The notes below the pieces were generated by a model, which saw nothing but the letters and a program-made list of their open reading frames with translations, was not told the DNA's origin and ran no database searches. Of a stretch of 64,000 nucleotides of DNA, positions 1 to 64,000 are shown piece after piece. The translations under genes and the position numbers were made by a program. Numbering within the stretch: the first letter of the stretch is position 1; each line of letters begins with the position of its first letter. The stretch is from an uncultured delta proteobacterium (GTDB lineage Bacteria > Myxococcota_A > Polyangia > Polyangiales > Polyangiaceae), in contig CAWAIF010000003.1 of assembly GCA_963782055.1 (NCBI GenBank), positions 4,800,001-4,864,000 on the forward strand, in the 5' to 3' direction.

Positions 1-1
1 G

Positions 2-241
2 ATGGTCGAGGGCGGCGCCGAGCTGGCCGGCACGCTCCTCGCGGCGCGCCTGGCCGACGAGCTGCACGCCTTCGTCGCCCCGGTGCTGCTGGGCCCGCGA
101 GGCCGCCCCGGCGCGGTCGACTGGGCCGGCCCCGACGTGCCCCAGCTCGCGCCGCGCATCGTGGAGCCCACCTGGGAGCTCTGCGGGGACGACGCCCACG
201 TGTTCGGGCGCCTGGGCTACCCGCAGCAGGAGGAGACGTGA
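2..241 (+). CDS. ribD: Riboflavin biosynthesis RibD, C-terminal reductase part (5' truncated by window)
   Basis: VEGGAELAGTLL...DELHAFVAPVLLG matches the RibD_C reductase motif (vEGG...lvDE...iAP.llG). Confidence 0.8.
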   Translation: MVEGGAELAGTLLAARLADELHAFVAPVLLGPRGRPGAVDWAGPDVPQLAPRIVEPTWELCGDDAHVFGRLGYPQQEET

Positions 242-302
242 TCGCGCGGGCGCGAGGGGGCCTGGCGGCAGGGCCGCGACGGCATTAGGATGGAGAGCGA
301 GC

Positions 303-818
303 ATGATTCGCACCATCCTCCACTACCCCCACCCTCGCCTGCGCGACGTGGGCGCCAAGGTCGAGGCGGTCACGCCCGACGTCCAGGCCCTCGTCGACGA
401 CATGGCGGAGACGATGTACGCGGCCCCGGGCGTGGGCCTCGCCGCCACGCAGATCGGGGTGGCCCTGCAGGTCTTCGTCGTGGACTGCGCCGAGGCGGAC
501 GCCCCGAGCGATCTACGCGTCTTCATCAACCCGGAGATCCTCGAGCGCCACGACACCATCACCTGGAGCGAGGGCTGCCTCAGCTTTCCCGGGGTAAACG
601 AGGACATCGAGCGCGCCGCCCGCGTGCGCGTGCGCGCGCAGGATCGCTCCGGCAGGACGTTCGAGCTGGAGGCGGAGGACCTGCTCGCGGTGGCGATCCA
701 GCACGAGTACGATCACCTCCAGGGCGTGCTGATGATCGATCACATGGGCCCGCTCAAGAAGCGCATCGTGCACCGCAAGATGCAGAAGCGCGAAGCGGGT
801 CACGCCTCGGCGGAGTGA
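303..818 (+). CDS. def: Peptide deformylase
   Basis: GVGLAATQIG, EGCLS and QHEYDHLQG motifs. Confidence 0.97.
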   Translation: MIRTILHYPHPRLRDVGAKVEAVTPDVQALVDDMAETMYAAPGVGLAATQIGVALQVFVVDCAEADAPSDLRVFINPEILERHDTITWSEGCLSFPGVNEDIERAARVRVRAQDRSGRTFELEAEDLLAVAIQHEYDHLQGVLMIDHMGPLKKRIVHRKMQKREAGHASAE

Positions 819-845
819 GCGAGCCGGCCGCCGCGGCCGGCCGGT

Positions 846-3062
846 TCAGCGCGCCTTCTTGAAGAGGTTGGTGTCCACGCGCACGCCGCGCGCGGCGAAC
901 TCGTTGAGGATGCGCGGCACCACGCCGGTGGCCAGGTGGCCCTCGGCGCCGTCGGAGGCGACGAACACGTCGCGCGAGACGATGCCCTTGGCGTCGGCGC
1001 CGCCCAGCTCGGCGATGCGCACCACGCGGTAGCGCCCGTCGGGGAGCAGGTGCACCTCGACGGCGACGTCGAAGGCCTCACCCACCAGCTCGCGCGCCGC
1101 CTCGGCGGAGAGGCCCGGGCGGGCGAGCAGCAGCTGCCCGCACAGGCGCGAGACCGCCTGCCGGAGCGACGGCGCCGACACCGCGCCGAGCACACCCTCG
1201 GTGCCCTCGGCGATGGCCTCCAGCGTCGCCGCCACGAAGGGACCGGCGAGCGCGCCGACGATGAGCCGGTCCGGCCGGATGCGCGCGGCGGAGCGGACGG
1301 TTCCCTCCGCGCTGGACTGCGCCGCCACCGAGAGGCGGAGCACCTGCGCGTGCGAGATCCCGAAGTCCTCCTCGTCCTGGAGCACGGCGACGCGATCCCC
1401 CGGGGCGCCGCTCGAGGCGAGCGCGCCGAGGAAGGTCGTCGCGGCCACGCCGCTCGAGGCCGACACCAGCAGGTTGGCGCGCGCCTGCAGGCAGCCCTCC
1501 AGGAAGGTCGCCATCGCGCGCGACATGGCACCGAGGCGCACGAAGTCCTCGAGCGACATCTCCACCTTGCGGCGCTTGCGGATGACGAGCGCGTTCGCCG
1601 CCGAGGCCGGCGGGCGGAACGCCATCATGTGCGCGCCACGCGGCAGACGCCTGTCGACGAAGGTCTCGCCCTCGCGCACCGGGTGGCCCGATTGCGCGGC
1701 GAGGCGGAGGATGGCCGTACCGAGCGCGTCGTCGCTCGTGTAGGCGACGTCGGCGAGCGCCACGTTGCCGGCGCGCACGACCATGACCTGGTCGTGCCGC
1801 AGGCAGTGAATCTCGCTGACCTCGTCGTCCTCGAGCAGCGCGCCGGCGGCGCCCGCGCCGAGGAGCTCGCGCACGGCGTCGGCGCGGACTGCGTCGATGT
1901 CGACGCCGTCGGGCACCTCGCCCTCCGACTTCATCGCGGCAGCCTGCGCCGCCGCCGCCTTCTCCACCTTGGCCGTCCACGCGCCGTCCACCGTGGCGGA
2001 CTTCTTCAGGTCGGTGAGGTCCACCTCGTCGGCGATGAGGTCGATGAGCGATCCGAGGGCGAGCCTGCGCCCGGCCTGGGCTGGCGTCTCGCGCGGGGGG
2101 ATGCGCGACGGCGTCGAGCCCGGCTGCGAGGGTCGCGACGGCCGCGCGGCCCCCGCCCCGGTGTTGATGACCGGCGGGGCAGGCATCGACGGCGGGCGCG
2201 CCGGCGAGGGCGCCGGGCTCGTGTTCATGTTCATGGTGCCGCCGCCCACACGGCCCGCGCTGACCGAGGGCACGCGCGGCGGCGCGGGGACGCGCGCGGG
2301 CTCCGGCTCGTCGGGATCGCGCTCGAGCGGGTAGTGGCTCACCGCGTTGGGATCGGGCCGGCCGGTGGCCAAACCGGGATCGCTCCGCCGACCGCCGGGC
2401 AGCGGCGGCATGTTCGGCGGCATGGCGCCGCTGGACTTCATCGTGGTGTTCGGCACGGCTCCGGCAGCGGGCGCGGGCGGTACGGGCGCCGCCGGCGACG
2501 GCGGCGACGGAACGGGCTGCGCCGCGGCGATGGGCATCGGCACGGCCGGGGTGGGGGGCCGCGGCATCGGCGCCGGCGGCATGGGAGACATCCCCATCCC
2601 GGGGCTGGGCTGAGGCGGCAGTGGCGGCATCCCCGGCGGCATCGGCCCCGCCGGCGGCATCGGCCCCGCCGGCGGCATCGGCCCGGGCGGCCCCGTCAGT
2701 CCGGGCGGGCCGGGCGGCACGGCCATCTGCGGGGGCGCTGGCACGTTGCCGCCGCTCGCCTCGGCCGCGGCGCCGCCGAGGTCCAGCCGCAGGATGAAGT
2801 CGCCGATGTAGATCTTGTCGCCCTCGCGGACGATCGTCGCCTGCGCGATCTTGCGACCGTTGACGTAGGTGCCGTTGGTGCTCTTCAGGTCGGTGACGAT
2901 GAAGCGTCCGTCCCGGTAGAGCAGGCGAGCGTGGTGCTTCGAGACGTTGCCCTTGGGGAGCATCAGGTCGTTGCCCTGCACGCGGCCGACGTTGATCTCG
3001 TTCTTGTCGAACGTCTCCTTGCGTTCGGCTCCCCCCTTCTCACTGATGATGATCGAGAACAT
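846..3062 (-). CDS. FHA domain + Pro-rich linker + CpaF/TadA-like secretion ATPase with degenerate Walker motifs
   Basis: N-terminal GR..ND...VSKHHA...DLKSTNGTYVNG (FHA). C-terminal LLEDDEVSEI, VDRRLP.G, IRK, ANLLVS, RIRPDRLIVG are typical of CpaF. Confidence 0.85.
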   Translation of the reverse strand: MFSIIISEKGGAERKETFDKNEINVGRVQGNDLMLPKGNVSKHHARLLYRDGRFIVTDLKSTNGTYVNGRKIAQATIVREGDKIYIGDFILRLDLGGAAAEASGGNVPAPPQMAVPPGPPGLTGPPGPMPPAGPMPPAGPMPPGMPPLPPQPSPGMGMSPMPPAPMPRPPTPAVPMPIAAAQPVPSPPSPAAPVPPAPAAGAVPNTTMKSSGAMPPNMPPLPGGRRSDPGLATGRPDPNAVSHYPLERDPDEPEPARVPAPPRVPSVSAGRVGGGTMNMNTSPAPSPARPPSMPAPPVINTGAGAARPSRPSQPGSTPSRIPPRETPAQAGRRLALGSLIDLIADEVDLTDLKKSATVDGAWTAKVEKAAAAQAAAMKSEGEVPDGVDIDAVRADAVRELLGAGAAGALLEDDEVSEIHCLRHDQVMVVRAGNVALADVAYTSDDALGTAILRLAAQSGHPVREGETFVDRRLPRGAHMMAFRPPASAANALVIRKRRKVEMSLEDFVRLGAMSRAMATFLEGCLQARANLLVSASSGVAATTFLGALASSGAPGDRVAVLQDEEDFGISHAQVLRLSVAAQSSAEGTVRSAARIRPDRLIVGALAGPFVAATLEAIAEGTEGVLGAVSAPSLRQAVSRLCGQLLLARPGLSAEAARELVGEAFDVAVEVHLLPDGRYRVVRIAELGGADAKGIVSRDVFVASDGAEGHLATGVVPRILNEFAARGVRVDTNLFKKAR
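2633..2686. repeat. 18-bp tandem repeat (~3 units) encoding (GPMPPA)n
   Basis: ccggcggcatcggccccg repeated inside the Pro-rich linker. Confidence 0.7.
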
Positions 3063-3317
3063 TCGCCCCTCGAGGCAGGGTCAACGTCTGGGTCCGAAGC
3101 GTACCGGACGGCCGCGCAGGACCTGCGCGGCGAGCCACCCGCGCACCGTGCGCGTTACCACGGCGGATTGTCGGAGCTTTTGCTCGCAAGTGTCAACTTG
3201 AGAGCGAGGGAGGCCCCCCGACGGCCGTTGCAGCGCCACCACCACGGCCATTTCGCGAGCTTCCGCGTCCTCGGCCCGGCTGCGGCGCCGCTCGAGTTCC
3301 CGCCGCGCGACGCGGCG

Positions 3318-3500
3318 TCAGGGCTTGGCGCGCTTGCCCTTGACCTCGGACGTCACCATCCCGAGCAGCTCGCTCGCCAGCGCGACCACGTGCTCCTCGG
3401 TGTAGCCGTTCGCCCGGAGCTCCCGGTAGATGCTCTTGGCGAGGATGCCCAGCGTACGGGGATCACGGCTGGGGGGGGCGGCGTCGATCGGAAGAGCCAT
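3318..3500 (-). CDS. Small (60 aa) hypothetical protein
   Basis: MALPID...LAKSIYRELRANGY...LASELLGMVT; GAGGTG SD-like site before the ATG; GC3-rich codons. Confidence 0.7.
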   Translation of the reverse strand: MALPIDAAPPSRDPRTLGILAKSIYRELRANGYTEEHVVALASELLGMVTSEVKGKRAKP

Positions 3501-3729
3501 GGCACCTCGGGGGTCGCGGAGAGCCGCGACGGACCGTGAGCAATCAAGCGCCATGCCATACGGATGATCAGGGAAATGCTGCCTCCCGCGGGCCTCACGT
3601 GCGAAGGAGCGTGCTCGCCCCGGGCGTTTCCGCGCGAACCGTGGTTCGCATACACCGCAACCCTGAGCGGGCTCCTCCGGCGGCCTCCGGCCGGCCGCGC
3701 GCCCGGCGGCGTGTTACCGTGCGCGGCCC

Positions 3730-5094
3730 ATGAGCTCCTGGCTCGAAAAGGGCTCCCGACGTCGGCGCCTGCTCATCGCCTTCGGGATCTACGTCGTGGT
3801 GGTGGCGGTGATGGCCATCGTCGCCGGCTCCGAGCGGCTGACGACCCACACCGCCTTCGACCACTACGCCTTGCTCGCCGATGCCTGGCTGCACGGCCGG
3901 CAGGACCTGGCGAACGGCCCGCCCGGCTACGCCGCGGGGAACGACTTCGCCCTGTTCGAGGGCCACTGGTACATCAGCTTCCCGCCCTTCCCGGCGATGC
4001 TGATGCTGCCCTTCGTGAAGCTCGCGGGGAGCGCGCAGAACTTCCAGGACGGGCAGTTCATCGTGTGGCTCTCCGGCATCGGGCCCGCGGTGCTCTTCCT
4101 GGTGCTGGAGAAGCTGCGGCGCGCCGAGCGCTCCGCGCGCACCGAGGCGCAGAACGCTGCGCTCGCGCTGCTCTTCGCCTTCGGCACGGTCTACTTCTTC
4201 ACCGCGGTGCAGGGCACCGTCTGGTACGCGGCGCACGTCGTCGGCGTCGGGCTGATGTGCATCTACCTGCTCTACGCGCTGGACGCCGAGAACGCGTGGG
4301 CCGCGGGCTCCATGGCGGGGCTCATGTTCCTCACGCGCCCGCACACCCTGCTGGTGGGCGCGCTCTTCGTGCTGGAGCTCGCGCGCGTCACGGCGAAGGA
4401 CGGCCTCGCGACCGAGGGCTCCCTGCTCGACCGCATCGAGAAGACGTGGATGCGCGTCGACAAGGCCGCCTTCTTCCGGCGGGCCGGCGCCTTCGCGGTG
4501 CCGGTGGCGATCGCCCTCGGCGTCGCGTCGTGGATGAACTACACGCGCTTCCACAACGCGAGCCCGGCGGCGTTCGGCCACGAGCACCTCACGGTGCAGT
4601 GGCACGGGCGCATGCAGAAGTGGGGGCTGTTCGGCTACCACTACCTCGCCAAGAACCTGGGCGTGGTGCTCACCAGCCTCCCCTACCGGCCGCCGCACGG
4701 GCAGCTGGGGCAGGGCATGCCCGCCGTGCAGATCAACGAGCACGGCCTCGCGCTCTGGTTCACCACCCCGCTCTACATCTGGCTGCTCTGGCCGAAGCGG
4801 AAGGGCTTCCTCCACGCGGCGCTCTGGCTGGCCGCGCTGGGCCCCATCCTCTTCGACCTGCTCTACCAGAACAGCGGGTGGCGGCAGTTCGGCTACCGCT
4901 TCTCCAACGACTACGCGCCGATCCTCTTCGTGCTGCTCGCCATCGGCGGCCGCCCCTTCGGCTGGATGTTCCGGACCGCCGCCGCGTGGGCCCTCGCGTG
5001 GAACCTCTTCGGCGCCGTCACCTTCAACCGCGCCAACTTCGACCGGTTCTACTGGCGTGAGTCCACGCAGCGGGTCCTTTACCAGGACGACTAG
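3730..5094 (+). CDS. Polytopic membrane protein, GT-C-fold glycosyltransferase-like
   Basis: Many TM segments; YALLADAWLHG, ISFPPFPA and QFGYRFSND motifs. Confidence 0.6.
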   Translation: MSSWLEKGSRRRRLLIAFGIYVVVVAVMAIVAGSERLTTHTAFDHYALLADAWLHGRQDLANGPPGYAAGNDFALFEGHWYISFPPFPAMLMLPFVKLAGSAQNFQDGQFIVWLSGIGPAVLFLVLEKLRRAERSARTEAQNAALALLFAFGTVYFFTAVQGTVWYAAHVVGVGLMCIYLLYALDAENAWAAGSMAGLMFLTRPHTLLVGALFVLELARVTAKDGLATEGSLLDRIEKTWMRVDKAAFFRRAGAFAVPVAIALGVASWMNYTRFHNASPAAFGHEHLTVQWHGRMQKWGLFGYHYLAKNLGVVLTSLPYRPPHGQLGQGMPAVQINEHGLALWFTTPLYIWLLWPKRKGFLHAALWLAALGPILFDLLYQNSGWRQFGYRFSNDYAPILFVLLAIGGRPFGWMFRTAAAWALAWNLFGAVTFNRANFDRFYWRESTQRVLYQDD

Positions 5095-5104
5095 GAGCCT
5101 CGCC

Positions 5105-5653
5105 ATGATCAAGCCCACGCTCGGAATGATTGCAGTCTGCATGCTTTGTTCCTGCAAGGGGTCGAGCGCACCGCCGGAGCCGCCGCCGGGCAAGACGGCC
5201 GCCACGATCACGGTCACCACCGCCTCCTTCCCCGCGGGCGGCGCCATCCCGGCGGAGTTCACCTGCGACGGGACGGACGTGTCGCCCGCGCTCGCGTGGA
5301 GCGGGGCGCCGGCGGCGGCCAGGTCGATCGCCGTGGTGGTGGACGACCCCGACGCGCCCGGCGGCACCTTCACCCACTGGATCGCGTGGAACGCGCGCGC
5401 CGACACGACCGCGCTGGCGCAGGGCGCGGCCATCACCACCCTGGGCGGCGTGTCCGGCCAGAACGACTTCGACAAGACCGGGTACTCGGGCCCCTGCCCG
5501 CCGAAGGGCCAGCTCCACCACTACCACTTCCGCGTCTACGCGCTGGACACGACCGTGACGCTCGGCCCCGGTGCCAGGCGCGGCGACCTCGACCACGCGC
5601 TCAACGGGCACGTCCTCGCGCAGGGGGAGCTCATCGGCACCTTCCGCCATTGA
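5105..5653 (+). CDS. YbhB/YbcL (PEBP / Raf kinase inhibitor-like) lipoprotein
   Basis: DPDAP, FTHW, GYSGPCPP and HHYHFRVYALD motifs; AGGAG RBS. Confidence 0.93.
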   Translation: MIKPTLGMIAVCMLCSCKGSSAPPEPPPGKTAATITVTTASFPAGGAIPAEFTCDGTDVSPALAWSGAPAAARSIAVVVDDPDAPGGTFTHWIAWNARADTTALAQGAAITTLGGVSGQNDFDKTGYSGPCPPKGQLHHYHFRVYALDTTVTLGPGARRGDLDHALNGHVLAQGELIGTFRH

Positions 5654-5698
5654 GCGGATGGTTTGAAAGGCCGGCGTTCTTTGGGTAGAAGCCCTCCC

Positions 5699-6472
5699 AT
5701 GCGCCGCGCCTCCCTCCTCGTCCTCCCGATGCTCGTCCTCGCCTTCGCCGCGTGCCGGTCGGAGTCTCCGCCGGAGCCGGACGCCGTGCACGCCGACCCT
5801 GCCGCCGCCAAGGCCGTCGGCACCGCGGTCGCCGCCAAGCAAGGCGCCGCCGTCGGCCCGACACGCATGCAAGTGGCGCAGGTCCCGGTGTCTCCGGACG
5901 ACCCCGTCCACGGCCAGTTCAATCTCGCCGACGCCGAGAAGGGGCTCAAGGGCAACGGAGACCTGAGCGCCACCATCGAGACCTCGCACGGGACGCTGAC
6001 GTGCAAGCTCTTCGCGGACAAGGCGCCCATCACCGTCGCCAACTTCGTCGGGCTCGCGCGCGGCACGCGCCCCTGGAAGGACCCCGCGAACGGCCAGTGG
6101 GTGACGCGCCCCGCCTACGACGGCACCACCTTCCACCGCATCATCAAGGGCTTCATGATCCAGGGCGGCGACCCGAAGGGCGACGGCTCGGGCGAGCCCG
6201 GCTACGTCATCCCCGACGAGATCTGGCCCGGCGCGACGCACGACCACGCCGGCGAGCTCTGCATGGCCAACCGCGGGCCCAACACCAACGGCGCGCAGTT
6301 CTTCATCACCGACGCCGCCGCGCCGCACCTGGACAAGGGCTACACCATCCTGGGCGAGTGCGGCCCGGTGGCGGCGATCCACATGATCGCCAGCGTCGCC
6401 ACGGGCCCGGGGGACAAGCCCGTCACGCCGGTGGAGATCCGCCACGTCACCATCACCCGCGGCGGGAAGTGA
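5699..6472 (+). CDS. Cyclophilin-type peptidyl-prolyl isomerase (lipoprotein)
   Basis: FHRIIKGFMIQGGDP and MANRGPNTNGAQFFIT; lipobox FAAC. Confidence 0.95.
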   Translation: MRRASLLVLPMLVLAFAACRSESPPEPDAVHADPAAAKAVGTAVAAKQGAAVGPTRMQVAQVPVSPDDPVHGQFNLADAEKGLKGNGDLSATIETSHGTLTCKLFADKAPITVANFVGLARGTRPWKDPANGQWVTRPAYDGTTFHRIIKGFMIQGGDPKGDGSGEPGYVIPDEIWPGATHDHAGELCMANRGPNTNGAQFFITDAAAPHLDKGYTILGECGPVAAIHMIASVATGPGDKPVTPVEIRHVTITRGGK

Positions 6473-6481
6473 TCGCGCCGC

Positions 6482-7108
6482 TCAGGGCGGCTTCGGCAGG
6501 ATGACCTTCTGCCCGGGCTTGACGCCGTGGCGGCGCGTCCAGCCGGCGTTGACCTCCAGCACGTAGCGCGAGGGGCAGCCGACGCTGCGCGTCTCGTCGT
6601 TGAGCGTGGGCGCGTTCTCCACCACGCCGACGATGGTGCCGTCCTCGTCGATGAAGAGCATGTCCAGCGGGATGCAGGTGTTGTGCATCCAGAAGGTGTG
6701 ATCGCTCCGGTCCTCGAGGAAAAAGAGCATGCCCCTCTCCTCCGCCATGTGCGTGCGGAACATGAGGCCGCGCTCCGTCTCCGCGGGGGTGCGCGCGAGC
6801 TCGGCGTCCACGGAGGCGCCGGTGTCGGGGAACTTCACGGGCATGACGGGCACGAAGGGCGGCCCTCCCTCGGGGTCTTTCGGACAGTGGGCGGCAGGCT
6901 TCGGCGCGGGCGAGGCGACCGGCGCCATCGGCACCACGCACGACGGCGTGGACGGCGCAGGGCCATGGGGCGAGGCGGCGGCGGCCGCGCCCGTCGCCGC
7001 GGGAAGCACGACCGCGCTCGCCGGCGGCGGTGGCGGCGGCTCGTCCGGCGCGCGGTTGCACCCGCAGAGCGCCAGCGAGCCCAACAGCAGCAGTCCGGCC
7101 CGACGCAT
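6482..7108 (-). CDS. DUF192-domain lipoprotein
   Basis: RGLMFR, GMLF, FWMHNT.IPLDMLFID and YVLEVNAG motifs. Confidence 0.92.
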   Translation of the reverse strand: MRRAGLLLLGSLALCGCNRAPDEPPPPPPASAVVLPAATGAAAAASPHGPAPSTPSCVVPMAPVASPAPKPAAHCPKDPEGGPPFVPVMPVKFPDTGASVDAELARTPAETERGLMFRTHMAEERGMLFFLEDRSDHTFWMHNTCIPLDMLFIDEDGTIVGVVENAPTLNDETRSVGCPSRYVLEVNAGWTRRHGVKPGQKVILPKPP

Positions 7109-7138
7109 GGCAGGGGCTTTAGCCGAAAACGCCGGGGG

Positions 7139-7200
7139 ACAAAAGTAGAACGGCATCGCGCGGAGGCCCGGGGGGGGAGAGCCATCCTGCGCGATGCCGA
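7139..7200 (-). ncRNA. Candidate sigma54-dependent small hairpin RNA (or attenuator) with U-C8 loop
   Basis: Perfect 11-bp stem 7151-7161/7189-7199 plus inner pairs, loop UCCCCCCCC, followed by UUCUACUUUU; begins ~12 nt after a sigma54-type promoter. Confidence 0.55.
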
Positions 7201-7210
7201 ACTTCCTCTT

Positions 7211-7227
7211 AGCGAGGACCGTGCCAA
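7211..7227 (-). promoter_or_regulatory. Sigma54 (-24/-12) promoter
   Basis: TTGGCACGGTCCTCGCT has GG-N10-GC and matches TGGCACG-N4-TTGCW with 1 mismatch. Confidence 0.7.
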
Positions 7228-7325
7228 TCCGAAGTGCTGGAAATCTGGTGCGTGTCGCCGCGTGGCGTTTCACCCCTGCAAGGGCGCAATTTCACGTTTG
7301 AACACCAGCACCACTTGCCCACAGG

Positions 7326-8255
7326 TTATGCCCGCAAGCTGCGGACGCCCGCCTGGTGCACTTTGCCCGGGAGCATTCGCCCCACGATGCTCTCGGCGGC
7401 CTTGCCCGCCTCCACCAGACGCTCCAGGTCGATGCCCGTCTGCACGCCCATGCCGTGGAGCATGTAGACGAGGTCTTCGGTGGCGACGTTGCCCGCGGCG
7501 CCCGGCGCGTAGGGGCACCCGCCCATCCCGCCCACCGACGCGTCGAAGTCGCGGATGCCCATCTCCAGCCCGACGAGGACGTTGGGCAGGGCGGTGCCGC
7601 GCGTGTCGTGCATGTGCATGGCCAGCTTGGGCGCGGGGATCTCCGCGAGCATCATCCCGATGATCCGGCGTGTCTGCAGGGGCGTACCGACGCCGATGGT
7701 GTCTCCCAGCGACACCTGGTAGCAGCCCATCTCCAGCAAGGTCCGGGCGATGGAGAGCGCGCGGCGCGGATCCACCTCGCCCTCGTACGGGCAGCCCCAG
7801 ACTGTCGACACGTAGCCCCGGACGCGCAGGCCCGCCTCCCGCGCCGGGCCGATGGTCGCCTTGAAGGCTTCCAGCGTCTCGGCGATGGTCTTGTTGACGT
7901 TCTTGCGGTTGTGCGTCTCGCTGGCGCTGAGAAAGACGGCGATCTCGCTCAGGCCGGCGGCGCGCGCGCGCTCGAGGCCACGCGCGTTGGGGACGAGCGC
8001 GGAGTAGACCACCTTGCTCGAGTGCGGGAGCCGCTGCGCCTCGCGCGCGACGTCGTCGGCGTCGGCGAGCTGGGGAATCCACTTGGGCGAGACGAAGCTG
8101 GTGATCTCAATCCGCTCCAGCCCCGCGGCGGTCAGCGCCTCGATGAGGCGGAGCTTGTCGCCCAGGGGCACGGTGACCTTCTCGTTCTGGAGGCCGTCGC
8201 GGGGGGAGACCTCGTAGATGGACACGCGGTCGGGCAAGGTCTCCAGGAAGGCCAT
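7326..8255 (-). CDS. Hydroxymethylglutaryl-CoA lyase
   Basis: EVSPRDGLQNE, HMHDTRG and GGCPYAPGAAGNVATED motifs. Confidence 0.95.
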   Translation of the reverse strand: MAFLETLPDRVSIYEVSPRDGLQNEKVTVPLGDKLRLIEALTAAGLERIEITSFVSPKWIPQLADADDVAREAQRLPHSSKVVYSALVPNARGLERARAAGLSEIAVFLSASETHNRKNVNKTIAETLEAFKATIGPAREAGLRVRGYVSTVWGCPYEGEVDPRRALSIARTLLEMGCYQVSLGDTIGVGTPLQTRRIIGMMLAEIPAPKLAMHMHDTRGTALPNVLVGLEMGIRDFDASVGGMGGCPYAPGAAGNVATEDLVYMLHGMGVQTGIDLERLVEAGKAAESIVGRMLPGKVHQAGVRSLRA

Positions 8256-8389
8256 GAGCACAGGGTTCGCTCTCGGGCCTGGCCCGTCAACCCCGTCGCC
8301 GGCCGCACCATGCCGGGCTCTGCCGAGCCCTTCGCGACCAACACACCCAAATGTTTTCGCCGCGGCCCGCTCGCCGTATCCTACAGGTC

Positions 8390-9130
8390 ATGCGGCACAA
8401 CGACGAGGAGCGACCTCCGTCGAGCCTGAGGGGTCGGCTCTGCGACGTGTTCTTCCCCGCCCTGGCCAGCGAGTCGATCGAACCGCTGCTCATGCGGCTC
8501 GGTCCCAAGGCCACCCTCGACGACCCTCTCTTCGGCGCCTGCAGCGGCGTGGACGACCTGCGCGCCCGGCTGAAGCAGTGGGCCACCTGGCTCGGAGAGC
8601 ACGCTGCCACCTTCGAGCGCACGCAGACCACGATCGGAGCCGACCGCGACGTGACGCAGGGACTGATGGAGATGCGCTCGGACGGGGACCACATCACGCT
8701 GCCCGTCGCGGTGCTGATGGAGCGCCTGCGGGAGCGGGAGGTGGTGCTCCGGGTCTACTTCGGCACCAGGCGCCTGGGCACCAGCGCGAAGGGCCCCTCG
8801 CTCCAGCGCGCCGAGACTCCGCCGGTGCTGCCGGACGTCATCGTGGAGCACCTCGACGCCATCGGCGCGGGGACGGTGCAGCGCATCGTCGCCGGCACCG
8901 AGGAGGACGCGGTGCTCCGCGACGCCGCGGGCCAGGAGCACCCGCGCGAGCAGATCGGCGCGCTGCTCGGCGCCGTGGAGCTCGAGCCCGCCGGCGTGGC
9001 GGACGACGGCCGCGTGTGCGCGGTGGAGGCGACAGGCAAGGCGGGAGGCCCGGCGTGGCTGCTCGTCTTCGTGCGCGGAGACAGCGGGCTCGTCCGGGCG
9101 ATCCGCGTCTACTCCGACCTCCCCGGATGA
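8390..9130 (+). CDS. Hypothetical protein, probable tandem SnoaL/NTF2-like folds
   Basis: ATLDDPLFG; two halves ending in LRVY / IRVYSD; TATCCT -10 box 7 nt before the ATG. Confidence 0.5.
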   Translation: MRHNDEERPPSSLRGRLCDVFFPALASESIEPLLMRLGPKATLDDPLFGACSGVDDLRARLKQWATWLGEHAATFERTQTTIGADRDVTQGLMEMRSDGDHITLPVAVLMERLREREVVLRVYFGTRRLGTSAKGPSLQRAETPPVLPDVIVEHLDAIGAGTVQRIVAGTEEDAVLRDAAGQEHPREQIGALLGAVELEPAGVADDGRVCAVEATGKAGGPAWLLVFVRGDSGLVRAIRVYSDLPG

Positions 9131-9217
9131 GGTATCGTCGAGGGGCTCGGCCGGGGCACACCGGCCGCTCCGCTCGTTCGTTCGCGCGCGGCGCGGGGCG
9201 GCTCGAAAGGTACCAAC

Positions 9218-10141
9218 ATGACTCGCTCGACATGGATCCCCTTCATCGTCGGCCTCGTCGCGGCGGCGTGCGGAGGCTCTGGCAGCACCGACGTGACCCC
9301 CGACCAGGCCTGCACCGACGCCGCGACCACCCTGTGCAACAAGATCGACAGCTGCTCGCCGCTCTTCATCCAGCTCCAGTACGGTGACGCCGCCACGTGC
9401 ATCGCCCGCGCGAAGCTGAGCTGCACGCAGAACCTGGCGACGCCCGGCACCAGTGACACGCCCGCCTTCATCGAGGGCTGCGGCAACGCGTACGGCAGCC
9501 TCTCGTGCGCCGACGTCTTCGGCATCGCGGCCAACCCGCCGGCGGCCTGCCAGGCCGCGCCAGGCACCGTGGCGAACGGGGGCGCCTGCGGCGTCAACGA
9601 CCAGTGCCAGAGCACGGCGTGCAAGATCGACGGGACGACCGGGTGCGGCACATGCGCGGTGCGGGCCAACTCCGGTGAGTCGTGCGCCAACGGCGTCCCG
9701 TGCGCCGTGGGCCTGACGTGCGCCGGCAACCAGACGTGCGTCACGCCGGGCGCGCTGAACGACGCGTGCGACGCGGCGAGCAAGCCGTGCAAGGGCGGGC
9801 TCGTCTGCGACGGCGGCACGTGCAAGACGCCGCAGCCCGCGGGCGCGCCCTGCACCGGCGCCGGCACGGGCAACTGCGACGGCACGCAGGGGCTCTACTG
9901 CAGCAACAGTCAGTGCAAGCAGGCGCTCACCGCGAAGGCCGGCCAGACGTGCGGCATCGACCTGCAGGCGGGGACGTACACCGCGTGCACCGGAGGCTCG
10001 GTGTGCACCTCCAACAACGTGTGCAGCGCGGTCGCGGCCGACGGCGCGGCGTGCGACGACACCAAGGGCCCCACGTGCCTCGCCCCCGCGCGCTGCATGT
10101 CCGGCATCTGCACGGTGGTGAACCCGGCGAGCTGCAAGTAG
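9218..10141 (+). CDS. Cys-rich secreted lipoprotein
   Basis: Lipobox AAAC; dozens of spaced Cys in G.aC repeats. Confidence 0.85.
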   Translation: MTRSTWIPFIVGLVAAACGGSGSTDVTPDQACTDAATTLCNKIDSCSPLFIQLQYGDAATCIARAKLSCTQNLATPGTSDTPAFIEGCGNAYGSLSCADVFGIAANPPAACQAAPGTVANGGACGVNDQCQSTACKIDGTTGCGTCAVRANSGESCANGVPCAVGLTCAGNQTCVTPGALNDACDAASKPCKGGLVCDGGTCKTPQPAGAPCTGAGTGNCDGTQGLYCSNSQCKQALTAKAGQTCGIDLQAGTYTACTGGSVCTSNNVCSAVAADGAACDDTKGPTCLAPARCMSGICTVVNPASCK

Positions 10142-10165
10142 GCCTCAGGGCCAAGGAGATCCCCC

Positions 10166-11120
10166 ATGATGCGCGCCACCCTCACTGGACTCGCCCTCGT
10201 CGCCCTGGCCGCGGCGTGCAGCAGCGGCGACAGCACCGGGAACGACGCCGGCGCTTCGGTCACGCCGGACCAGGCGTGCACCGACGCCGCGACCGCGATC
10301 TGCAACAAGCTCTCCTCGTGCTCCCCGCTCTTGATCCAGGGCGTCTACGGGGACGTGGCCACGTGCATCACGCGCACCAAGGTGAGCTGCGGGCACAACC
10401 TCGCCGCGCCGGGCGCCGGCGACACCCCCGACTATGCCGAGGGGTGCGGCAAGGCGTACGCGACGCTCTCCTGCGCCGAGCTGCTGGCCGGGTCGTACGA
10501 CCCGCCCGCGGCGTGCCGCCCGCCGGCGGGGACCGTCGCCAACGGGGGCGCGTGCGGCATCCCCGACCAGTGCCAGAGCGACGGTTGCAAGATCGACGGG
10601 ACCACGGGCTGCGGCACCTGCGTCCCGCGGGCGAAGCCGGGCCAGTCCTGCGCCGGCGGCATCCCGTGCGACTACGGCGCAGTATGCGCCGGCACCGCGG
10701 GCAGCGAGATTCTGCGTGCCCCCCGCGACCTCCGGCGCGGCGTGCGACGCCAACAAGCCCTGTGTCGCCGGCCTGGTGTGCGACGCGGGCAAGTGCGCGA
10801 CGCCGCAGCAGGAGCAGGCGGCCTGCACCGGCCCGGGCGTCGGCAACTGCGACGCCGCGCAGGGGCTCTTCTGCGACGCCGGGGGCAAGTGCCGGAAGGC
10901 GCTCACCGCCGGCGCCGGACAGAAGTGCGGCTACGATCAGCAGTCCGGCGACTTCACCGCGTGCCTCGGCGGCGCCACGTGCGACGCCACCGCCATGACG
11001 TGCACCGCGCCCGCGGCCGACGGCGCGGCGTGCGACCTGACGAAGGGGCCCGGGTGCATGGCCCCGGCGCAGTGCCTCTCCGGCACGTGCACCATCGTCG
11101 ACCCGGCGACCTGCAAGTAG
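10166..11120 (+). pseudogene. Tandem paralog of the Cys-rich lipoprotein with a +1 frameshift near 10703-10709
   Basis: Shares VTPDQACTDAAT and CKIDGTTGCGTC; the paralogous C-half continues in the next frame to ...VDPATCK*; span 955 = 3n+1. Confidence 0.75.
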
Positions 11121-11130
11121 CCGATCCCGG

Positions 11131-12630
11131 CTACACGCCGATGAGACGCATCTGTCGCTTGTGGTGCGTGGGGGGGACGAAGGGGATGGCGTACTGCCCG
11201 GAGAAGCACGCGTGGCAATACCCGCAATCCGCGGGATCCCCCGCGGGTCTGCCCGCGACCGCGGCGATCATCCCCTCCAGCGAGAGGTAGCCGAGCGAGT
11301 CGGCTGTGACGTACCGCGCGATCTCGTCGACCGTGTGGCTGGAGGCGATGAGCTCGCGGCGGGTGGGCGTGTCGATGCCGTAGTAGCAGGGCCACTGCGT
11401 GGGCGGGCTGGAGATGCGCAGGTGCACCTCCCGCGCGCCGCAGTCGCGCACCATCTTGACGATCTTGCGGGAGGTGGTGCCGCGGACGATGAAGTCGTCG
11501 ATGACGACCACGCGCTTGCCGCGCAGGACCGGCGCCACGGGGTTGAGCTTCAGGCGCACGCCGAAGTGGCGGATGGACTGTTGCGGCTCGATGAAGGTGC
11601 GCCCCACGTAGTGCGAGCGGATGAGCCCCATCTCGAAGGGGATGCTGAGCGCCTTGGCGTAGCCCACCGCGGCGGGGACGCCGGAGTCGGGGACAGGGAT
11701 GACGACGTCGGCCTCGACCGGCAGCTCGCGCGCCAGCGCCTCGCCCAGCGACTTGCGCACCTCGTACACGCTGCGGCCGCCGATGTGGGAGTCGGGCCTC
11801 GCAAAGTACACGTACTCGAAGATGCACATGTGCGGCGACGCCGTCTCCGGGAGCCGCAGGGAGCGGATGCCGGAGGCGTCGATGATGAGCAGCTCGCCCG
11901 GCTCCACGTCACGCACGTACTCCGCGCCGATGAGGTCGAAGCTCGTCGGCTCGCTCGCGATGACGTGCGCGTCCCGCTGGCCGGGCAGGATGCCGAGGCA
12001 CATGGGGCGGATGCCCATCGGGTCGCGGGCGGCGACGATGGTGTCCTCGGTGAGGAAGAGCAGGGAGTAGGCGCCCTTCACGCGCGCGAGCGCATCGACG
12101 ATGCGGTCCTCGATGGCGACCTGGTGGCTCAGCGCGACGAGGTGGACGAGCACCTCGGTGTCGGAGGAGGACTGGAAGATGGACCCGCGCTCCTCCAGCT
12201 CGTCGCGCAGGGCGTCGGCGTTGGTGAGGTTGCCGTTGTGGCAGACGGCGAGCGACCCGCGCGCGTAGTCCACCGCGAAGGGCTGCGCGTTCTTGATGTG
12301 CGAGCCACCCGCGGTGGAGTAGCGCACGTGGCCGATGGCGATGCGGCCGGGCAGCCGCGCGAGGTGCGACTCGCTGAAGACGTCCTGCACCAGGCCCATG
12401 GCGCGGTGGAGGTAGAGCTGCTGCCCATCGCTCGAGACGATGCCGGCCGACTCCTGCCCGCGGTGCTGCAGGGCGTGCAGGCCGAGGTAGGCGAGGTTGG
12501 AGGCCTCGGTGTGGCCGTAGATGCCGAAGACACCGCACTCGTCATGGAAGTGGTCGTCCTCTTCCTCGTGCCTGAAGGGCGCGCGGGCGGGCGACGGGGA
12601 GTCGTCCAGGACGACGAGATGGCGGCGCAT
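11131..12630 (-). CDS. purF: Amidophosphoribosyltransferase
   Basis: Propeptide then [35 protein letters not shown] and CYYGIDT. Confidence 0.97.
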
Positions 12631-12824
12631 CAACGCCGTCGCTTTAGCACGTTCTCCAGGGCGACGGAGCCGACGCCCACCAGGACGCCAATGGACACGG
12701 CCGAGACGTACCCGCCGAAGGCGGAGCCGCAGCAGCCGGCGCAGGCGCCGGGGCACGCCAGCGCGGTGGCGGAGACGCCGAGGCCGGTGGCGAGTGTGGC
12801 GAGGCCGACGAACAGCTTCCTCAT
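12630..12824 (-). CDS. Small Cys-rich membrane protein (64 aa), stop overlaps the purF start
   Basis: Signal-like N-terminus ending [13 protein letters not shown], then a TM segment and KRRR; TGATG overlap. Confidence 0.65.
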
Positions 12825-12981
12825 GCGTCCAATCTTGCTCCTCCCCGGGGTACGCGCAAGAGAAGAATTCGCGACCTCCCCCGGCCCTGCGGCCTCGGCC
12901 CGGAGCCGGGGACCGGACGCCGCCGCGGATGCACGGGGCTGGTTTTCGCTGGCTGCACGGCCGACGTCCGGCGGGAGCGGA

Positions 12982-13590
12982 TCATCCCGGTGGCGCCACG
13001 AGCGCATGGCTGCGGTCGAGCTCGCGCCGGCGCTGCTCCTCGCGCGCCTGGGCGCGGCGGGCTCGGTCGAGGTCCCGTCGCACCCAGGCCCCGCACTCGG
13101 TCAGCCGGTCGAGCTCGGCCTGGTCGCCGAACCCGTGCCGGATGCGCATGCAGAGCGCCTCGAGGTGCCTGCGCGCGCTGGCGCACCGCCGCGCATCGGG
13201 CCAGCGCCGCTCACCCGGCGCAAGCGCGCCGTCCAGCGCGAACCCCACGTGCCCCACGAGCACGAGCCCGTAGTACGCCCGCCGGATACGCCGGCGCCCT
13301 TCCGGCGTGAGCGCGACGAGCACCTCGCGCCCGACCCTCCGCCGCGTCACGAGCCCGATCGTCTCGAGCGCCCGCATCATCTCGCTGATCGTCGCCCGCG
13401 CCACCCCGAGCCCTCGGCGCAGATCACTCTGGTAGTGCGCGCACCCGTTCCCGAGCCGGTAGAGCGCGTCGAGCACATCGAACCGAGCCGCCGTCAGCCC
13501 CATCGCCCGAAGCGCCCGCCGAGTGAGCCGGAGCGTCGCGTAGTACGCCCGCTTGATCGTGAAGAACACCGGATCCAGTCCCGCCATCAT
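12982..13590 (-). CDS. MarR-like winged-helix protein, copy A
   Basis: GLTAARFDVL...QSDLRRGLGVARATISEMMRALETIGLV...VALTPEGR; about 79% identical (hand count) to 46852-47415. Confidence 0.8.
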   Translation of the reverse strand: MMAGLDPVFFTIKRAYYATLRLTRRALRAMGLTAARFDVLDALYRLGNGCAHYQSDLRRGLGVARATISEMMRALETIGLVTRRRVGREVLVALTPEGRRRIRRAYYGLVLVGHVGFALDGALAPGERRWPDARRCASARRHLEALCMRIRHGFGDQAELDRLTECGAWVRRDLDRARRAQAREEQRRRELDRSHALVAPPG

Positions 13591-13602
13591 CCCCACCCCC
13601 AA

Positions 13603-13618
13603 AGCACCCCCCATGCCA
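13603..13618 (-). promoter_or_regulatory. Sigma54-type promoter of MarR-like copy A
   Basis: TGGCATGGGGGGTGCT (GG-N10-GC); the -12 C lies 14 nt before the ATG; same site conserved in copy B. Confidence 0.6.
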
Positions 13619-13644
13619 CCCCCCCCTCCCCACGGATCCCGGCA

Positions 13645-13680
13645 GAAACGTCGGAGTGAAAGGATCCTTGCACTTTGACG
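13645..13680. repeat. Dispersed palindrome copy 1
   Basis: gaaacgtcggagtgaaagga|tccttgcactttgacg: 13 WC + 2 GT pairs, 1 mismatch. Confidence 0.8.
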
Positions 13681-13683
13681 CTG

Positions 13684-13740
13684 GTGTCCGGGGACGGGGA
13701 GGGGGGACAGGGGGGACAGGGGATGGGGAACGCGCGGGGG
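13684..13740 (+). repeat. G-rich GGGAC(A/G) repeat tract
   Basis: ggggacggggaggggggacaggggggacaggggatgggg. Confidence 0.65.
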
Positions 13741-13749
13741 CGAATTTTG

Positions 13750-14409
13750 TCACGGCGCCGCTGTGGGGTAGGTCGCGGTGATCTCCAGCTTGTAGCGGGC
13801 GTGGCCGTGGGTGGTGTCGAGGACGGCGCCGGAGAGGTTGTGCTTCACGGCCGTGGCGCACGCCGACACGGCCCGGCTGCCCCGCAGGGTGCGGCCCTCG
13901 TGCGGCAGGGTGAGGAAGATGGGCCGGCGCTTGCGCGCGTAGCTCACGTCGGCGACGTAGACGAGGTCGCCGCCCTCCTGCGCGGACGCCGCGCAGCTCG
14001 TGGCATCCAGGATGGCCTTGGCGAAGGCCTGCTCGAAGCCGGGCAGGTGGTCGCACTCGGAGGGGGGGGTGTGGTGCGGGCCGGGGTCGTGGCACTCCAG
14101 CACCTGGGCCGGGGAGAGCGTCACGCCATTCTTGGAGGCGACGCTGTCCTTGGCCGCGGAGGCGGAGGCGGCATCCGCTTCGGCCTGGGCGAGCGCGGCC
14201 GCGGCGGAGGCCGAGGCGGCAGCGGGGTCTTCGGCCACGGCGCGCGGGCGCCGCCAGAGGTAGAGCGGGATGACGACGAGCACGAGCAGGAGCAGCAGCG
14301 CGGCCACCACCTGCACGCGGCCCGGGCGGTCGACGGAGAGGTCCAGGCCGGGTCGGGAGAGGGGCCGCGGCTCGGACGGCGGGTGCGACGGGTTGGGCGA
14401 GTCGGCCAT
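13750..14409 (-). CDS. Hypothetical single-pass membrane protein
   Basis: One N-terminal TM, Ala/Ser linker, Cys-containing extracytoplasmic domain. Confidence 0.7.
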   Translation of the reverse strand: MADSPNPSHPPSEPRPLSRPGLDLSVDRPGRVQVVAALLLLLVLVVIPLYLWRRPRAVAEDPAAASASAAAALAQAEADAASASAAKDSVASKNGVTLSPAQVLECHDPGPHHTPPSECDHLPGFEQAFAKAILDATSCAASAQEGGDLVYVADVSYARKRRPIFLTLPHEGRTLRGSRAVSACATAVKHNLSGAVLDTTHGHARYKLEITATYPTAAP

Positions 14410-14418
14410 CGCAGCCGG

Positions 14419-16131
14419 TCAGGGGTCGACGAGCTGCCGCACTGAGGCGGTGGACTCGCAGCGCGCGATGGAAGCCATGAGCTCCAGCCCCTCCGGCAGC
14501 ATGCCCTGCACCTGGCCCACCACCTGCTCGACCAGGTTGCGGGCTTCCTGCGGCCCGGGGCCCACCATCGCCACGGCGAAGCGCAGCGGGCCGGTCTTCC
14601 CCGCGACGACGGCGATGAGCGACAGCAGCAGCATGTCGGTGAGCTCGACGACGCGCGTGGCCGCGCGACGCAGGGCGAGCATCTCCAGGATGGTGGGACA
14701 ATCGGAGACGAGGCGGTTGGGCCCGCGGATCTCGTAGCGGGCGACATGCAGCGGGGAGTCCACCCACTCGGCGAAGCCGGCCTCCTCGTCCAGGGCCTTG
14801 AGGAGCTGCTCGCGGGCGAGCAAACCGGTGAGGCCGTCGCGCTTGCCGAGGTAGCTGCGCGCGCGCTTGTGGTGGGGGCTCTCCCGCGCGAAGGAGACGA
14901 GCTTGAAGCGCAGCTCGCCGAACTGCACCTCGCCGCCGTGCATCACGTTGACCTGCTTGCGGCGCTCGTAGGTGTGCTCGGCGTAGGTGCCGTTGGTGGA
15001 GCCCTGGTCGTCGACGGCCCAGGTGCCGTTCTGCCAGCGCAGCTTGGCGTGCTGACCGCTGACGGTGGCCTCCGGCACCACGATGTCGTTGTCGGCCCGG
15101 CGGCCGACTGTGAACTCCGGCTTGTCCAGGCTGACCAGCTCCCCCACGAACTCCGGCGCGTTGGAGGCGAAGGTGGCCAGGAAGGCCTGCTGCGCCGGCG
15201 AGAACTGCGTCGCGGCGCTGCGGCCGGGCGGCGGCCCGGGGTCCAGCCGCTCGCGCGCGACCTGCACCGGGTTGGTCGTGAGTGTGGTGGGGTTGAAGAA
15301 GCGAAGGTGGCGCGCGGGCAGGCGCTGCTGCGCGTCGTCGGAGAGGCAGCGGAAGACCTGCTTCACCTCGTCGATGCTCAGCCCGGCGGGGACGTCGAAC
15401 ATGATCTGCGCGCGCATGGGCTTGGCGCGCGGCTTGTAGCCCGGCTCCGGGACGCGGCAGGTCCACATCTCCCAGAGGGTGAGGCCCAGCGCGTAGACGT
15501 CGTCCTCCATGGAGGCGCCGCCGGAGCGGATGCGCTCGGGGGCCATGTAGTTGGGGGTGCCGCCGTCGGGCGGGGCGCCGGGGCGGCGGGCGCTGACGCG
15601 GGCGCGCTCCTTGGCGAAGCCGAAGTCCAGCACGACCGCCTTGCCCAGCCCGCCGTCGGGCGTGGAGGTGACCATGACGTTGCCGGGCTTCAGGTCGCCG
15701 TGGACCAGACCCTGCGCGTGGATGGCGGCGACGCCGGCGGCGACCTCGCTCGCCAGGCGGCGGAACTCGTCGGAGGTGTAGCCGCCCTGGGCCTTCTTCC
15801 GGCGGATGTGCGTGTGGAGGGTCTGACCGGTGATGTACTCCATCACCAGGATGGGCCCGTACTTGGAGGGGGCCAGGTCGTGGACGCGGCAGACGTTGGG
15901 GTGGCTGACAGAGCGGGCGTGCAGCAGCTCCTGCCGCAGGGCCTCGTCGTCGCCGGGCATGCGCGACTCCTCCCGCACGATCTTCAGCGCGACCGGCTGC
16001 TGGGTGGCGCGGTCGTACGCGAGGAAGACCTCGCCCATCCCCCCCTTGCCGAGGCTCTGCCGGATCTCGTAGCGATCGTTGATCACCGTGCCCGGTGCGA
16101 TGGCTGCGGTGCTTCGAGAGGGCTCGGACAT
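14419..16131 (-). CDS. Ser/Thr kinase + FHA + degenerate GGDEF-like domain
   Basis: GKGGMGEV, VALK, HGDLKPGN, DFG, YMAPE; FHA VGR...VSGQHA...GSTNGT; RDGLTGLL followed by a GGDEF-like region lacking GG(D/E)EF. Confidence 0.85.
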   Translation of the reverse strand: MSEPSRSTAAIAPGTVINDRYEIRQSLGKGGMGEVFLAYDRATQQPVALKIVREESRMPGDDEALRQELLHARSVSHPNVCRVHDLAPSKYGPILVMEYITGQTLHTHIRRKKAQGGYTSDEFRRLASEVAAGVAAIHAQGLVHGDLKPGNVMVTSTPDGGLGKAVVLDFGFAKERARVSARRPGAPPDGGTPNYMAPERIRSGGASMEDDVYALGLTLWEMWTCRVPEPGYKPRAKPMRAQIMFDVPAGLSIDEVKQVFRCLSDDAQQRLPARHLRFFNPTTLTTNPVQVARERLDPGPPPGRSAATQFSPAQQAFLATFASNAPEFVGELVSLDKPEFTVGRRADNDIVVPEATVSGQHAKLRWQNGTWAVDDQGSTNGTYAEHTYERRKQVNVMHGGEVQFGELRFKLVSFARESPHHKRARSYLGKRDGLTGLLAREQLLKALDEEAGFAEWVDSPLHVARYEIRGPNRLVSDCPTILEMLALRRAATRVVELTDMLLLSLIAVVAGKTGPLRFAVAMVGPGPQEARNLVEQVVGQVQGMLPEGLELMASIARCESTASVRQLVDP

Positions 16132-16276
16132 CGGCTGGGAAACCTAAGCCACAACGCGGGACGGTGACAACGTGCGATCCCACGCCGGGCGGGCCGCGGG
16201 CTCGGTCAAGCGTCTACGATCCGCGACGCCGACGCAAGGCTTTGCGGCGCGTGCACCCTCACCGGCCGGGGTGGGG

Positions 16277-16295
16277 TGAGACGGGACCCGTCTCA
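16277..16295 (-). terminator. Hairpin overlapping the stop of the oxidoreductase (possible terminator)
   Basis: tgagacggg-a-cccgtctca inverted repeat; no U tract. Confidence 0.3.
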
Positions 16296-17822
16296 GCCCA
16301 GCTCGACCTTGCTCCACATCTCGCGACGCATGCGCTCCTTGCGGCGGTCGGTCCGGGTGATGATGCGCGCGACGCCCCACGCGCTGAGGAGCTCGCCCTC
16401 CTGCCCCAGGGCGGGCATCGTCGTCTTGCCGACGACGAAGGCGTTGCCCAGCGGGGTGCGGCTCGGCTCGCCGGCGAGGCCGTAGAGGTGCGGCGGGTCC
16501 ACCTCGTACTGCGCGTCCATCGCCTCGGCGTCGATGGAGCCGCCGCCGGCGCGCGTGCGCACACGGTCGACGAGCGTGCAATCCCCGCCGCGGTGATCCC
16601 AGAGCGGCTGGCCGTCGTGGGGGGAGTCGACCACCATCAGGTGGCGCTCCAGGAAGGGGAAGAAGCGCTGGAGCCGGGCGAGCACGCGGGTGCGCTGCTC
16701 GTCGACCGGGGGATCGTCGTCGGAGACCAGGGTCTCGGCCACGAGGAGGGAGGCCCCGAGCGCCGGATCGCCGGCGGGGTGGCGCTGGACGTGGATGGCG
16801 CCGTGGAGGCGGTGCGGGTCAGGCACGATGAAGGACTCGTGGGCGAGCGCGTCGGGGATGCCGTCGTCGCGCGCGACGACGGAGACGACGAACCGGCGCG
16901 CCCGCGGCCGGAGCTCGGGCAGCGCGGCGAGCGACCTGCGAGAGGGCTCGAAGCCATCCGCAAGCTCCACCAGGGACAGCGACGGCAGCGCGGCGATGAC
17001 GAACTGCACGCCGGTGGGATCGACGTCGCCGTCCACGATCGCCCCGCGGACCTTGCCGCCGCGGACCACCAGGCGGTCCACCCGGGCGCTCAGCTCCACC
17101 TCGCCGCCCTGGGCGCGGATGCGGTCGAGGAGGAAGTCGGCGACCTCGTCCTCGCCGCGGGCCAGGCGCGAGACGCCGCGTGTCCACGCGCCGTGCAGGC
17201 GGGCCAGCGCGAAGGGCGGGAGCTCGCCGTAGAGGTCGCTCGACATGCGCGCCGTCACCTCCACCACCGCGCGGTACTCGTGGTCGCGAGGGAACTCCGC
17301 CAGGTAGTCGCGCGCGCCGTCGCGGACGTGGGGGAGCGCGCCGACGATGCGGCCGGTCTCGCGGCGCTCCCAGAAGCCGCCGGGGGGCCAGGTGACGTCG
17401 CGCTCGAAGGCGGCGTCCGCCGCGGCGTTGGTGCGGGCCAGCTCGGCGTAGAGGTCGTCCACCACGCGGCGCACCTCGGGGAACTCCCGATCGATCTCGC
17501 GAGCGAAGAGGGCGGTGTCGGGCGGCAGCTCGATGCGCCGGCCGGGCAGCAGCACCTGGGTCATGGGGTCGAGCGCGGTGATGCGCCGGCGGAAGGTCTG
17601 CGACTGCGCCAGCTCCACCAGGATGCGCGTCCAGGCCGGGGACGCCGCGCCCAGCAGGGTGAACGCGCGCCGGGCGAGCGTCAGACCTTCGAAGGAGTAA
17701 AAGCAGGGCTTCTGCCCCTGCCCCACCACGAGCACCCGCCACGAGCGCCGCGACAGGAGCGCGGCGGTGGCCAGCGCCCCGACGCTCGTCCCGAGGACGA
17801 CGGCGTCGTAGTGCTTCGACAT
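16293..17822 (-). CDS. FAD-dependent oxidoreductase, phytoene dehydrogenase-like
   Basis: N-terminal YDAVVLG...ALATAALL Rossmann-like start; C-terminal PALGQEGELLSAW. Confidence 0.65.
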   Translation of the reverse strand: MSKHYDAVVLGTSVGALATAALLSRRSWRVLVVGQGQKPCFYSFEGLTLARRAFTLLGAASPAWTRILVELAQSQTFRRRITALDPMTQVLLPGRRIELPPDTALFAREIDREFPEVRRVVDDLYAELARTNAAADAAFERDVTWPPGGFWERRETGRIVGALPHVRDGARDYLAEFPRDHEYRAVVEVTARMSSDLYGELPPFALARLHGAWTRGVSRLARGEDEVADFLLDRIRAQGGEVELSARVDRLVVRGGKVRGAIVDGDVDPTGVQFVIAALPSLSLVELADGFEPSRRSLAALPELRPRARRFVVSVVARDDGIPDALAHESFIVPDPHRLHGAIHVQRHPAGDPALGASLLVAETLVSDDDPPVDEQRTRVLARLQRFFPFLERHLMVVDSPHDGQPLWDHRGGDCTLVDRVRTRAGGGSIDAEAMDAQYEVDPPHLYGLAGEPSRTPLGNAFVVGKTTMPALGQEGELLSAWGVARIITRTDRRKERMRREMWSKVELG

Positions 17823-17887
17823 ACGCCGTCAGTTAGCACACTCATGCCCGGGCGAGGCCCCTCAGGCCACGACGCCCGACGCGCCTC

Positions 17888-19096
17888 TCAGCTCCCCTGC
17901 GTCTTGCAGCCGACGACGATCTGGACCTGGTTCTGGTCGTCCGCCTTGATGTCGGTGCAGGCCTGCCCGTAGAGCTGGATGTGGGTCTGGTTGGAGATGT
18001 AGTCCCAGCCGTCCTGGTGCTTGGTGTCGCGGAGGACCTGCTGCGTGCCGTTCTTGGTCTGGATCTGGACGTTGACCTTGGACAAATCCGCCGTGCCGCC
18101 CTGCGGGGTGGGTACCTCGAAGGAGCAGTCGAACGCCTGGAGCGCGATCTGGTCGAAGGCCTGCTGGATGTCCTTCGCGAAGGTCTTGTTGTTGAGGGCG
18201 TAGAAGCAGTCGTCGTTGGCGGAGCAGCCGGCGTAGCGGTCGGTGCCGCCCGCCTGGGCGATCGGGGAGAGGTACTCCGGCCGGGCGCCCTTGGTGCCGT
18301 CGATGACGCCCAGGACGAAGGTGCGCACGCCCGCCTGCTCGCCCGCGGCGGCCGCGTCGACCACGCGCTGGATGTCGTTGGCGTTGGGGTCGTTGCTGTC
18401 GTCGCAGGAGGTGGGGTAGCCGTCGGTCAGCAGCACGACCGACTTGGTGCCGGCGGCCTTGGAGGCCTGCTGCTGATCGATGGCGGCGGTGAGGCCGGCG
18501 GCGAGCGGGGTGCCCCAGTAGAAGTCCTTGTCCGAGCTGGAGACATAGGCCTCGATGTCGCTCACCTGCTGCGGGTCCAGGTTGGCGACCGGGACAGGGA
18601 GCTGGTAGGTCGGCTCGTCGCAGCGGGGGTGGATGCCGGGCAGCTCGCCGTTGGCGCAGCTACAGGTGACGTCGTTGAGCGTGGAGCTGATCCAGCAGCA
18701 GCTGATGGGGGAGTCGCCCTGCGGGAACATCATGGCGCCGGCGCGCGTGCTCGGGGGCAGGGTGCCCAGCAGATCGAAGAGGCCCTTCTTCGTCGCGACC
18801 CAGCGCGTATCGCCGCTCGTCAGCTTGATCTGCATGCTGCCGGAGCGGTCCATCAGGAAGAGGACGTTGCCGGGGGCCTTCTCCGCGGCGTAGACGCCCT
18901 GCGCGTCGGCGCACCAGGGGGGCGGCGCGGCGTCGAGCGGCACGGTGGGCTCGTCCCCCTGACCGGCGTCCGGCGGGTCCGCCGGCTTGGCGGGGATGCT
19001 GGCATCCGGGTCGGCTGCGCAGCCGGCGGCGGGGGCCAGGCAGGCCAGCCCGAGGAGCGCGAGAACCACGAGGGATGTAGGAGCAGGTCGCATCAT
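17888..19096 (-). CDS. VWA-domain lipoprotein
   Basis: MIDAS DRSGSM, TP, LLTDG; lipobox AAGC. Confidence 0.9.
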   Translation of the reverse strand: MMRPAPTSLVVLALLGLACLAPAAGCAADPDASIPAKPADPPDAGQGDEPTVPLDAAPPPWCADAQGVYAAEKAPGNVLFLMDRSGSMQIKLTSGDTRWVATKKGLFDLLGTLPPSTRAGAMMFPQGDSPISCCWISSTLNDVTCSCANGELPGIHPRCDEPTYQLPVPVANLDPQQVSDIEAYVSSSDKDFYWGTPLAAGLTAAIDQQQASKAAGTKSVVLLTDGYPTSCDDSNDPNANDIQRVVDAAAAGEQAGVRTFVLGVIDGTKGARPEYLSPIAQAGGTDRYAGCSANDDCFYALNNKTFAKDIQQAFDQIALQAFDCSFEVPTPQGGTADLSKVNVQIQTKNGTQQVLRDTKHQDGWDYISNQTHIQLYGQACTDIKADDQNQVQIVVGCKTQGS

Positions 19097-19108
19097 AGGC
19101 GCCGGCTA

Positions 19109-19125
19109 TACAACATGTGTGCCTA
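19109..19125 (-). promoter_or_regulatory. Possible sigma54-like promoter (variant -12)
   Basis: TAGGCACACATGTTGTA (GG-N10-GT), 14 nt before the ATG at 19096. Confidence 0.4.
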
Positions 19126-19188
19126 GGTGCGCTAGGCAAATCGGGATCAGCGTGGACGGGAAATTCCGGCATCTCCGTGGGTGTGATC

Positions 19189-19232
19189 GTCCCACATGGT
19201 GTCCCATGTGGGACAAAGGGACACCAGGGACA
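19189..19232. repeat. Perfect 11-bp hairpin plus three GGGACA units
   Basis: gtcccacatgg-tgtc-ccatgtgggac, then aaagggacaccagggaca. Confidence 0.65.
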
Positions 19233-19286
19233 TGGACCGTCGGCGATCCAACCCCCCGAGCCGTCCGGGTCTTCACGGCGTGCGGC

Positions 19287-19324
19287 CGTCGTCGGACTGC
19301 GAGCATGCTAGCGGTCCGGCGGCG
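19287..19324. repeat. Dispersed palindrome copy 2
   Basis: cgtcgtcggactgcgagca|tgctagcggtccggcggcg: 15 WC + 3 GT pairs, 1 mismatch. Confidence 0.8.
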
Positions 19325-19359
19325 CAGCCCGGCTGCGGGGGCGGTGGTAGGGTGCCGGC

Positions 19360-20727
<1,368 letters not shown>

Positions 20728-20798
20728 CTGTACGGATAGTGGTTCTCCCGTATTTACCGGACGGACCGTCGGGGTCACAGATTGGGGGGGTCAGAATC

Positions 20799-21347
20799 AT
20801 GCTCTCGAAGCGTTCGATCGCGTTGCCTCGGCACGTCTCTCTCGCCCAGGTGGCCGACGCCTCGCGAGACGCGGTGCGTGCATTCCTCGAACTGGACGCG
20901 ACCAAGCCGACGCTGGCGGCGTGGCTGCGCGGCCCGTACCGGGAGGCGACGCGCTTCGGGCCGCGACGGATGGTGACGCCGCCCAGCGAGGGCAACACCG
21001 AGCCGCGCGGCGCCATCGTCGCCGCGGCGCAGGCGGAGGTGACCGCGGCGGTCCGCATGGCGCTCGCGGCGCGCGCGACCGAGGATTTGGTGCGCAAGCT
21101 CCCGCCGGTGGTGCACATCGTCCCCGCGCACGACACCTCCGGGGCCCGGGGGTTCGTCCCGATCGACGCGCAGGGCGGGCGCCTGGCGGACAGGGTGATC
21201 GCCCTGGTCCTCGCCGACTACCTCACGCGCCCCCGCGACTTCGTCGCGCGGCCGGTGCTGGCGGAGGACGTCCGTCCGCCGCACAAGCGGGCGGTCGCGC
21301 AGAACGCGCCGACGCAGCCGCAGATGCCGGCGGTGCGCCGCAAGTGA
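20799..21347 (+). CDS. Hypothetical protein, paralog of 35139-35858
   Basis: Shares WLxGPYR and L.DRV..LV..D.L.RP motifs with the paralog. Confidence 0.65.
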   Translation: MLSKRSIALPRHVSLAQVADASRDAVRAFLELDATKPTLAAWLRGPYREATRFGPRRMVTPPSEGNTEPRGAIVAAAQAEVTAAVRMALAARATEDLVRKLPPVVHIVPAHDTSGARGFVPIDAQGGRLADRVIALVLADYLTRPRDFVARPVLAEDVRPPHKRAVAQNAPTQPQMPAVRRK

Positions 21348-21356
21348 GCGGGGCGA

Positions 21357-22634
21357 TCACTCGGGGATGTCGCGCGTGAAGCCGCGCTCGACCTCGGCGT
21401 AGTCGACGCTCACGTCCAGCCGGGCGAGCACCGAGTAGAAGCCGAAGTTGAGGCGGTTCATGAAGAAGACGTCCTCCGAGATGGGCGCGACCTGCGCGGC
21501 GGGGAGCTTGCGCGCCCTGGCGAGCGTCTCCTTGAAGACCTCGACGAGGCTGCCCGCGTAGGGGCGGGTGATCCGGAACGGCCGCTCGAAGAGCGGATCG
21601 AAGCACCGGCGGACGAAGTTCGCCATGAGGTCGTCGTAGGGGCCGGGCTCGAGCTCCAGCATGCGGCGCAGGCCCTCGCGGAAGGCGCGATCGTCGCCGG
21701 CGATGGCGGCGCGGTGCATCGCCGCGGCGCCGAGCTGCTGCGTCCGGGGGATGGGCTGGACGCAGCCGAAGTCCAGGAAGCTGATGCGCCCGTCCTCGTG
21801 GAAGAAGTAGTTGCCGGGGTGCGGGTCGGCGTTGAACCGGCCGCCCACCAGGTTGCCCTTGAAGACGAAGCGCCAGAGCGTCCGGGCCCACTCCTCGCGC
21901 TCGGCCTCGGCCGCGGCGCAGGCGTCGTCGAAGGAGCTGCCCCGCACCAGCTCGGTCGTCAGCACGCGCGCGGCGCTGCGCTCCGCCACCACGCGCGGGA
22001 CGTGGATCTGCGGGTCGCCCGCGTGGACGCCGGCGAAGAACACCTGGTGCTCGGCCTCCAGGCGGTAGTCGAGCTCCTCGCGGAAGCGCGTGCGGATCAC
22101 CTCCAGCACCGCCTTGGAGTTGAAGCGGCGCGCGCCCATCGCCCCCGCCATCTGCTCGACGATGCCCGCGTTCTGCAGGTCGGCCTCGATCGCCCTGGTG
22201 ATGCCGGTGTGCTGCACCTTCACCGCGACCTCCACGCCGTCCGGGAGGCGCGCGCGGTGGACCTGGCCAATCGACGCGCTGGCGAGCGGCTCGTCGTCCC
22301 ACTCGGCGTAGAGGCGATCGACGGGCGCGCCCAGCTCCTCCTCGACCGTGGCGCGGATCTCCTCGATGGAGGTGGTGGGCGCCGCGGCGCGGAGCTTCTT
22401 CATCGCCGCCTCGTAGGCCTCGCGGTGCTCCTCCGGGACGACGCCGTCCACGTACGACGCCATCTGCCCGACCTTCGCCGCGAGGCCGCGCAGGGTGCCG
22501 AGGATCTCCGCGGTGCCGTGGGCGGCGCCCTCGCTCCCGTGGGAGAGCAGCAGGCCCGCGCCGCTGCGGGCCCCGGCGGCGGCGAAGCGCGCCAGCCGAC
22601 CCAGGCGACCCTGCGGGACGCGGCGGGAGCTCAA
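21357..22634 (-). CDS. ABC1/UbiB (AarF) atypical kinase
   Basis: [33 protein letters not shown] and DFGC motifs. Confidence 0.95.
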
Positions 22635-23689
22635 TCGCCGCGCCCTTCGGGCCGTCGGCCAGCCTGCGGCCGCACCTGCCCGGTGCCGACCGCCTCACGG
22701 ACCCGCGCGATGACGGGTGCGGCGACGGCGCGCGCGCGCTCCGCGCCCTCGCGCAGGATGCCCTCGACGTGCGCGGGGTCCGCCGCGAGCTCCGCCCGAC
22801 GCGCGCGCGCCGGGGCGAAGGTCGCGTGGAAGAGATCGACGAGCTGCTGCTTGTAGTGGCCCCAGCCCTTGCCGCCCTCCCGGAAGGTGCGGTCGACCTC
22901 CGCCATCTCCGGCTCCGAGGCGAAGAGCTTCAGCAGGGCGTGGATGGGTGTGGCGGCGGGGTCCTTCGGCGCCTCCAGTGGGGTGGAGTCGCTCTTGATG
23001 CTCATGATCTGCTTCTTCGTCGTCTTGTCGTCGGAGAACAGATCGATGGTGTTCTTGTAGCTCTTGCTCATCTTCTGCCCATCCAGGCCGGGCACCACGG
23101 CGGTCTCTTGCTGGACGAGCGCGCTGGGGAGCTTGAGGATGCCCTCCACCTTCCGGGTCTCGTCGTGCTCGTCGCGCTTGGGGTCGTAGCCGGGGACGTA
23201 GGCGAGGTTGAACTTGGTCGCGATGTCGCGCGTCATCTCCAGGTGCTGCACCTGATCCTTGCCGACGGGCACGGCGTCCGCCCCGTAGAGCAGGATGTCG
23301 GCGGCCATGAGGACCGGATAGGTGAAGAGACCGGCGTCGGGCGAGATGCCCTTGGCGGTCTTGTCCTTGTAGGAGTGTGCGCGCTCGAGGAGGCCCATGG
23401 GGGTGATCACGGCGAGGTACCAGAAGAGCTCGGGGATCTCCGGGATGTCCGACTGCCGGAAGAGCACCGCCTTCGTAGGGTCGAGACCGAGCGCGAGGTA
23501 GTCCAGGGCGACGTCGGTGGCGAGCGCCCGCATGGCCGCCGGATCGCGGACGGTGGTCATGGCGTGGAGGTTGGCGATGAAGAAGAGCGCTTCGTTGTGC
23601 TCCTGCAGTCGGATGAACTGCCGGATGGCGCCGAAGTAGTTGCCGATGTGCAGCTTTCCAGAGGACTGAACGCCCGAGAGGATGCGCAT
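22631..23689 (-). CDS. trpS: Tryptophanyl-tRNA synthetase
   Basis: HIGN, YPVLMAADIL, VPVGKDQ and KMSKS motifs. Confidence 0.97.
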   Translation of the reverse strand: MRILSGVQSSGKLHIGNYFGAIRQFIRLQEHNEALFFIANLHAMTTVRDPAAMRALATDVALDYLALGLDPTKAVLFRQSDIPEIPELFWYLAVITPMGLLERAHSYKDKTAKGISPDAGLFTYPVLMAADILLYGADAVPVGKDQVQHLEMTRDIATKFNLAYVPGYDPKRDEHDETRKVEGILKLPSALVQQETAVVPGLDGQKMSKSYKNTIDLFSDDKTTKKQIMSIKSDSTPLEAPKDPAATPIHALLKLFASEPEMAEVDRTFREGGKGWGHYKQQLVDLFHATFAPARARRAELAADPAHVEGILREGAERARAVAAPVIARVREAVGTGQVRPQAGRRPEGRGD

Positions 23690-23755
23690 TGGCGGCACCA
23701 TAGCGCAAACGCGGAACTTGTCGGCGCGCCGGTCGTCTACCACCATGGTACGGAC

Positions 23756-24493
23756 GTGCGACGCGCCTCCCCCCTGCTCTTCTTCGGCCTCTCCGCCGCC
23801 CTCCACGGGGCGGTGTTCACCGGGGTCTGGCTGAGGCCGCGGGCGAAGGCGGTCGCCGACCCGACGCCGGTGCTCACCGGAGACACCTTCGACGTCACCG
23901 AGGTGATCGAGCAGGCGCCTCCTCCCCCGCCCGCGCAGGTGGACCCGGAGCCGCAGGCCACCGCGCCCACCCGCGCGGTCGCGCCGCCGCGCCACGCCGC
24001 CGCGGTCGCCACCGCCGCTGGGTCCGGCACCGCCACCGCGCCCACCCCTCCCCCGCTCACCTACGGCGCCGTCGGGGAGCGGGCCGCCGTCGCCGTCGCG
24101 GTGGCCTTCACACGCGCCTTCCCGCAGGCGTCCAGCGGCGATGCGGTGTGGGCGAGCGTGCCCTTCGGGGACGCCGGCTCCGCCGACATCACCTTCCGGA
24201 TCGAGGCGGACGGCAAGCTGGCGCACTACACCGTCTCCGGCGACGCGTCCCCCGCCCTCCGGCGCGCCATCGTGCGCACCATGGCGCTCATCGACGGGCG
24301 GAGCTTCGTCGCGACCGGGCCGGTGACGCACCTGCACGTGAGCAGCCGGGTCTCCCCCGACGCGGTGCACGACGGCCTGCACGGCGACGTCTTCGCCATC
24401 GGCGGCACCTTCACCAGCGGCGAGGGGAGCGCCTTCTTCGCGCTCTCCATCGGGCGGCGCGTCGACGTGACGGTGCGCGAGTCCGCCAGGTAG
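23756..24493 (+). CDS. TonB-like membrane-anchored protein
   Basis: S.ALH TM anchor, Pro/Ala linker, C-terminal ITFRIEADGK. Confidence 0.5.
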   Translation: MRRASPLLFFGLSAALHGAVFTGVWLRPRAKAVADPTPVLTGDTFDVTEVIEQAPPPPPAQVDPEPQATAPTRAVAPPRHAAAVATAAGSGTATAPTPPPLTYGAVGERAAVAVAVAFTRAFPQASSGDAVWASVPFGDAGSADITFRIEADGKLAHYTVSGDASPALRRAIVRTMALIDGRSFVATGPVTHLHVSSRVSPDAVHDGLHGDVFAIGGTFTSGEGSAFFALSIGRRVDVTVRESAR

Positions 24494-24512
24494 CCGTGAT
24501 ACCGTCCGCGCC

Positions 24513-25856
24513 GTGAGGCTGGAGTGGGCGCGGCGTTGGCTCGAGCGACCGGCCGCGCGGGCGCTCGTGGTCGCCGCGCTCGCCGCCCTCTTCCTCGGAG
24601 GAGCGCTGGCGCAGGCCACGCGCGTCAACCGCGACTGGCGCCGCCACGACCAGGACTCGTACATCGCGTATGCGCGGCTCGTCCACGACAGCCACGGCGC
24701 GGCGGTCGGCAACCGGCTCCAGATGCCCGCGCTCCCCGAGCTGCTGTCGCTCTTCTACCGCGACGGCGAGTCGCCCGGCGCCTTCTTCCCGCGCGCCAAG
24801 CTGGTGTGCATCGCGCTGGGCGCGCTCGCCGCGGCTTTCTCGGCGCTCATCCTGTGGCGCCGTCTGCCGCGCGCGCCGGCGATCGCGGTGGCGCTCGTCG
24901 CCGTCTTCTTCGTCTTCGCCTTCCGCGCGGGGTACGTGCAGGCGGAGCCGCTCTCCTACGCGGCGACCTTCGCGCTCTTCGTGGCGATGTGCGACGCGTG
25001 GGCGCGGCCCTCGTGGGCGCTCGCGGCGGGGATTGGCCTGCTTCTCGCGGCGGCGTTCATGGTCAAGGCCACCGCCCTCGTGGGCTTCTACGTGCTGGCG
25101 CTGGCGGTCGCGGTGCGCGCGGCGGTGCTGCTCGTACGGCGCCGGGATCCGCGCGCGCTGGTGCCGGCGGGCCAGGTCGCCCTCTCCTTCGCGATCTTCC
25201 TCGCGGCCATCTGGCCGTACGCGAAGAACAGCCGGCGCGTCTTCGGCCATTACCTCTACAACATGAGCTCCACCTATGTGATGTGGTGCGACTCGTGGGA
25301 GCAGTTCCTCGCGCTGCAGGCGCGGCTGGATCTGGTGCACGAGGGGCCCTCGCTGCCGCCCGCCGAGGTGCCGTCGATGGCCACCTACTGGCACACCCAC
25401 ACCCTCGGGCAGATGGCGTGGCGCGAGACGCGAGGCCTGGGCGAGGTGCTCGGCAACTGCCTCATCTCGCACGGCTACGCCCTCTTCGCGCTGCTGTACC
25501 TCGGCGTGCTCGTCGCCATGGTGCGCAAGTACCCGGAGGTGCGGCGCGGCCTCTTCCGTCGCGACGCGAGCGCGCAGGCGTGGTTCGTGGTGCCGTACCT
25601 GCTGCTCCACCTGGTGCTCTTCGGCTGGTATGGCCCCATCGCCGCGGGCAACCGCTTCATCCTCGGCATCTTCCTGCCCGGCATGTACGCCATCGCCGCC
25701 GGGCTCTCCGCCCACACGCGCCCCGAGCACACCCTGACGGTGCGCGGCACGCCGCTCGACTGGACGAAGATCAACGTCCTGGTCATCGTCCTCGTGGCGC
25801 TCCACCTCGTCGTGTACTTCCCCTACGCCGTCGCCACCCATTACTCCGGCGGCTGA
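24513..25856 (+). CDS. Polytopic membrane protein, ArnT/PMT-like glycosyltransferase
   Basis: DQDSY after TM1, QAEPL, many TMs, RF motif. Confidence 0.6.
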   Translation: MRLEWARRWLERPAARALVVAALAALFLGGALAQATRVNRDWRRHDQDSYIAYARLVHDSHGAAVGNRLQMPALPELLSLFYRDGESPGAFFPRAKLVCIALGALAAAFSALILWRRLPRAPAIAVALVAVFFVFAFRAGYVQAEPLSYAATFALFVAMCDAWARPSWALAAGIGLLLAAAFMVKATALVGFYVLALAVAVRAAVLLVRRRDPRALVPAGQVALSFAIFLAAIWPYAKNSRRVFGHYLYNMSSTYVMWCDSWEQFLALQARLDLVHEGPSLPPAEVPSMATYWHTHTLGQMAWRETRGLGEVLGNCLISHGYALFALLYLGVLVAMVRKYPEVRRGLFRRDASAQAWFVVPYLLLHLVLFGWYGPIAAGNRFILGIFLPGMYAIAAGLSAHTRPEHTLTVRGTPLDWTKINVLVIVLVALHLVVYFPYAVATHYSGG

Positions 25857-25939
25857 GATCCCTTCCCTGGCGTCCGCCCGCGCCGGGCGCCCGGCGCGCG
25901 GCCCTTTACGCCGGGCACCTCCGCGGCCTATGCACCCCC

Positions 25940-28642
25940 ATGGCCAAGACGCCCGCGGCCGGTGGGCCCTCCCTCCCCGCTCCCGGCACCGACAACGTCC
26001 TCTTCCTCATCGACCTGTCGGGCTACGTCTTCCGCGCGTACCACGCGCTGCCGCCGCTCTCCTCCACCAGGGGCGAGCCCACCCACGCGGTGATGGGCGC
26101 GGTGACGATGCTGCAGAAGATCGTCAACGAGAAGCGGCCGAGCATGCTCGCCGTCGCGATGGACTCGCGGCGCAGCTTCCGCAAGGACCTGGACGCCCGC
26201 TACAAGGCCACGCGCCCGCCGCCGCCGCCGGACCTGAGCCAGCAGATGGCGCGCTGCGAGCAGGTCGTGCGCGCGTACAACATCCCGGTCTACCAGCAGG
26301 AGGGCTTCGAGGCGGACGACGTCATCGCCGCCGTCGTGATGCGCGCGACGAAGGAGGGCGTGCGGGTCGTCATCGTCAGCGCCGACAAGGACCTGATGCA
26401 GCTCGTCCACGACGAGGACCAGCAGGTCCTGATGTGGGACTCGATGCGCGACCGCGTCTACGGCCCGCGGGAGGTGACCGAGAAGCTGGCGGTGCGCCCC
26501 AGCCAGGTGCGCGACTACCTCGCGCTCACCGGTGACAGCTCCGACAACGTGCCCGGCGTGCCCAGCGTGGGTCCCAAGACGGCCAGCGATCTCCTGCGTG
26601 ACTACGGCACGCTCGAGGGCGTGTACGCTCACCTGGGCGACATCAAGCGCGCCAAGCTGCGCGAGGCGCTGCAGACGCACGAGGGCGACGCGCGCATCTC
26701 GCAGAGGCTGGTCACCCTGGAGGCGGACGTCCCCATCGCGTGGGACAAGGAGCACCTGCGCTACGGCGGCGCGGACCAGGACGCGCTGCGCGCCCTCTTC
26801 ACCGAGCTGGAGTTCACCCGGCTGCTCGACAAGCTGCCGCCCCCCGCGCCGCAGAAGCGCGCCTTCGCGATGGTCGGCGACCGCGCGGCGCTGGAGCGCG
26901 TCGCCGCGGAGGCGAGGGCGACCAGGACACTCGCGCTGCACGTCCACATGACCGAGAGCGATCCCCACCGCGCGGCCATCGTGGGCGTCGGCCTCGCGAC
27001 CGGCCCGGGCGTCGGCCTCTACGCGCCGGTGGGCCACCGCTACCTCGGCGCGCCCAAGCAGATCGGCCTCGGCGACCTGCGCGAGGTGCTCGGCCCGGTG
27101 CTCGTCGATCCCGCCGTCACCAAGCAGGCGCACGACATGAAGACCAACGAGGTGGTCCTCGCGCGCCACGAGATCCCGCTCGCCGGCCCCGTCTTCGACA
27201 CGCTGCTGGCCGCCTACCTGCTCGATCCGGAGGCCCCCATCGGCCTCGTCGAGCTGGGGCGGCGCGAGCTCGGGGTGGACCTGCCCACCGCGCAGCCCGC
27301 GTCGAAGAAGGCGCTCTCCTTCGAGTCGCTGGACGTCGAGCACGCCACCGAACTGGCCGCGCCGGCGCCGGAGGCCTGCGCGGCGCTCGCCGCGCGCCTG
27401 GCGCCGCGGCTGGACAGCGAGGGGCTCGGCCCGCTCTACCGCGACGTGGAGGTCCCGCTCTCGCGCGTGCTCGCCGAGATGGAGCTCGCCGGCGTGCTGG
27501 TCGACACCGCGCAGCTCGGCGTCATCGGCGCGCGCGTGGGGGAGGAGCTGCGCCGCGTGGAGGCGCGCGCCAAGGAGATCGCCGGCCGCGAGTTCGCCAT
27601 CCGGTCGCGCGATCAGCTGGAGACCATCCTGTTCGATCAGCTCAAGCTGCGCGTCGTCAAGCGCACGCCCAAGGGCGGCCGCTCCACCGACGCCGAGGTG
27701 CTGGAGGAGCTCGCCGGGGAGCACGAGCTCGCGCGCGTGGTGCTCGACTTCCGCGAGATCGACAAGCTGAAGGGCACCTACATCGACGCGCTCCCCCGCT
27801 TCGTCAACCCGAAGACCGGGCGCATCCACACCCGGTTCAACCAGGCCGTCGCGGCGACGGGCCGCCTCGCCTCGAGCGATCCCAACCTGCAGAACATCCC
27901 CGTCCGCAGCGAGCTCGGGCAGGAGATCCGCTCCGCCTTCGTCGCGCCGCCGGGGTGCGTGCTCGTCTCGGCGGACTACTCGCAGATCGAGCTACGCGTG
28001 CTCGCCCACCTCTCCCACGACCCGATGCTGGTGGAGACCTACCGCACCGCGCAGGACGTGCACGCGCTCACCGCGTCCATCGTCTTCGGCGTGGAGCGCT
28101 CGGCGGTCACCTCCGACATGCGACGCAAGGCCAAGACGATCAATTTCGGCGTCATCTACGGCATGGGCGAGGCGGCGCTCGCCCGGCAGCTGGACATCCC
28201 GCGCGCGGACGCGGCGCGCTTCATCGCGGCGTACTTCGAGCGCTACGAGGGTGTCGCGCGGTTCATGGAGGGCGCGGTGGAGAGCGCGCGGCGCGGGGAG
28301 GCGGTGCGCACGCTGCTCGGCCGGCGCCGCTTCCTGCCCAACCTGCACTCCGCCAACCGCGGCCTGCGCTTCGAGGCGGAGCGCATCGCGCGCAACACGC
28401 CCATCCAGGGCACGGCGGCGGACATCCTGAAGCTGGCGATGGTGCACCTCGGCAAGGGTGACGTCGTCCCCGGCGCGCGGATGGTGCTGACGGTGCACGA
28501 CGAGCTCGTCTTCGAGGTGCCGGAGGAGCGCGCGAAGGAGGCGATGGGCCGCGTGAAGGAGGCGATGGAGGCGGCGATGAAGCTGGACGTCCCCCTCGTC
28601 GTCGACGTGGGCAGCGGGAAGAACTGGGCCGCCGCGCACTGA
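25940..28642 (+). CDS. polA: DNA polymerase I
   Basis: FRAYHA, EADD, DKDLMQL, TGRLASSDPNLQNIP, DYSQIELR, AKTINFG and VHDEL motifs. Confidence 0.98.
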   Translation: MAKTPAAGGPSLPAPGTDNVLFLIDLSGYVFRAYHALPPLSSTRGEPTHAVMGAVTMLQKIVNEKRPSMLAVAMDSRRSFRKDLDARYKATRPPPPPDLSQQMARCEQVVRAYNIPVYQQEGFEADDVIAAVVMRATKEGVRVVIVSADKDLMQLVHDEDQQVLMWDSMRDRVYGPREVTEKLAVRPSQVRDYLALTGDSSDNVPGVPSVGPKTASDLLRDYGTLEGVYAHLGDIKRAKLREALQTHEGDARISQRLVTLEADVPIAWDKEHLRYGGADQDALRALFTELEFTRLLDKLPPPAPQKRAFAMVGDRAALERVAAEARATRTLALHVHMTESDPHRAAIVGVGLATGPGVGLYAPVGHRYLGAPKQIGLGDLREVLGPVLVDPAVTKQAHDMKTNEVVLARHEIPLAGPVFDTLLAAYLLDPEAPIGLVELGRRELGVDLPTAQPASKKALSFESLDVEHATELAAPAPEACAALAARLAPRLDSEGLGPLYRDVEVPLSRVLAEMELAGVLVDTAQLGVIGARVGEELRRVEARAKEIAGREFAIRSRDQLETILFDQLKLRVVKRTPKGGRSTDAEVLEELAGEHELARVVLDFREIDKLKGTYIDALPRFVNPKTGRIHTRFNQAVAATGRLASSDPNLQNIPVRSELGQEIRSAFVAPPGCVLVSADYSQIELRVLAHLSHDPMLVETYRTAQDVHALTASIVFGVERSAVTSDMRRKAKTINFGVIYGMGEAALARQLDIPRADAARFIAAYFERYEGVARFMEGAVESARRGEAVRTLLGRRRFLPNLHSANRGLRFEAERIARNTPIQGTAADILKLAMVHLGKGDVVPGARMVLTVHDELVFEVPEERAKEAMGRVKEAMEAAMKLDVPLVVDVGSGKNWAAAH

Positions 28643-28649
28643 TGGCGTC

Positions 28650-29771
28650 TCAGGGTACGACCTTGTGCACCACCACCGGCTGCGACGCGCCCGCGTCTCC
28701 GCTCGGGTCCTCCACCACGTACGTCACCATGTTGGCGTTCGGCTCGTTGCAGGCGAAGTGCACCGTGTGCTTGCCGGCGCCGTAGGGGCTGAGCACCCCC
28801 AGGCCGACAGCATCCTGCGGGGCGGCCACCAGCAGCGGCGTGCCGCTCTGCACCACGGTGTCGGAGGACACGTCCAGGATCTGCGCGCTCTTGATCAGCG
28901 CGGGCATCTGCGGGTCCTGCCCGCCCTGGCCGTCCAGCACGATCACCACCCCTCCGCTCTGCTCGAAGGTGGCGAGCGCCGAGGCCCACCCCGCGCCGAT
29001 GCCCGCGAGCGTGCTGGCCGGCGCCTTCGACTGGTCGTAGACGACCAGCACGTCGGTGTTCTGGTTGGTCATCGCCGAGCTCACGTCGGACGGCTGCGAG
29101 GCGGTGGTGTAGGTCACCGTCCGGTTCTGCGCCTGCGCCGCGGCGGTGATGACCGACTTCACCGCGTTGACGGCGTTGGGCGCCGCGTACTGCTCGTAGG
29201 AGCGCACCTGGATGGTGTTGCCCGGCGGCAGCGTCGCCGCGTTGCCGAGCACCTTGGCCTGCGCGGCGGAGTACGCGCCGGCGAAGTCGTGTCCGATGAC
29301 CACCGCGTGGCCTGCCACGCTGCCCTGGCACTTGCCCGCCGAGCAGAGCAAGGACTGGCAGACGTTGCCGCACCCGCCGCAGTTGAAGGGGTCGGTCATG
29401 GGGTCGACGCAGACCGCGTTGCAGACGATCTGGCCCTGCGGGCACCCGCCGCCGCCGTCGGCGTCGGTGACCGCGCCGTCGCCCGCGCCGCCGTCACCCA
29501 CCGCGCCGTCGCCGGTGCCGCCGTCGCCCGTCGCGCCGTCGCCCGTCGCGCCGTCGCGGCTCGCGTCGATCCTGGAGCCGTCGGCGTCGCCGGAGTCCCC
29601 CTGGCCCCCGCCGTCACCGTTGACGTCCCCCGCGGGCACGCACGCCTCGCCGACGAGCACGTAGCCGGGCGCGCACTCGCCGCCGACGAGCGCGTTGTCC
29701 GCGCCGCACCCCGCCCCCGCCGCGAGGAGCGCGCCGGCCGTCAGCGCAGCGAGCGCCGCCACGAGCTTCAT
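28650..29771 (-). CDS. Cys-rich lipoprotein with DG(A/G)xG linker repeats
   Basis: Lipobox GAGC; DPFNCGGCGNVC myxobacterial Cys repeat. Confidence 0.8.
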   Translation of the reverse strand: MKLVAALAALTAGALLAAGAGCGADNALVGGECAPGYVLVGEACVPAGDVNGDGGGQGDSGDADGSRIDASRDGATGDGATGDGGTGDGAVGDGGAGDGAVTDADGGGGCPQGQIVCNAVCVDPMTDPFNCGGCGNVCQSLLCSAGKCQGSVAGHAVVIGHDFAGAYSAAQAKVLGNAATLPPGNTIQVRSYEQYAAPNAVNAVKSVITAAAQAQNRTVTYTTASQPSDVSSAMTNQNTDVLVVYDQSKAPASTLAGIGAGWASALATFEQSGGVVIVLDGQGGQDPQMPALIKSAQILDVSSDTVVQSGTPLLVAAPQDAVGLGVLSPYGAGKHTVHFACNEPNANMVTYVVEDPSGDAGASQPVVVHKVVP

Positions 29772-31141
29772 CGGTCCTCCTTGGGCATCGAGAGCGACTG
29801 CGTCTTGGTGATCTGGAACTCCACGCGCCGGTTCTTCCGCAGCGCCTGCACCGTCCTGCCGGTGGCCCGCGGCTTCTTGTCACCGTAACCGTGCGTCTTG
29901 ATGCGCGAGTCCGCCACGCCGAACTTCACCAGCAGCCGCTTCACGCTCTGCGCGCGGGACCGCGAGAGCATCAGGTTGTGTTGCTCGGTGCCGCGCTCGT
30001 CGGCGTGCCCCTCGATGTCGACCTCCTCGATGTCGGGGTTGGCCAGCAGCAGCTCCGCCACCTTCTTGACGATGGGCCAGCTCTCGTGGCGCACCCGCGG
30101 GCTGTCGGTGCCGAAGAGGATGACCTCGTCGAGCTCGATCTCGTCACCGGCGACGCGCACCGAGCCGGCCGCGGGCGGGCACCCGTTGGTCTTCGGATCG
30201 TTGGTCGGCACTCCGACGACGTCGGGGCACGCGTCCTCCACGTCGGGGATGCCGTCGGCGTCGCGGTCGGCGGCGGGGCACCCGTTCGTCTTGGGGTCGG
30301 TGGTGCGCACGCCGGGCGTGTCCGGGCACGCGTCCTCGTCGTCGTAGACCGCGTCGCCGTCGCGGTCGGTGCGCGGGCAGCCGTTGGTCTTCGGGTCGGT
30401 GGTGCGGCGGCCGGGGACGGTCGGGCACGCGTCCTCGTCGTCGTAGACCGCGTCGCCGTCGCGGTCGGTGCGCGGGCAGCCGTTGGTCTTCGGGTCGGTG
30501 GTGCGGCGGCCGGTCACGTCCGGGCACGCGTCCTCGTCGTCGTAGACCGTGTCCTTGTCGCGATCGGTGCGCGGCGGCGGCTTGGGCGGCGGCGCGCCGA
30601 GCCCCACCTCGATCCCGAACGCCAGGATGTGCGCGTCCTCGGGGCGCGGCCCCTCCCCGAGCTGGAAGATGTGCGTGTAGCCGACGTAAGGGCCGAGATC
30701 GAAGCGGCCCTTGCCCACGCGGAAGTCCCAGCCCACGTGCGCGTCGAAGCCGGGCCGCGCGACGTTGCCGGTGGGCGCGAGCCCGCCGTTGGCGTCCAGC
30801 CACAGACCGCCGGGCTTCGCGGAGAAGGGGCGCACCCGCACGCCGAGCATCGCCCCGATGCCGATGCCGGTGCCCTTGGCCACCAGCGAGGGATCGTCGT
30901 TGCTGCCCGCCGAGAGCACGATGGTCGAGACCTCCGCCTGCACGCCGAACGGCCCCGCGACGGGGATCTCCACCGAGACCGCCCCCGCTCCGCCGAAGCC
31001 GAACTGCGTCTGTTGCGGCGCGCCGACGGCGTGAGCGAGCCCGCCGCCCACGTGCAGCCTCACCGGGTCCGCCTGCGCGCTGCGCGAGAGGGTCATCGCG
31101 CTCGCGGCGGCGAGGAGGACGAGGAGTGCGTGCCGGCCCAT
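29768..31141 (-). CDS. OmpA-family protein with thrombospondin type-3 repeats
   Basis: DRDGDAVYDDEDACP repeats; IEGHAD...LSRSRAQSV...NRRVEF. Confidence 0.93.
   Translation of the reverse strand: MGRHALLVLLAAASAMTLSRSAQADPVRLHVGGGLAHAVGAPQQTQFGFGGAGAVSVEIPVAGPFGVQAEVSTIVLSAGSNDDPSLVAKGTGIGIGAMLGVRVRPFSAKPGGLWLDANGGLAPTGNVARPGFDAHVGWDFRVGKGRFDLGPYVGYTHIFQLGEGPRPEDAHILAFGIEVGLGAPPPKPPPRTDRDKDTVYDDEDACPDVTGRRTTDPKTNGCPRTDRDGDAVYDDEDACPTVPGRRTTDPKTNGCPRTDRDGDAVYDDEDACPDTPGVRTTDPKTNGCPAADRDADGIPDVEDACPDVVGVPTNDPKTNGCPPAAGSVRVAGDEIELDEVILFGTDSPRVRHESWPIVKKVAELLLANPDIEEVDIEGHADERGTEQHNLMLSRSRAQSVKRLLVKFGVADSRIKTHGYGDKKPRATGRTVQALRKNRRVEFQITKTQSLSMPKEDR
30180..30575. repeat. Four ~99-bp TSP3-coding tandem repeats
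   Basis: Near-identical TDRDGDAVYDDEDACP..PG.RTTDPKTNGCP units. Confidence 0.8.
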
Positions 31142-31427
31142 ATGGCAGACATACGGCCGCTTCTCTCCCGACTTGCGGCAAGAGTCGTTGCGCACATGCG
31201 CGCACACGGACACCTGCGTCACGGGCTTCCTGACAACTGTGAATGGCCGGTCATGGGCGCCCTGATTTCCTGCGGGGAAGCCGCGCCCGCCGGCTGGCGT
31301 AGAGCTTGCTCGAGCTGGCAGCTGGCGCGCTGGACCCTGGGGGGTCTTTCGCGTTACGTTCAAGGAGATCGTCGTCGTCGTTCGCGCGTCGAATCGTTGG
31401 TGCGCACCCCTCGTCCTACCCACTGAG

Positions 31428-32924
31428 ATGTCCAACGAAGCCCCTCCCAGCAACGGCCTGGTCGCCGGGAAGTACGAGCTGCTCCGCATGATCGGTCGGG
31501 GTGGCATGGGATCGGTGTGGGAGGGGCGTCACGTCTCGCTGAGCACGCGCGTCGCCATCAAGTTCATCGAGAGCGAGTACACGGACAACGAGGAGGCCCG
31601 CAAGCGCTTCGACAACGAGGCGCGCGCCGCCGCCGCCCTCCAGTCCAAGCACGCGATCCAGATCTTCGACCACGGCGTCACCGACGACGGCAAGCCCTAC
31701 ATCGTCATGGAGCTGCTCGTCGGCGAGCCGCTCGACAAGCGCCTGGAGCGCGCGCGTCGCCTCTCCCCGCAGGAGACGGCGGTCATCGTGCAGCAGGTCT
31801 GCCGCGCGCTGCAGAAGGCGCACGACCACGGCATCGTCCACCGCGACCTCAAGCCGGAGAACATCTTCCTCGTCCGTTCGGAGGAGGAGGAAGAGGTCGC
31901 CAAGGTCCTGGACTTTGGCATCGCCAAGATGAAAAACCCCACGCAGGAGCAGGGCGTCTCCTCCAGCACCAAGACCGGCGCGGTGCTCGGCACGCCCTAT
32001 TACATGTCGCCGGAGCAGGCGCGTGGCCTGCGCAACGTCGACCACCGCACCGACCTCTGGTCGATGGGCGTCATCGTCTTCAAGTGCGTGACCGGCACCC
32101 TGCCCTTCGAGGGCGAGTCGCTGGGCAATCTGCTCGTCAAGATCTGCACCTCTCCCATCCCTGTGCCCTCGCAGCGGCTGCCCGGTCTGCCGCCTGCGTT
32201 CGACGCCTGGTTCGCCCGCGCGCTCGACCGCGATCCCAACCGTCGCTTCGGCAGCGCGCAGGAGCTCGCCGACGCCCTCGCCTACGCATGCGGCGTCAAC
32301 CTGCGTCGCGGGCCGCAGATCAGCGCGTCGGCCGTCCCCGCGTACAACACCCCCGCGATGGTGCCCGCAGCGTCGGGGCCCGCCACGCCCTACGGCGTGC
32401 CGGCGCAGTCGCCCTCGCCTTACGCGTCGCCCCCGCCCTACGGTAGCGGCGGGACGCAGCCGGGCTACGGCGCGCCCGGCGGACCGAGCGCGACGTCCGC
32501 CCCCTTCGTCGCCACCCCCGCGCCGCCGCAGCGCTCCTCAGGACTCGTCGTGGCCGCGATCGGCGCGGCCATCCTGGGCGTCGGGCTGGGCGTCTTCGGC
32601 GTCATCAAGCTCTCCGGCGCGGGCGAGAGCCACACCGCCGGCGCCGCGCAGGTGGACACGGTCAACACCGCCGAGCCGCCCACCACGACGGTCACCGCGC
32701 TGGTGACGGCGCCGCCGCCTCCCACCGTCACCCCGCCGCCGGCGGACACCACCACCAAACCGGCCACGACGGCGAAGCCTGCGCACACCACGAAGGTGCA
32801 GCATCGCGTGAAGCCGCCTCCGCCCCCGGCGACGACCACCGTCAAGAAGCCCCCTCCGCCTCCGCCCCCCGCGCACACCACGAAGAAGCCCCCCGGCGGC
32901 GGCGATTTCGGCCCCGGCTTCTGA
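31428..32924 (+). CDS. Membrane Ser/Thr protein kinase
   Basis: GRGGMG, HRDLKPEN, DFG, GTPYYMSPEQ; TM then Pro/Thr tail. Confidence 0.95.
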   Translation: MSNEAPPSNGLVAGKYELLRMIGRGGMGSVWEGRHVSLSTRVAIKFIESEYTDNEEARKRFDNEARAAAALQSKHAIQIFDHGVTDDGKPYIVMELLVGEPLDKRLERARRLSPQETAVIVQQVCRALQKAHDHGIVHRDLKPENIFLVRSEEEEEVAKVLDFGIAKMKNPTQEQGVSSSTKTGAVLGTPYYMSPEQARGLRNVDHRTDLWSMGVIVFKCVTGTLPFEGESLGNLLVKICTSPIPVPSQRLPGLPPAFDAWFARALDRDPNRRFGSAQELADALAYACGVNLRRGPQISASAVPAYNTPAMVPAASGPATPYGVPAQSPSPYASPPPYGSGGTQPGYGAPGGPSATSAPFVATPAPPQRSSGLVVAAIGAAILGVGLGVFGVIKLSGAGESHTAGAAQVDTVNTAEPPTTTVTALVTAPPPPTVTPPPADTTTKPATTAKPAHTTKVQHRVKPPPPPATTTVKKPPPPPPPAHTTKKPPGGGDFGPGF

Positions 32925-33031
32925 CCGCTTTCTCGCCCAGCAGGGGCGGAAAAGAGAATTGGGGGACACCGGGGCTCGTCTTTCGGTAGGCTGCCTCTTA
33001 CTCACGAGCTGACGCTCGTCCTGAGCTTCCC

Positions 33032-34420
33032 ATGCACACACGCGCCCTCGTCTTCTCCCTCGCCACCCTCACCGCCACCGTCTGCCTCGCCCCCCGTCCC
33101 GCCGTCGCCCAGCAAGTGAGCGACGCCGACCGACAGGCCGCGCGCGACCTGTACAACGCCGGCTGGGCGTTGCAGCAGCAGGGCAAGTACGCCGACGCGG
33201 TGGACAAGTACCAGCGGTCCCTCTCGGTGTACCCGGCGCCAACGACGGCGCTGCGCATGGCGCAGTGCAAGGCCGCGCTGGGGCAGCTGGTGGAGGCGTC
33301 GGAGGAGTACCGCGCCATCGTCAACACGCAGCTCCCGGCGGGCTCTCCAGACGCGTTCCAGAAGGCGAAGGAGGCCGCGGCGGGGGAGCTGGGGAAGGTG
33401 GAGCCGCGCATCCCCAAGCTGAAGATCTTCGTGCAGCCGTCCAACGCGCCGGGGCTGACGGTCACCGTCGACAACCAGCAGGTGCCCAACGCGCTGCTGG
33501 GCGTGGGGCGTCCGGTGGACCCCGGGCACCACAAGGTGGTGGCGATCGCGCAGGGGTACGATCAGGCGGAGCAGTCGCTCGACGTGCGCGAGAAGCAGAC
33601 GCAGGAGGTCCACCTGACGATGAAGGCGGGCAGCGGGGGGAGCGGGGTGACCTACGGGCCGCCTGGCGGCGGGGGCAACGGGGTGACCATCAGCGGCGGC
33701 GGTGGTGGGACGGCGACGGGCACCGGCACCGATACGGGAACGGGGGCCGGCACGGGCACGGGCACGGGCACGGGCACGGGCACGGGCGGCAAGTGGGTCC
33801 CCCCGTCGGCCCGGCCGAAGCCGAAGGTCTCCAGGACGGGCCTCCTGCTCGGCGGCGGCCTGGGCATCGCCTTCCCCAGCGGCGGCAACTTCACCGGCGA
33901 CAGCAACAGCCCCAGCCTCGCCGACAACGTGGGGGCCGGCGCGGCGTTCAGCCTGGATGCCGGCCTGCGCTTCGCCAACATCTGGGTCGTGGCGGCCACG
34001 CTGGAGGGCGACGCCTACTCCGACGGCGGCAGCCAGACCATCGTGGTCGGGACCAACTCGGTCCTCAGCCGATTGAGCACAGGTTCGCTCGTTGGCGCCA
34101 CCATCGGCGTGATCAGCAGCCCGGACCACTTCGGCTTCTACGGCAACCTCGGCTTCGGCTGGCGCACGACGAAGGTGAACTTCACCCTCGACGACCTCAG
34201 CACCGCGTACAACGTCTTCTCCGGCCCGGAGTTCCTGCTCACCCTCGGCCTCGCCATTCCCGCGGGCCCGCTCCGTATCCTGCCCAACGCCAGCTTCGGC
34301 ATCGGCTCCTATTCCAATTTCGAGGCCGGCGACGGCACGTCCCAGAGCGTCAGCAACGCAAGCATCCACATGTGGGGCGTGCTCGGCGTGAAGGTCTTCT
34401 TCGACATCAACCTGCGTTGA
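33032..34420 (+). CDS. TPR/PEGA-like secreted protein with C-terminal beta-barrel-like region
   Basis: Signal peptide, TPR-like helices, VDPG.H.V motif, Gly-Thr linker, amphipathic strands. Confidence 0.75.
   Translation: MHTRALVFSLATLTATVCLAPRPAVAQQVSDADRQAARDLYNAGWALQQQGKYADAVDKYQRSLSVYPAPTTALRMAQCKAALGQLVEASEEYRAIVNTQLPAGSPDAFQKAKEAAAGELGKVEPRIPKLKIFVQPSNAPGLTVTVDNQQVPNALLGVGRPVDPGHHKVVAIAQGYDQAEQSLDVREKQTQEVHLTMKAGSGGSGVTYGPPGGGGNGVTISGGGGGTATGTGTDTGTGAGTGTGTGTGTGTGGKWVPPSARPKPKVSRTGLLLGGGLGIAFPSGGNFTGDSNSPSLADNVGAGAAFSLDAGLRFANIWVVAATLEGDAYSDGGSQTIVVGTNSVLSRLSTGSLVGATIGVISSPDHFGFYGNLGFGWRTTKVNFTLDDLSTAYNVFSGPEFLLTLGLAIPAGPLRILPNASFGIGSYSNFEAGDGTSQSVSNASIHMWGVLGVKVFFDINLR
33749..33784 (+). 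repeat. (GGCACG)6 microsatellite encoding Gly-Thr
   Basis: Direct reading of the sequence. Confidence 0.85.
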
Positions 34421-35136
34421 TGCGTCGCACGGCGCTCCTCTTCGCCCCGGCGCTCCTCGTCCCGGCGCTCGCCTTCGCGCAGGACGACGCCGGCGCGCCG
34501 GCGCCGGGGGACGCCACGGCCGACGGCGCCGACGCCGCCACGGCGACCACCACCGCGGACGCCGCGCCGACGATCGACCCGCACGAGCTGCCGCCCGAGT
34601 CGCCGAAGCTGGTGGTGAAGCAGCCCACCGAGTCCCTCTACAGCGCGATGGGCGGCTTCCGCGGCGGCTTCGCCCTCGCCGCGGGGGAGATGGGCGCCGA
34701 CGTCGGCCCGGCGGGCGACTTTGGCCTGGAGGGCGGCGCGCGCTTCCTCCGCAACTTCTATGGCGGCCTCATCGGCTCGGGCACGCTCTTCGTCACGCCC
34801 AGCAAGACGATGGCGCAGAGCGTCTCCAGCTTCCTCTTCGGCTTCGAGGCAGGGTGGTTCTCCAACCCCAAGGGCTTCGGCTTCTTCGGCGCCGCGGGCG
34901 CCGCCTTGCGCTACGTCTCCATCGGCGACTCCAATGGCACGTCCATCGGCCGCGGCGGCGGGGACTTCCTGCTGACGGTGGCGATGCACTTCAAGATCGG
35001 CCACCACGTGCGGCTGCTCCCGCGCATCGACATGCAGGCGGGCGCCGCCGGCGGCTACGGGCACGCGATCTTCGTCTTCGGCCTGTCCGCCTGGTACAAC
35101 CAGGACTTCGGCGGCTCGAAGAAGGAGACGGAGTAG
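34420..35136 (+). CDS. Probable outer-membrane beta-barrel protein
   Basis: TGATG overlap, signal peptide ending AFA, alternating aromatic/Gly strands. Confidence 0.6.
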   Translation: MRRTALLFAPALLVPALAFAQDDAGAPAPGDATADGADAATATTTADAAPTIDPHELPPESPKLVVKQPTESLYSAMGGFRGGFALAAGEMGADVGPAGDFGLEGGARFLRNFYGGLIGSGTLFVTPSKTMAQSVSSFLFGFEAGWFSNPKGFGFFGAAGAALRYVSIGDSNGTSIGRGGGDFLLTVAMHFKIGHHVRLLPRIDMQAGAAGGYGHAIFVFGLSAWYNQDFGGSKKETE

Positions 35137-35138
35137 CG

Positions 35139-35858
35139 CTACTCCGCGCGGCCCTTCGGGCCGACGCCGCTCACGTGCACCGCGCACACGCCCGCCGGTC
35201 GCGACGCCACGTCGAAGACCGGCGCGTCGCAGCGCTCGCACACGAACAGGGAGTGCTCGTAGCCCTCCGGGCGGAGCAGCGCGTCGACCGCGACGAGGGA
35301 CAGCACGCGATCGACGAGGCTCATCCGGCCGCGCGCGCGGGGCACCAGCGCGAGGTTGCCGTCGGTATCGCGGGCGCGGCCGACCAGCTCGGTCATGGCG
35401 GCGTGGGCGGCGAAGGCGGTGAGGCCCTCCGGCGTCATGAGCTCGCGCAGGACGAAGACCACGTCGGTGCGCATGTCGGCGAGCAGGCGCGAGACGCGAT
35501 CTTCCGGGACGGTCACGCCGCTCGCGGGGACGGGGGTGAGGTCCGACTCGGCGGGGGTGTCGGTCTCCAGCGTCAGCACCTGCGCGAAGACCGCGCTGCG
35601 CCGGAAGGAGGCGGAGTCGGGGACGCCGGCGCGCAGGCCGAGGGCGTGCTCGCCGGACATGGGCGCGTCACCGAAGGTGAGCGTGCGGTACGGGCCGCTC
35701 AGCCAGAGCGCGAGCTCGCGCTTGCCCCACCCGTCGCGGGCGCCGGCGAGGATCTGCAGCACCGCGCGGCGGCAGGTGTTGGCAAACTCGTGGGGCCCGA
35801 CGTCACCCGGGAAGTCCCCGAAGTCGACAAGCCGCTCCTCGGCAATCCCTCGCTCCAT
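35139..35858 (-). CDS. Hypothetical protein with C-terminal CxxC...CxxH zinc-finger-like motif
   Basis: CERC...CAVH; GAGGAG RBS; paralog of 20799-21347. Confidence 0.7.
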   Translation of the reverse strand: MERGIAEERLVDFGDFPGDVGPHEFANTCRRAVLQILAGARDGWGKRELALWLSGPYRTLTFGDAPMSGEHALGLRAGVPDSASFRRSAVFAQVLTLETDTPAESDLTPVPASGVTVPEDRVSRLLADMRTDVVFVLRELMTPEGLTAFAAHAAMTELVGRARDTDGNLALVPRARGRMSLVDRVLSLVAVDALLRPEGYEHSLFVCERCDAPVFDVASRPAGVCAVHVSGVGPKGRAE

Positions 35859-35975
35859 GGCTCCTCATCGGCCGCCCCGCAGAGGCGGTTCCGCGGACAG
35901 CCTTATCGAAGAATTCGAGCCGGAGCGCAAGACCCGGGGACTCCCTGCCCCCCCTTTCATCGACACCGCGCCACG

Positions 35976-36012
35976 CGCCGGAGTGCAAGCATGCTTGCAC
36001 TCCGACGTTCGG
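35976..36012. repeat. Dispersed palindrome copy 3 (inverted; perfect 26-bp core)
   Basis: cggagtgcaagca|tgcttgcactccg at 35979-36004, followed by acgttcg. Confidence 0.85.
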
Positions 36013-36113
36013 GAGGGAAAAGCCGCGGGATGAGGGGGGGACCGCGGCGAGTGACCGAGCGACCGGTCTGCGGCCATTCCACCCGGCGTCGGGGTCATCA
36101 CTCGCCGAGGGGG

Positions 36114-36605
36114 TCACTCGTAGAAGCGGGAATGGATGGCGATGGCGGCGAGGACGGCCACCTCCGGCGGCACGTCGCGCTCCTCGCGCAGGTCCACCTT
36201 GAAGCGGTCGCGGATGCCAGGCTCCTTCATGACGATCAACGCGATCTTGCCGTCGTTGTTCTTGCACTCGAAGACGTCCTTCACGACGCCGACGACGCCG
36301 GCGTTGGCGTGGTAGCCCTTGCCGTTGACCGACATGGTGAGCGTCTTGCGGAAGGCGATGGCGGAGAAGTTGAGGGTCGCCATCTCCTCGTTGCCGGGGC
36401 CGCGCACCTGGAATTTCGTCTTGAGAACGTTGCCCTTGAGGGTCGCCAGAGGCTTGCCCTCCTTGACGTCGCTCAGGTGCAGGTGGGGCGTGGTCGTGAC
36501 GAGCTCGCCCTTGACCAGCATGCTCGGCTCGCCCTCGCCGTTCACCTTGACGTCGTACTGGGCCGACATGGACATCAGGCGTTGCACGATCTCGTAGCTC
36601 GGCAT
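36114..36605 (-). CDS. LURP-one/scramblase (Tubby C-like) protein
   Basis: Y.I.QRLMS...Y.V; C-terminal RDRF.V...AAIAI pattern. Confidence 0.65.
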   Translation of the reverse strand: MPSYEIVQRLMSMSAQYDVKVNGEGEPSMLVKGELVTTTPHLHLSDVKEGKPLATLKGNVLKTKFQVRGPGNEEMATLNFSAIAFRKTLTMSVNGKGYHANAGVVGVVKDVFECKNNDGKIALIVMKEPGIRDRFKVDLREERDVPPEVAVLAAIAIHSRFYE

Positions 36606-36645
36606 CGATCCTCCGATTGGCCATGGTAACCCCGCCCGCCCCCCA

Positions 36646-36688
36646 GAGAAAAAGAAAAGCCCGCGCCGAACGTGCCGGCGCGGGCTTT
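36646..36688 (-). terminator. Rho-independent terminator of hppA
   Basis: aaagcccgcgccg/cggcgcgggcttt stem followed on the minus strand by TCTTTTTCTC. Confidence 0.85.
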
Positions 36689-36707
36689 CCCTCGACCCCG
36701 GAGGGGC

Positions 36708-39248
<2,541 letters not shown>

Positions 39249-39378
39249 CGAGAGACCTCTCTGAGTGAGGGCCTCTCGCGTCCGTGTGGCGGTGCCGAAG
39301 CCTCGGTGCCCCAGCGGAGAGATGCGAGAGACCCGCGATCTCGAGGGGTTGGCCGCCTGCGTTCGCGCAGGACGCTTC

Positions 39379-39394
39379 AGCACGCCTCGTGCCG
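39379..39394 (-). promoter_or_regulatory. Candidate sigma54 promoter upstream of hppA
   Basis: CGGCACGAGGCGTGCT (GG-N10-GC). Confidence 0.45.
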
Positions 39395-39520
39395 GCCGGG
39401 CGTACCCGAGCGGCGGCGGCGATCTACCAGGATGGGGCGCCCCATGCAATGGATCGGAGGTAAAAGCGCGGAAACATTGGTCGAACCGGGATGGGCCCGC
39501 GGGGCGGGGCCGCCGGCCGC

Positions 39521-39548
39521 ACGGACCGCGAGCATGCTGACAGTGGGG
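39521..39548. repeat. Dispersed palindrome copy 4 (degenerate)
   Basis: cggaccgcgAGCATGCTgacagt; left arm matches copy 2. Confidence 0.55.
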
Positions 39549-39577
39549 CCTCCGACGCCCCGGTCACCGCGTCCCGC

Positions 39578-40258
39578 TCACGGCGGGCCGAGCTCGTGCA
39601 TCGGGATGTCGTAGACGAAGGCCCCCTCCACCCCGGACAGCTCCACCCGGGCCCGGTCGTTCGGCTTGGCCCCCGGCTTGGCGGTGACGCGCCCCTCCGC
39701 CATCCACTGAAGCACGGTGCGCAGCAGGGCGTGCTCCGCGCCGAGGACGCGCTCGCGGAGCGACTCGTCGTCGTCGGTCCCGAGCACCGGCACCACCGCC
39801 TGCGCGATGATCGGGCCGGTGTCGGTGCCCTGGTCGACGAAGTGCACGGTGCAGCCCGTCAGCTTCACCCCGTAGTGGAAGGCCTGCGACTGGGCGTTCA
39901 GCCCCGGGAAGGCGGGCAGCAGGGCCGGGTGGATGTTGACGACGCGCATGGGGAAGGCGTCGAGCAGCTCGGAGGTGACGACGCGCATGAAGCCGGCGAG
40001 CACCACGTAGTCCACCTCGTGGCCGACCAGCACCTCCACCACCGCGGCGTCGAAGGCGGTGCGGCTGCCGTAGCGGCGGTGGTCGATGACCACGGCGGGG
40101 ATGCCGGCCTTCTTCGCCCGCGCGACGCCGCCCGCCGAGGCGACGTTGGAGATGACGACGGCGAGCCGCGCGTCGAGCTGGCCGGCGTCGATCCCGTCCA
40201 GGATGGCCTGAAGGTTGGTTCCCTCGCCGGAGAGCAGCACGCCGAGCTTGAGGGTCAT
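39578..40258 (-). CDS. purN: Phosphoribosylglycinamide formyltransferase
   Basis: SGEGTNLQA, LAGFMR, NIHPALLP, GCTVHFVD and DTGPII motifs. Confidence 0.96.
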   Translation of the reverse strand: MTLKLGVLLSGEGTNLQAILDGIDAGQLDARLAVVISNVASAGGVARAKKAGIPAVVIDHRRYGSRTAFDAAVVEVLVGHEVDYVVLAGFMRVVTSELLDAFPMRVVNIHPALLPAFPGLNAQSQAFHYGVKLTGCTVHFVDQGTDTGPIIAQAVVPVLGTDDDESLRERVLGAEHALLRTVLQWMAEGRVTAKPGAKPNDRARVELSGVEGAFVYDIPMHELGPP

Positions 40259-41298
40259 GTGACGTCCCAGATGACGCGCGCCTCGAAGGGCGCTTCCTTG
40301 TCGACACGCACGACGCGGCCGAGATCGATCGGGGTCTCCCCGGCGTCGTGCAGGGCGCGGGCGGCGCCGGTCGCGGTGGACGCGGCGACCACGAAGACGA
40401 AGCCGACACCCAGGTTGAAGGTGGCGCGCATCTCCGGCTCCTCGACCGGGCCTCGCCGGGCGATGAGGTCGAACACCGGCGGACGCTGCCACGGCGCGCC
40501 CAGGCGCACCCCGAGCCCCTCCGGCAGCACGCGCGGCAGGTTGCCGGGGAGCCCGCCGCCGGTGACGTGGCTCATCGCCCGGACGTCCACGTCGCTGCGC
40601 GCGCAGAGCGTCCGGACGATGCGCGCGTAGAGGCGCGTCGGGCGGAGCAGCGCCTCCGCCACCGTGGCGCCGCCGAGCTCCTCCGGCCGCTCCTCGCTCG
40701 CGTCGCCCAGCACACGCCGCGCCAGGGAGTAGCCGTTGGAGTGCAGCCCGGAGGACGCGAGGCCCAGGACGTGATCGCCCTCGGCCACGCGCGAGCCGTC
40801 GACCAGGCGCGAGCGGGCGACGACGCCGACGCAGAAGCCGGCGAGGTCGTACTCGCCGGGCGCGTACATGCCGGGGAGCTCGGCCGTCTCGCCGCCGAGC
40901 AGCGCGCAGCCGGACTCCTCGCACCCGCGGGCGATGCCGGTGATGACCTTCTCCGCCACGGCGACGTCCAGCTTGCTGGTGGCGAAGTAGTCGAGGAAAA
41001 AGAGGGGGCGCGCGCCGGTCGTCACCACGTCGTTGACGCTCATCGCCACCAGGTCGATGCCGATGGTGTCGTGCACGCCCGTGGCGAAGGCCACCTTGAG
41101 CTTGGTGCCGACGCCGTCGGTGCCGCTGACGAGCACCGGCTCGTCCACGCCCTCCGGCACGCGGCAGAGTCCCGCGAAGCCGCCGACGTCGGCGAGGACC
41201 TCCGCGATGCGCGTCGCCCGCGCGAGGGGCTTGATGCGCTCGACCAGCTCGTCGCCCGCCTCGATGTCGACGCCCGCGTGCCGGTAGGTGACCGCCAT
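40255..41298 (-). CDS. purM: AIR synthetase
   Basis: GTDGVGTKL, GGETAELPG, SSGLHSNGYSL and HVTGGG motifs. Confidence 0.97.
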   Translation of the reverse strand: MAVTYRHAGVDIEAGDELVERIKPLARATRIAEVLADVGGFAGLCRVPEGVDEPVLVSGTDGVGTKLKVAFATGVHDTIGIDLVAMSVNDVVTTGARPLFFLDYFATSKLDVAVAEKVITGIARGCEESGCALLGGETAELPGMYAPGEYDLAGFCVGVVARSRLVDGSRVAEGDHVLGLASSGLHSNGYSLARRVLGDASEERPEELGGATVAEALLRPTRLYARIVRTLCARSDVDVRAMSHVTGGGLPGNLPRVLPEGLGVRLGAPWQRPPVFDLIARRGPVEEPEMRATFNLGVGFVFVVAASTATGAARALHDAGETPIDLGRVVRVDKEAPFEARVIWDVT

Positions 41299-41367
41299 GC
41301 CGCGACGCTAAATCACCACCGCAGATTCGGCTACGCAGATCGTGAGGCCGCGAGCCTCGCTGCCAGG

Positions 41368-41397
41368 CCTCGGAGCGGGAGCATGCGAGCGGTCGCA
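41368..41397. repeat. Dispersed palindrome copy 5 (degenerate)
   Basis: cctcggagcgggagcatgcgagcggtcg, closest to the copy at 49950. Confidence 0.6.
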
Positions 41398-41526
41398 CGG
41401 TCCACGACGACCTCGGCAGGGACGCGCCATCCCGGCCGGGTCGCCACAATCGAGCCGGCCCTTCGTCACTCATCGAAGAGTCACGAGGGGCTTGCCCCAT
41501 CGCCCCACCTGTGCGATGGCGCGCCG

Positions 41527-43071
41527 ATGGCGCATCGCCGGACCGCCGGGGTCACCTTACCGCTCTTCTCCATCCGCAGCGCCCGCGACTGGGGGGTGGG
41601 CGAGATCGGCGATCTGCCCGCGTGCGCGCGCTTCGTACGCAGCGCCGGCTTCGGGATCTTGCAGCTCTTGCCCGTCTACGAGCTGGCGCGCGGGGAGACC
41701 TCACCCTACGGGGCGCGCACCGGCTTCGGCCTGGACCCGCTGTACGCGTCCATCGAGGAGGTGCCCGAGCTGGACCCGGCCGCCATCGACGAGGCGCTCG
41801 GCGCGGAGGGAATGGCGGAGCGCGAGCGCCTGCACGCCGCGCCTCGCGTGGACTACGAGGCGGTGCGCACCCTGAAGATGCGCGCGCTGGAGGCGGCGTT
41901 CGCGCGCTTCGAGGAGCGGGAGTGGTCTCGCGGCACGCGACGCGCCAAGGAGCTCGAGATGTTCGCCGGCCGCGAGGCCGGGTGGGAGGACGACCTGGCC
42001 CTGTACGTGGCGCTGCGCGACGAGCATCACGAGCACGGCTGGCGCACGTGGCCGACCGCCGAGCGGCTGCGCGATCCGGCGAGCCTCGACGAGGCGCGCG
42101 GGCGGCTCGCCCGCCGGGTCCGCTTTCACCAGTACCTGCAGTGGGTGCTGCACGATCAGTGGACGCGCGCCCGCAAGGCGGTGGAGGCGGAGAGCGTCTC
42201 GCTCATGGGCGACCTGCCCTTCATCGTGGGGCGCGAGAGCGCCGACGTGTGGGCGAACGCGCGCATCTTCCGCGACGACCTGGATCTGGGCGCGCCGCCG
42301 GACGGGTTCTCGGCGGTCGGCCAGTCGTGGGGGCTTCCGCCGTACGACTGGCAGGCGCTCGCGCAGGAGGGCCACGCGTGGCTGCGCGCGCGCGTGGCGC
42401 ACGCGGGGCGGCTCTACCACTCCTTCCGGCTGGACCACGTCGTCGGGTACTTCCGCCAGTACGTGCGGGCGGGCGAGGCGCTCGGCCGCTTCGACCCGGA
42501 GGAGGAGGCGGACCAGCTCGCGCACGGCAAGATGCTGCTGGGCGCCATCCTGGAGGCTGCCGGCGGCTCGGCGCTCATCGCCGAGGATCTCGGCGTGATC
42601 CCGGCGTTCGTGCGCGCGACGCTCGTGGAGATGGGCGTGCCCGGCTACAAGATCCTGCCCTGGGAGCGCGACGCCCAGGAGAAGCTGCGCGACCCGGCGG
42701 AGCTGCCTGCGCTGTCGGTCGCCTCGTACAGCACACACGACACCGCGCCCATCAACGCCTGGTGGCCAGAGCTGCCCGAGACGGACCGCGCGCGCCTCGC
42801 CGAGCTGGGCGGCTTCGAGCAGGACGCGCCGGCGGACGAGCGCGAGCGCGGCCTGTTCCGCCTGCTCTTCTCCGCGCCCTCCGAGCGGGCGCTGGTGCTC
42901 GCGCCGGAGCTCTTCGGCGAGACGACGCGCATCAACGTGCCGAGCACGGTGGGTAACGACAACTGGACGTACCGCATGCCCGCGCCCATGCAGCGGCTGG
43001 ACGCCGACCCGGCGATGCGCGCGCGGCTGGACGCCTTCGCCGCGATGCTGCGCGCGACCGGACGGGTCTGA
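41527..43071 (+). CDS. malQ: 4-alpha-glucanotransferase (GH77)
   Basis: GDLPF, GAPPD.FS..GQ.WGLP, RLDH, AEDLG and THD motifs. Confidence 0.95.
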   Translation: MAHRRTAGVTLPLFSIRSARDWGVGEIGDLPACARFVRSAGFGILQLLPVYELARGETSPYGARTGFGLDPLYASIEEVPELDPAAIDEALGAEGMAERERLHAAPRVDYEAVRTLKMRALEAAFARFEEREWSRGTRRAKELEMFAGREAGWEDDLALYVALRDEHHEHGWRTWPTAERLRDPASLDEARGRLARRVRFHQYLQWVLHDQWTRARKAVEAESVSLMGDLPFIVGRESADVWANARIFRDDLDLGAPPDGFSAVGQSWGLPPYDWQALAQEGHAWLRARVAHAGRLYHSFRLDHVVGYFRQYVRAGEALGRFDPEEEADQLAHGKMLLGAILEAAGGSALIAEDLGVIPAFVRATLVEMGVPGYKILPWERDAQEKLRDPAELPALSVASYSTHDTAPINAWWPELPETDRARLAELGGFEQDAPADERERGLFRLLFSAPSERALVLAPELFGETTRINVPSTVGNDNWTYRMPAPMQRLDADPAMRARLDAFAAMLRATGRV

Positions 43072-43074
43072 ACG

Positions 43075-43479
43075 TCAGGCTTCGGAGGAGGCGGGAGGCG
43101 CTTCCTCGAGCTCCCACGCCACCTCGCCGAGCAGGCCCTCCAGGGTCTCGAGCGGCATGGGCTTCCAGGGCGTGCCCATGTCGACGAGATCGCCGCTGGC
43201 GTCCATCGGCAGGTTCGCCTCGATGGGGTAGTAGCGGTTGTGCGCCTCGATGAGCGCGTTCAGCTTCGTCAGGCGCTGGTGGACGCTGCGCATGAAGCGC
43301 TCGTCCGCGGAGGGCGCGCGCAGATCGCCGAGCAGCGACTCACGGAGGTCCTCGATGCGGCGGCGCCGGATCATGTAGGCGGGCGGCCCTGCGACGATGG
43401 CGCGCACGCGCTCGGCGGTGGTGAGGCTGAAGTTGCGCGCAGGCGCGGCGGTCTGGATGGGGCGGGGCTTCTTGGGCAC
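43075..43479 (-). CDS. Hypothetical protein
   Basis: GTG start; GPPAY.RR.RIE and HNRYYPIEANLPMD; GC3-rich. Confidence 0.65.
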   Translation of the reverse strand: MPKKPRPIQTAAPARNFSLTTAERVRAIVAGPPAYMIRRRRIEDLRESLLGDLRAPSADERFMRSVHQRLTKLNALIEAHNRYYPIEANLPMDASGDLVDMGTPWKPMPLETLEGLLGEVAWELEEAPPASSEA

Positions 43480-43496
43480 GGCTCGCCCCCATCTTG

Positions 43497-44750
43497 TCAA
43501 AAGCCGGGCGTCGTCGCGACCGGCTTTGCCCCCCGCGGCGGCGCCGGCGCGGCGTGCGAGTGGCGGGAGGAGGCCGCGGGGCGGTGAGCCGTCACGCCCG
43601 CCTCTGCCACGGCGGAGGCGCTCGCCGGCGCGGCGGCGATTCGCGCGACGGCCGCGGTGGAGGCCGCCGCGGACGGCGCTGCGGGCGCGCTCGAGGTGGC
43701 GGGCGGGGTCCCCTCCGGCCCCCCGAGCGGCTCGGCCGCGGGCGAGGCGCGCCGGGCGGTGATCACCGCGGTGGCGGACGCGCCCAGCACGAAGGCCGCG
43801 ACGATGAGCCACGGGGTGCGGGAGGGTCGCGGCGGGGGCGAGGAGGGCGCGACCATGGGCCGGAGCTCGCCGCGCGTCTCGAGCTTGGGCAGCGGCGGCT
43901 TCGCCTCGCGCAGCAGCGCGGAGAGCTCCTCGTCGGTCTTGCCGACAGCCTGGGCGATCGCGGACGCGAAGGCGGCCGCGCCTGGGTGGCGGGCGTAGGC
44001 CTGCTTGGAGAGGGCGCGATCGATCTCCAGCCACAGCCGCGGGGGGATCCGCTCGTGGGGGTCCACCGTGGTCTCGAGCACCCTGGCGATGGCGCCGGCG
44101 GCGTCGGGGGCGGCGAAGGGCGACTCGCCGGTGAGGGTCTCGTAGAGGACCACGGCGCAGGAGAAGACGTCGCTGCGGCCGTCGAGGGTCTCGCCGCGCA
44201 CCTGCTCCGGCGACATGTAGCGCGCGGTGCCGAGCACGCGCCCGTCGATGGTCTTGACGGAAGAGACGGCGGCCTTCGCCACGCCGAAGTCGAGCAGCTT
44301 GGGCGTGACGCGACCATCGGGCTCGACCGCGAGCAGGACGTTGGCGGGCTTGACGTCGCGATGCACGACGCCGACCGCGTGCGCGTGCTCGAGCGCGACG
44401 AGGATGGGCGCGATGACGGCCACCGCCTCCGCGGGCTCGAGCGGCCCGCGCCGCAGCCGCTGCTCGACGGTCTCGCCGCGCAGGCGCTCCATCACCAGGG
44501 CGAGGGCGCCGTCCGGCTCCTCGAGCAGGTCGAAGACGCGCACGATGCTGCGATGGGAGAGCAGCGCGGACACGTGCGCCTCGTGGCGGAAGCGCAGGGC
44601 CACGTCCGGCTCGCCGGCGAGGCTCGGCTCGAGCAGCTTGACCGCGACGTCGGCCCCGGTGACCTCGTTGCGAGCGAGGTAGACGTCGCCCATGCCGCCG
44701 GAGGCGATCTTGGAGACGAGTCGGAGCTTGCCGCCGGACAGGGCCCGCAC
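43497..44750 (-). CDS. Membrane Ser/Thr protein kinase
   Basis: SGGMGDVY, HRDVKPAN, DFG and YMSPEQ motifs. Confidence 0.93.
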   Translation of the reverse strand: MRALSGGKLRLVSKIASGGMGDVYLARNEVTGADVAVKLLEPSLAGEPDVALRFRHEAHVSALLSHRSIVRVFDLLEEPDGALALVMERLRGETVEQRLRRGPLEPAEAVAVIAPILVALEHAHAVGVVHRDVKPANVLLAVEPDGRVTPKLLDFGVAKAAVSSVKTIDGRVLGTARYMSPEQVRGETLDGRSDVFSCAVVLYETLTGESPFAAPDAAGAIARVLETTVDPHERIPPRLWLEIDRALSKQAYARHPGAAAFASAIAQAVGKTDEELSALLREAKPPLPKLETRGELRPMVAPSSPPPRPSRTPWLIVAAFVLGASATAVITARRASPAAEPLGGPEGTPPATSSAPAAPSAAASTAAVARIAAAPASASAVAEAGVTAHRPAASSRHSHAAPAPPRGAKPVATTPGF

Positions 44751-44783
44751 GCCCGCAGTATCCCACGGCGGGCGCGGACGCGC

Positions 44784-46145
<1,362 letters not shown>

Positions 46146-46255
46146 GGTACTCCACCGGGTCTGACGGGACACCCCGGTCACGCAGCTTACCGGCGGTGGT
46201 CGCTCGGGGGACCGGGTGGCCGTCGTAGCTGCTCGACAAAGCACCACGTGGCGCG

Positions 46256-46271
46256 CGGCACGCGGCTTGCG
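46256..46271 (+). promoter_or_regulatory. Sigma54 promoter divergent from the EBP gene
   Basis: CGGCACGCGGCTTGCG; -12 C at 46270, ATG 14 nt later. Confidence 0.7.
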
Positions 46272-46283
46272 ACGGGCGTCGTC

Positions 46284-46862
46284 ATGCGCTCGCTCCACGC
46301 TCGTGGCCTCCTCGTCGGGGTCGCGCTCGTCCTCGTCGCCGCTTGCAGCGGCGACGGCGTCTCCTCAAAGGACCAGGCCAAGACGGCGTACCTCAGCCTG
46401 GACACTTCCATCGACCGGGCCATCAACCTTGGCTTCGCCGGGTTCAACGCGGCGCAGAGCGCCAACATCCCCACCCAGAGCGCCAGCGGCGACGCCTCCG
46501 GGACGATGAGCATCGACGGGCAGGTGGACCAGGGCGCCTCGGCGAACAAGACGATGCGCCTCAAGGAGACGCTCACCGGCTACTCCGACGACGGCAAGAT
46601 CGTCAACACGACGACGCAGCCGGCGGAGCTGGACATGGACCTCAAGGGCATCCCGAACGGGACGATGACCGGCACCCTCGCCGGCACCTACGCGATGGAG
46701 GGCGACCTGAAGGGGAACGTGACGCTCGACCTCACCCTCTCCAGCGCCCTGCAGCCGGATGCGCAGGACGCGAGCAAGGTGGTACGCAAGCCGGGAACCA
46801 CGCGGATCCAGGGCAAGGCGACCTCCGGGTCCGCCGTCTTCGACATCGACATCACGCGCTGA
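46284..46862 (+). CDS. Hypothetical lipoprotein
   Basis: Lipobox VAAC; Thr/Gly-rich beta-type sequence. Confidence 0.8.
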   Translation: MRSLHARGLLVGVALVLVAACSGDGVSSKDQAKTAYLSLDTSIDRAINLGFAGFNAAQSANIPTQSASGDASGTMSIDGQVDQGASANKTMRLKETLTGYSDDGKIVNTTTQPAELDMDLKGIPNGTMTGTLAGTYAMEGDLKGNVTLDLTLSSALQPDAQDASKVVRKPGTTRIQGKATSGSAVFDIDITR

Positions 46863-47415
46863 CCGCACACCACGGCGGGCGGGCACGTGCGCGGCGCACG
46901 CGCTCCTCCTCGCGGAGCACCCAGAACCCGCCTTCGGTGAGCCTGTCGAGTGTGGCCTCGTCGCCGAACCCGACGCGAATGCGCATGCACAGCGCCTCCA
47001 GGTGCCTGCGGGCGCGTACGCACGCGCGGGCGGCGGGCCAGCGGCGCTCTCCCGGCGCGAGCGCGCCATCGAGCGCGAGCCCCACGTGCCCGACGAGCAC
47101 CAGCCCGAAGAACGCGCGACGCACGCTGCGGCGGCCGTCGGGCGTGAGCGCGACGATGCAGTCGCGCCCATCGCGCCGCCGCTTGACGAGGCCAAGCTGC
47201 TCGAGGGATCGCATCATGCGGCTGATGGTGGAGCGGGCGACGCCGAGTCCGCGGCGAAGCTGGCTTTGCAGGGTGACGGTGCGCGTGCCGAGCCGGTAGA
47301 GCGCGTCGAGCAGATCGAAGCGCGCCGCCGTCAGGCCCACCGCCCGGAGCGCCCGCCGCGTCAGCCTGAGCGTGGCGTAGTACGCCCGCTTGATGGTGAA
47401 GAAGAGAGGGTCCAT
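46852..47415 (-). CDS. MarR-like winged-helix protein, copy B
   Basis: MDPLFFTIKRAYYATLRLTRRAL...LGVARSTISRMMRSLEQLGLV. Confidence 0.8.
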   Translation of the reverse strand: MDPLFFTIKRAYYATLRLTRRALRAVGLTAARFDLLDALYRLGTRTVTLQSQLRRGLGVARSTISRMMRSLEQLGLVKRRRDGRDCIVALTPDGRRSVRRAFFGLVLVGHVGLALDGALAPGERRWPAARACVRARRHLEALCMRIRVGFGDEATLDRLTEGGFWVLREEERVRRARARPPWCAVSA

Positions 47416-47427
47416 TCCCCAGCCCAA

Positions 47428-47443
47428 CGCACCCCCCATGCCA
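47428..47443 (-). promoter_or_regulatory. Sigma54-type promoter of MarR-like copy B
   Basis: TGGCATGGGGGGTGCG; the -12 C lies 14 nt before the ATG. Confidence 0.6.
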
Positions 47444-47468
47444 CCCCCCCCTCCCCAGAATTCCCGCG

Positions 47469-47506
47469 AAACGTCGCATTGCAAGCGCGCTAGCAATTGG
47501 ACGTTT
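47469..47506. repeat. Dispersed palindrome copy 6
   Basis: aaacgtcgcattgcaagcg|cgctagcaattggacgttt: 16 WC pairs, 3 mismatches. Confidence 0.8.
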
Positions 47507-47507
47507 G

Positions 47508-47612
47508 GTGTCCCCGGACAGGGAGGGGGGACAGAGGGGACAGGGGGGGACAGGGAGGCTGGGGGCGAGGAGAGAGGGTGTGGGGACAGGGGACACGGGC
47601 AACGGGGGGGCG
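47508..47612 (+). repeat. G-rich GGGACA repeat tract
   Basis: ggacagggaggggggacagaggggacagggggggacaggg...ggggacaggggac. Confidence 0.7.
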
Positions 47613-47728
47613 AACGGCCACGAGGCGGGGTTGGGTGGCAGGCAGGGTGACCACCTCTTCGGGGCGAGGGTCGGCTCGTCCTTCGACGAATCCCGGGTTT
47701 CGTGAGCGGACGGCGGCGGCTTGGGGCC

Positions 47729-47744
47729 TGGTGCGGCGCTTGCG
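47729..47744 (+). promoter_or_regulatory. Candidate sigma54 promoter
   Basis: TGGTGCGGCGCTTGCG; ATG 15 nt after the -12 C. Confidence 0.55.
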
Positions 47745-47757
47745 TGCATGGGGGGGG

Positions 47758-48588
47758 ATGCGTGCTTCTACCCTCTTCGCGCTGCTGGCGGCGGGCGTCG
47801 GTCTGGTCGTCGCCTGCGGCTCCGACGGCACCGGGCCGGGCTCGGACTACTGCTCGCAGAATCCTTGCGGCAACAACCGGCAGTGTGATCCAAGCCTGGG
47901 TTGCGTCGAGTGCACCGGCGACTCCCAATGTCCCGCGAGCGCGAAGTTCTGTGTGCAGGGGAGCTGTGGAGCGTGCCGTACGTCCTCCGACTGCGGCGCG
48001 GGCGCCCCGGCCTGCTGGCCCTCCGACCACCAGTGCCACGCCGCATGCACGTCCAACGGCGACTGCCCACCGCAGGCAAAGATCTGCGACGCGCAGACGG
48101 GCATCTGTGTGGGGTGCAACGTCAACGCCGACTGCACCGACGGGCCGCGCGTCATCTGCGATCCGCAATCGTCACAGTGCGTGCAGTGCACGCAGAGCTC
48201 GGATTGCCCCGCCTCGGCGCCGAAGTGCTTCGCCGCGCGGGGCGATTGCGTCCAGTGCTTCTCCAACGGCGACTGCAGCGGCACCACGCCCGTCTGCGAC
48301 ACGCAGGAGTTCCGCTGCCGGTCCGGCTGCACCGGCGACGGCGACTGCCCCACGTCCGCGCCCAAGTGCGACACCGGGCGCCAGCGCTGCGTGCAGTGCC
48401 TGTCCGCCGGCGACTGCTCCGGCAGCACGCCGCTCTGCAACACCCAGGGCCAGTGCACGCCATGCCTCGCCGACACCGACTGCGCCGCCCCGACGCCCTT
48501 CTGCCGCAACGCCGAATCGTGCGTGGAGTGCCGCACGCCCAACGACTGCGCACAAGGGATGAAGTGCCAGAACGGCACGTGTAACTGA
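47758..48588 (+). CDS. Cys-rich repeat lipoprotein
   Basis: Lipobox VVAC; CVQC....DC...P.C repeats. Confidence 0.88.
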   Translation: MRASTLFALLAAGVGLVVACGSDGTGPGSDYCSQNPCGNNRQCDPSLGCVECTGDSQCPASAKFCVQGSCGACRTSSDCGAGAPACWPSDHQCHAACTSNGDCPPQAKICDAQTGICVGCNVNADCTDGPRVICDPQSSQCVQCTQSSDCPASAPKCFAARGDCVQCFSNGDCSGTTPVCDTQEFRCRSGCTGDGDCPTSAPKCDTGRQRCVQCLSAGDCSGSTPLCNTQGQCTPCLADTDCAAPTPFCRNAESCVECRTPNDCAQGMKCQNGTCN

Positions 48589-48661
48589 CCCCCAGCCCTG
48601 GCAGGCGCCGGACCGCAGCGACCGGGCACGCCGGCAGCACCGCGGTGGTAAGGTCGCCGCC

Positions 48662-49615
48662 ATGGCGTGCCGCGGTGGCCCCCTCTCGGCGAGCACATGG
48701 ACACTCGTCGCGTGCCTGATCGCGCTGGCGCCGGGCGCGTCGGCGCAGACGCCGGAGCTGGACCGCGCCCGCGCCCTCTTCACCGCGGCGCTCCAGCAGC
48801 AGCAGGATGGCCACCCCGACCTCGCGCTCGGACAGTTTCGCCAGGTCGCCGCGGTACGGGATACTTCGCAGGTGGAGTACCGCATCGGGACGTGCCTGGA
48901 GTCACTCGGCAAGCGGCGCGACGCCGTCGTCGCCTACGACCGCGCCGCGCACCTCGGCCGCGGCGACCCGAAGGCAGCCGACGTGGTGGACGCCGCCAAC
49001 GCGCGCATCGCGGCGCTCGCGCGCAGCATGGGGACGCTGGAGGTGACGGTGCAGGGCGCCGCCGCCAACCGGGCGGAGCTCGCCGTCGACGGCGAAGCGC
49101 TGACGCCCGACCAGCGGCGCGCGCCGCTCTTGCTGGAGCCGGGCAACCACGACGTGAGGGTGACCGCACCCGGGACGCTCCCCGCGTCCGCGAGCGTCGC
49201 CGTCGTCGCCGGCGGCCGCGCGGGGGTGACGGTGGTGCTCGCGCCGGTCCCGCCGCCCCCGCCGGCGGCGACCTGGAACGCGCGGCGCCTGGGCGGCGTC
49301 GTCACGATGGGCGCGGGCGTCGTCGCGCTCGGGGGGATGGGCGTGGCGCTTTGGGTGAGGCACGATCGCATCGCGCAGGTGCAGACCGACTGCCCGGGCA
49401 ACGTGTGCCCGTCGTCGCTGCGCGGCGAGGTGGAGAGCGCGCGCAGCGACGCGCATGCCATGGAGCCCGTCGCGGCGATCCTGGGCGGGGTGGGCGCCGC
49501 CGCCCTGGCGCTGGGCATCGTGCTCGTCGCCTGGCCAAGCCACGGACGCGCGGCGGCCCCCTCCGCCTGGCTCACGCCGACCCCTGGGGGACTCGCCGCG
49601 GGAGGCACATTTTGA
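48662..49615 (+). CDS. TPR/PEGA-like protein
   Basis: ARALF, VDG...LEPGNH.V.V motif, C-terminal TMs ending GTF. Confidence 0.75.
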   Translation: MACRGGPLSASTWTLVACLIALAPGASAQTPELDRARALFTAALQQQQDGHPDLALGQFRQVAAVRDTSQVEYRIGTCLESLGKRRDAVVAYDRAAHLGRGDPKAADVVDAANARIAALARSMGTLEVTVQGAAANRAELAVDGEALTPDQRRAPLLLEPGNHDVRVTAPGTLPASASVAVVAGGRAGVTVVLAPVPPPPPAATWNARRLGGVVTMGAGVVALGGMGVALWVRHDRIAQVQTDCPGNVCPSSLRGEVESARSDAHAMEPVAAILGGVGAAALALGIVLVAWPSHGRAAAPSAWLTPTPGGLAAGGTF

Positions 49616-49944
49616 CCTCCCGCGCCCCCCTCGTCGCGTGCCTCGCCGCCTCCCTGACGCTCGCCCTCGCTGCGCTCGCCGCGTGCGAGGCCGTACCCGA
49701 CGTCGTCTACGTCGGCGACGACGCCGGCGACGCGGGGGGCGACTCCGCCACCATCCCCGACGGCGCCAACACCTGCCCCGGCCTGGTTCCGCCGTATGCC
49801 ACCGCGTGCTGCGGGGCGATCCCCTGCAGCGGGGCCAACTGCGCGGCCACGTGCGCGGATTGCGCCAGGTGCTCGCTGCTCGACCTGTGCTGCCCCAACG
49901 CGCAGAACCGCGCCGTCTGCCGGCCCTCGCTCCGCTGCAACTGA
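49612..49944 (+). CDS. Small Cys-rich lipoprotein
   Basis: TTG start overlapping the upstream TGA; lipobox LAAC; Cys-rich C-terminus. Confidence 0.65.
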   Translation: MTSRAPLVACLAASLTLALAALAACEAVPDVVYVGDDAGDAGGDSATIPDGANTCPGLVPPYATACCGAIPCSGANCAATCADCARCSLLDLCCPNAQNRAVCRPSLRCN

Positions 49945-49949
49945 GGGCC

Positions 49950-49985
49950 GAAACGTCGGATTGGGAGCATGCTAGCGGTCGGGTG
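49950..49985. repeat. Dispersed palindrome copy 7
   Basis: gaaacgtcggattgggAGCATGCTagcggtcgggtg. Confidence 0.75.
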
Positions 49986-50116
49986 AAGGCGGGACCCCGC
50001 CCGGATCGCGCGGGGGCGCCCGGCCCCGCCCGGCGCGCCGGCACCGGGGCGCCGACCAATCGCAGCCGATTCCACCGAGGGGAGACGGATGAGGCGTCGC
50101 GGGTTATAGAGTCGCC

Positions 50117-53008
50117 ATGCGTCGCACGCTCCTTCTGGCCCTCGCCGGCGCCTCCGCGCTGGTCATCCCTTCCGCTTCCTCCCTCGTCGGGTGCAGCAGC
50201 GACAACGGCACCCCGCCCGTCGCGCGACCGCTCGGAGACACGCCGGGCATCGACGAGCACGTCCAGCTCGACCACCTGGAGGGCCCGGTCGACGTGGTGC
50301 GCGATCAGTACGGCATGGTCCACATCTACGCGACGACGGTGGGCGACGCGCTGCGCGTGGAGGGCTACCAGGTCGGCCGCGACCGCACCGCCCAGCTCGA
50401 GCTCATCCGGCGCACCGCCGAGGGCCGCACCGCGGAGGTGTTCGGCGCCGTGAGCCCCGGACTCGTCGACGACGACATCAGCGCGCGCACCATCGGCCTC
50501 ACGCGCGTGGCCCAGAAGATGTACGACGCGCTCGACCCGGGCGGCGACGAGCGCAAGTGGCTGGACGCCTTCGCCGACGGCGTCTCGCAGTTCTACGCGC
50601 GCATCCAGTCCGGCGACGAGCAGCTCCCCCGCGCGATGGTGGGGCTCCCGCAGGCCATCTTCACGCCGTGGACGGGCGTCGATTCGCTCGCCGTCGCGCG
50701 CTACCAGTCGGAGGCTCTCTCCTTCGACGCCGGCTCCGACATCTCCCGGCAGAACTTCCTCGACGTGCTGCAGAGCGTCTTCGTCGGCACCTCGCCGGAC
50801 GCCGAGCTCGCACGTCGCGCCGGCCTGGAGCGCGACCTCTTGCGCTTCGCCCCGCTCGACCCAACGACCACGCTGCCCGGCTTCCCGAACGACACGTCCA
50901 TGACGCAGTCCTTCGTCCCGCCGAACAAGAAGGTCGCTCGCTCGCGCCTCCCGGAGAAGCTGCGGAGCGTCCACGTGCCGCAGGCGCTGATCGACACCAC
51001 GAGCGGCTGGCTCGCCGCGCAGAAGGAGACCGAGCACTACTTCGGCGACCTGCTCACGCGCGGCTCCAACGACTGGATCGTCAACGCCGACAAGACGGCG
51101 TCGGGCAAGTCGCTGCTCGCCAACGACCCGCACCTCTCCCTCTCCTCGCCCCCCGTCTTCTGGACGGTGCAGCTGGACGTGCACGCCCCGCCCGGCGGGG
51201 ATAGCTCCAAGGACATGGACATCGCCGGCATCGCCTTCCCGGGCATCCCCGGCATCATCCTCGGCATGAACGAGCACGTCGCCTGGGGCGCCACGACGAC
51301 GGGCTACGACGTGACCGACGTCTACAAGGAGCAGCTCACCTCCGACGGGCAGAACGTGATCTTCAACGGGCAGAACGTCCCCATCCAGAAGGTCCACGAG
51401 ACCATCCAGGTGCAGGGCGGCGCGCCCGTCGAGTACGACGTACTGGAGGTGCCGCACCACGGGCCGATCATCCCGGACATCGTCAACCACGCCGTCGTCC
51501 CGCCCGACCCGGCGAAGGGCGCCCTCTCCTACCGCTGGACAGGCCTGGAGGTGAGCGACGAGGTCAAGGCCGTCATCGGCTTCTCCTACGCGAAGAACGT
51601 GGAGGACGCGCGCACCGCCATCCGGTCGTTCGAGGTGGGCGCGCAGAACTGGGTGTTCGCCGACGACTCGGGCAACGTCTTTTACAGCTCGCAGTCGCGC
51701 ATCCCCAAGCGCGACAAGCGCGCGTACACCTGGGACCCGGTCACCTACAAGGGCACGCTGCCCATGTTCGTGCTTCCAGGCGACGGCACCGCCGAGTGGA
51801 CCGGCAACCTGGAGGAGGCCTACATCCCCCACGTCAAGAACCCGAGCTGGGGCTTCGTGGCGACGGCCAACGGCGACCCGGTGGGCGTCACGCTGGACAA
51901 CGACCCCTCCAACGACAAGCTCCCCAACGGCGATCCGGTCTACATCGGCGGCGACTTCGACCTGGGCTCCCGCGTCGGCGAGATCACCAGGCGCCTGAAG
52001 AACCTGGGGCACCCCGCGACGCCGGAGGACATGGCCAGCATCCAGGCGGACGTCCACTGCCCCTTCGGCGAGATGCTCGCGCCCAAGCTCATCGCCGCGA
52101 TCGACGCGGCGGAGGCGGAGAAGACGACGCCGGGGACGCACACCGACCTGACGGCGGTGGTGGCCGACCCGCGCTATGCCGCCGCCAACGTGGCGGAGCT
52201 GCGGCAGTGGCTCGACAGCTGGGGCAAGGACAGCGACTACGCGTCGGAGTCCGGCGTCAACCCCGACGACAACAAGCCGCTGCCCGGCGGCACGCCGGAG
52301 GTCACCGCCAGCCAGGCCACCCTCCTGTTCGACGCGTGGCTGGCGCGCATGGGCATGCTCACCTTCGACGACGAGATCGCGCAGATGCAGGGCCACGCCT
52401 CCTTCGAGGTTCCGCGCGCCCTGGCCTACATCTGGACGGCCAAGCCGGCCGACCTCGCCACCCTCGACCAGACGACGGGCGAGAGCTCCCTCTTCGACGA
52501 CATGACCACCACCAACGTCACCGAGACGAGCGAGCAGCTCGCCATCGAGTCGCTGCTCGACGCGGTGGACTTCCTGAAGTCCAAGCTGGGGCCGGACCGC
52601 ACCGAGTGGCGCTGGGGCACGCTCCACACCCTGCGCTTCGACTCGCTCGTCTCGCTCTGGAGCACCCTGTCGGTGCCGCCGGTGGGCGACGCCACCTTCC
52701 CGAACGGCTTCCCCCGCCACGGCGATCTGCACACCGTCGACGTGGGCAACTGGGGCTCGCACCCCGGCACCTACGACAGCCTGCACTTCGACTACGGCAG
52801 CGGCCCGACGCAGCGCTTCGTGGCGAGCATGGACCCCGCCGGGCCCATCGCGAAGAACGCGCAGCCCGGCGGCAACGTGTGGGACAACGCCAGCCCGCAC
52901 TTCGCCGACGAGGCCGAGCGCTGGCGGCGCAACCAGAACCGGCCCGTCTACATCATGAAGGCGGACGTCATCGCCAACGCCGAAGAGCGCATCGCTTACG
53001 ACAAGTGA
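50117..53008 (+). CDS. Penicillin acylase family Ntn-hydrolase lipoprotein
   Basis: RDQYG..HIYA, GSNDW (Ser nucleophile), LLANDPHL and WRWGTLH motifs. Confidence 0.93.
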   Translation: MRRTLLLALAGASALVIPSASSLVGCSSDNGTPPVARPLGDTPGIDEHVQLDHLEGPVDVVRDQYGMVHIYATTVGDALRVEGYQVGRDRTAQLELIRRTAEGRTAEVFGAVSPGLVDDDISARTIGLTRVAQKMYDALDPGGDERKWLDAFADGVSQFYARIQSGDEQLPRAMVGLPQAIFTPWTGVDSLAVARYQSEALSFDAGSDISRQNFLDVLQSVFVGTSPDAELARRAGLERDLLRFAPLDPTTTLPGFPNDTSMTQSFVPPNKKVARSRLPEKLRSVHVPQALIDTTSGWLAAQKETEHYFGDLLTRGSNDWIVNADKTASGKSLLANDPHLSLSSPPVFWTVQLDVHAPPGGDSSKDMDIAGIAFPGIPGIILGMNEHVAWGATTTGYDVTDVYKEQLTSDGQNVIFNGQNVPIQKVHETIQVQGGAPVEYDVLEVPHHGPIIPDIVNHAVVPPDPAKGALSYRWTGLEVSDEVKAVIGFSYAKNVEDARTAIRSFEVGAQNWVFADDSGNVFYSSQSRIPKRDKRAYTWDPVTYKGTLPMFVLPGDGTAEWTGNLEEAYIPHVKNPSWGFVATANGDPVGVTLDNDPSNDKLPNGDPVYIGGDFDLGSRVGEITRRLKNLGHPATPEDMASIQADVHCPFGEMLAPKLIAAIDAAEAEKTTPGTHTDLTAVVADPRYAAANVAELRQWLDSWGKDSDYASESGVNPDDNKPLPGGTPEVTASQATLLFDAWLARMGMLTFDDEIAQMQGHASFEVPRALAYIWTAKPADLATLDQTTGESSLFDDMTTTNVTETSEQLAIESLLDAVDFLKSKLGPDRTEWRWGTLHTLRFDSLVSLWSTLSVPPVGDATFPNGFPRHGDLHTVDVGNWGSHPGTYDSLHFDYGSGPTQRFVASMDPAGPIAKNAQPGGNVWDNASPHFADEAERWRRNQNRPVYIMKADVIANAEERIAYDK

Positions 53009-53045
53009 GCGGAGCGGCCACCCAGCGGCGCTATGATGCGGGCCG

Positions 53046-55148
<2,103 letters not shown>

Positions 55149-55155
55149 GGGCCCT

Positions 55156-55617
55156 TCAGGCCGCCGGCGCGTGACGCGCCGCGACCCCCAGCGTCGCGGC
55201 CTGCTCCACCCACGCGCCCGCCGCCATCGCCAGCACGAAGAGGAGCGACGCGGGGTGGCCGTTGCCCAGGTCGACGATCCCCGGGCCGGGGCACACGCCC
55301 GCCAGGCCCCACCCCACGCCGAAGATCGCCGCGCCGCTCAGCAGTCGCGGGTCGATGCCCTGGCGCGTGGGCAGGTGGAAGCGACCGTCGAAGAGCGGGG
55401 CGGTGCGCGCGCGCAGGAGGGCGCGGCTGGTGACGCCGCACGCCGCGATGGCGCCCACCATCACCAGGGCGAGGCTGGGGTCCCAGTCGCCGGTGACGTC
55501 GAGGAAGCCGATGACCTTCGCCGGGCTGGTCATCCCCGCGACGACCAGCCCGACGCCGAAGAGCAGGCCCGCGACGAGCGCCGCCACACGCGGGAGCACC
55601 CCGCCTCGCGTCTTCAT
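55156..55617 (-). CDS. YeeE/YedE family sulfur-transport half protein
   Basis: GMT.P.KV.GFLD...WDPSL and GWGLAGVCPGP motifs. Confidence 0.9.
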   Translation of the reverse strand: MKTRGGVLPRVAALVAGLLFGVGLVVAGMTSPAKVIGFLDVTGDWDPSLALVMVGAIAACGVTSRALLRARTAPLFDGRFHLPTRQGIDPRLLSGAAIFGVGWGLAGVCPGPGIVDLGNGHPASLLFVLAMAAGAWVEQAATLGVAARHAPAA

Positions 55618-56036
55618 GCGCCGCCCCAGAGATGACGGGTGAGGTACACGGTGAGAAATCCGGTCGCCATGAAGGTGCAGGTGGCGACGATGGACCGGGT
55701 CGACAGCCGGCTGATCCCGCAGACGCCGTGGCCGCTCGTGCAACCGGCGCCGCGACGCATCCCGAAGCCGACGAGCAGCCCGCCGGCCGCGACGAGGGGC
55801 AGCCGCACGCCCGCGCCGGCGAAGTGCGCGGGCCACGCCCCCGCCAGCAGCACGCCCGCGAGCAGCAGTCCCGCCAGGAAGTACGCGCGCACCGGCCGCC
55901 CGGCGTCGGCCCGCCACAGGTCACCGAACATGCCGCCGATGCCGGCGATGCGGCCGTGCGTGTACAGGAGCAGCCCGGCGGAGAGCCCCAGCATCGCCCC
56001 GCCGAGCAGGGCGGAGACCGGCGTGAAGTGCTGCAT
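55614..56036 (-). CDS. YeeE/YedE family sulfur-transport half protein
   Basis: GRIAGI and GCTSGHGVCGISR motifs. Confidence 0.9.
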   Translation of the reverse strand: MQHFTPVSALLGGAMLGLSAGLLLYTHGRIAGIGGMFGDLWRADAGRPVRAYFLAGLLLAGVLLAGAWPAHFAGAGVRLPLVAAGGLLVGFGMRRGAGCTSGHGVCGISRLSTRSIVATCTFMATGFLTVYLTRHLWGGA

Positions 56037-56161
56037 GACGCGTATCTTGTATATTGGATATTCGTCCGTCAAGACGAAATCCTCTCCCGGCGTCGGCACC
56101 CGGCCAGGATGTCCGGCGGCCCCGGGCGGGGCCTGCTCGCGAAGCCCGCAGGCCGGCGGGT

Positions 56162-57682
56162 TCAGCGACGGGTGGGGCGCGCGCGCTTGCGGCGAAGCAG
56201 GGCTAGCGCGAGGACACCGGCGCCGGCGCCGAGGCCCAGGCCGCCGCCGCGAGAGTCGCCCGCCGCGTCGCAGGCGCACCCGGTGTCCTGGGGCTGGTCG
56301 AAGAGGGGGCCGCCCTCCGGCACCGGGGTGCTCCCGTGCAGGGGCCGCAGCACGCAGCGGTGGTCGTCGCAGCGGCGGTCCGCCGGGCACTGCGTGTCGT
56401 TGTTGCAGGGCACGCACTGCCCCTCCAGCCCGTCCTTCGTCACGTCGCACACGGCCTCGGTGCACTCGTCGTCCTTGGCGCACGGGCGGCAAGCCTGCGA
56501 GGTCTGATCACACACCGGCCTGGTCGCGTCGGTGCAGTCGGCGCTGGTGAGGCACCCCACACACGTGTTCTTCGTGTCGTCGCAGACCGGCGTGTCGCCG
56601 GCGCACGCCTTGGCGTAGTCCTTGGTGCACGGCACGCACTGCCCCTGGCTCGGGCCGGCCGTCGCGCACGCCGGGTTCGGGCCCTCGCAGGCGTTGCCGC
56701 TGTCGTACGTGTTGCACGGCCTGCACGCCGGCGGCTGCAGCTTTCCATCGCAGATGGGGATCTCGGCGACGCACCCGGCGGCGTAGTTGGACCACACCTT
56801 CTGCACGGTGTAGCCCGCCACCTGCGCGCTGGTGCCCTGGCAGAGGTCCGCCGACTCGTAGGAGGCCCAGGCGGTGTTCGCGGCCGTCACCCACGCGAGC
56901 GGGCGCGCGCTCAGGTTGGTCTTGTTGTACTCGACGAGGCCCACGCCGGTGTCGGTCAGGGCCTCGGCCAGCTCGTGCGAGTGGATGAGAGTGGCCGTGT
57001 TGAAGCCGTAGCCGCAGTCCGGGTGGATGCCGTACGGGACGCTCTTGCCCTTGTAGGTGAAGGTGAAGTGGTACGCGCCGAACTGCTGGCACGACTTGAT
57101 GTCCAGCAGGGTGATGTCGTAGCCCGCGGGGAAGTCGATCATGTAGAGGGAGTCGACGTTGCCGTTCTTGTCCACCTCCGGCGGCGGCAGGTTGGCGGCG
57201 TCGAGCTGCGCGACGAGCTCCGCCTGGATGTCGGCGTCGAGCAGTGACTTGCTCTGGTTCGCCGGCGTGAGCGTGAACGTCCCGACGTAGCTGCCGCGCC
57301 CGATGTGCTGCTCGGTGCCCGGCAGGTTGTCGGCGTAGCCGCTCTGGCCGATGCTGTCGTACTCCGTCAGCCAGTCGATGAAGGGACTCTTCACGATGGC
57401 GGTGTAGAAGCCGGCGAGGTTCTTGAGGTACGTGGCGTCGACCGCGCTCGTCCACGCCACCTCCACGATCTTCACGTTGGAGATGACCGGGCCGCCGTAG
57501 TACTTGAGCTTGTCGTTGGGGGCGATGGGGAACGTCGGCGGTCCGCTGGGGATGGCGCCGTGATCCAGCCGGAAGACGAAGCTGGGCAGCGGGTCCGCGG
57601 CGGCGCGCGGCGCGCCGGCGAGGAGCGCGGCGATCGCGAGCGCTGCGGCGATGCCGGCGCGGGCGTGTGCGTGTCGAGCCAT
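56162..57682 (-). CDS. Secreted protein: Phi-1/EXORDIUM-like domain, Cys-rich repeats, MYXO-CTERM
   Basis: LKYYGGPVI...AYH...SHELAEALTD...E.ADLC; C-terminal GCAC-linker-TM-RRKR. Confidence 0.7.
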   Translation of the reverse strand: MARHAHARAGIAAALAIAALLAGAPRAAADPLPSFVFRLDHGAIPSGPPTFPIAPNDKLKYYGGPVISNVKIVEVAWTSAVDATYLKNLAGFYTAIVKSPFIDWLTEYDSIGQSGYADNLPGTEQHIGRGSYVGTFTLTPANQSKSLLDADIQAELVAQLDAANLPPPEVDKNGNVDSLYMIDFPAGYDITLLDIKSCQQFGAYHFTFTYKGKSVPYGIHPDCGYGFNTATLIHSHELAEALTDTGVGLVEYNKTNLSARPLAWVTAANTAWASYESADLCQGTSAQVAGYTVQKVWSNYAAGCVAEIPICDGKLQPPACRPCNTYDSGNACEGPNPACATAGPSQGQCVPCTKDYAKACAGDTPVCDDTKNTCVGCLTSADCTDATRPVCDQTSQACRPCAKDDECTEAVCDVTKDGLEGQCVPCNNDTQCPADRRCDDHRCVLRPLHGSTPVPEGGPLFDQPQDTGCACDAAGDSRGGGLGLGAGAGVLALALLRRKRARPTRR

Positions 57683-57798
57683 CGGACCTCCTGCCGCGGA
57701 GGATTGTCGCAGCTCGCCTCCGGCCGGACCAGCGCGTCTGTCCGGCGCGGAAAGTTCCATCCGGGCGGCGCCGGTCGATTGGACTATGGTCGCGGCCC

Positions 57799-58893
57799 AT
57801 GGACGGACTCGTCGTCGGCGCCGGCGTGCTGGGCCTCTCCGCCGCGCTGCACCTCGCGCGGCTGGGCGCGCGCGTCACGGTGCTGGAGCGCTTCGCCCTC
57901 GGCCACGCGCGCGGCAGCTCGCACGGCGAGATACGCATCATCCGCAGCGCGTACCCCGAGTCGCTCTGGGTACGGCTCGTGGGCGAGGCGCGCGCGGAGG
58001 ACTGGCCGCGGCTGGAGCGCGATGGTGGCGCGACGCTGATCACGCCCGCCGCCGGCTGCTTCTTCGGCCCGCGCGGCGGCGACATCGACCGCGTCGAGGC
58101 GGCGGTCAGCGCGGCGGGCGCCGACGTGACGACGCTGGGGACGCACGAGGCGATGCGTGTATTTCCCGCGTTTCGTCTCTCCGCCGGAGACCTCGTCCTC
58201 TCCGATCGCACCGCGGGCGTCATCCGCGCGGCGGAGACGATGCGCGCGCTGGCTCGCCTGGCGCGCGCCGCGGGCGTCTCGCTGCGGGAGCACGCGCGCG
58301 TCGTCTCCTTCGAGTCCGCGCCGGCTCGCGTGCGCCTCGAGGACGGCGAGGCGGTGGAAGCCGACGTGATGGTGCTCGCGCCCGGCCCCTTCACCCCCGC
58401 GCTCCTCCCCGACGCGCCCCTCGTCCCCGCGCGCCAGCACGTCGCCTACTACGCGATGGAGGGCGGCGCGGCGCTGCCGGTGTGGGCGAGCTTCGACCAG
58501 GACCAGCACTACGGCCTGCCCGACGTCGGCGCGGGCGCGAAGGTCGCCCTCCATGGCGTGCACCCCGCGTCGCCCGACGACCCGGAGGTGGAGCTCGCGC
58601 CCGACCCTGCGGCGCTCGCCGCCGTGGACGCCTTCGTGCGCCGTCGCTTCACCGCACCGGCGCGCCGCGTCCACGCCGAGACGTGCTTTTACACGATGGC
58701 CCCGGGCGAAGACTTCGTCGCCGACGTGCTTCGTGAAGGCGTCGCCGCCGGCGCCGGCCTCTCTGGGCACGGATTCAAGCTGGCGCCGCTCTTCGGGCGG
58801 ATCCTGGCCGAGCTCGCGGTGAGCGGGCGCTCGACGTCCGCCGCGTTCGAGGGTGCGCGGGCGCGCTTCGCGCTGCGACGCCCGGCGGCGTGA
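57799..58893 (+). CDS. Sarcosine oxidase/SolA-like flavoprotein
   Basis: GAGVLG, GSSHGEIRIIR, CFYT (covalent FAD Cys) and SGHGFK motifs. Confidence 0.88.
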   Translation: MDGLVVGAGVLGLSAALHLARLGARVTVLERFALGHARGSSHGEIRIIRSAYPESLWVRLVGEARAEDWPRLERDGGATLITPAAGCFFGPRGGDIDRVEAAVSAAGADVTTLGTHEAMRVFPAFRLSAGDLVLSDRTAGVIRAAETMRALARLARAAGVSLREHARVVSFESAPARVRLEDGEAVEADVMVLAPGPFTPALLPDAPLVPARQHVAYYAMEGGAALPVWASFDQDQHYGLPDVGAGAKVALHGVHPASPDDPEVELAPDPAALAAVDAFVRRRFTAPARRVHAETCFYTMAPGEDFVADVLREGVAAGAGLSGHGFKLAPLFGRILAELAVSGRSTSAAFEGARARFALRRPAA

Positions 58894-58934
58894 CCCCTGG
58901 CGCGTCGGGCGGGGAGTGCGCACTTTCCCCTTCG

Positions 58935-59351
58935 ATGATCCTCACGTGTCCCTCGTGCGGGCAGCAGAACCGTGTCCCCGCCGCCAGGCTCGGTGGCGGG
59001 CCGCGCTGCGGCCGCTGCAAGACGTCGCTCGCCGGCGCGCCTCTCCCCGTCGGCTCAGCCGCAGAGTTCGACGAGCTCGTCGCCGGCTCGCCCCTCCCCG
59101 TGCTCGTCGACTTCTGGGCGGCGTGGTGCGGGCCGTGCCGCATGGTCGCGCCGGAGCTCGAGCGCCTCGCCCGCGAGAAGAGCGGCCGCGTCGTCGTGGC
59201 CAAGGTGGACACCGAGGCCCTGCCCGACGTCGCCGGCCGCTTCGGCATCCGCAGCATCCCGACGATGGTCCTCTTCGCCGACGGCCACGAGTCGCGCCGC
59301 GTCAGCGGCGCGATGCCGGCCCCGCGTATCGCCCAGGAGTTCGGGCTCTAA
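58935..59351 (+). CDS. trxC: Thioredoxin 2 with Zn finger
   Basis: CPSC...CGRC and WCGPC motifs. Confidence 0.92.
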   Translation: MILTCPSCGQQNRVPAARLGGGPRCGRCKTSLAGAPLPVGSAAEFDELVAGSPLPVLVDFWAAWCGPCRMVAPELERLAREKSGRVVVAKVDTEALPDVAGRFGIRSIPTMVLFADGHESRRVSGAMPAPRIAQEFGL

Positions 59352-59356
59352 GACGA

Positions 59357-59567
59357 TCAGTTACAGCCGCAGCCGCTCTCGGCCATCGAGCCGCCGCCTG
59401 TCGCGCCCTCGTGGACGGCGCGGACGTGCGACGCCGCGGGGCCATCCAGAATCGCTGGTGGCCATCGTCGGCTGGGCGAGGGCGCCGCGCTCGTAGGGGG
59501 CGACGTGCGTGCACGCGCCGAGCGTGCCGAGAAGCAGGGCGAGGACCGCGAGCTTGGTGATGCGCAT
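59357..59567 (-). pseudogene. DUF4266-like small lipoprotein with a +1 frameshift at ~59450
   Basis: C.HVAPYERGALA; removing one base gives ...HVRAVHEGATGGGSMAESGCGCN*; span 211 = 3n+1. Confidence 0.75.
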
Positions 59568-59587
59568 GACGTGATCTCCGTGTTCCT

Positions 59588-60190
59588 TCAGTTGTTCGCG
59601 GCGCCGGCCGCGGCCCAGGCGTCCATGTCCTTCTGGGCGGCGCTGTAAGAGCCCGGCCCGCTCGGCGGCATGTTGCCGCCGTACCAGGAGAGGCAAGACT
59701 GGTTGGAGTCGACGAGCGGCGAGTTCGCGCCGCTGATGTAGCCGCGGCCCTGCAGCCAGCTGTAGCTCTTGCTCGCGGAGGAGCACTGGCTATGGCACGA
59801 GTTGCACCGGCCGGTGGTGCCGCTCCCGAGGTACGCCTTGTAGATGGCCGACCAGGTGGGCGACTGCGGAGGAGGCGGCGGCGGGTTGCCGCCGGCGTCC
59901 TTCGTGCTCGGCGGCGGGTTGCCGCCAGCGTCCTTCGTGCTGGGCGGCGGGGGGTTGGTCCCGCTGTCGTCGCCGGTGTTGGTCACCGTGCCGCCATCGT
60001 CCCCGCCGCCGTTCCCGTTCCCGGTGCCGTCGTTGTTGCCCCCGTTGGGACCGGGCACCCCACCGGCGGACCCGCCGTAAGGGCCACCGAACGGATGGTC
60101 GGCTCCGCTGCATCCGGAAGCGCCGACCAGCGCCAGGGCACCAGCGAGGACCAGGGAGAGGTGGTGCGCGGAGATTACGTTTGCCTGCAT
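59588..60190 (-). CDS. Lipoprotein with a single CxxCH heme-c motif
   Basis: Lipobox ASGC; CNSCH; distal MPP; 33-bp duplicated linker (STKDAGGNPPP). Confidence 0.75.
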   Translation of the reverse strand: MQANVISAHHLSLVLAGALALVGASGCSGADHPFGGPYGGSAGGVPGPNGGNNDGTGNGNGGGDDGGTVTNTGDDSGTNPPPPSTKDAGGNPPPSTKDAGGNPPPPPPQSPTWSAIYKAYLGSGTTGRCNSCHSQCSSASKSYSWLQGRGYISGANSPLVDSNQSCLSWYGGNMPPSGPGSYSAAQKDMDAWAAAGAANN

Positions 60191-60340
60191 GGTAGTTTTC
60201 CGCCCGAGGTGGGTGTCAGGGTGCGGGGCTGTGGCCGATGGCAGACATGCCCGTCGAACGTGCGCCCTTTCTGTACCGTCAGCTCCACGCGACGCGTCAG
60301 GGAAGACCAAAATAAATGCCGTCTGGTAGGCTCTCGTAGC

Positions 60341-61486
60341 ATGTCGACCTACCTCTTCGAGACGGAGGAGCACGCCGCCCTCCGGGCGCAGGCCCGCCGC
60401 TTCGCCGAGCGCGAGATCGCCCCGCACGCCTTCGAGTGGGAGGAGGCGGAGGAGTTCCCTCGCGAGCTGTACGGGCGGGCCGCGGCGGCGGGGCTGCTCG
60501 GGGTCGGCTACCCGGAGACCGCGGGCGGCGCCGGGGGCGATGTCTCCCACGCGCTGGTCGCCAGCGAGGAGATGGTGCTGGCCGGCAAGTCGGTCGGCGT
60601 GGTGGTCGGGGTGGGCAGCCACGGCATCGCGCTACCCCCGATCGTGAGGTTCGGGACGCCGGAGCAGATCGAACGCTTCGCGAAGCCCGTGCTGCGCGGC
60701 GAGAAGATCGCCGCCCTCGCCATCACCGAGCCCGGCGGCGGCTCCGATGTGGCGTCGCTCCGCACGCGCGCGGTGCGCGACGGCGACAGCTACGTCGTCA
60801 ACGGCTCCAAGACCTTCATCACCAGCGGCGTGCGGGCGGATCTCGTCACCACCGCGGTGCGCACGGGCGGGGAGAAGCACGGCGGCCTCTCCCTGCTCGT
60901 CATCGAGCGCGGCACGCCCGGGTTCACCGTCTCGCGAAAGCTGAAGAAGACCGGCTGGTGGGCGAGCGACACCGCCGAGCTCTCCTTCCAGGACTGCCGC
61001 GTGCCCGCCGCCAACCTGGTCGGCGCGGAGAACTCCGGCTTCCTGGCCATCATGGCCAACTTCGTCACCGAGCGGCTGTACCTGGCGGGGCAGTGCGTGG
61101 CGATCGCCGAGCTGGCGCACCGGGAATCCGTGCAGTATGCACGCGACCGCCGCGCCTTCGACAAGCCCATCATGGGATTCCAGGTCATCCGCCACAAGCT
61201 GGCGGACATGGCGACGCGCATCGCCGCGGCGCGGGCGCTCGCGGGCGAGGTCGCCGCGCGCTACGTGCGGGGAGAGCAGTCGCCGCAGCTCGCGGCGATG
61301 GCGAAGAACACCGCGACCGACATGTGCACGTTCGTGGTGGACCAGGCGGTGCAGATCCACGGGGGGTACGGGTACATGCGGGAGATGGTGGTGGAGCGGC
61401 TGTACCGTGACGCCCGGCTGTACCCGATCGGCGGGGGCACGCGGGAGATCATGAACGAGATCATCTCCAAGGCGGAGGGGTACTGA
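60341..61486 (+). CDS. Acyl-CoA dehydrogenase
   Basis: ITEPGGGSD, NGSKTFIT, QIHGGYGY and IGGGT.EIM motifs. Confidence 0.96.
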   Translation: MSTYLFETEEHAALRAQARRFAEREIAPHAFEWEEAEEFPRELYGRAAAAGLLGVGYPETAGGAGGDVSHALVASEEMVLAGKSVGVVVGVGSHGIALPPIVRFGTPEQIERFAKPVLRGEKIAALAITEPGGGSDVASLRTRAVRDGDSYVVNGSKTFITSGVRADLVTTAVRTGGEKHGGLSLLVIERGTPGFTVSRKLKKTGWWASDTAELSFQDCRVPAANLVGAENSGFLAIMANFVTERLYLAGQCVAIAELAHRESVQYARDRRAFDKPIMGFQVIRHKLADMATRIAAARALAGEVAARYVRGEQSPQLAAMAKNTATDMCTFVVDQAVQIHGGYGYMREMVVERLYRDARLYPIGGGTREIMNEIISKAEGY

Positions 61487-61491
61487 GCGCC

Positions 61492-62250
61492 ATGGCCCAT
61501 CCCCACGTCGGCACCTTCACCTGGCGCGAGCTGATGACCCCCGACGTCGACAAGAGCCGCCGCTTCTACGGCGAGCTGCTCGGCTGGACGACGAAGACCG
61601 TGCCGATGAGGGAGTCCAGCTACGACCTCGTCGAGAACGGCCCCGCCGGCGACCAGGTGGGCGGGATGATGCCCTTCTCGAAGGAGGGCGTGCCGCCGTG
61701 CTGGATGTCCTACGTGAGCGTGGAGGACGTCGACGCCTCGGCGAAGGTCGTCACGGGTGGTGGCGGCAACATGGTGGTGCCGCCGCAGGACATCCCCGAC
61801 GTCGGGCGGTTCGGCGTGGCGATGGACCCGCAGGGCGCGGGGATGGTCCTCTTCCGCAGCGCGCACCCTGCGCCGCAGCCGGCGAAGGAGCGGCCGAGCA
61901 TCGGGGAGTTCTGCTGGGAGCACCTGAGCACCACCGACACCGCCGCCGCCGCGGCGTTCTACGCCAGGCTCTGCGGCTGGACGAGGCGGCCGATGGACGG
62001 CGACGACGGGGGCCTGGTGTTGCTGAACGGCGGAGAGCCGGTCGCGTCGATGCGCAAGGCGCCGCCCGGCGTGCCGGCCCACTGGATGACCCACGTCGCG
62101 GTGGCGAAGCTGGGCGAAGCGTGCGATCGCGCGAGGCGCCTGGGCGGCAAGGTGCTGCTGGATCCCATGCCCGTGCCCGGGATGGGCTCGGTGGCGATCG
62201 TCCAGGACAACGTCGGCGCCGTCGTCGGCCTCTTCCAGTCCACCGGTTGA
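61492..62250 (+). CDS. Tandem VOC/glyoxalase family protein
   Basis: Two W.EL.T.D...FY..L.GW repeats. Confidence 0.92.
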   Translation: MAHPHVGTFTWRELMTPDVDKSRRFYGELLGWTTKTVPMRESSYDLVENGPAGDQVGGMMPFSKEGVPPCWMSYVSVEDVDASAKVVTGGGGNMVVPPQDIPDVGRFGVAMDPQGAGMVLFRSAHPAPQPAKERPSIGEFCWEHLSTTDTAAAAAFYARLCGWTRRPMDGDDGGLVLLNGGEPVASMRKAPPGVPAHWMTHVAVAKLGEACDRARRLGGKVLLDPMPVPGMGSVAIVQDNVGAVVGLFQSTG

Positions 62251-62300
62251 ACGCGAGGCTCGCCGAGACGTCGTGAGAGGACGCCGCTAGGATGCCGGCA

Positions 62301-64000
62301 ATGACCACGCCCGTCGTCCCGCCCAAGGCCCGCGAGCGGCTCGCTCCCCGCCGCGGGCTGCCGGGGTCCTTCGTCGTCCGTACCGAGAAGGACGTGGCGC
62401 GCGAGCTCGCCGCGATGGGCAAGGCCTACGCGAAGGAGAAGTACGGCGACAAGCTCAAGACCGCGCTCTTCGCGAAGGGGTCGACGCTGAAGAAGGACGC
62501 CCCGCTCCACGCCGCCCGCGCGGAGGCCACCGCGTTGATCGCGGCGCTGTCGCTGGACGCGGTGCGCGGCGCGTCGAAGGACGCCCTCGCCGCCGCGCAG
62601 CTGATGCTCCAGTGGGGCGACTGGAAGCTCAAGCAGCGCTCGCTCGTGAGCGCCATCGCGATGACGCGCGGGCTCCCCTTCGCGGTCGACGTTCAGCTGC
62701 GCACGCTCGGCATGGAGGTGACCAGCTCGGTCGGCTACACGACGGCCGTCCACGTCGCCGCCCTGCAGAAGCCACCCACCAACCAGGACCGCGACAGGAC
62801 GCCGGAGTGGGCGCGGCTGCGCGCCGTGGTCTGCGCCGCGGACGAGGAGGCCTACCAGCGAGGCGCGGGCGCACGCCGCCGCGCTGCGCGAGAAGCTCCA
62901 GCCCCTGCCGTCGGCGCACCTGGCGTACGCGTTCCCCGACGAGCCGTGGTCCACCCAGGACCTGCGCGCCGTGCTCGCCGCCGCGGGCACGCCGCCCGAC
63001 TGGCACAAGTGCCACCCGTTCACGCCGCTGCTCGGGGCCTGCACCGACGTGGCGCTCATCCGCGCGTTCCTCCAGTTCCCGACGGGCTTCGGGTACATGC
63101 CGCACGCGACGCTGGCGAGCCAGTTCGCCGTCGACTGGGCGTGCCTGTTCCCCGAGGAGGCGGCGCTGCCGCTCCTGCGCGACGCGCTCCCGGCGGCGCT
63201 GCAGAAGCCGAGCTACGGGCCGCTGCTCAAGACGCCGCCGCGCGAGATCGCCGAGGCGATCGCCTGCTTCCGCACGCCGGAGGCGGCGGCGATCCTCGCG
63301 CCCTACTTCGGCCACGCGGTGCTCGGGCCCATCGTCGCCGCGTACTTCAAGGACGCGCCGGAGCTGCAGGGCGCGCTGCAGCAGCAGGCGAAGGGCAAGT
63401 CGCGCGCGGCGGAGGCGGCGGCGCGCCTGCTCGAGACGGCGAAGGCGAAGCGGCCGCGCGGGCCGACGGCCGCGACGCGGGAGGTGCCCGCGATCCTGCG
63501 CGAGCGTCCGTGGAGGCCGCGCAAGGGCGACAAGCCGGTGGTGCTGCGCCTCGCCATCCCGGCCGGCGCGGAGGAGCGGGTGGAGCTCACCGACGCGGAG
63601 CGCAAGGCGACGTTCGACGCGCGCGGGATCCCCATCCGCGACATGACGGCGAAGGAGCTCGGCGACTGGCGCGAGGCGGTGAAGAAGAACGAGTACGCCC
63701 ACGCTGACTTCGACCCGGACTGGCACCAGGGTGCGCAAATCTACCTGCGCGTCCCGGAGGAGGAGGGCCTGCGCGCCTGGAACGACGCCGGCGCGACGCT
63801 GCTGCGGGACGAGATGGCGTACCTCGCGCGGTACGGCGTCGCCGCCATCCCCGGCTTCCTGAAGCGCGACTGGGTCGGGTGGCTCAACTACACCGAGGTG
63901 GGCGACGACCCGATGGGGATCATGCACCACATCGTCTCGCCGCGGCTCGCGCCCCAGATGGCGCGGGTGATGGCGCGGCGGAAGAAGTTCCGCCGGGAGG
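62301..64000 (+). CDS. Large hypothetical protein (possibly DUF4132-type N-terminus), +1 frameshift near 62856-62859, 3' truncated
   Basis: GC3-rich frame switches at tac-cagc-gag and stays open to the window end; VPAILRERPW motif. Confidence 0.55.

Follow-up and report, generated by a model that had tools for sequence, protein, structure and literature searches.

An uncatalogued sigma-54 gene for a predicted small RNA with a poly-C loop in Polyangiaceae, probably a minimal relative of Pxr

Pxr (Rfam RF01812) is the textbook case of a recently arisen small RNA (sRNA) that controls multicellular development, and it gates the formation of fruiting bodies in Myxococcus. Its gene lies downstream of pxrK-pxrR (PxrR/PxrK = Nla19, MXAN_1078/1077). 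PxrR is essential for Pxr synthesis according to the sections of the Pxr literature that treat its regulation (PMC10217877 among the sources). With a C-to-A change in its loop, Pxr loses its function even though Pxr-S continues to be produced, as stated in the portions of PMC5684412 and PMC5568312 devoted to it. The passages on phylogeny in PMC5684412 and PMC8538405 place the origin of Pxr in the Cystobacterineae, and its direct targets are given as still uncharacterised in the relevant part of PMC11928866.

Other described systems share single features with the RNA reported here. The Qrr, CrcZ and GlmY/GlmZ systems likewise have several sRNA genes under one NtrC-type activator; they depend on Hfq or RapZ, and show no sequence or structure relation to our RNA, for which no Rfam match was returned. 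The Csr/Rsm decoy RNAs carry repeated GGA loops, whereas the loop here is U-C8 and the sole GGA lies in the stem. Among GlmY/GlmZ homologues, both sigma-54 and sigma-70 promoter variants are reported (PMC3045617), as in the present family. Also comparable are the cuckoo RNAs of Alphaproteobacteria (RSs0680/CcsR, ar14), in which, as described in the pertinent part of PMC4615179, a constant C-rich loop is combined with variable stems, a variable number of hairpins and paralogues. Their loop, however, reads CCUCCUCCC and is repeated in 2-4 adjacent hairpins, whereas our RNA has one hairpin, a pure C-run and no match to the Rfam models; moreover, transcription of RSs0680 is from an RpoH promoter and the RNA binds Hfq (same part of PMC4615179), unlike the present case with a sigma-54 promoter and no Hfq found. 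The RepG RNA of Helicobacter pylori also bears a C/U-rich loop on its terminator hairpin, and pairing of this loop with a G-repeat takes place there, the loop being enough for repression, but RepG comprises two stem-loops and has no homologues outside Helicobacter, as far as the account in the relevant part of PMC8295292 goes. In contrast, our RNA has no Rfam match even at E 10, and no conserved G-repeat target was found for it.

The locus resides on the minus strand of the window (the whole stretch of DNA analysed, 64,000 nucleotides), in the gap between an HMG-CoA lyase and a DUF192 gene (Table 1; gene calls come from our own codon-based caller, and their starts are approximate). The sigma-54 box, the long hairpin, the exposed C8 loop and the U-rich end described by the initial annotation are all confirmed by sequence and folding, while the two palindromic activator sites (7304-7267) were omitted from that description. 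The box TTGGCACGGTCCTCGCT at 7227-7211, with its GG at 7225/7224 and its GC at 7213/7212, departs at a single base from TTGC, the consensus of the -12 element of sigma-54 promoters, and its spacing leads one to expect +1 at ~7201-7199. The 63 nucleotides 7201-7139 fold at -34.9 kcal/mol (z = -6.45), none of 200 shuffles being as stable. The stem (7199-7151) contains two single-base bulges, both on the 5' side, and the nine bases of the loop, U7178 followed by C8 (7177-7170), are all unpaired in the structure prediction. Activator sites 1 and 2 are centred 72 and 50 nt upstream of the -24 GG, respectively. A consensus scan of positions 6900-7500 reports no terminator, its loop limit being 8 for a loop of 9, and no sigma-70 promoter, so that the separate -10-like box formerly ascribed to DUF192 is unsupported by that scan. 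Rfam analysis, the Pxr model RF01812 included, matches no family in the window at the gathering cut-off or in 6900-7500 at E up to 10, in keeping with the view that the RNA is unannotated, and a tRNA/tmRNA search of the window returns none. Hfq was found in none of five genomes, the same search being positive in 5 of 14 controls.

Table 1. Features of the hairpin RNA locus and its neighbours (window positions).
Feature	Position	Strand	Basis
Sigma-54 -24/-12 promoter box	7211..7227	-	sequence reading; fixed spacing kept in relatives; rpoN found in source genome
Predicted small RNA, ~60 nt	7139..7201	-	ends inferred from promoter spacing and U tail
19-pair stem, also the predicted intrinsic terminator hairpin	7151..7199	-	folding and covariation
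Loop U-C8, likely functional site	7170..7178	-	all unpaired in prediction; C-run kept
U-rich tail UUCUACUUUU	7141..7150	-	sequence; alignments A2 and A3 retain it
Upstream activator site 1, palindrome TTKCR-N4-YGMAA	7289..7304	.	17.5 bits with family-promoter matrix; predicted PxrR-orthologue site
Upstream activator site 2	7267..7282	.	15.7 bits, same family-promoter matrix
HMG-CoA lyase, upstream neighbour, outside RNA	7326..8261	-	PF00682; PRK05692 above cut-off
DUF192 protein, downstream neighbour, signal-peptide-like start	6482..7108	-	PF02643

A DNA search with 261 bases around the hairpin returns matches in 11 of 60 relatives (6/6 within the genus), every one of them confined to query bases 112-208, which correspond to the promoter and the hairpin; together with the covariation found, this bears out the conservation of promoter and stem, which had been proposed as a check. 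A promoter-plus-loop pattern run over the genome collection yields 75 matches, of which 55 were judged real, 19 were attributed to chance and one (L052) was set aside as uncertain; one of the loci, L067, failed the tail filter and was retained by eye. All 55 real matches come from records titled Polyangiaceae, Polyangiales, Sorangium, Myxococcales, Myxococcota or delta proteobacterium. In an unfitted alignment of 56 distinct sequences, whose loop and upper-stem columns are fixed by the search pattern, 93% of the cells are paired and 10 of the 19 pairs have changed on both sides. Alignment A3, fitted to a covariance model, comprises 103 matches from 100 examined loci, mostly higher-scoring ones (101 matches with the C-loop, the two others kept in the pair count only); here 93% of the cells are paired and 18/19 pairs have changed on both sides, which none of 500 shuffles equals, against 37-48% paired in slid-register controls. 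With the RNA-only covariance model R1 (E up to 0.05), 114 of 151 family genomes give matches, as many as nine in a single genome; the weaker matches may be plain terminators, as these reach 36 bits; the window RNA, itself part of the R1 training set, scores 75.9 bits. A second copy in the source genome (G000:C2:438687-438750) has its own sigma-54 box. A C-run of 7-11 is found in 145/145 non-redundant copies, a set pre-filtered for at least C6. The hairpin RNA unit is thus conserved with strong covariation across the Polyangiaceae, Sorangium included, with two copies in this genome. Read from sequence, it presents itself as a real, uncatalogued sigma-54 sRNA gene, and the hairpin is very probably transcribed as a free RNA.

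The promoter was assessed independently of the RNA model, using only copies outside the training set. A strict sigma-54 box at the right spacing precedes 55 of these 89 copies vs 0.14% of random positions, and a loose one 66 of 89 vs 5.4%. This result and the covariation back the earlier proposal that the sRNA stands alone, is sigma-54-driven and exposes a C-loop. No sigma-54 box is seen for 23 of the 145 copies, most of which look sigma-70-like by eye. The box-less copies (L158, L161, L166-L171, L176, L179, L182-L190, L200, L205-L212) have lost the -24 box and belong mostly to one paralogue subfamily, and two relatives, L165 and L169, seem to hold both promoter types in overlap. An IHF-like site lies between enhancer and promoter in 16 of 122 regions (at most one mismatch to the consensus) vs 1.6 in shuffled ones, a modest enrichment; it is not counted as part of the window locus because it shows three mismatches here.

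Alternatively, the hairpin may act in cis, by terminating the HMG-CoA lyase mRNA or, as a leader, by hiding the DUF192 start codon; we hold this to be very improbable. The hairpin with its U tail does lie 125 nt past the lyase stop, and DUF192 is the downstream gene of 56 copies, 15 of them with an in-frame ATG in the 3' arm and five without an alternative start after the tail. Against this, the hairpin is preceded by a promoter and an enhancer of its own, 51 of the 56 DUF192 genes offer a start beyond the tail, and the reading frame through the hairpin is not maintained. Furthermore, 31 of 109 copies have a divergent gene upstream, 31 of the 123 downstream genes called are convergent, and the paralogues adjoin unrelated genes: the neighbours belong to many unrelated Pfam families (62/109 upstream and 61/123 downstream proteins scanned), with several syntenic subfamilies (lyase/DUF192, proC, hemE, DUF2400, hemD and others). 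None of the 145 copies overlaps any called gene. At the window locus, the DUF192 frame is open through the hairpin and offers an in-frame ATG at 7156-7154, within the 3' arm. In several genomes of the genus (the window; L004-L006), the DUF192 signal peptide must begin in or just after this arm, and the RNA gene therefore overlaps the beginning of the protein gene. Since the frame enters the hairpin and five of the 56 orthologues have no post-tail start, read-through into DUF192 may matter locally in the genus, without explaining the RNA family; a secondary cis effect on DUF192 within the genus is possible.

Besides a free-standing promoter, the family possesses an enhancer. The motif TTTC-N6-GAAA is present in 42 of 122 family upstream regions vs 0.0 in shuffled ones. 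A palindrome matrix trained only on family promoters, with no Pxr promoters, exceeds 12 bits in 121 of the 145 family promoters (its own training set) and reports 2-3 sites of 15-24 bits upstream of 11/11 Pxr genes, over a background of 40 sites that pass 12 bits across the entire 7.58 Mb genome. Of its 214 intergenic strict boxes, only those of the two RNA copies are accompanied by a palindrome site; a relaxed box (1158 in the genome) adds four palindrome-bearing cases, two of them borderline and one located before a small response-regulator gene that immediately follows the PxrR orthologue. This orthologue (G000:C3:5418419-5419774) shows 54% identity with PxrR (462 bits vs 367 for the next best), has the recognition helix S[PS]TTLWRKM in common with it, and groups with seven PxrR sequences at 100% SH-aLRT vs 40 other activators in a quick tree of 48 rows; the orthology test is one-directional. 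The orthologue is found in 6/6 RNA-bearing genomes tested and also in seven genomes without a detected RNA, and is not found in three others likewise without one. From these sequence comparisons, the PxrR orthologue is quite likely the activator of the hairpin RNA. Among the papers listed in the literature searches, none concerns a PxrR binding sequence.

No clear PxrK orthologue is seen next to the PxrR orthologue, the best PxrK match being elsewhere, and the 520 nt downstream of the PxrR orthologues hold no C-loop RNA in 9/9 cases read. At G000:C3:5419827-5420338 (L291), a palindrome and a sigma-54 box follow the PxrR orthologue immediately and precede a single-domain response regulator, an arrangement that occupies the place of pxr in Myxococcus and recurs in similar form in L272, L323, L327 and L328. 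The palindrome-plus-box pattern is returned by 34 of 401 genomes of the phylum, with reversed controls also in ~20; outside the order, in other classes of the phylum, the matches mostly precede protein-coding genes, among them genes that we take to resemble YeeE, persulfide dioxygenase and rhodanese (L262, L266, L267, L280-L282). A further 18-bit palindrome with a variant sigma-54 box stands before a small ORF and divergent from another activator gene (G000:C3:4995449-4995600, plus strand), which suggests a second activator with a similar site.

By sequence, the window RNA shares with Pxr a sigma-54 promoter and the palindrome upstream of it, its genome encodes a PxrR orthologue, and both RNAs have a poly-C loop (U-C7 in Pxr, U-C8 here) on a bulged stem, a U-rich 3' tail and paralogues. 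Unlike Pxr, with 108 nt and three described stem-loops, it has ~60 nt and one hairpin, its C-loop sits on the terminator hairpin itself, it is flanked by HMG-CoA lyase and DUF192 rather than lying downstream of pxrK-pxrR, it has no RF01812 match, and it occurs in Polyangiales, outside the group of origin stated for Pxr in the parts of PMC5684412 and PMC8538405 cited above. The RF01812 model gives 114-129 bits on 4/4 true Pxr loci tested (gathering cut-off 80 bits), the true loci being 11 metagenome contigs with the published probe; it returns no match in the window, in 6900-7500 (E up to 10), in the source genome or in relatives at their loci. Nor does it exceed the cut-off in any genome set searched, these samples holding no Pxr-bearing genome, and the Pxr probe pattern is found in 0/301 genomes of the phylum, a sample without Pxr genomes that cannot map the absence of Pxr. 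Conversely, our own covariance models yield 10-12 bits on the Pxr SL1 apex, which is not significant, and models R1/R2 16-24 bits on SL3. Ordinary terminators reach 36 bits with the models (21 of 28 outgroup-order genomes matched, the 15 read being ordinary terminators), and the SL3 matches were therefore rejected as evidence of homology. Covariance models thus report no significant RNA-level cross-match with Pxr in either direction.

If Pxr is read from its promoter, it can form one long C-loop hairpin followed by the terminator, with SL1 extended to 22 pairs that are 100% paired and show two compensatory changes, both in one sequence, vs 93% paired and no such change for the Rfam SL2; this refolding is drawn from 11 close sequences. 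At these loci (L093-L103), the 11 conserved nt that precede the Rfam 5' end are able to pair with the part shown as SL2. The long stem starts ~12 nt past the -12 GC, as in the window RNA. The alternative fold gives a weak indication that the two architectures are closer than drawn, and the alternative pairing may be relevant to Pxr-XL/L/S processing.

A real sigma-54 C-loop sRNA could also have arisen independently of Pxr, from a terminator that came under a PxrR-type promoter, with shared regulation and convergence accounting for the likeness. The lack of a significant cross-match between the covariance models fits this account, as do the distance of ~611 kb between the window RNA and the PxrR orthologue, the use of the palindrome by coding genes and the frequency of C-rich loops among sRNAs (PMC4615179, in the part on such loops). 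It is nonetheless unlikely, because the likeness extends to four features at once, namely activator, enhancer, promoter class and the U-C7/8 loop, because RNAs with two hairpins from other families of the order look like Pxr SL1 plus SL3, and because the long stem of Pxr begins at the same distance from the -12 GC. On sequence grounds, common descent with Pxr appears the probable origin of the hairpin RNA, which falls outside RF01812 but probably belongs, as a minimal member, to a wider Pxr superfamily. As control signals and the likely activator are common to both, Pxr is probably one branch of an older, wider family. The initial annotation spoke of a 'Pxr-analogous' regulator, a term that is supported and probably an understatement given the common enhancer palindrome and activator orthologue. 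The papers listed in the literature searches include none on such an RNA in Polyangiales.

Across the order, the three-part pattern of palindrome, box and C6 is present in 100 of 300 genomes (one of which, G646, is flagged unpublished and counted in the tally only) and in 11 of 20 families, with no reversed-control match. The 70 loci read from it specify RNAs with 1-3 hairpins, most of whose loops are C-runs. In several of them, a C-loop hairpin precedes a terminator whose base is of the GCGGCC type, as in Pxr, and L353 displays the Pxr apex plus one extra C. Outside the order, C-loop terminator hairpins were noticed at L220, L221, L224, L227 and L052, with a sigma-54 box at the usual spacing only in L052; L221 exhibits a Pxr-SL3-like stem with a C7 loop, and L227 two C-loop hairpins. 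We tentatively consider, with somewhat less than even confidence, that Pxr, rather than having arisen recently in the Cystobacterineae, is one branch of an ancient myxobacterial module, in which a PxrR-type sigma-54 activator acting on TTKCA-N4-TGMAA drives one to nine small RNAs with a poly-C loop as their sole constant feature and of which the 60-nt hairpin is the minimal form, possibly able to replace Pxr in Myxococcus and to gate development in Sorangium. If the hairpin RNA is a true relative, the origin of Pxr would be pushed back, across Polyangiales, its functional core would be reduced to a poly-C loop on a stable stem, and a concrete PxrR binding site for M. xanthus and a minimal natural allele for complementation would become available. 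Sorangium, a major natural-product producer, has several copies, and the module may thus be a handle on its growth-to-development switch.

Regarding function, the PxrR orthologue likely switches on the hairpin RNA via the enhancer palindromes and the sigma-54 box, and a trans-acting RNA of ~60 nt is likely made from this self-contained gene unit. Its C-loop is predicted to pair with G-rich mRNA stretches, without Hfq. The single hairpin would combine the roles of Pxr SL1 (C-loop) and SL3 (terminator, stability), and a part in gating development is possible. We give about an even chance to what we consider the best reading, a stand-alone, PxrR-activated and Hfq-independent sRNA of the Pxr superfamily whose C-loop likely pairs with G-rich mRNA; for base-pairing as the mode of action, taken alone, we lean in favour. 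The G7 run pointed out earlier before the ATG at 20799 is present, but as a target it is missing from the two closest orthologues. The target scan suggested with it brought no standout in a genome-wide duplex ranking, the duplex scores hardly exceeding the antisense control (57 vs 41 at -23 kcal/mol, 7 vs 14 at -26). G-runs show no enrichment ahead of start codons after one repeat family is taken out (G6 33 vs C6 46, 3857 genes). Two further candidate targets were rejected, the G7 of gspF, kept in 1/21 orthologues, and the G7-8 of a repeated MarR-like family, which lies upstream of the family's own sigma-54 box and is thus probably not transcribed. This MarR/ArsR-like HTH gene family, represented in the window at 12982-13614 (minus strand), occurs at ~58 places genome-wide (60 tblastn pieces), nearly all preceded by a G6-11 run and, close to the probable true start, by a sigma-54 box of their own. 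With 17 matches in one genome of the genus and 0-1 in four others, it has the appearance of a promoter-plus-regulator unit that expanded specifically in this genus.

The main rival to pairing is a protein decoy, with the same gene and control, in which the RNA titrates an oligo-C-binding protein. Such sponges are known, since the CsrB/RsmYZ and the sigma-54-driven CrcZ RNAs titrate their proteins. Across the family, the accessible C-run is the only fixed feature, flanks and stems varying widely; there are 1-3 hairpins per RNA and up to nine RNAs per genome under one predicted activator; and the G-run, duplex and orthologue checks found no conserved G-rich target, the direct targets of Pxr being themselves given as uncharacterised (relevant part of PMC11928866). 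We nevertheless rate the decoy as rather unlikely: a homopolymer seed can pair with variable G-repeats, as in RepG. The cuckoo RNAs follow the same modular pattern of constant C-rich loops, variable stems, 2-4 hairpins and paralogues, and yet their loops are anti-Shine-Dalgarno-like (PMC4615179, in the part describing them).

Two further observations concern the remainder of the window. The PRPP-binding motif of PurF proteins usually reads DDSIVRG, and the purF-like gene at 11131-12636 (minus strand) has DDFIVRG instead, either a variant or a sequencing error. On the plus strand, 9218-11290 harbours two tandem genes for Cys-rich repeat proteins, the second of which seems to be split over two frames (10166-11290 and 10434-11120).

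Follow-up and report, generated by a model that had tools for sequence, protein, structure and literature searches.

A palindrome that recurs at seven places within 64,000 nucleotides (the stretch that we analyzed, hereafter the window) could be a pairing structure, a mobile repeat, or a protein-binding site: which of these is the dyad in this genome? A sequence-only reading described the seven copies as dispersed intergenic repeats with compensatory changes that reflect selection on pairing, and gave operators of diversifying dimeric regulators as the alternative. The seven dyads do lie where that reading placed them (Table 1, given in a 38-nt register), and by independent codon-model gene calls, all seven are intergenic. 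The cores it quoted, AGGATCCT at 13661 and AGCGCGCT at 47484, are in the sequence, and so are the G-C, C-G, and T-A variants at one arm position (columns 11/28 are CG in two copies, GC in two, UA in one, UG in one, and unpaired in one). However, two of the seven copies are not free, but sit ~55-70 bp upstream of MarR genes. Most likely, the dyad is the operator of a MarR repressor whose gene, operator, and promoter were copied as a cassette to dozens of places. More fully, the dyad probably acts as double-stranded DNA: an operator for a MarR family that expanded in this lineage, within a self-contained, multiplied cassette.

The cassette is about 700 bp long and consists of TGTCC repeats, the dyad, a sigma54-type box, and then the MarR gene; two of the seven dyads are in such cassettes. 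The genome contains 58 such MarR genes, 54 of them with intact frames. Cassette 1 shares 94.8% DNA identity over 730 bp with a copy at C3:2516222; the gene of cassette 2 has a short tail and overlaps the end of a convergent gene by 11 nt. Sigma54 promoters combine a GG at -24 with a GC at -12, a fixed distance apart, and transcription starts about 12 nt downstream; we take the cassette boxes to be sigma54-type on the basis of this consensus. Across the genome, for 36 of the 79 sigma54-type boxes located upstream of genes, the distance from box end to start codon is exactly 12 nt, and at longer spacing (20-27 nt), 19 of 21 carry a ribosome-binding motif. The genome also has 54 matches to PF00158, which are candidate sigma54 activators. 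The cassette may be transcribed with sigma54. Whether the repeats read TGTCC or TGGCC tracks the host genome and not the cassette clade. The link between dyad and gene is general: with positions ±2 masked, the dyad is found upstream of MarR homologues at 147 of 203 loci, versus 9 of 182 downstream controls. The MarR-like genes that the sequence-only reading proposed to look for are present beside two dyads of the window.

Table 1. Dyads and cassette features of the window (positions are those of the whole stretch)
Feature	Position	Strand	Remarks
MarR-family gene, 202 aa, Glu type	12982..13590	-	Pfam MarR_2 32 bits (cut-off 27)
Sigma54-type -24/-12 box of cassette 1	13603..13618	-	12 nt before ATG; transcript presumably leaderless
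Dyad, G/G type at ±2, core AGGATCCT, putative operator of cassette 1	13646..13683		neighboring protein has Glu where SlyA has Arg65
Left end of cassette 1: TGTCC repeats ending TGTCCCCGGACA; putative upstream activator site	13684..13720	-	common to copies; inter-copy homology begins here
Solo dyad, C/C type	19287..19324		37.0 bits; between divergent VWA-domain and class II DAHP synthase genes
Solo dyad, C/C type	35973..36010		38.4 bits; flanked by two minus-strand genes without a Pfam match
Solo dyad, C/C type	39516..39553		23.0 bits; between end of formyltransferase (purN-like) gene and start of H+-pyrophosphatase gene
Solo dyad, C/C type	41365..41402		24.0 bits; between purM-like gene and divergent gene
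MarR-family gene, 187 aa, Arg type	46852..47415	-	MarR fold; Arg66 aligns with E. coli SlyA Arg65
Sigma54-type box of cassette 2	47428..47443	-	12 nt before ATG
Dyad, C/C type at ±2, core AGCGCGCT, putative operator of cassette 2	47469..47506		38.0 bits; adjacent protein has Arg
Left end of cassette 2: TGTCC repeats	47507..47554	-	part of cassette 2
Solo dyad, C/C type	49951..49988		33.8 bits; few bases past a stop codon, upstream of penicillin-amidase-family gene

The cassette proteins belong to the winged-helix MarR family: they score above the cut-off for Pfam MarR_2 and have profile matches to MarR chains, and a structural model of one of them has the MarR fold (pLDDT 84), with MarR proteins as its top Foldseek matches. 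They carry C-terminal helices beyond those of SlyA and MepR. They are under purifying selection: 820 pairs give a pairwise dN/dS of 0.21, and 19 close pairs give 0.16.

We then searched the whole genome with a matrix built solely from the 43 cassette-linked dyads. At a cut-off of 14 bits, there are 98 matches, 96 of them intergenic; an order-4 Markov simulation gives an expectation of 0, and five column-shuffled matrices gave 0-8 on the largest contig only. The iterated matrix finds about 218 sites (194 intergenic), versus about 8 expected, in a genome that is just 12.8% intergenic. The dyads are thus far above simulated and shuffled expectation, with an intergenic bias, and the large family that had been extrapolated from the window exists; however, the window's density is about four times the genome average (1.8 sites per 64 kb). 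There are 176 solo sites, of which 24, several of them weak, are in coding sequence. Solos in tandem gaps are closer to the upstream stop codon (median of 65 bp) than to the start codon (162 bp), and 23 of 152 lie between convergent genes; this lack of promoter bias counts against an operator. A flank that resembles the cassette spacer accompanies 46 of 176 solos, versus 3.3 expected. We also considered whether solos might be remnants with left-end repeats or a sigma54 box, but in this genome neither was above background (4 of 176 each). GC skew gave no clear origin of replication. Rfam had no matches at the gathering score in the window, just two chance matches far below threshold around 47469. 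A full-text literature search, mostly without subscription journals, turned up no account of this family; the supplementary tables of REP catalogues could list such repeats.

What ties the dyad to the protein is a correspondence between one residue and one base pair. Proteins with Arg at the position equivalent to Arg65 of SlyA have C/C at ±2 of the site in 85 of 86 loci, and proteins with Glu have G/G in 55 of 55 (these counts leave out 56 of 203 loci with sites below the cut-off and 15 of 218 with short upstream sequence). In an unbiased comparison of every protein column with every site position, this pair ranked first (z of 13.8; the next was 5.8). Six proteins with Val or Thr have mixed sites. 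On a tree built without the helix, residue and base each switch four times, and they change together in independent pairs; on all branches there are four independent switches, but only two are well supported, and a sign test is unable to reach 0.05. Also, gene and site are linked and so travel together. From covariation, then, with two to four independent switches, the recognition-helix residue probably reads the bases near the dyad axis, and the change of core from AGCATGCT to AGGATCCT would be due to the Arg-to-Glu change in the adjacent protein. Precedent is given in the accessible text of two papers: Arg65 of SlyA contacts a guanine through a bidentate bond (PMC3936728), and the SlyA consensus, with which the dyad core agrees, is TTAGCAAGCTAA (PMC5797941). 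The GTTAG signature of MepR, as given in that text, is in the dyad core at an equal distance from the axis (PMC3936728).

Loose sites match the resident protein type of each genome. Of 61 genomes, 55 have no site of the G/G-type pattern, the five in which Glu dominates have 9-49 each, and a sixth has 2; the C/C-type pattern has 47 sites in this genome, 20 in G039, 7 in G001, and 0-3 elsewhere. The alternative that the sequence-only reading had put second, operators of diversifying dimeric regulators, is the one that the linked MarR genes and the residue-base code support. We predict an operator with a 22-bp core; in this genome, it would reach about 32-38 bp. A MarR dimer would read both half-sites, and a change in the recognition helix would alter both arms together, which would account for the apparent compensatory changes. 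The cassette would comprise activator-site repeats, operator, sigma54-type promoter, and a leaderless marR gene; with the operator between activator site and promoter, each copy may repress itself.

How did the cassette multiply? Some copies at unrelated loci are 95-99% identical, and in subfamilies B and C, as well as in one G001 pair, homology between copies runs up to the stop codon and no further. The comparison of orthologous loci for empty sites, which the sequence-only reading had suggested, did show them: in 40 of 40 syntenic gaps (32 distinct) where a relative has a cassette, this genome has none, in a comparison across species only. The target-site duplications it also suggested are not there: the longest shared flank word averages 4.99 nt, versus 4.82 ± 0.09 for shuffled flanks (151 loci). 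Neither terminal inverted repeats nor a transposase are in the cassette, and the unit encodes MarR alone. Because it encodes no enzyme, we take the copying to be recombinational, via host functions, perhaps by microhomology or template switching at protein-bound sites; there is a single example of a microhomology junction. The cassettes would have been copied into gaps behind gene ends, and insertions do replace the last codons of neighboring genes. Loose operators may be partial copies of the cassette leader or, within coding sequence, short insertions or partial matches that were converted to a full site. Near-identical copies could also arise by whole-cassette gene conversion among older copies; as for patchy gene conversion, none of 903 pairs of subfamily A copies passed p < 1e-7, a strict threshold. 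No relative turned up in viral contigs or plasmid records, and we rejected a phage or plasmid origin. A scan of species genomes with a single protein gave one weak Streptomyces match among the matches listed, which says little about how widely the family occurs; protein clusters with E below 1e-30 number 356.

It is possible, if doubtful, that the MarR protein favors the duplication of whatever DNA it is bound to, in that it bridges sites or stalls forks. The cassette would then be a selfish element with no parts but a transcription factor and the site to which this binds, and would multiply without a transposase via host repair. New helix-operator pairs would escape repression by siblings, as in phage immunity groups; sites would accumulate by drive, as uptake sequences do; and perfect operators would be seeded across the chromosome, overwriting codons of conserved genes, with some then kept and rewiring regulation. 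The number of copies and of intact frames, the repeated specificity switches with matching sites, and the insertions at neighbors' last codons all fit this tentative proposal. So do sites inside relatives' conserved genes (17 of 51 examined are in aligned coding sequence, and 7 of these 17 have no alignment gap within 21 nt) and a patchy presence, in 15 of 61 and 6 of 151 genomes. However, the purifying selection on close copies fits a host-level benefit equally well. Also, other small-gene families in this genome show a similar dispersal of leader plus gene, which points to a general host route, and the mechanism is hypothetical.

We think it unlikely that the sites form a host-beneficial global regulon or a nucleoid-organizing network (a SlyA-like counter-silencer, or sites like those of Noc, SlmA, or MatP), in which solos arise by point mutation and selection and the many gene copies serve to adjust dosage or signals. 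Some solos do persist at orthologous places in different species, with a type that changes with the resident protein, in three intergenic gaps and at one in-gene position; 134 genes start within 250 bp of a solo; and the protein is under purifying selection. On the other hand, just 3 of about 12 distinct syntenic gaps share a site, many solos carry the copied cassette flank, and there is no promoter bias. Site density does not correlate with GC content or coding score, and the family is missing from most of the relatives that we searched.

The last question is whether pairing itself is selected, as the sequence-only reading proposed. The variant pairs are real, but the seven copies covary only at a borderline level: of 500 shuffles, 15-24 score as high as the data do. 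Four of the seven copies fold better than most shuffles; those at 39516, 41365, and 49951 fold no better on the strand tested. Among 176 solos, symmetry at the positions that vary freely (±1, ±5, and ±12 to ±15) does not exceed chance. The G-T deviations that it had noted amount to no wobble bias, either in the 43 cassette dyads, whose orientation is fixed (51 G-T versus 46 A-C), or in 69 transcription-oriented solos (79 versus 62). These results do not support hairpin or cruciform pairing as the target of selection. Co-conversion of the arms may still apply to the outer arms: in other genomes, positions ±12-19 pair at 3.83 of 8, versus 2.85 ± 0.11 with shuffled partners (115 loci). This pairing extends beyond the expected footprint of the protein, which counts against an operator. 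In REPs of the CGTC-tagged kind, the accessible text of PMC3733652 describes an unpaired tag at one end, an 8-9 bp stem, a 4-5 nt loop, and a CCA tail; by that description, the dyad has no unpaired GTAG or CGTC tag, as its CGTC is inside a paired arm and its symmetry reaches the axis. The absence of a RAYT from the window extends to the whole genome. Four relatives carry 5-31 Y1 HUH genes, but neither this genome nor G039 has one, tblastn of the relatives' HUH proteins against this genome gave no match, and the dyad is at just 1 of 20 HUH loci (of 64 listed, 20 were fetched); we rejected the link to RAYT or Y1 HUH genes. It is very improbable, and already largely refuted, that the dyads are a REP-like hairpin family in which pairing is under selection in RNA or single-stranded DNA, a HUH enzyme of the RAYT type does the moving, and marR is a passenger, even though the sites are dispersed, mostly extragenic, and near gene ends, with 21 neighbor distances below 250 bp (close doublets).

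If the dyad is the operator of a copied MarR cassette, then this family offers a natural and repeated switch of the MarR recognition code, with Arg for one base pair and Glu for the other on both half-sites, which could yield orthogonal repressor-operator pairs. Regulator, promoter, and operator would multiply together as a unit, and the loose operators, also those inside genes, match the specificity of the resident protein. This could be a tractable case for how long operators and whole regulons arise quickly in bacteria. If the protein did drive the spread, the cassette would be a mobile element without an enzyme of its own.

Non-autonomous insertion elements include MITEs and the products of one-ended IS91/ISCR transposition, and are recognized by features such as terminal inverted repeats and target duplication. 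The cassette is like them in that near-identical copies are at unrelated loci with empty sites in relatives, and in having one fairly fixed and one sometimes ragged end. However, it has no terminal inverted repeats, target duplication, or transposase, and its boundaries fall at functional limits, the first repeat and the stop codon. REPs and REPINs with RAYTs, so far as the accessible text of PMC3733652 and PMC6006769 describes them, are also numerous, dispersed, lineage-specific palindromes; they measure 20-40 bp, lie mostly outside genes, often follow a stop codon, and sometimes form doublets. In contrast, the dyads lack the tail as well as the tag, and the gene linked to them encodes a transcription factor, with a specificity that goes with the site. 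In Pasteurellaceae and Neisseria, uptake sequences accumulate in coding sequence, with a preference for tolerant residues, and alter proteins, according to the accessible text of PMC2817400; the dyad motif also accumulates inside genes and changes residues, but it is a 22-bp palindrome with tens to hundreds of copies that is tied to a cytoplasmic regulator. Close counterparts are also SlyA and MepR, which have autoregulatory operators and share the MarR fold, a palindrome upstream of their own gene, a similar core, and, for SlyA, the reading residue. Here, however, there are 58 paralogues per genome instead of one, and whole cassettes were copied to unrelated loci; the operator is about 35-50 bp upstream of the sigma54-type box and not over the promoter; the genome has about 170 further 22-bp sites that are close to the consensus; Arg and Glu switch naturally, with the specificity; and the regulators have extra C-terminal helices.

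All seven palindromes (dyads) that a sequence-only reading had described in the window lie where it placed them, with the cores and base pairs that it gave, and all seven are intergenic (7/7) by our gene calls, which come from a simple codon model and may be wrong individually. As predicted, the family is large and biased toward intergenic DNA. In the window's genome (7.58 Mb, 71.6% GC), a matrix built from 43 cassette-linked dyads identified 98 sites of at least 14 bits (96 intergenic, 0 expected), and the iterated matrix identified 218 sites (194 intergenic, about 8 expected). The 218 sites include 42 that are linked to a MarR gene cassette and 176 that are not (solos).

A search for MarR-like genes beside the window's dyads found two, on the minus strand; both match MarR in Pfam and are predicted to have the MarR fold. 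There are 58 such genes in the genome, in three subfamilies, and 54 have normal-length frames. The common order in these cassettes (about 700 bp) is TGTCC repeats, dyad, G-rich spacer, sigma54-type box, and start codon. Genome-wide, of 79 sigma54-type boxes upstream of a gene, 36 have their end precisely 12 nt ahead of the start codon, and 19 of 21 boxes at 20 to 27 nt from the start are accompanied by a ribosome-binding motif, which fits the box being a putative promoter, with many of the transcripts leaderless. The genome has 54 matches to the sigma54-activator family and also contains Ser/Thr kinases, both of which fit a myxobacterium; an Atlas cluster found mostly in Myxococcota (score 0.87) is a tentative pointer in the same direction. 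In unrelated cassette clades, the form of the upstream TG(T/G)CC repeats tracks the host genome, which suggests that they are putative binding sites of a host activator. The MarR protein is under purifying selection: dN/dS is 0.21 (820 pairs, 41 copies) or 0.16 in the 19 closest pairs.

Judging from sequence comparisons, the dyad behaves as the operator of the cassette protein. We considered 218 non-redundant loci (58 in the window's genome, the others in relatives and on 80 metagenome contigs), of which 15 lacked enough upstream DNA. With the bases at ±2 from the dyad's axis masked, 147 of 203 loci had a site above the cut-off upstream of the MarR gene, versus 9 of 182 downstream controls. 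Among loci above the cut-off, proteins with Arg at helix position 66 have C/C at ±2 in 85 of 86 cases, and those with Glu have G/G in 55 of 55. The sole Arg exception is a mis-centred pick, which was centred as C/C elsewhere in the analysis; six proteins with Val or Thr have mixed sites. When every protein column was scanned against every site position, this pair came out strongest (z 13.8). In standard base readout, Arg goes with G and Glu with C on the same strand. Within the window, the AGGATCCT copy adjoins a Glu protein and the AGCGCGCT copy adjoins an Arg protein. On a tree built without the recognition helix, residue and base each require 4 changes; 2 independent residue-base pairs are on well-supported branches, and both agree, a number at which a sign test cannot be significant. 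The upstream sites and the residue-base match support what had been offered as the alternative, operators of diversifying dimeric regulators. Among DNA-facing pairs, residue 60 with ±4 follows in the scan, and in clades with distinct helix-start residues (L111, L116, L118, L131; L129-L141; L169-L171), the bases at ±4 to ±6 are clade-specific too.

The sequence-only reading had preferred selection on pairing, citing G-T deviations, and this was not borne out. There is no wobble bias when G-T and A-C mismatches are compared, either in 43 oriented cassette dyads (51 versus 46) or in 69 transcription-oriented solos (79 versus 62), and 3 of the 7 window copies fold no better than shuffles. Across the 176 solos, symmetry exceeds expectation chiefly at ±2, ±6, ±7, ±8, ±11, and ±16; at ±1, ±5, and ±12-15, which are variable, it does not exceed that of randomly paired half-sites. 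At arm position ±9, the reported pairs are present, but symmetry is weak in the solos (0.51 versus 0.44, uncorrected p 0.015). One result counts against this conclusion: at 115 loci of other genomes, 3.83 of 8 outer-arm positions are paired, versus 2.85 of 8 for shuffled partners. Longer contacts, or copying of one arm by the other, could account for this.

Cassettes are a lineage feature that inserts into the ends of genes. Homologues occur in all six same-genus genomes (5-17 each); overall, matches turned up in 15 of 61 and in 6 of 151 genomes searched, and scores below 1e-30 were obtained for 356 protein clusters. Identity between copies at unrelated loci reaches 99.2%. Homology starts at the repeats; it runs to the stop codon for subfamilies B and C and ends within the variable tail for several subfamily A pairs. 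In the relative G001, the two copies of one pair share 98% identity across 714 bp, with the match ending precisely at the stop codon. For 70 of 82 cassettes from relatives, both flanks could be mapped in the window's genome; synteny held for 40, which represent 32 distinct gaps (35 of the 40 measure at most 150 bp). Of two marks proposed earlier, empty orthologous sites were found, with no cassette or dyad in any of the 40 gaps in the window's genome (0/40), and target duplications were not found at the cassettes. At one cassette, the left edge takes the place of the upstream gene's last codons, at a 5-nt shared word. Gaps between converging genes are favoured (they hold 28 of 58 cassettes in this genome and 35 of 70 from relatives, versus 19% of gene pairs), for which safe-harbour selection alone could be sufficient. 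Different genomes can carry cassettes of different clades in one short gap (L044, L045, L143; L196, L197), in one case in opposite orientations, which suggests hot spots.

Solos follow the type of the resident protein. In the window's genome, 111 of 132 intergenic solos scored with ±2 masked are C/C type, which fits its 35 Arg or Lys proteins versus 12 Glu. Five Glu-dominated relatives have 9-49 G/G-type sites each, outnumbering their own cassettes in 4 of 5; the same pattern scan found 0 in the window's genome. Among the genomes scanned, the C/C pattern is abundant only in this genome and the relative G039. Solos occur in every class of gap, in proportion to length. A flank like the cassette spacer is present at 46 of 176 solos (3.3 expected), so many solos are partial cassette copies. 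We examined 51 sites in 40 regions fetched from three relatives; 17 are within coding sequence alignable to a gene of the window's genome, and of these, 7 have no gap within 21 nt and others resemble short insertions in linkers. The window's genome shares one in-gene site and three intergenic ones at the orthologous place, its own copies being of the other type, so some sites are old and maintained. Pieces of cassette leader (the dyad with the repeats or with the sigma54-type box) lie immediately before unrelated genes at L207, L213, and L231, and the L213/L231 arrangement is kept in two species; co-option is possible.

We think it probable that these are autoregulated sigma54-MarR cassettes that host recombination would copy, with operators that would be read by the MarR dimer and would leak out of the cassettes as solos. 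Two other small-gene families in this genome are dispersed in the same way, as leader plus gene with homology ending at the stop codon, so this host may have a general copying route. Further multi-copy proteins, which we take to be group II intron reverse transcriptase-like proteins, an IS91-type transposase with an integrase partner, and other transposases (see the table), could act in trans. A selfish version, in which protein binding drives the copying, is somewhat unlikely, and a host-beneficial regulon or nucleoid network is unlikely; both are compatible with the recombination reading and with each other. The dyads are placed like REPs, but a REP/HUH reading fails and is very improbable, as on the tests run the dyad is not a member: it lacks the tag of the REP definition (in the excerpt of PMC3733652), no Y1 HUH genes were found in the window's genome or G039 by the search that found 5-31 divergent ones in each of four other relatives (G001, G002, G004, and G005; L267-L286), and with HUH-gene linkage defined as in the excerpt of PMC6006769, just 1 of 20 of the relatives' loci fetched has a dyad beside the HUH gene.

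Locations of dyads and other repeated features in the window and on contig C3 of its genome
Location	Feature	Observation
Window 13646	Dyad	Upstream of minus-strand gene, 202 aa
Window 47469	Dyad	Upstream of minus-strand gene, 187 aa
Window 19287	Solo dyad	
Window 19190-19240	Several TGTCC/GGACA words	Upstream of solo dyad 19287; like cassette left-end repeats; no marR gene
Window 35973, 39516, 41365, 49951	Other dyads	
Window 30164-30559	Coding tandem repeat	Period 99 nt; minus-strand gene
Window 29446-29589	Coding tandem repeat	Period 15 nt; minus-strand gene
C3 4235030-4235270	Three tandem 101-bp copies	Dyad and cassette spacer, without marR gene
C3 2575596, 2485733, 3701247, others	108-aa gene, presumably four-helix-bundle-like	15 copies; conserved 150-200 nt leader of inverted repeats; single-gene units with homology ending at stop codon; some in facing pairs
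C3 6009943, 1819997, others	Small genes, presumably DUF559-like endonuclease genes	8 + 4 copies; leader-plus-gene build, ending at stop codon
C3 5379231	Multi-copy protein	9 copies
C3 6184363, 5238597	Multi-copy proteins	10-11 copies
C3 5357178	Multi-copy protein	15 copies
C3 5325263	Multi-copy protein	13 copies

A full-text literature search found no description of this MarR-cassette/dyad family. The dyads enter genes, as do DNA uptake sequences (in the excerpt of PMC2817400), but are not members of that class on the tests run. By sequence and predicted fold, the cassette protein is a MarR family member, and its autoregulatory mode of working would be like that of SlyA and MepR. The dyad's core matches the SlyA consensus TTAGCAAGCTAA (as excerpted from PMC5797941). 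Residue 66 aligns with Arg65 of E. coli SlyA, whose bond to a guanine is the single bidentate one, and the wing prefers thymine nine positions from the axis (both from the excerpt of PMC3936728); 70% of half-sites in the dyad consensus have T there. The MepR signature, GTTAG (same excerpt, PMC3936728), is also found in the dyad consensus, at an equal distance from the axis.
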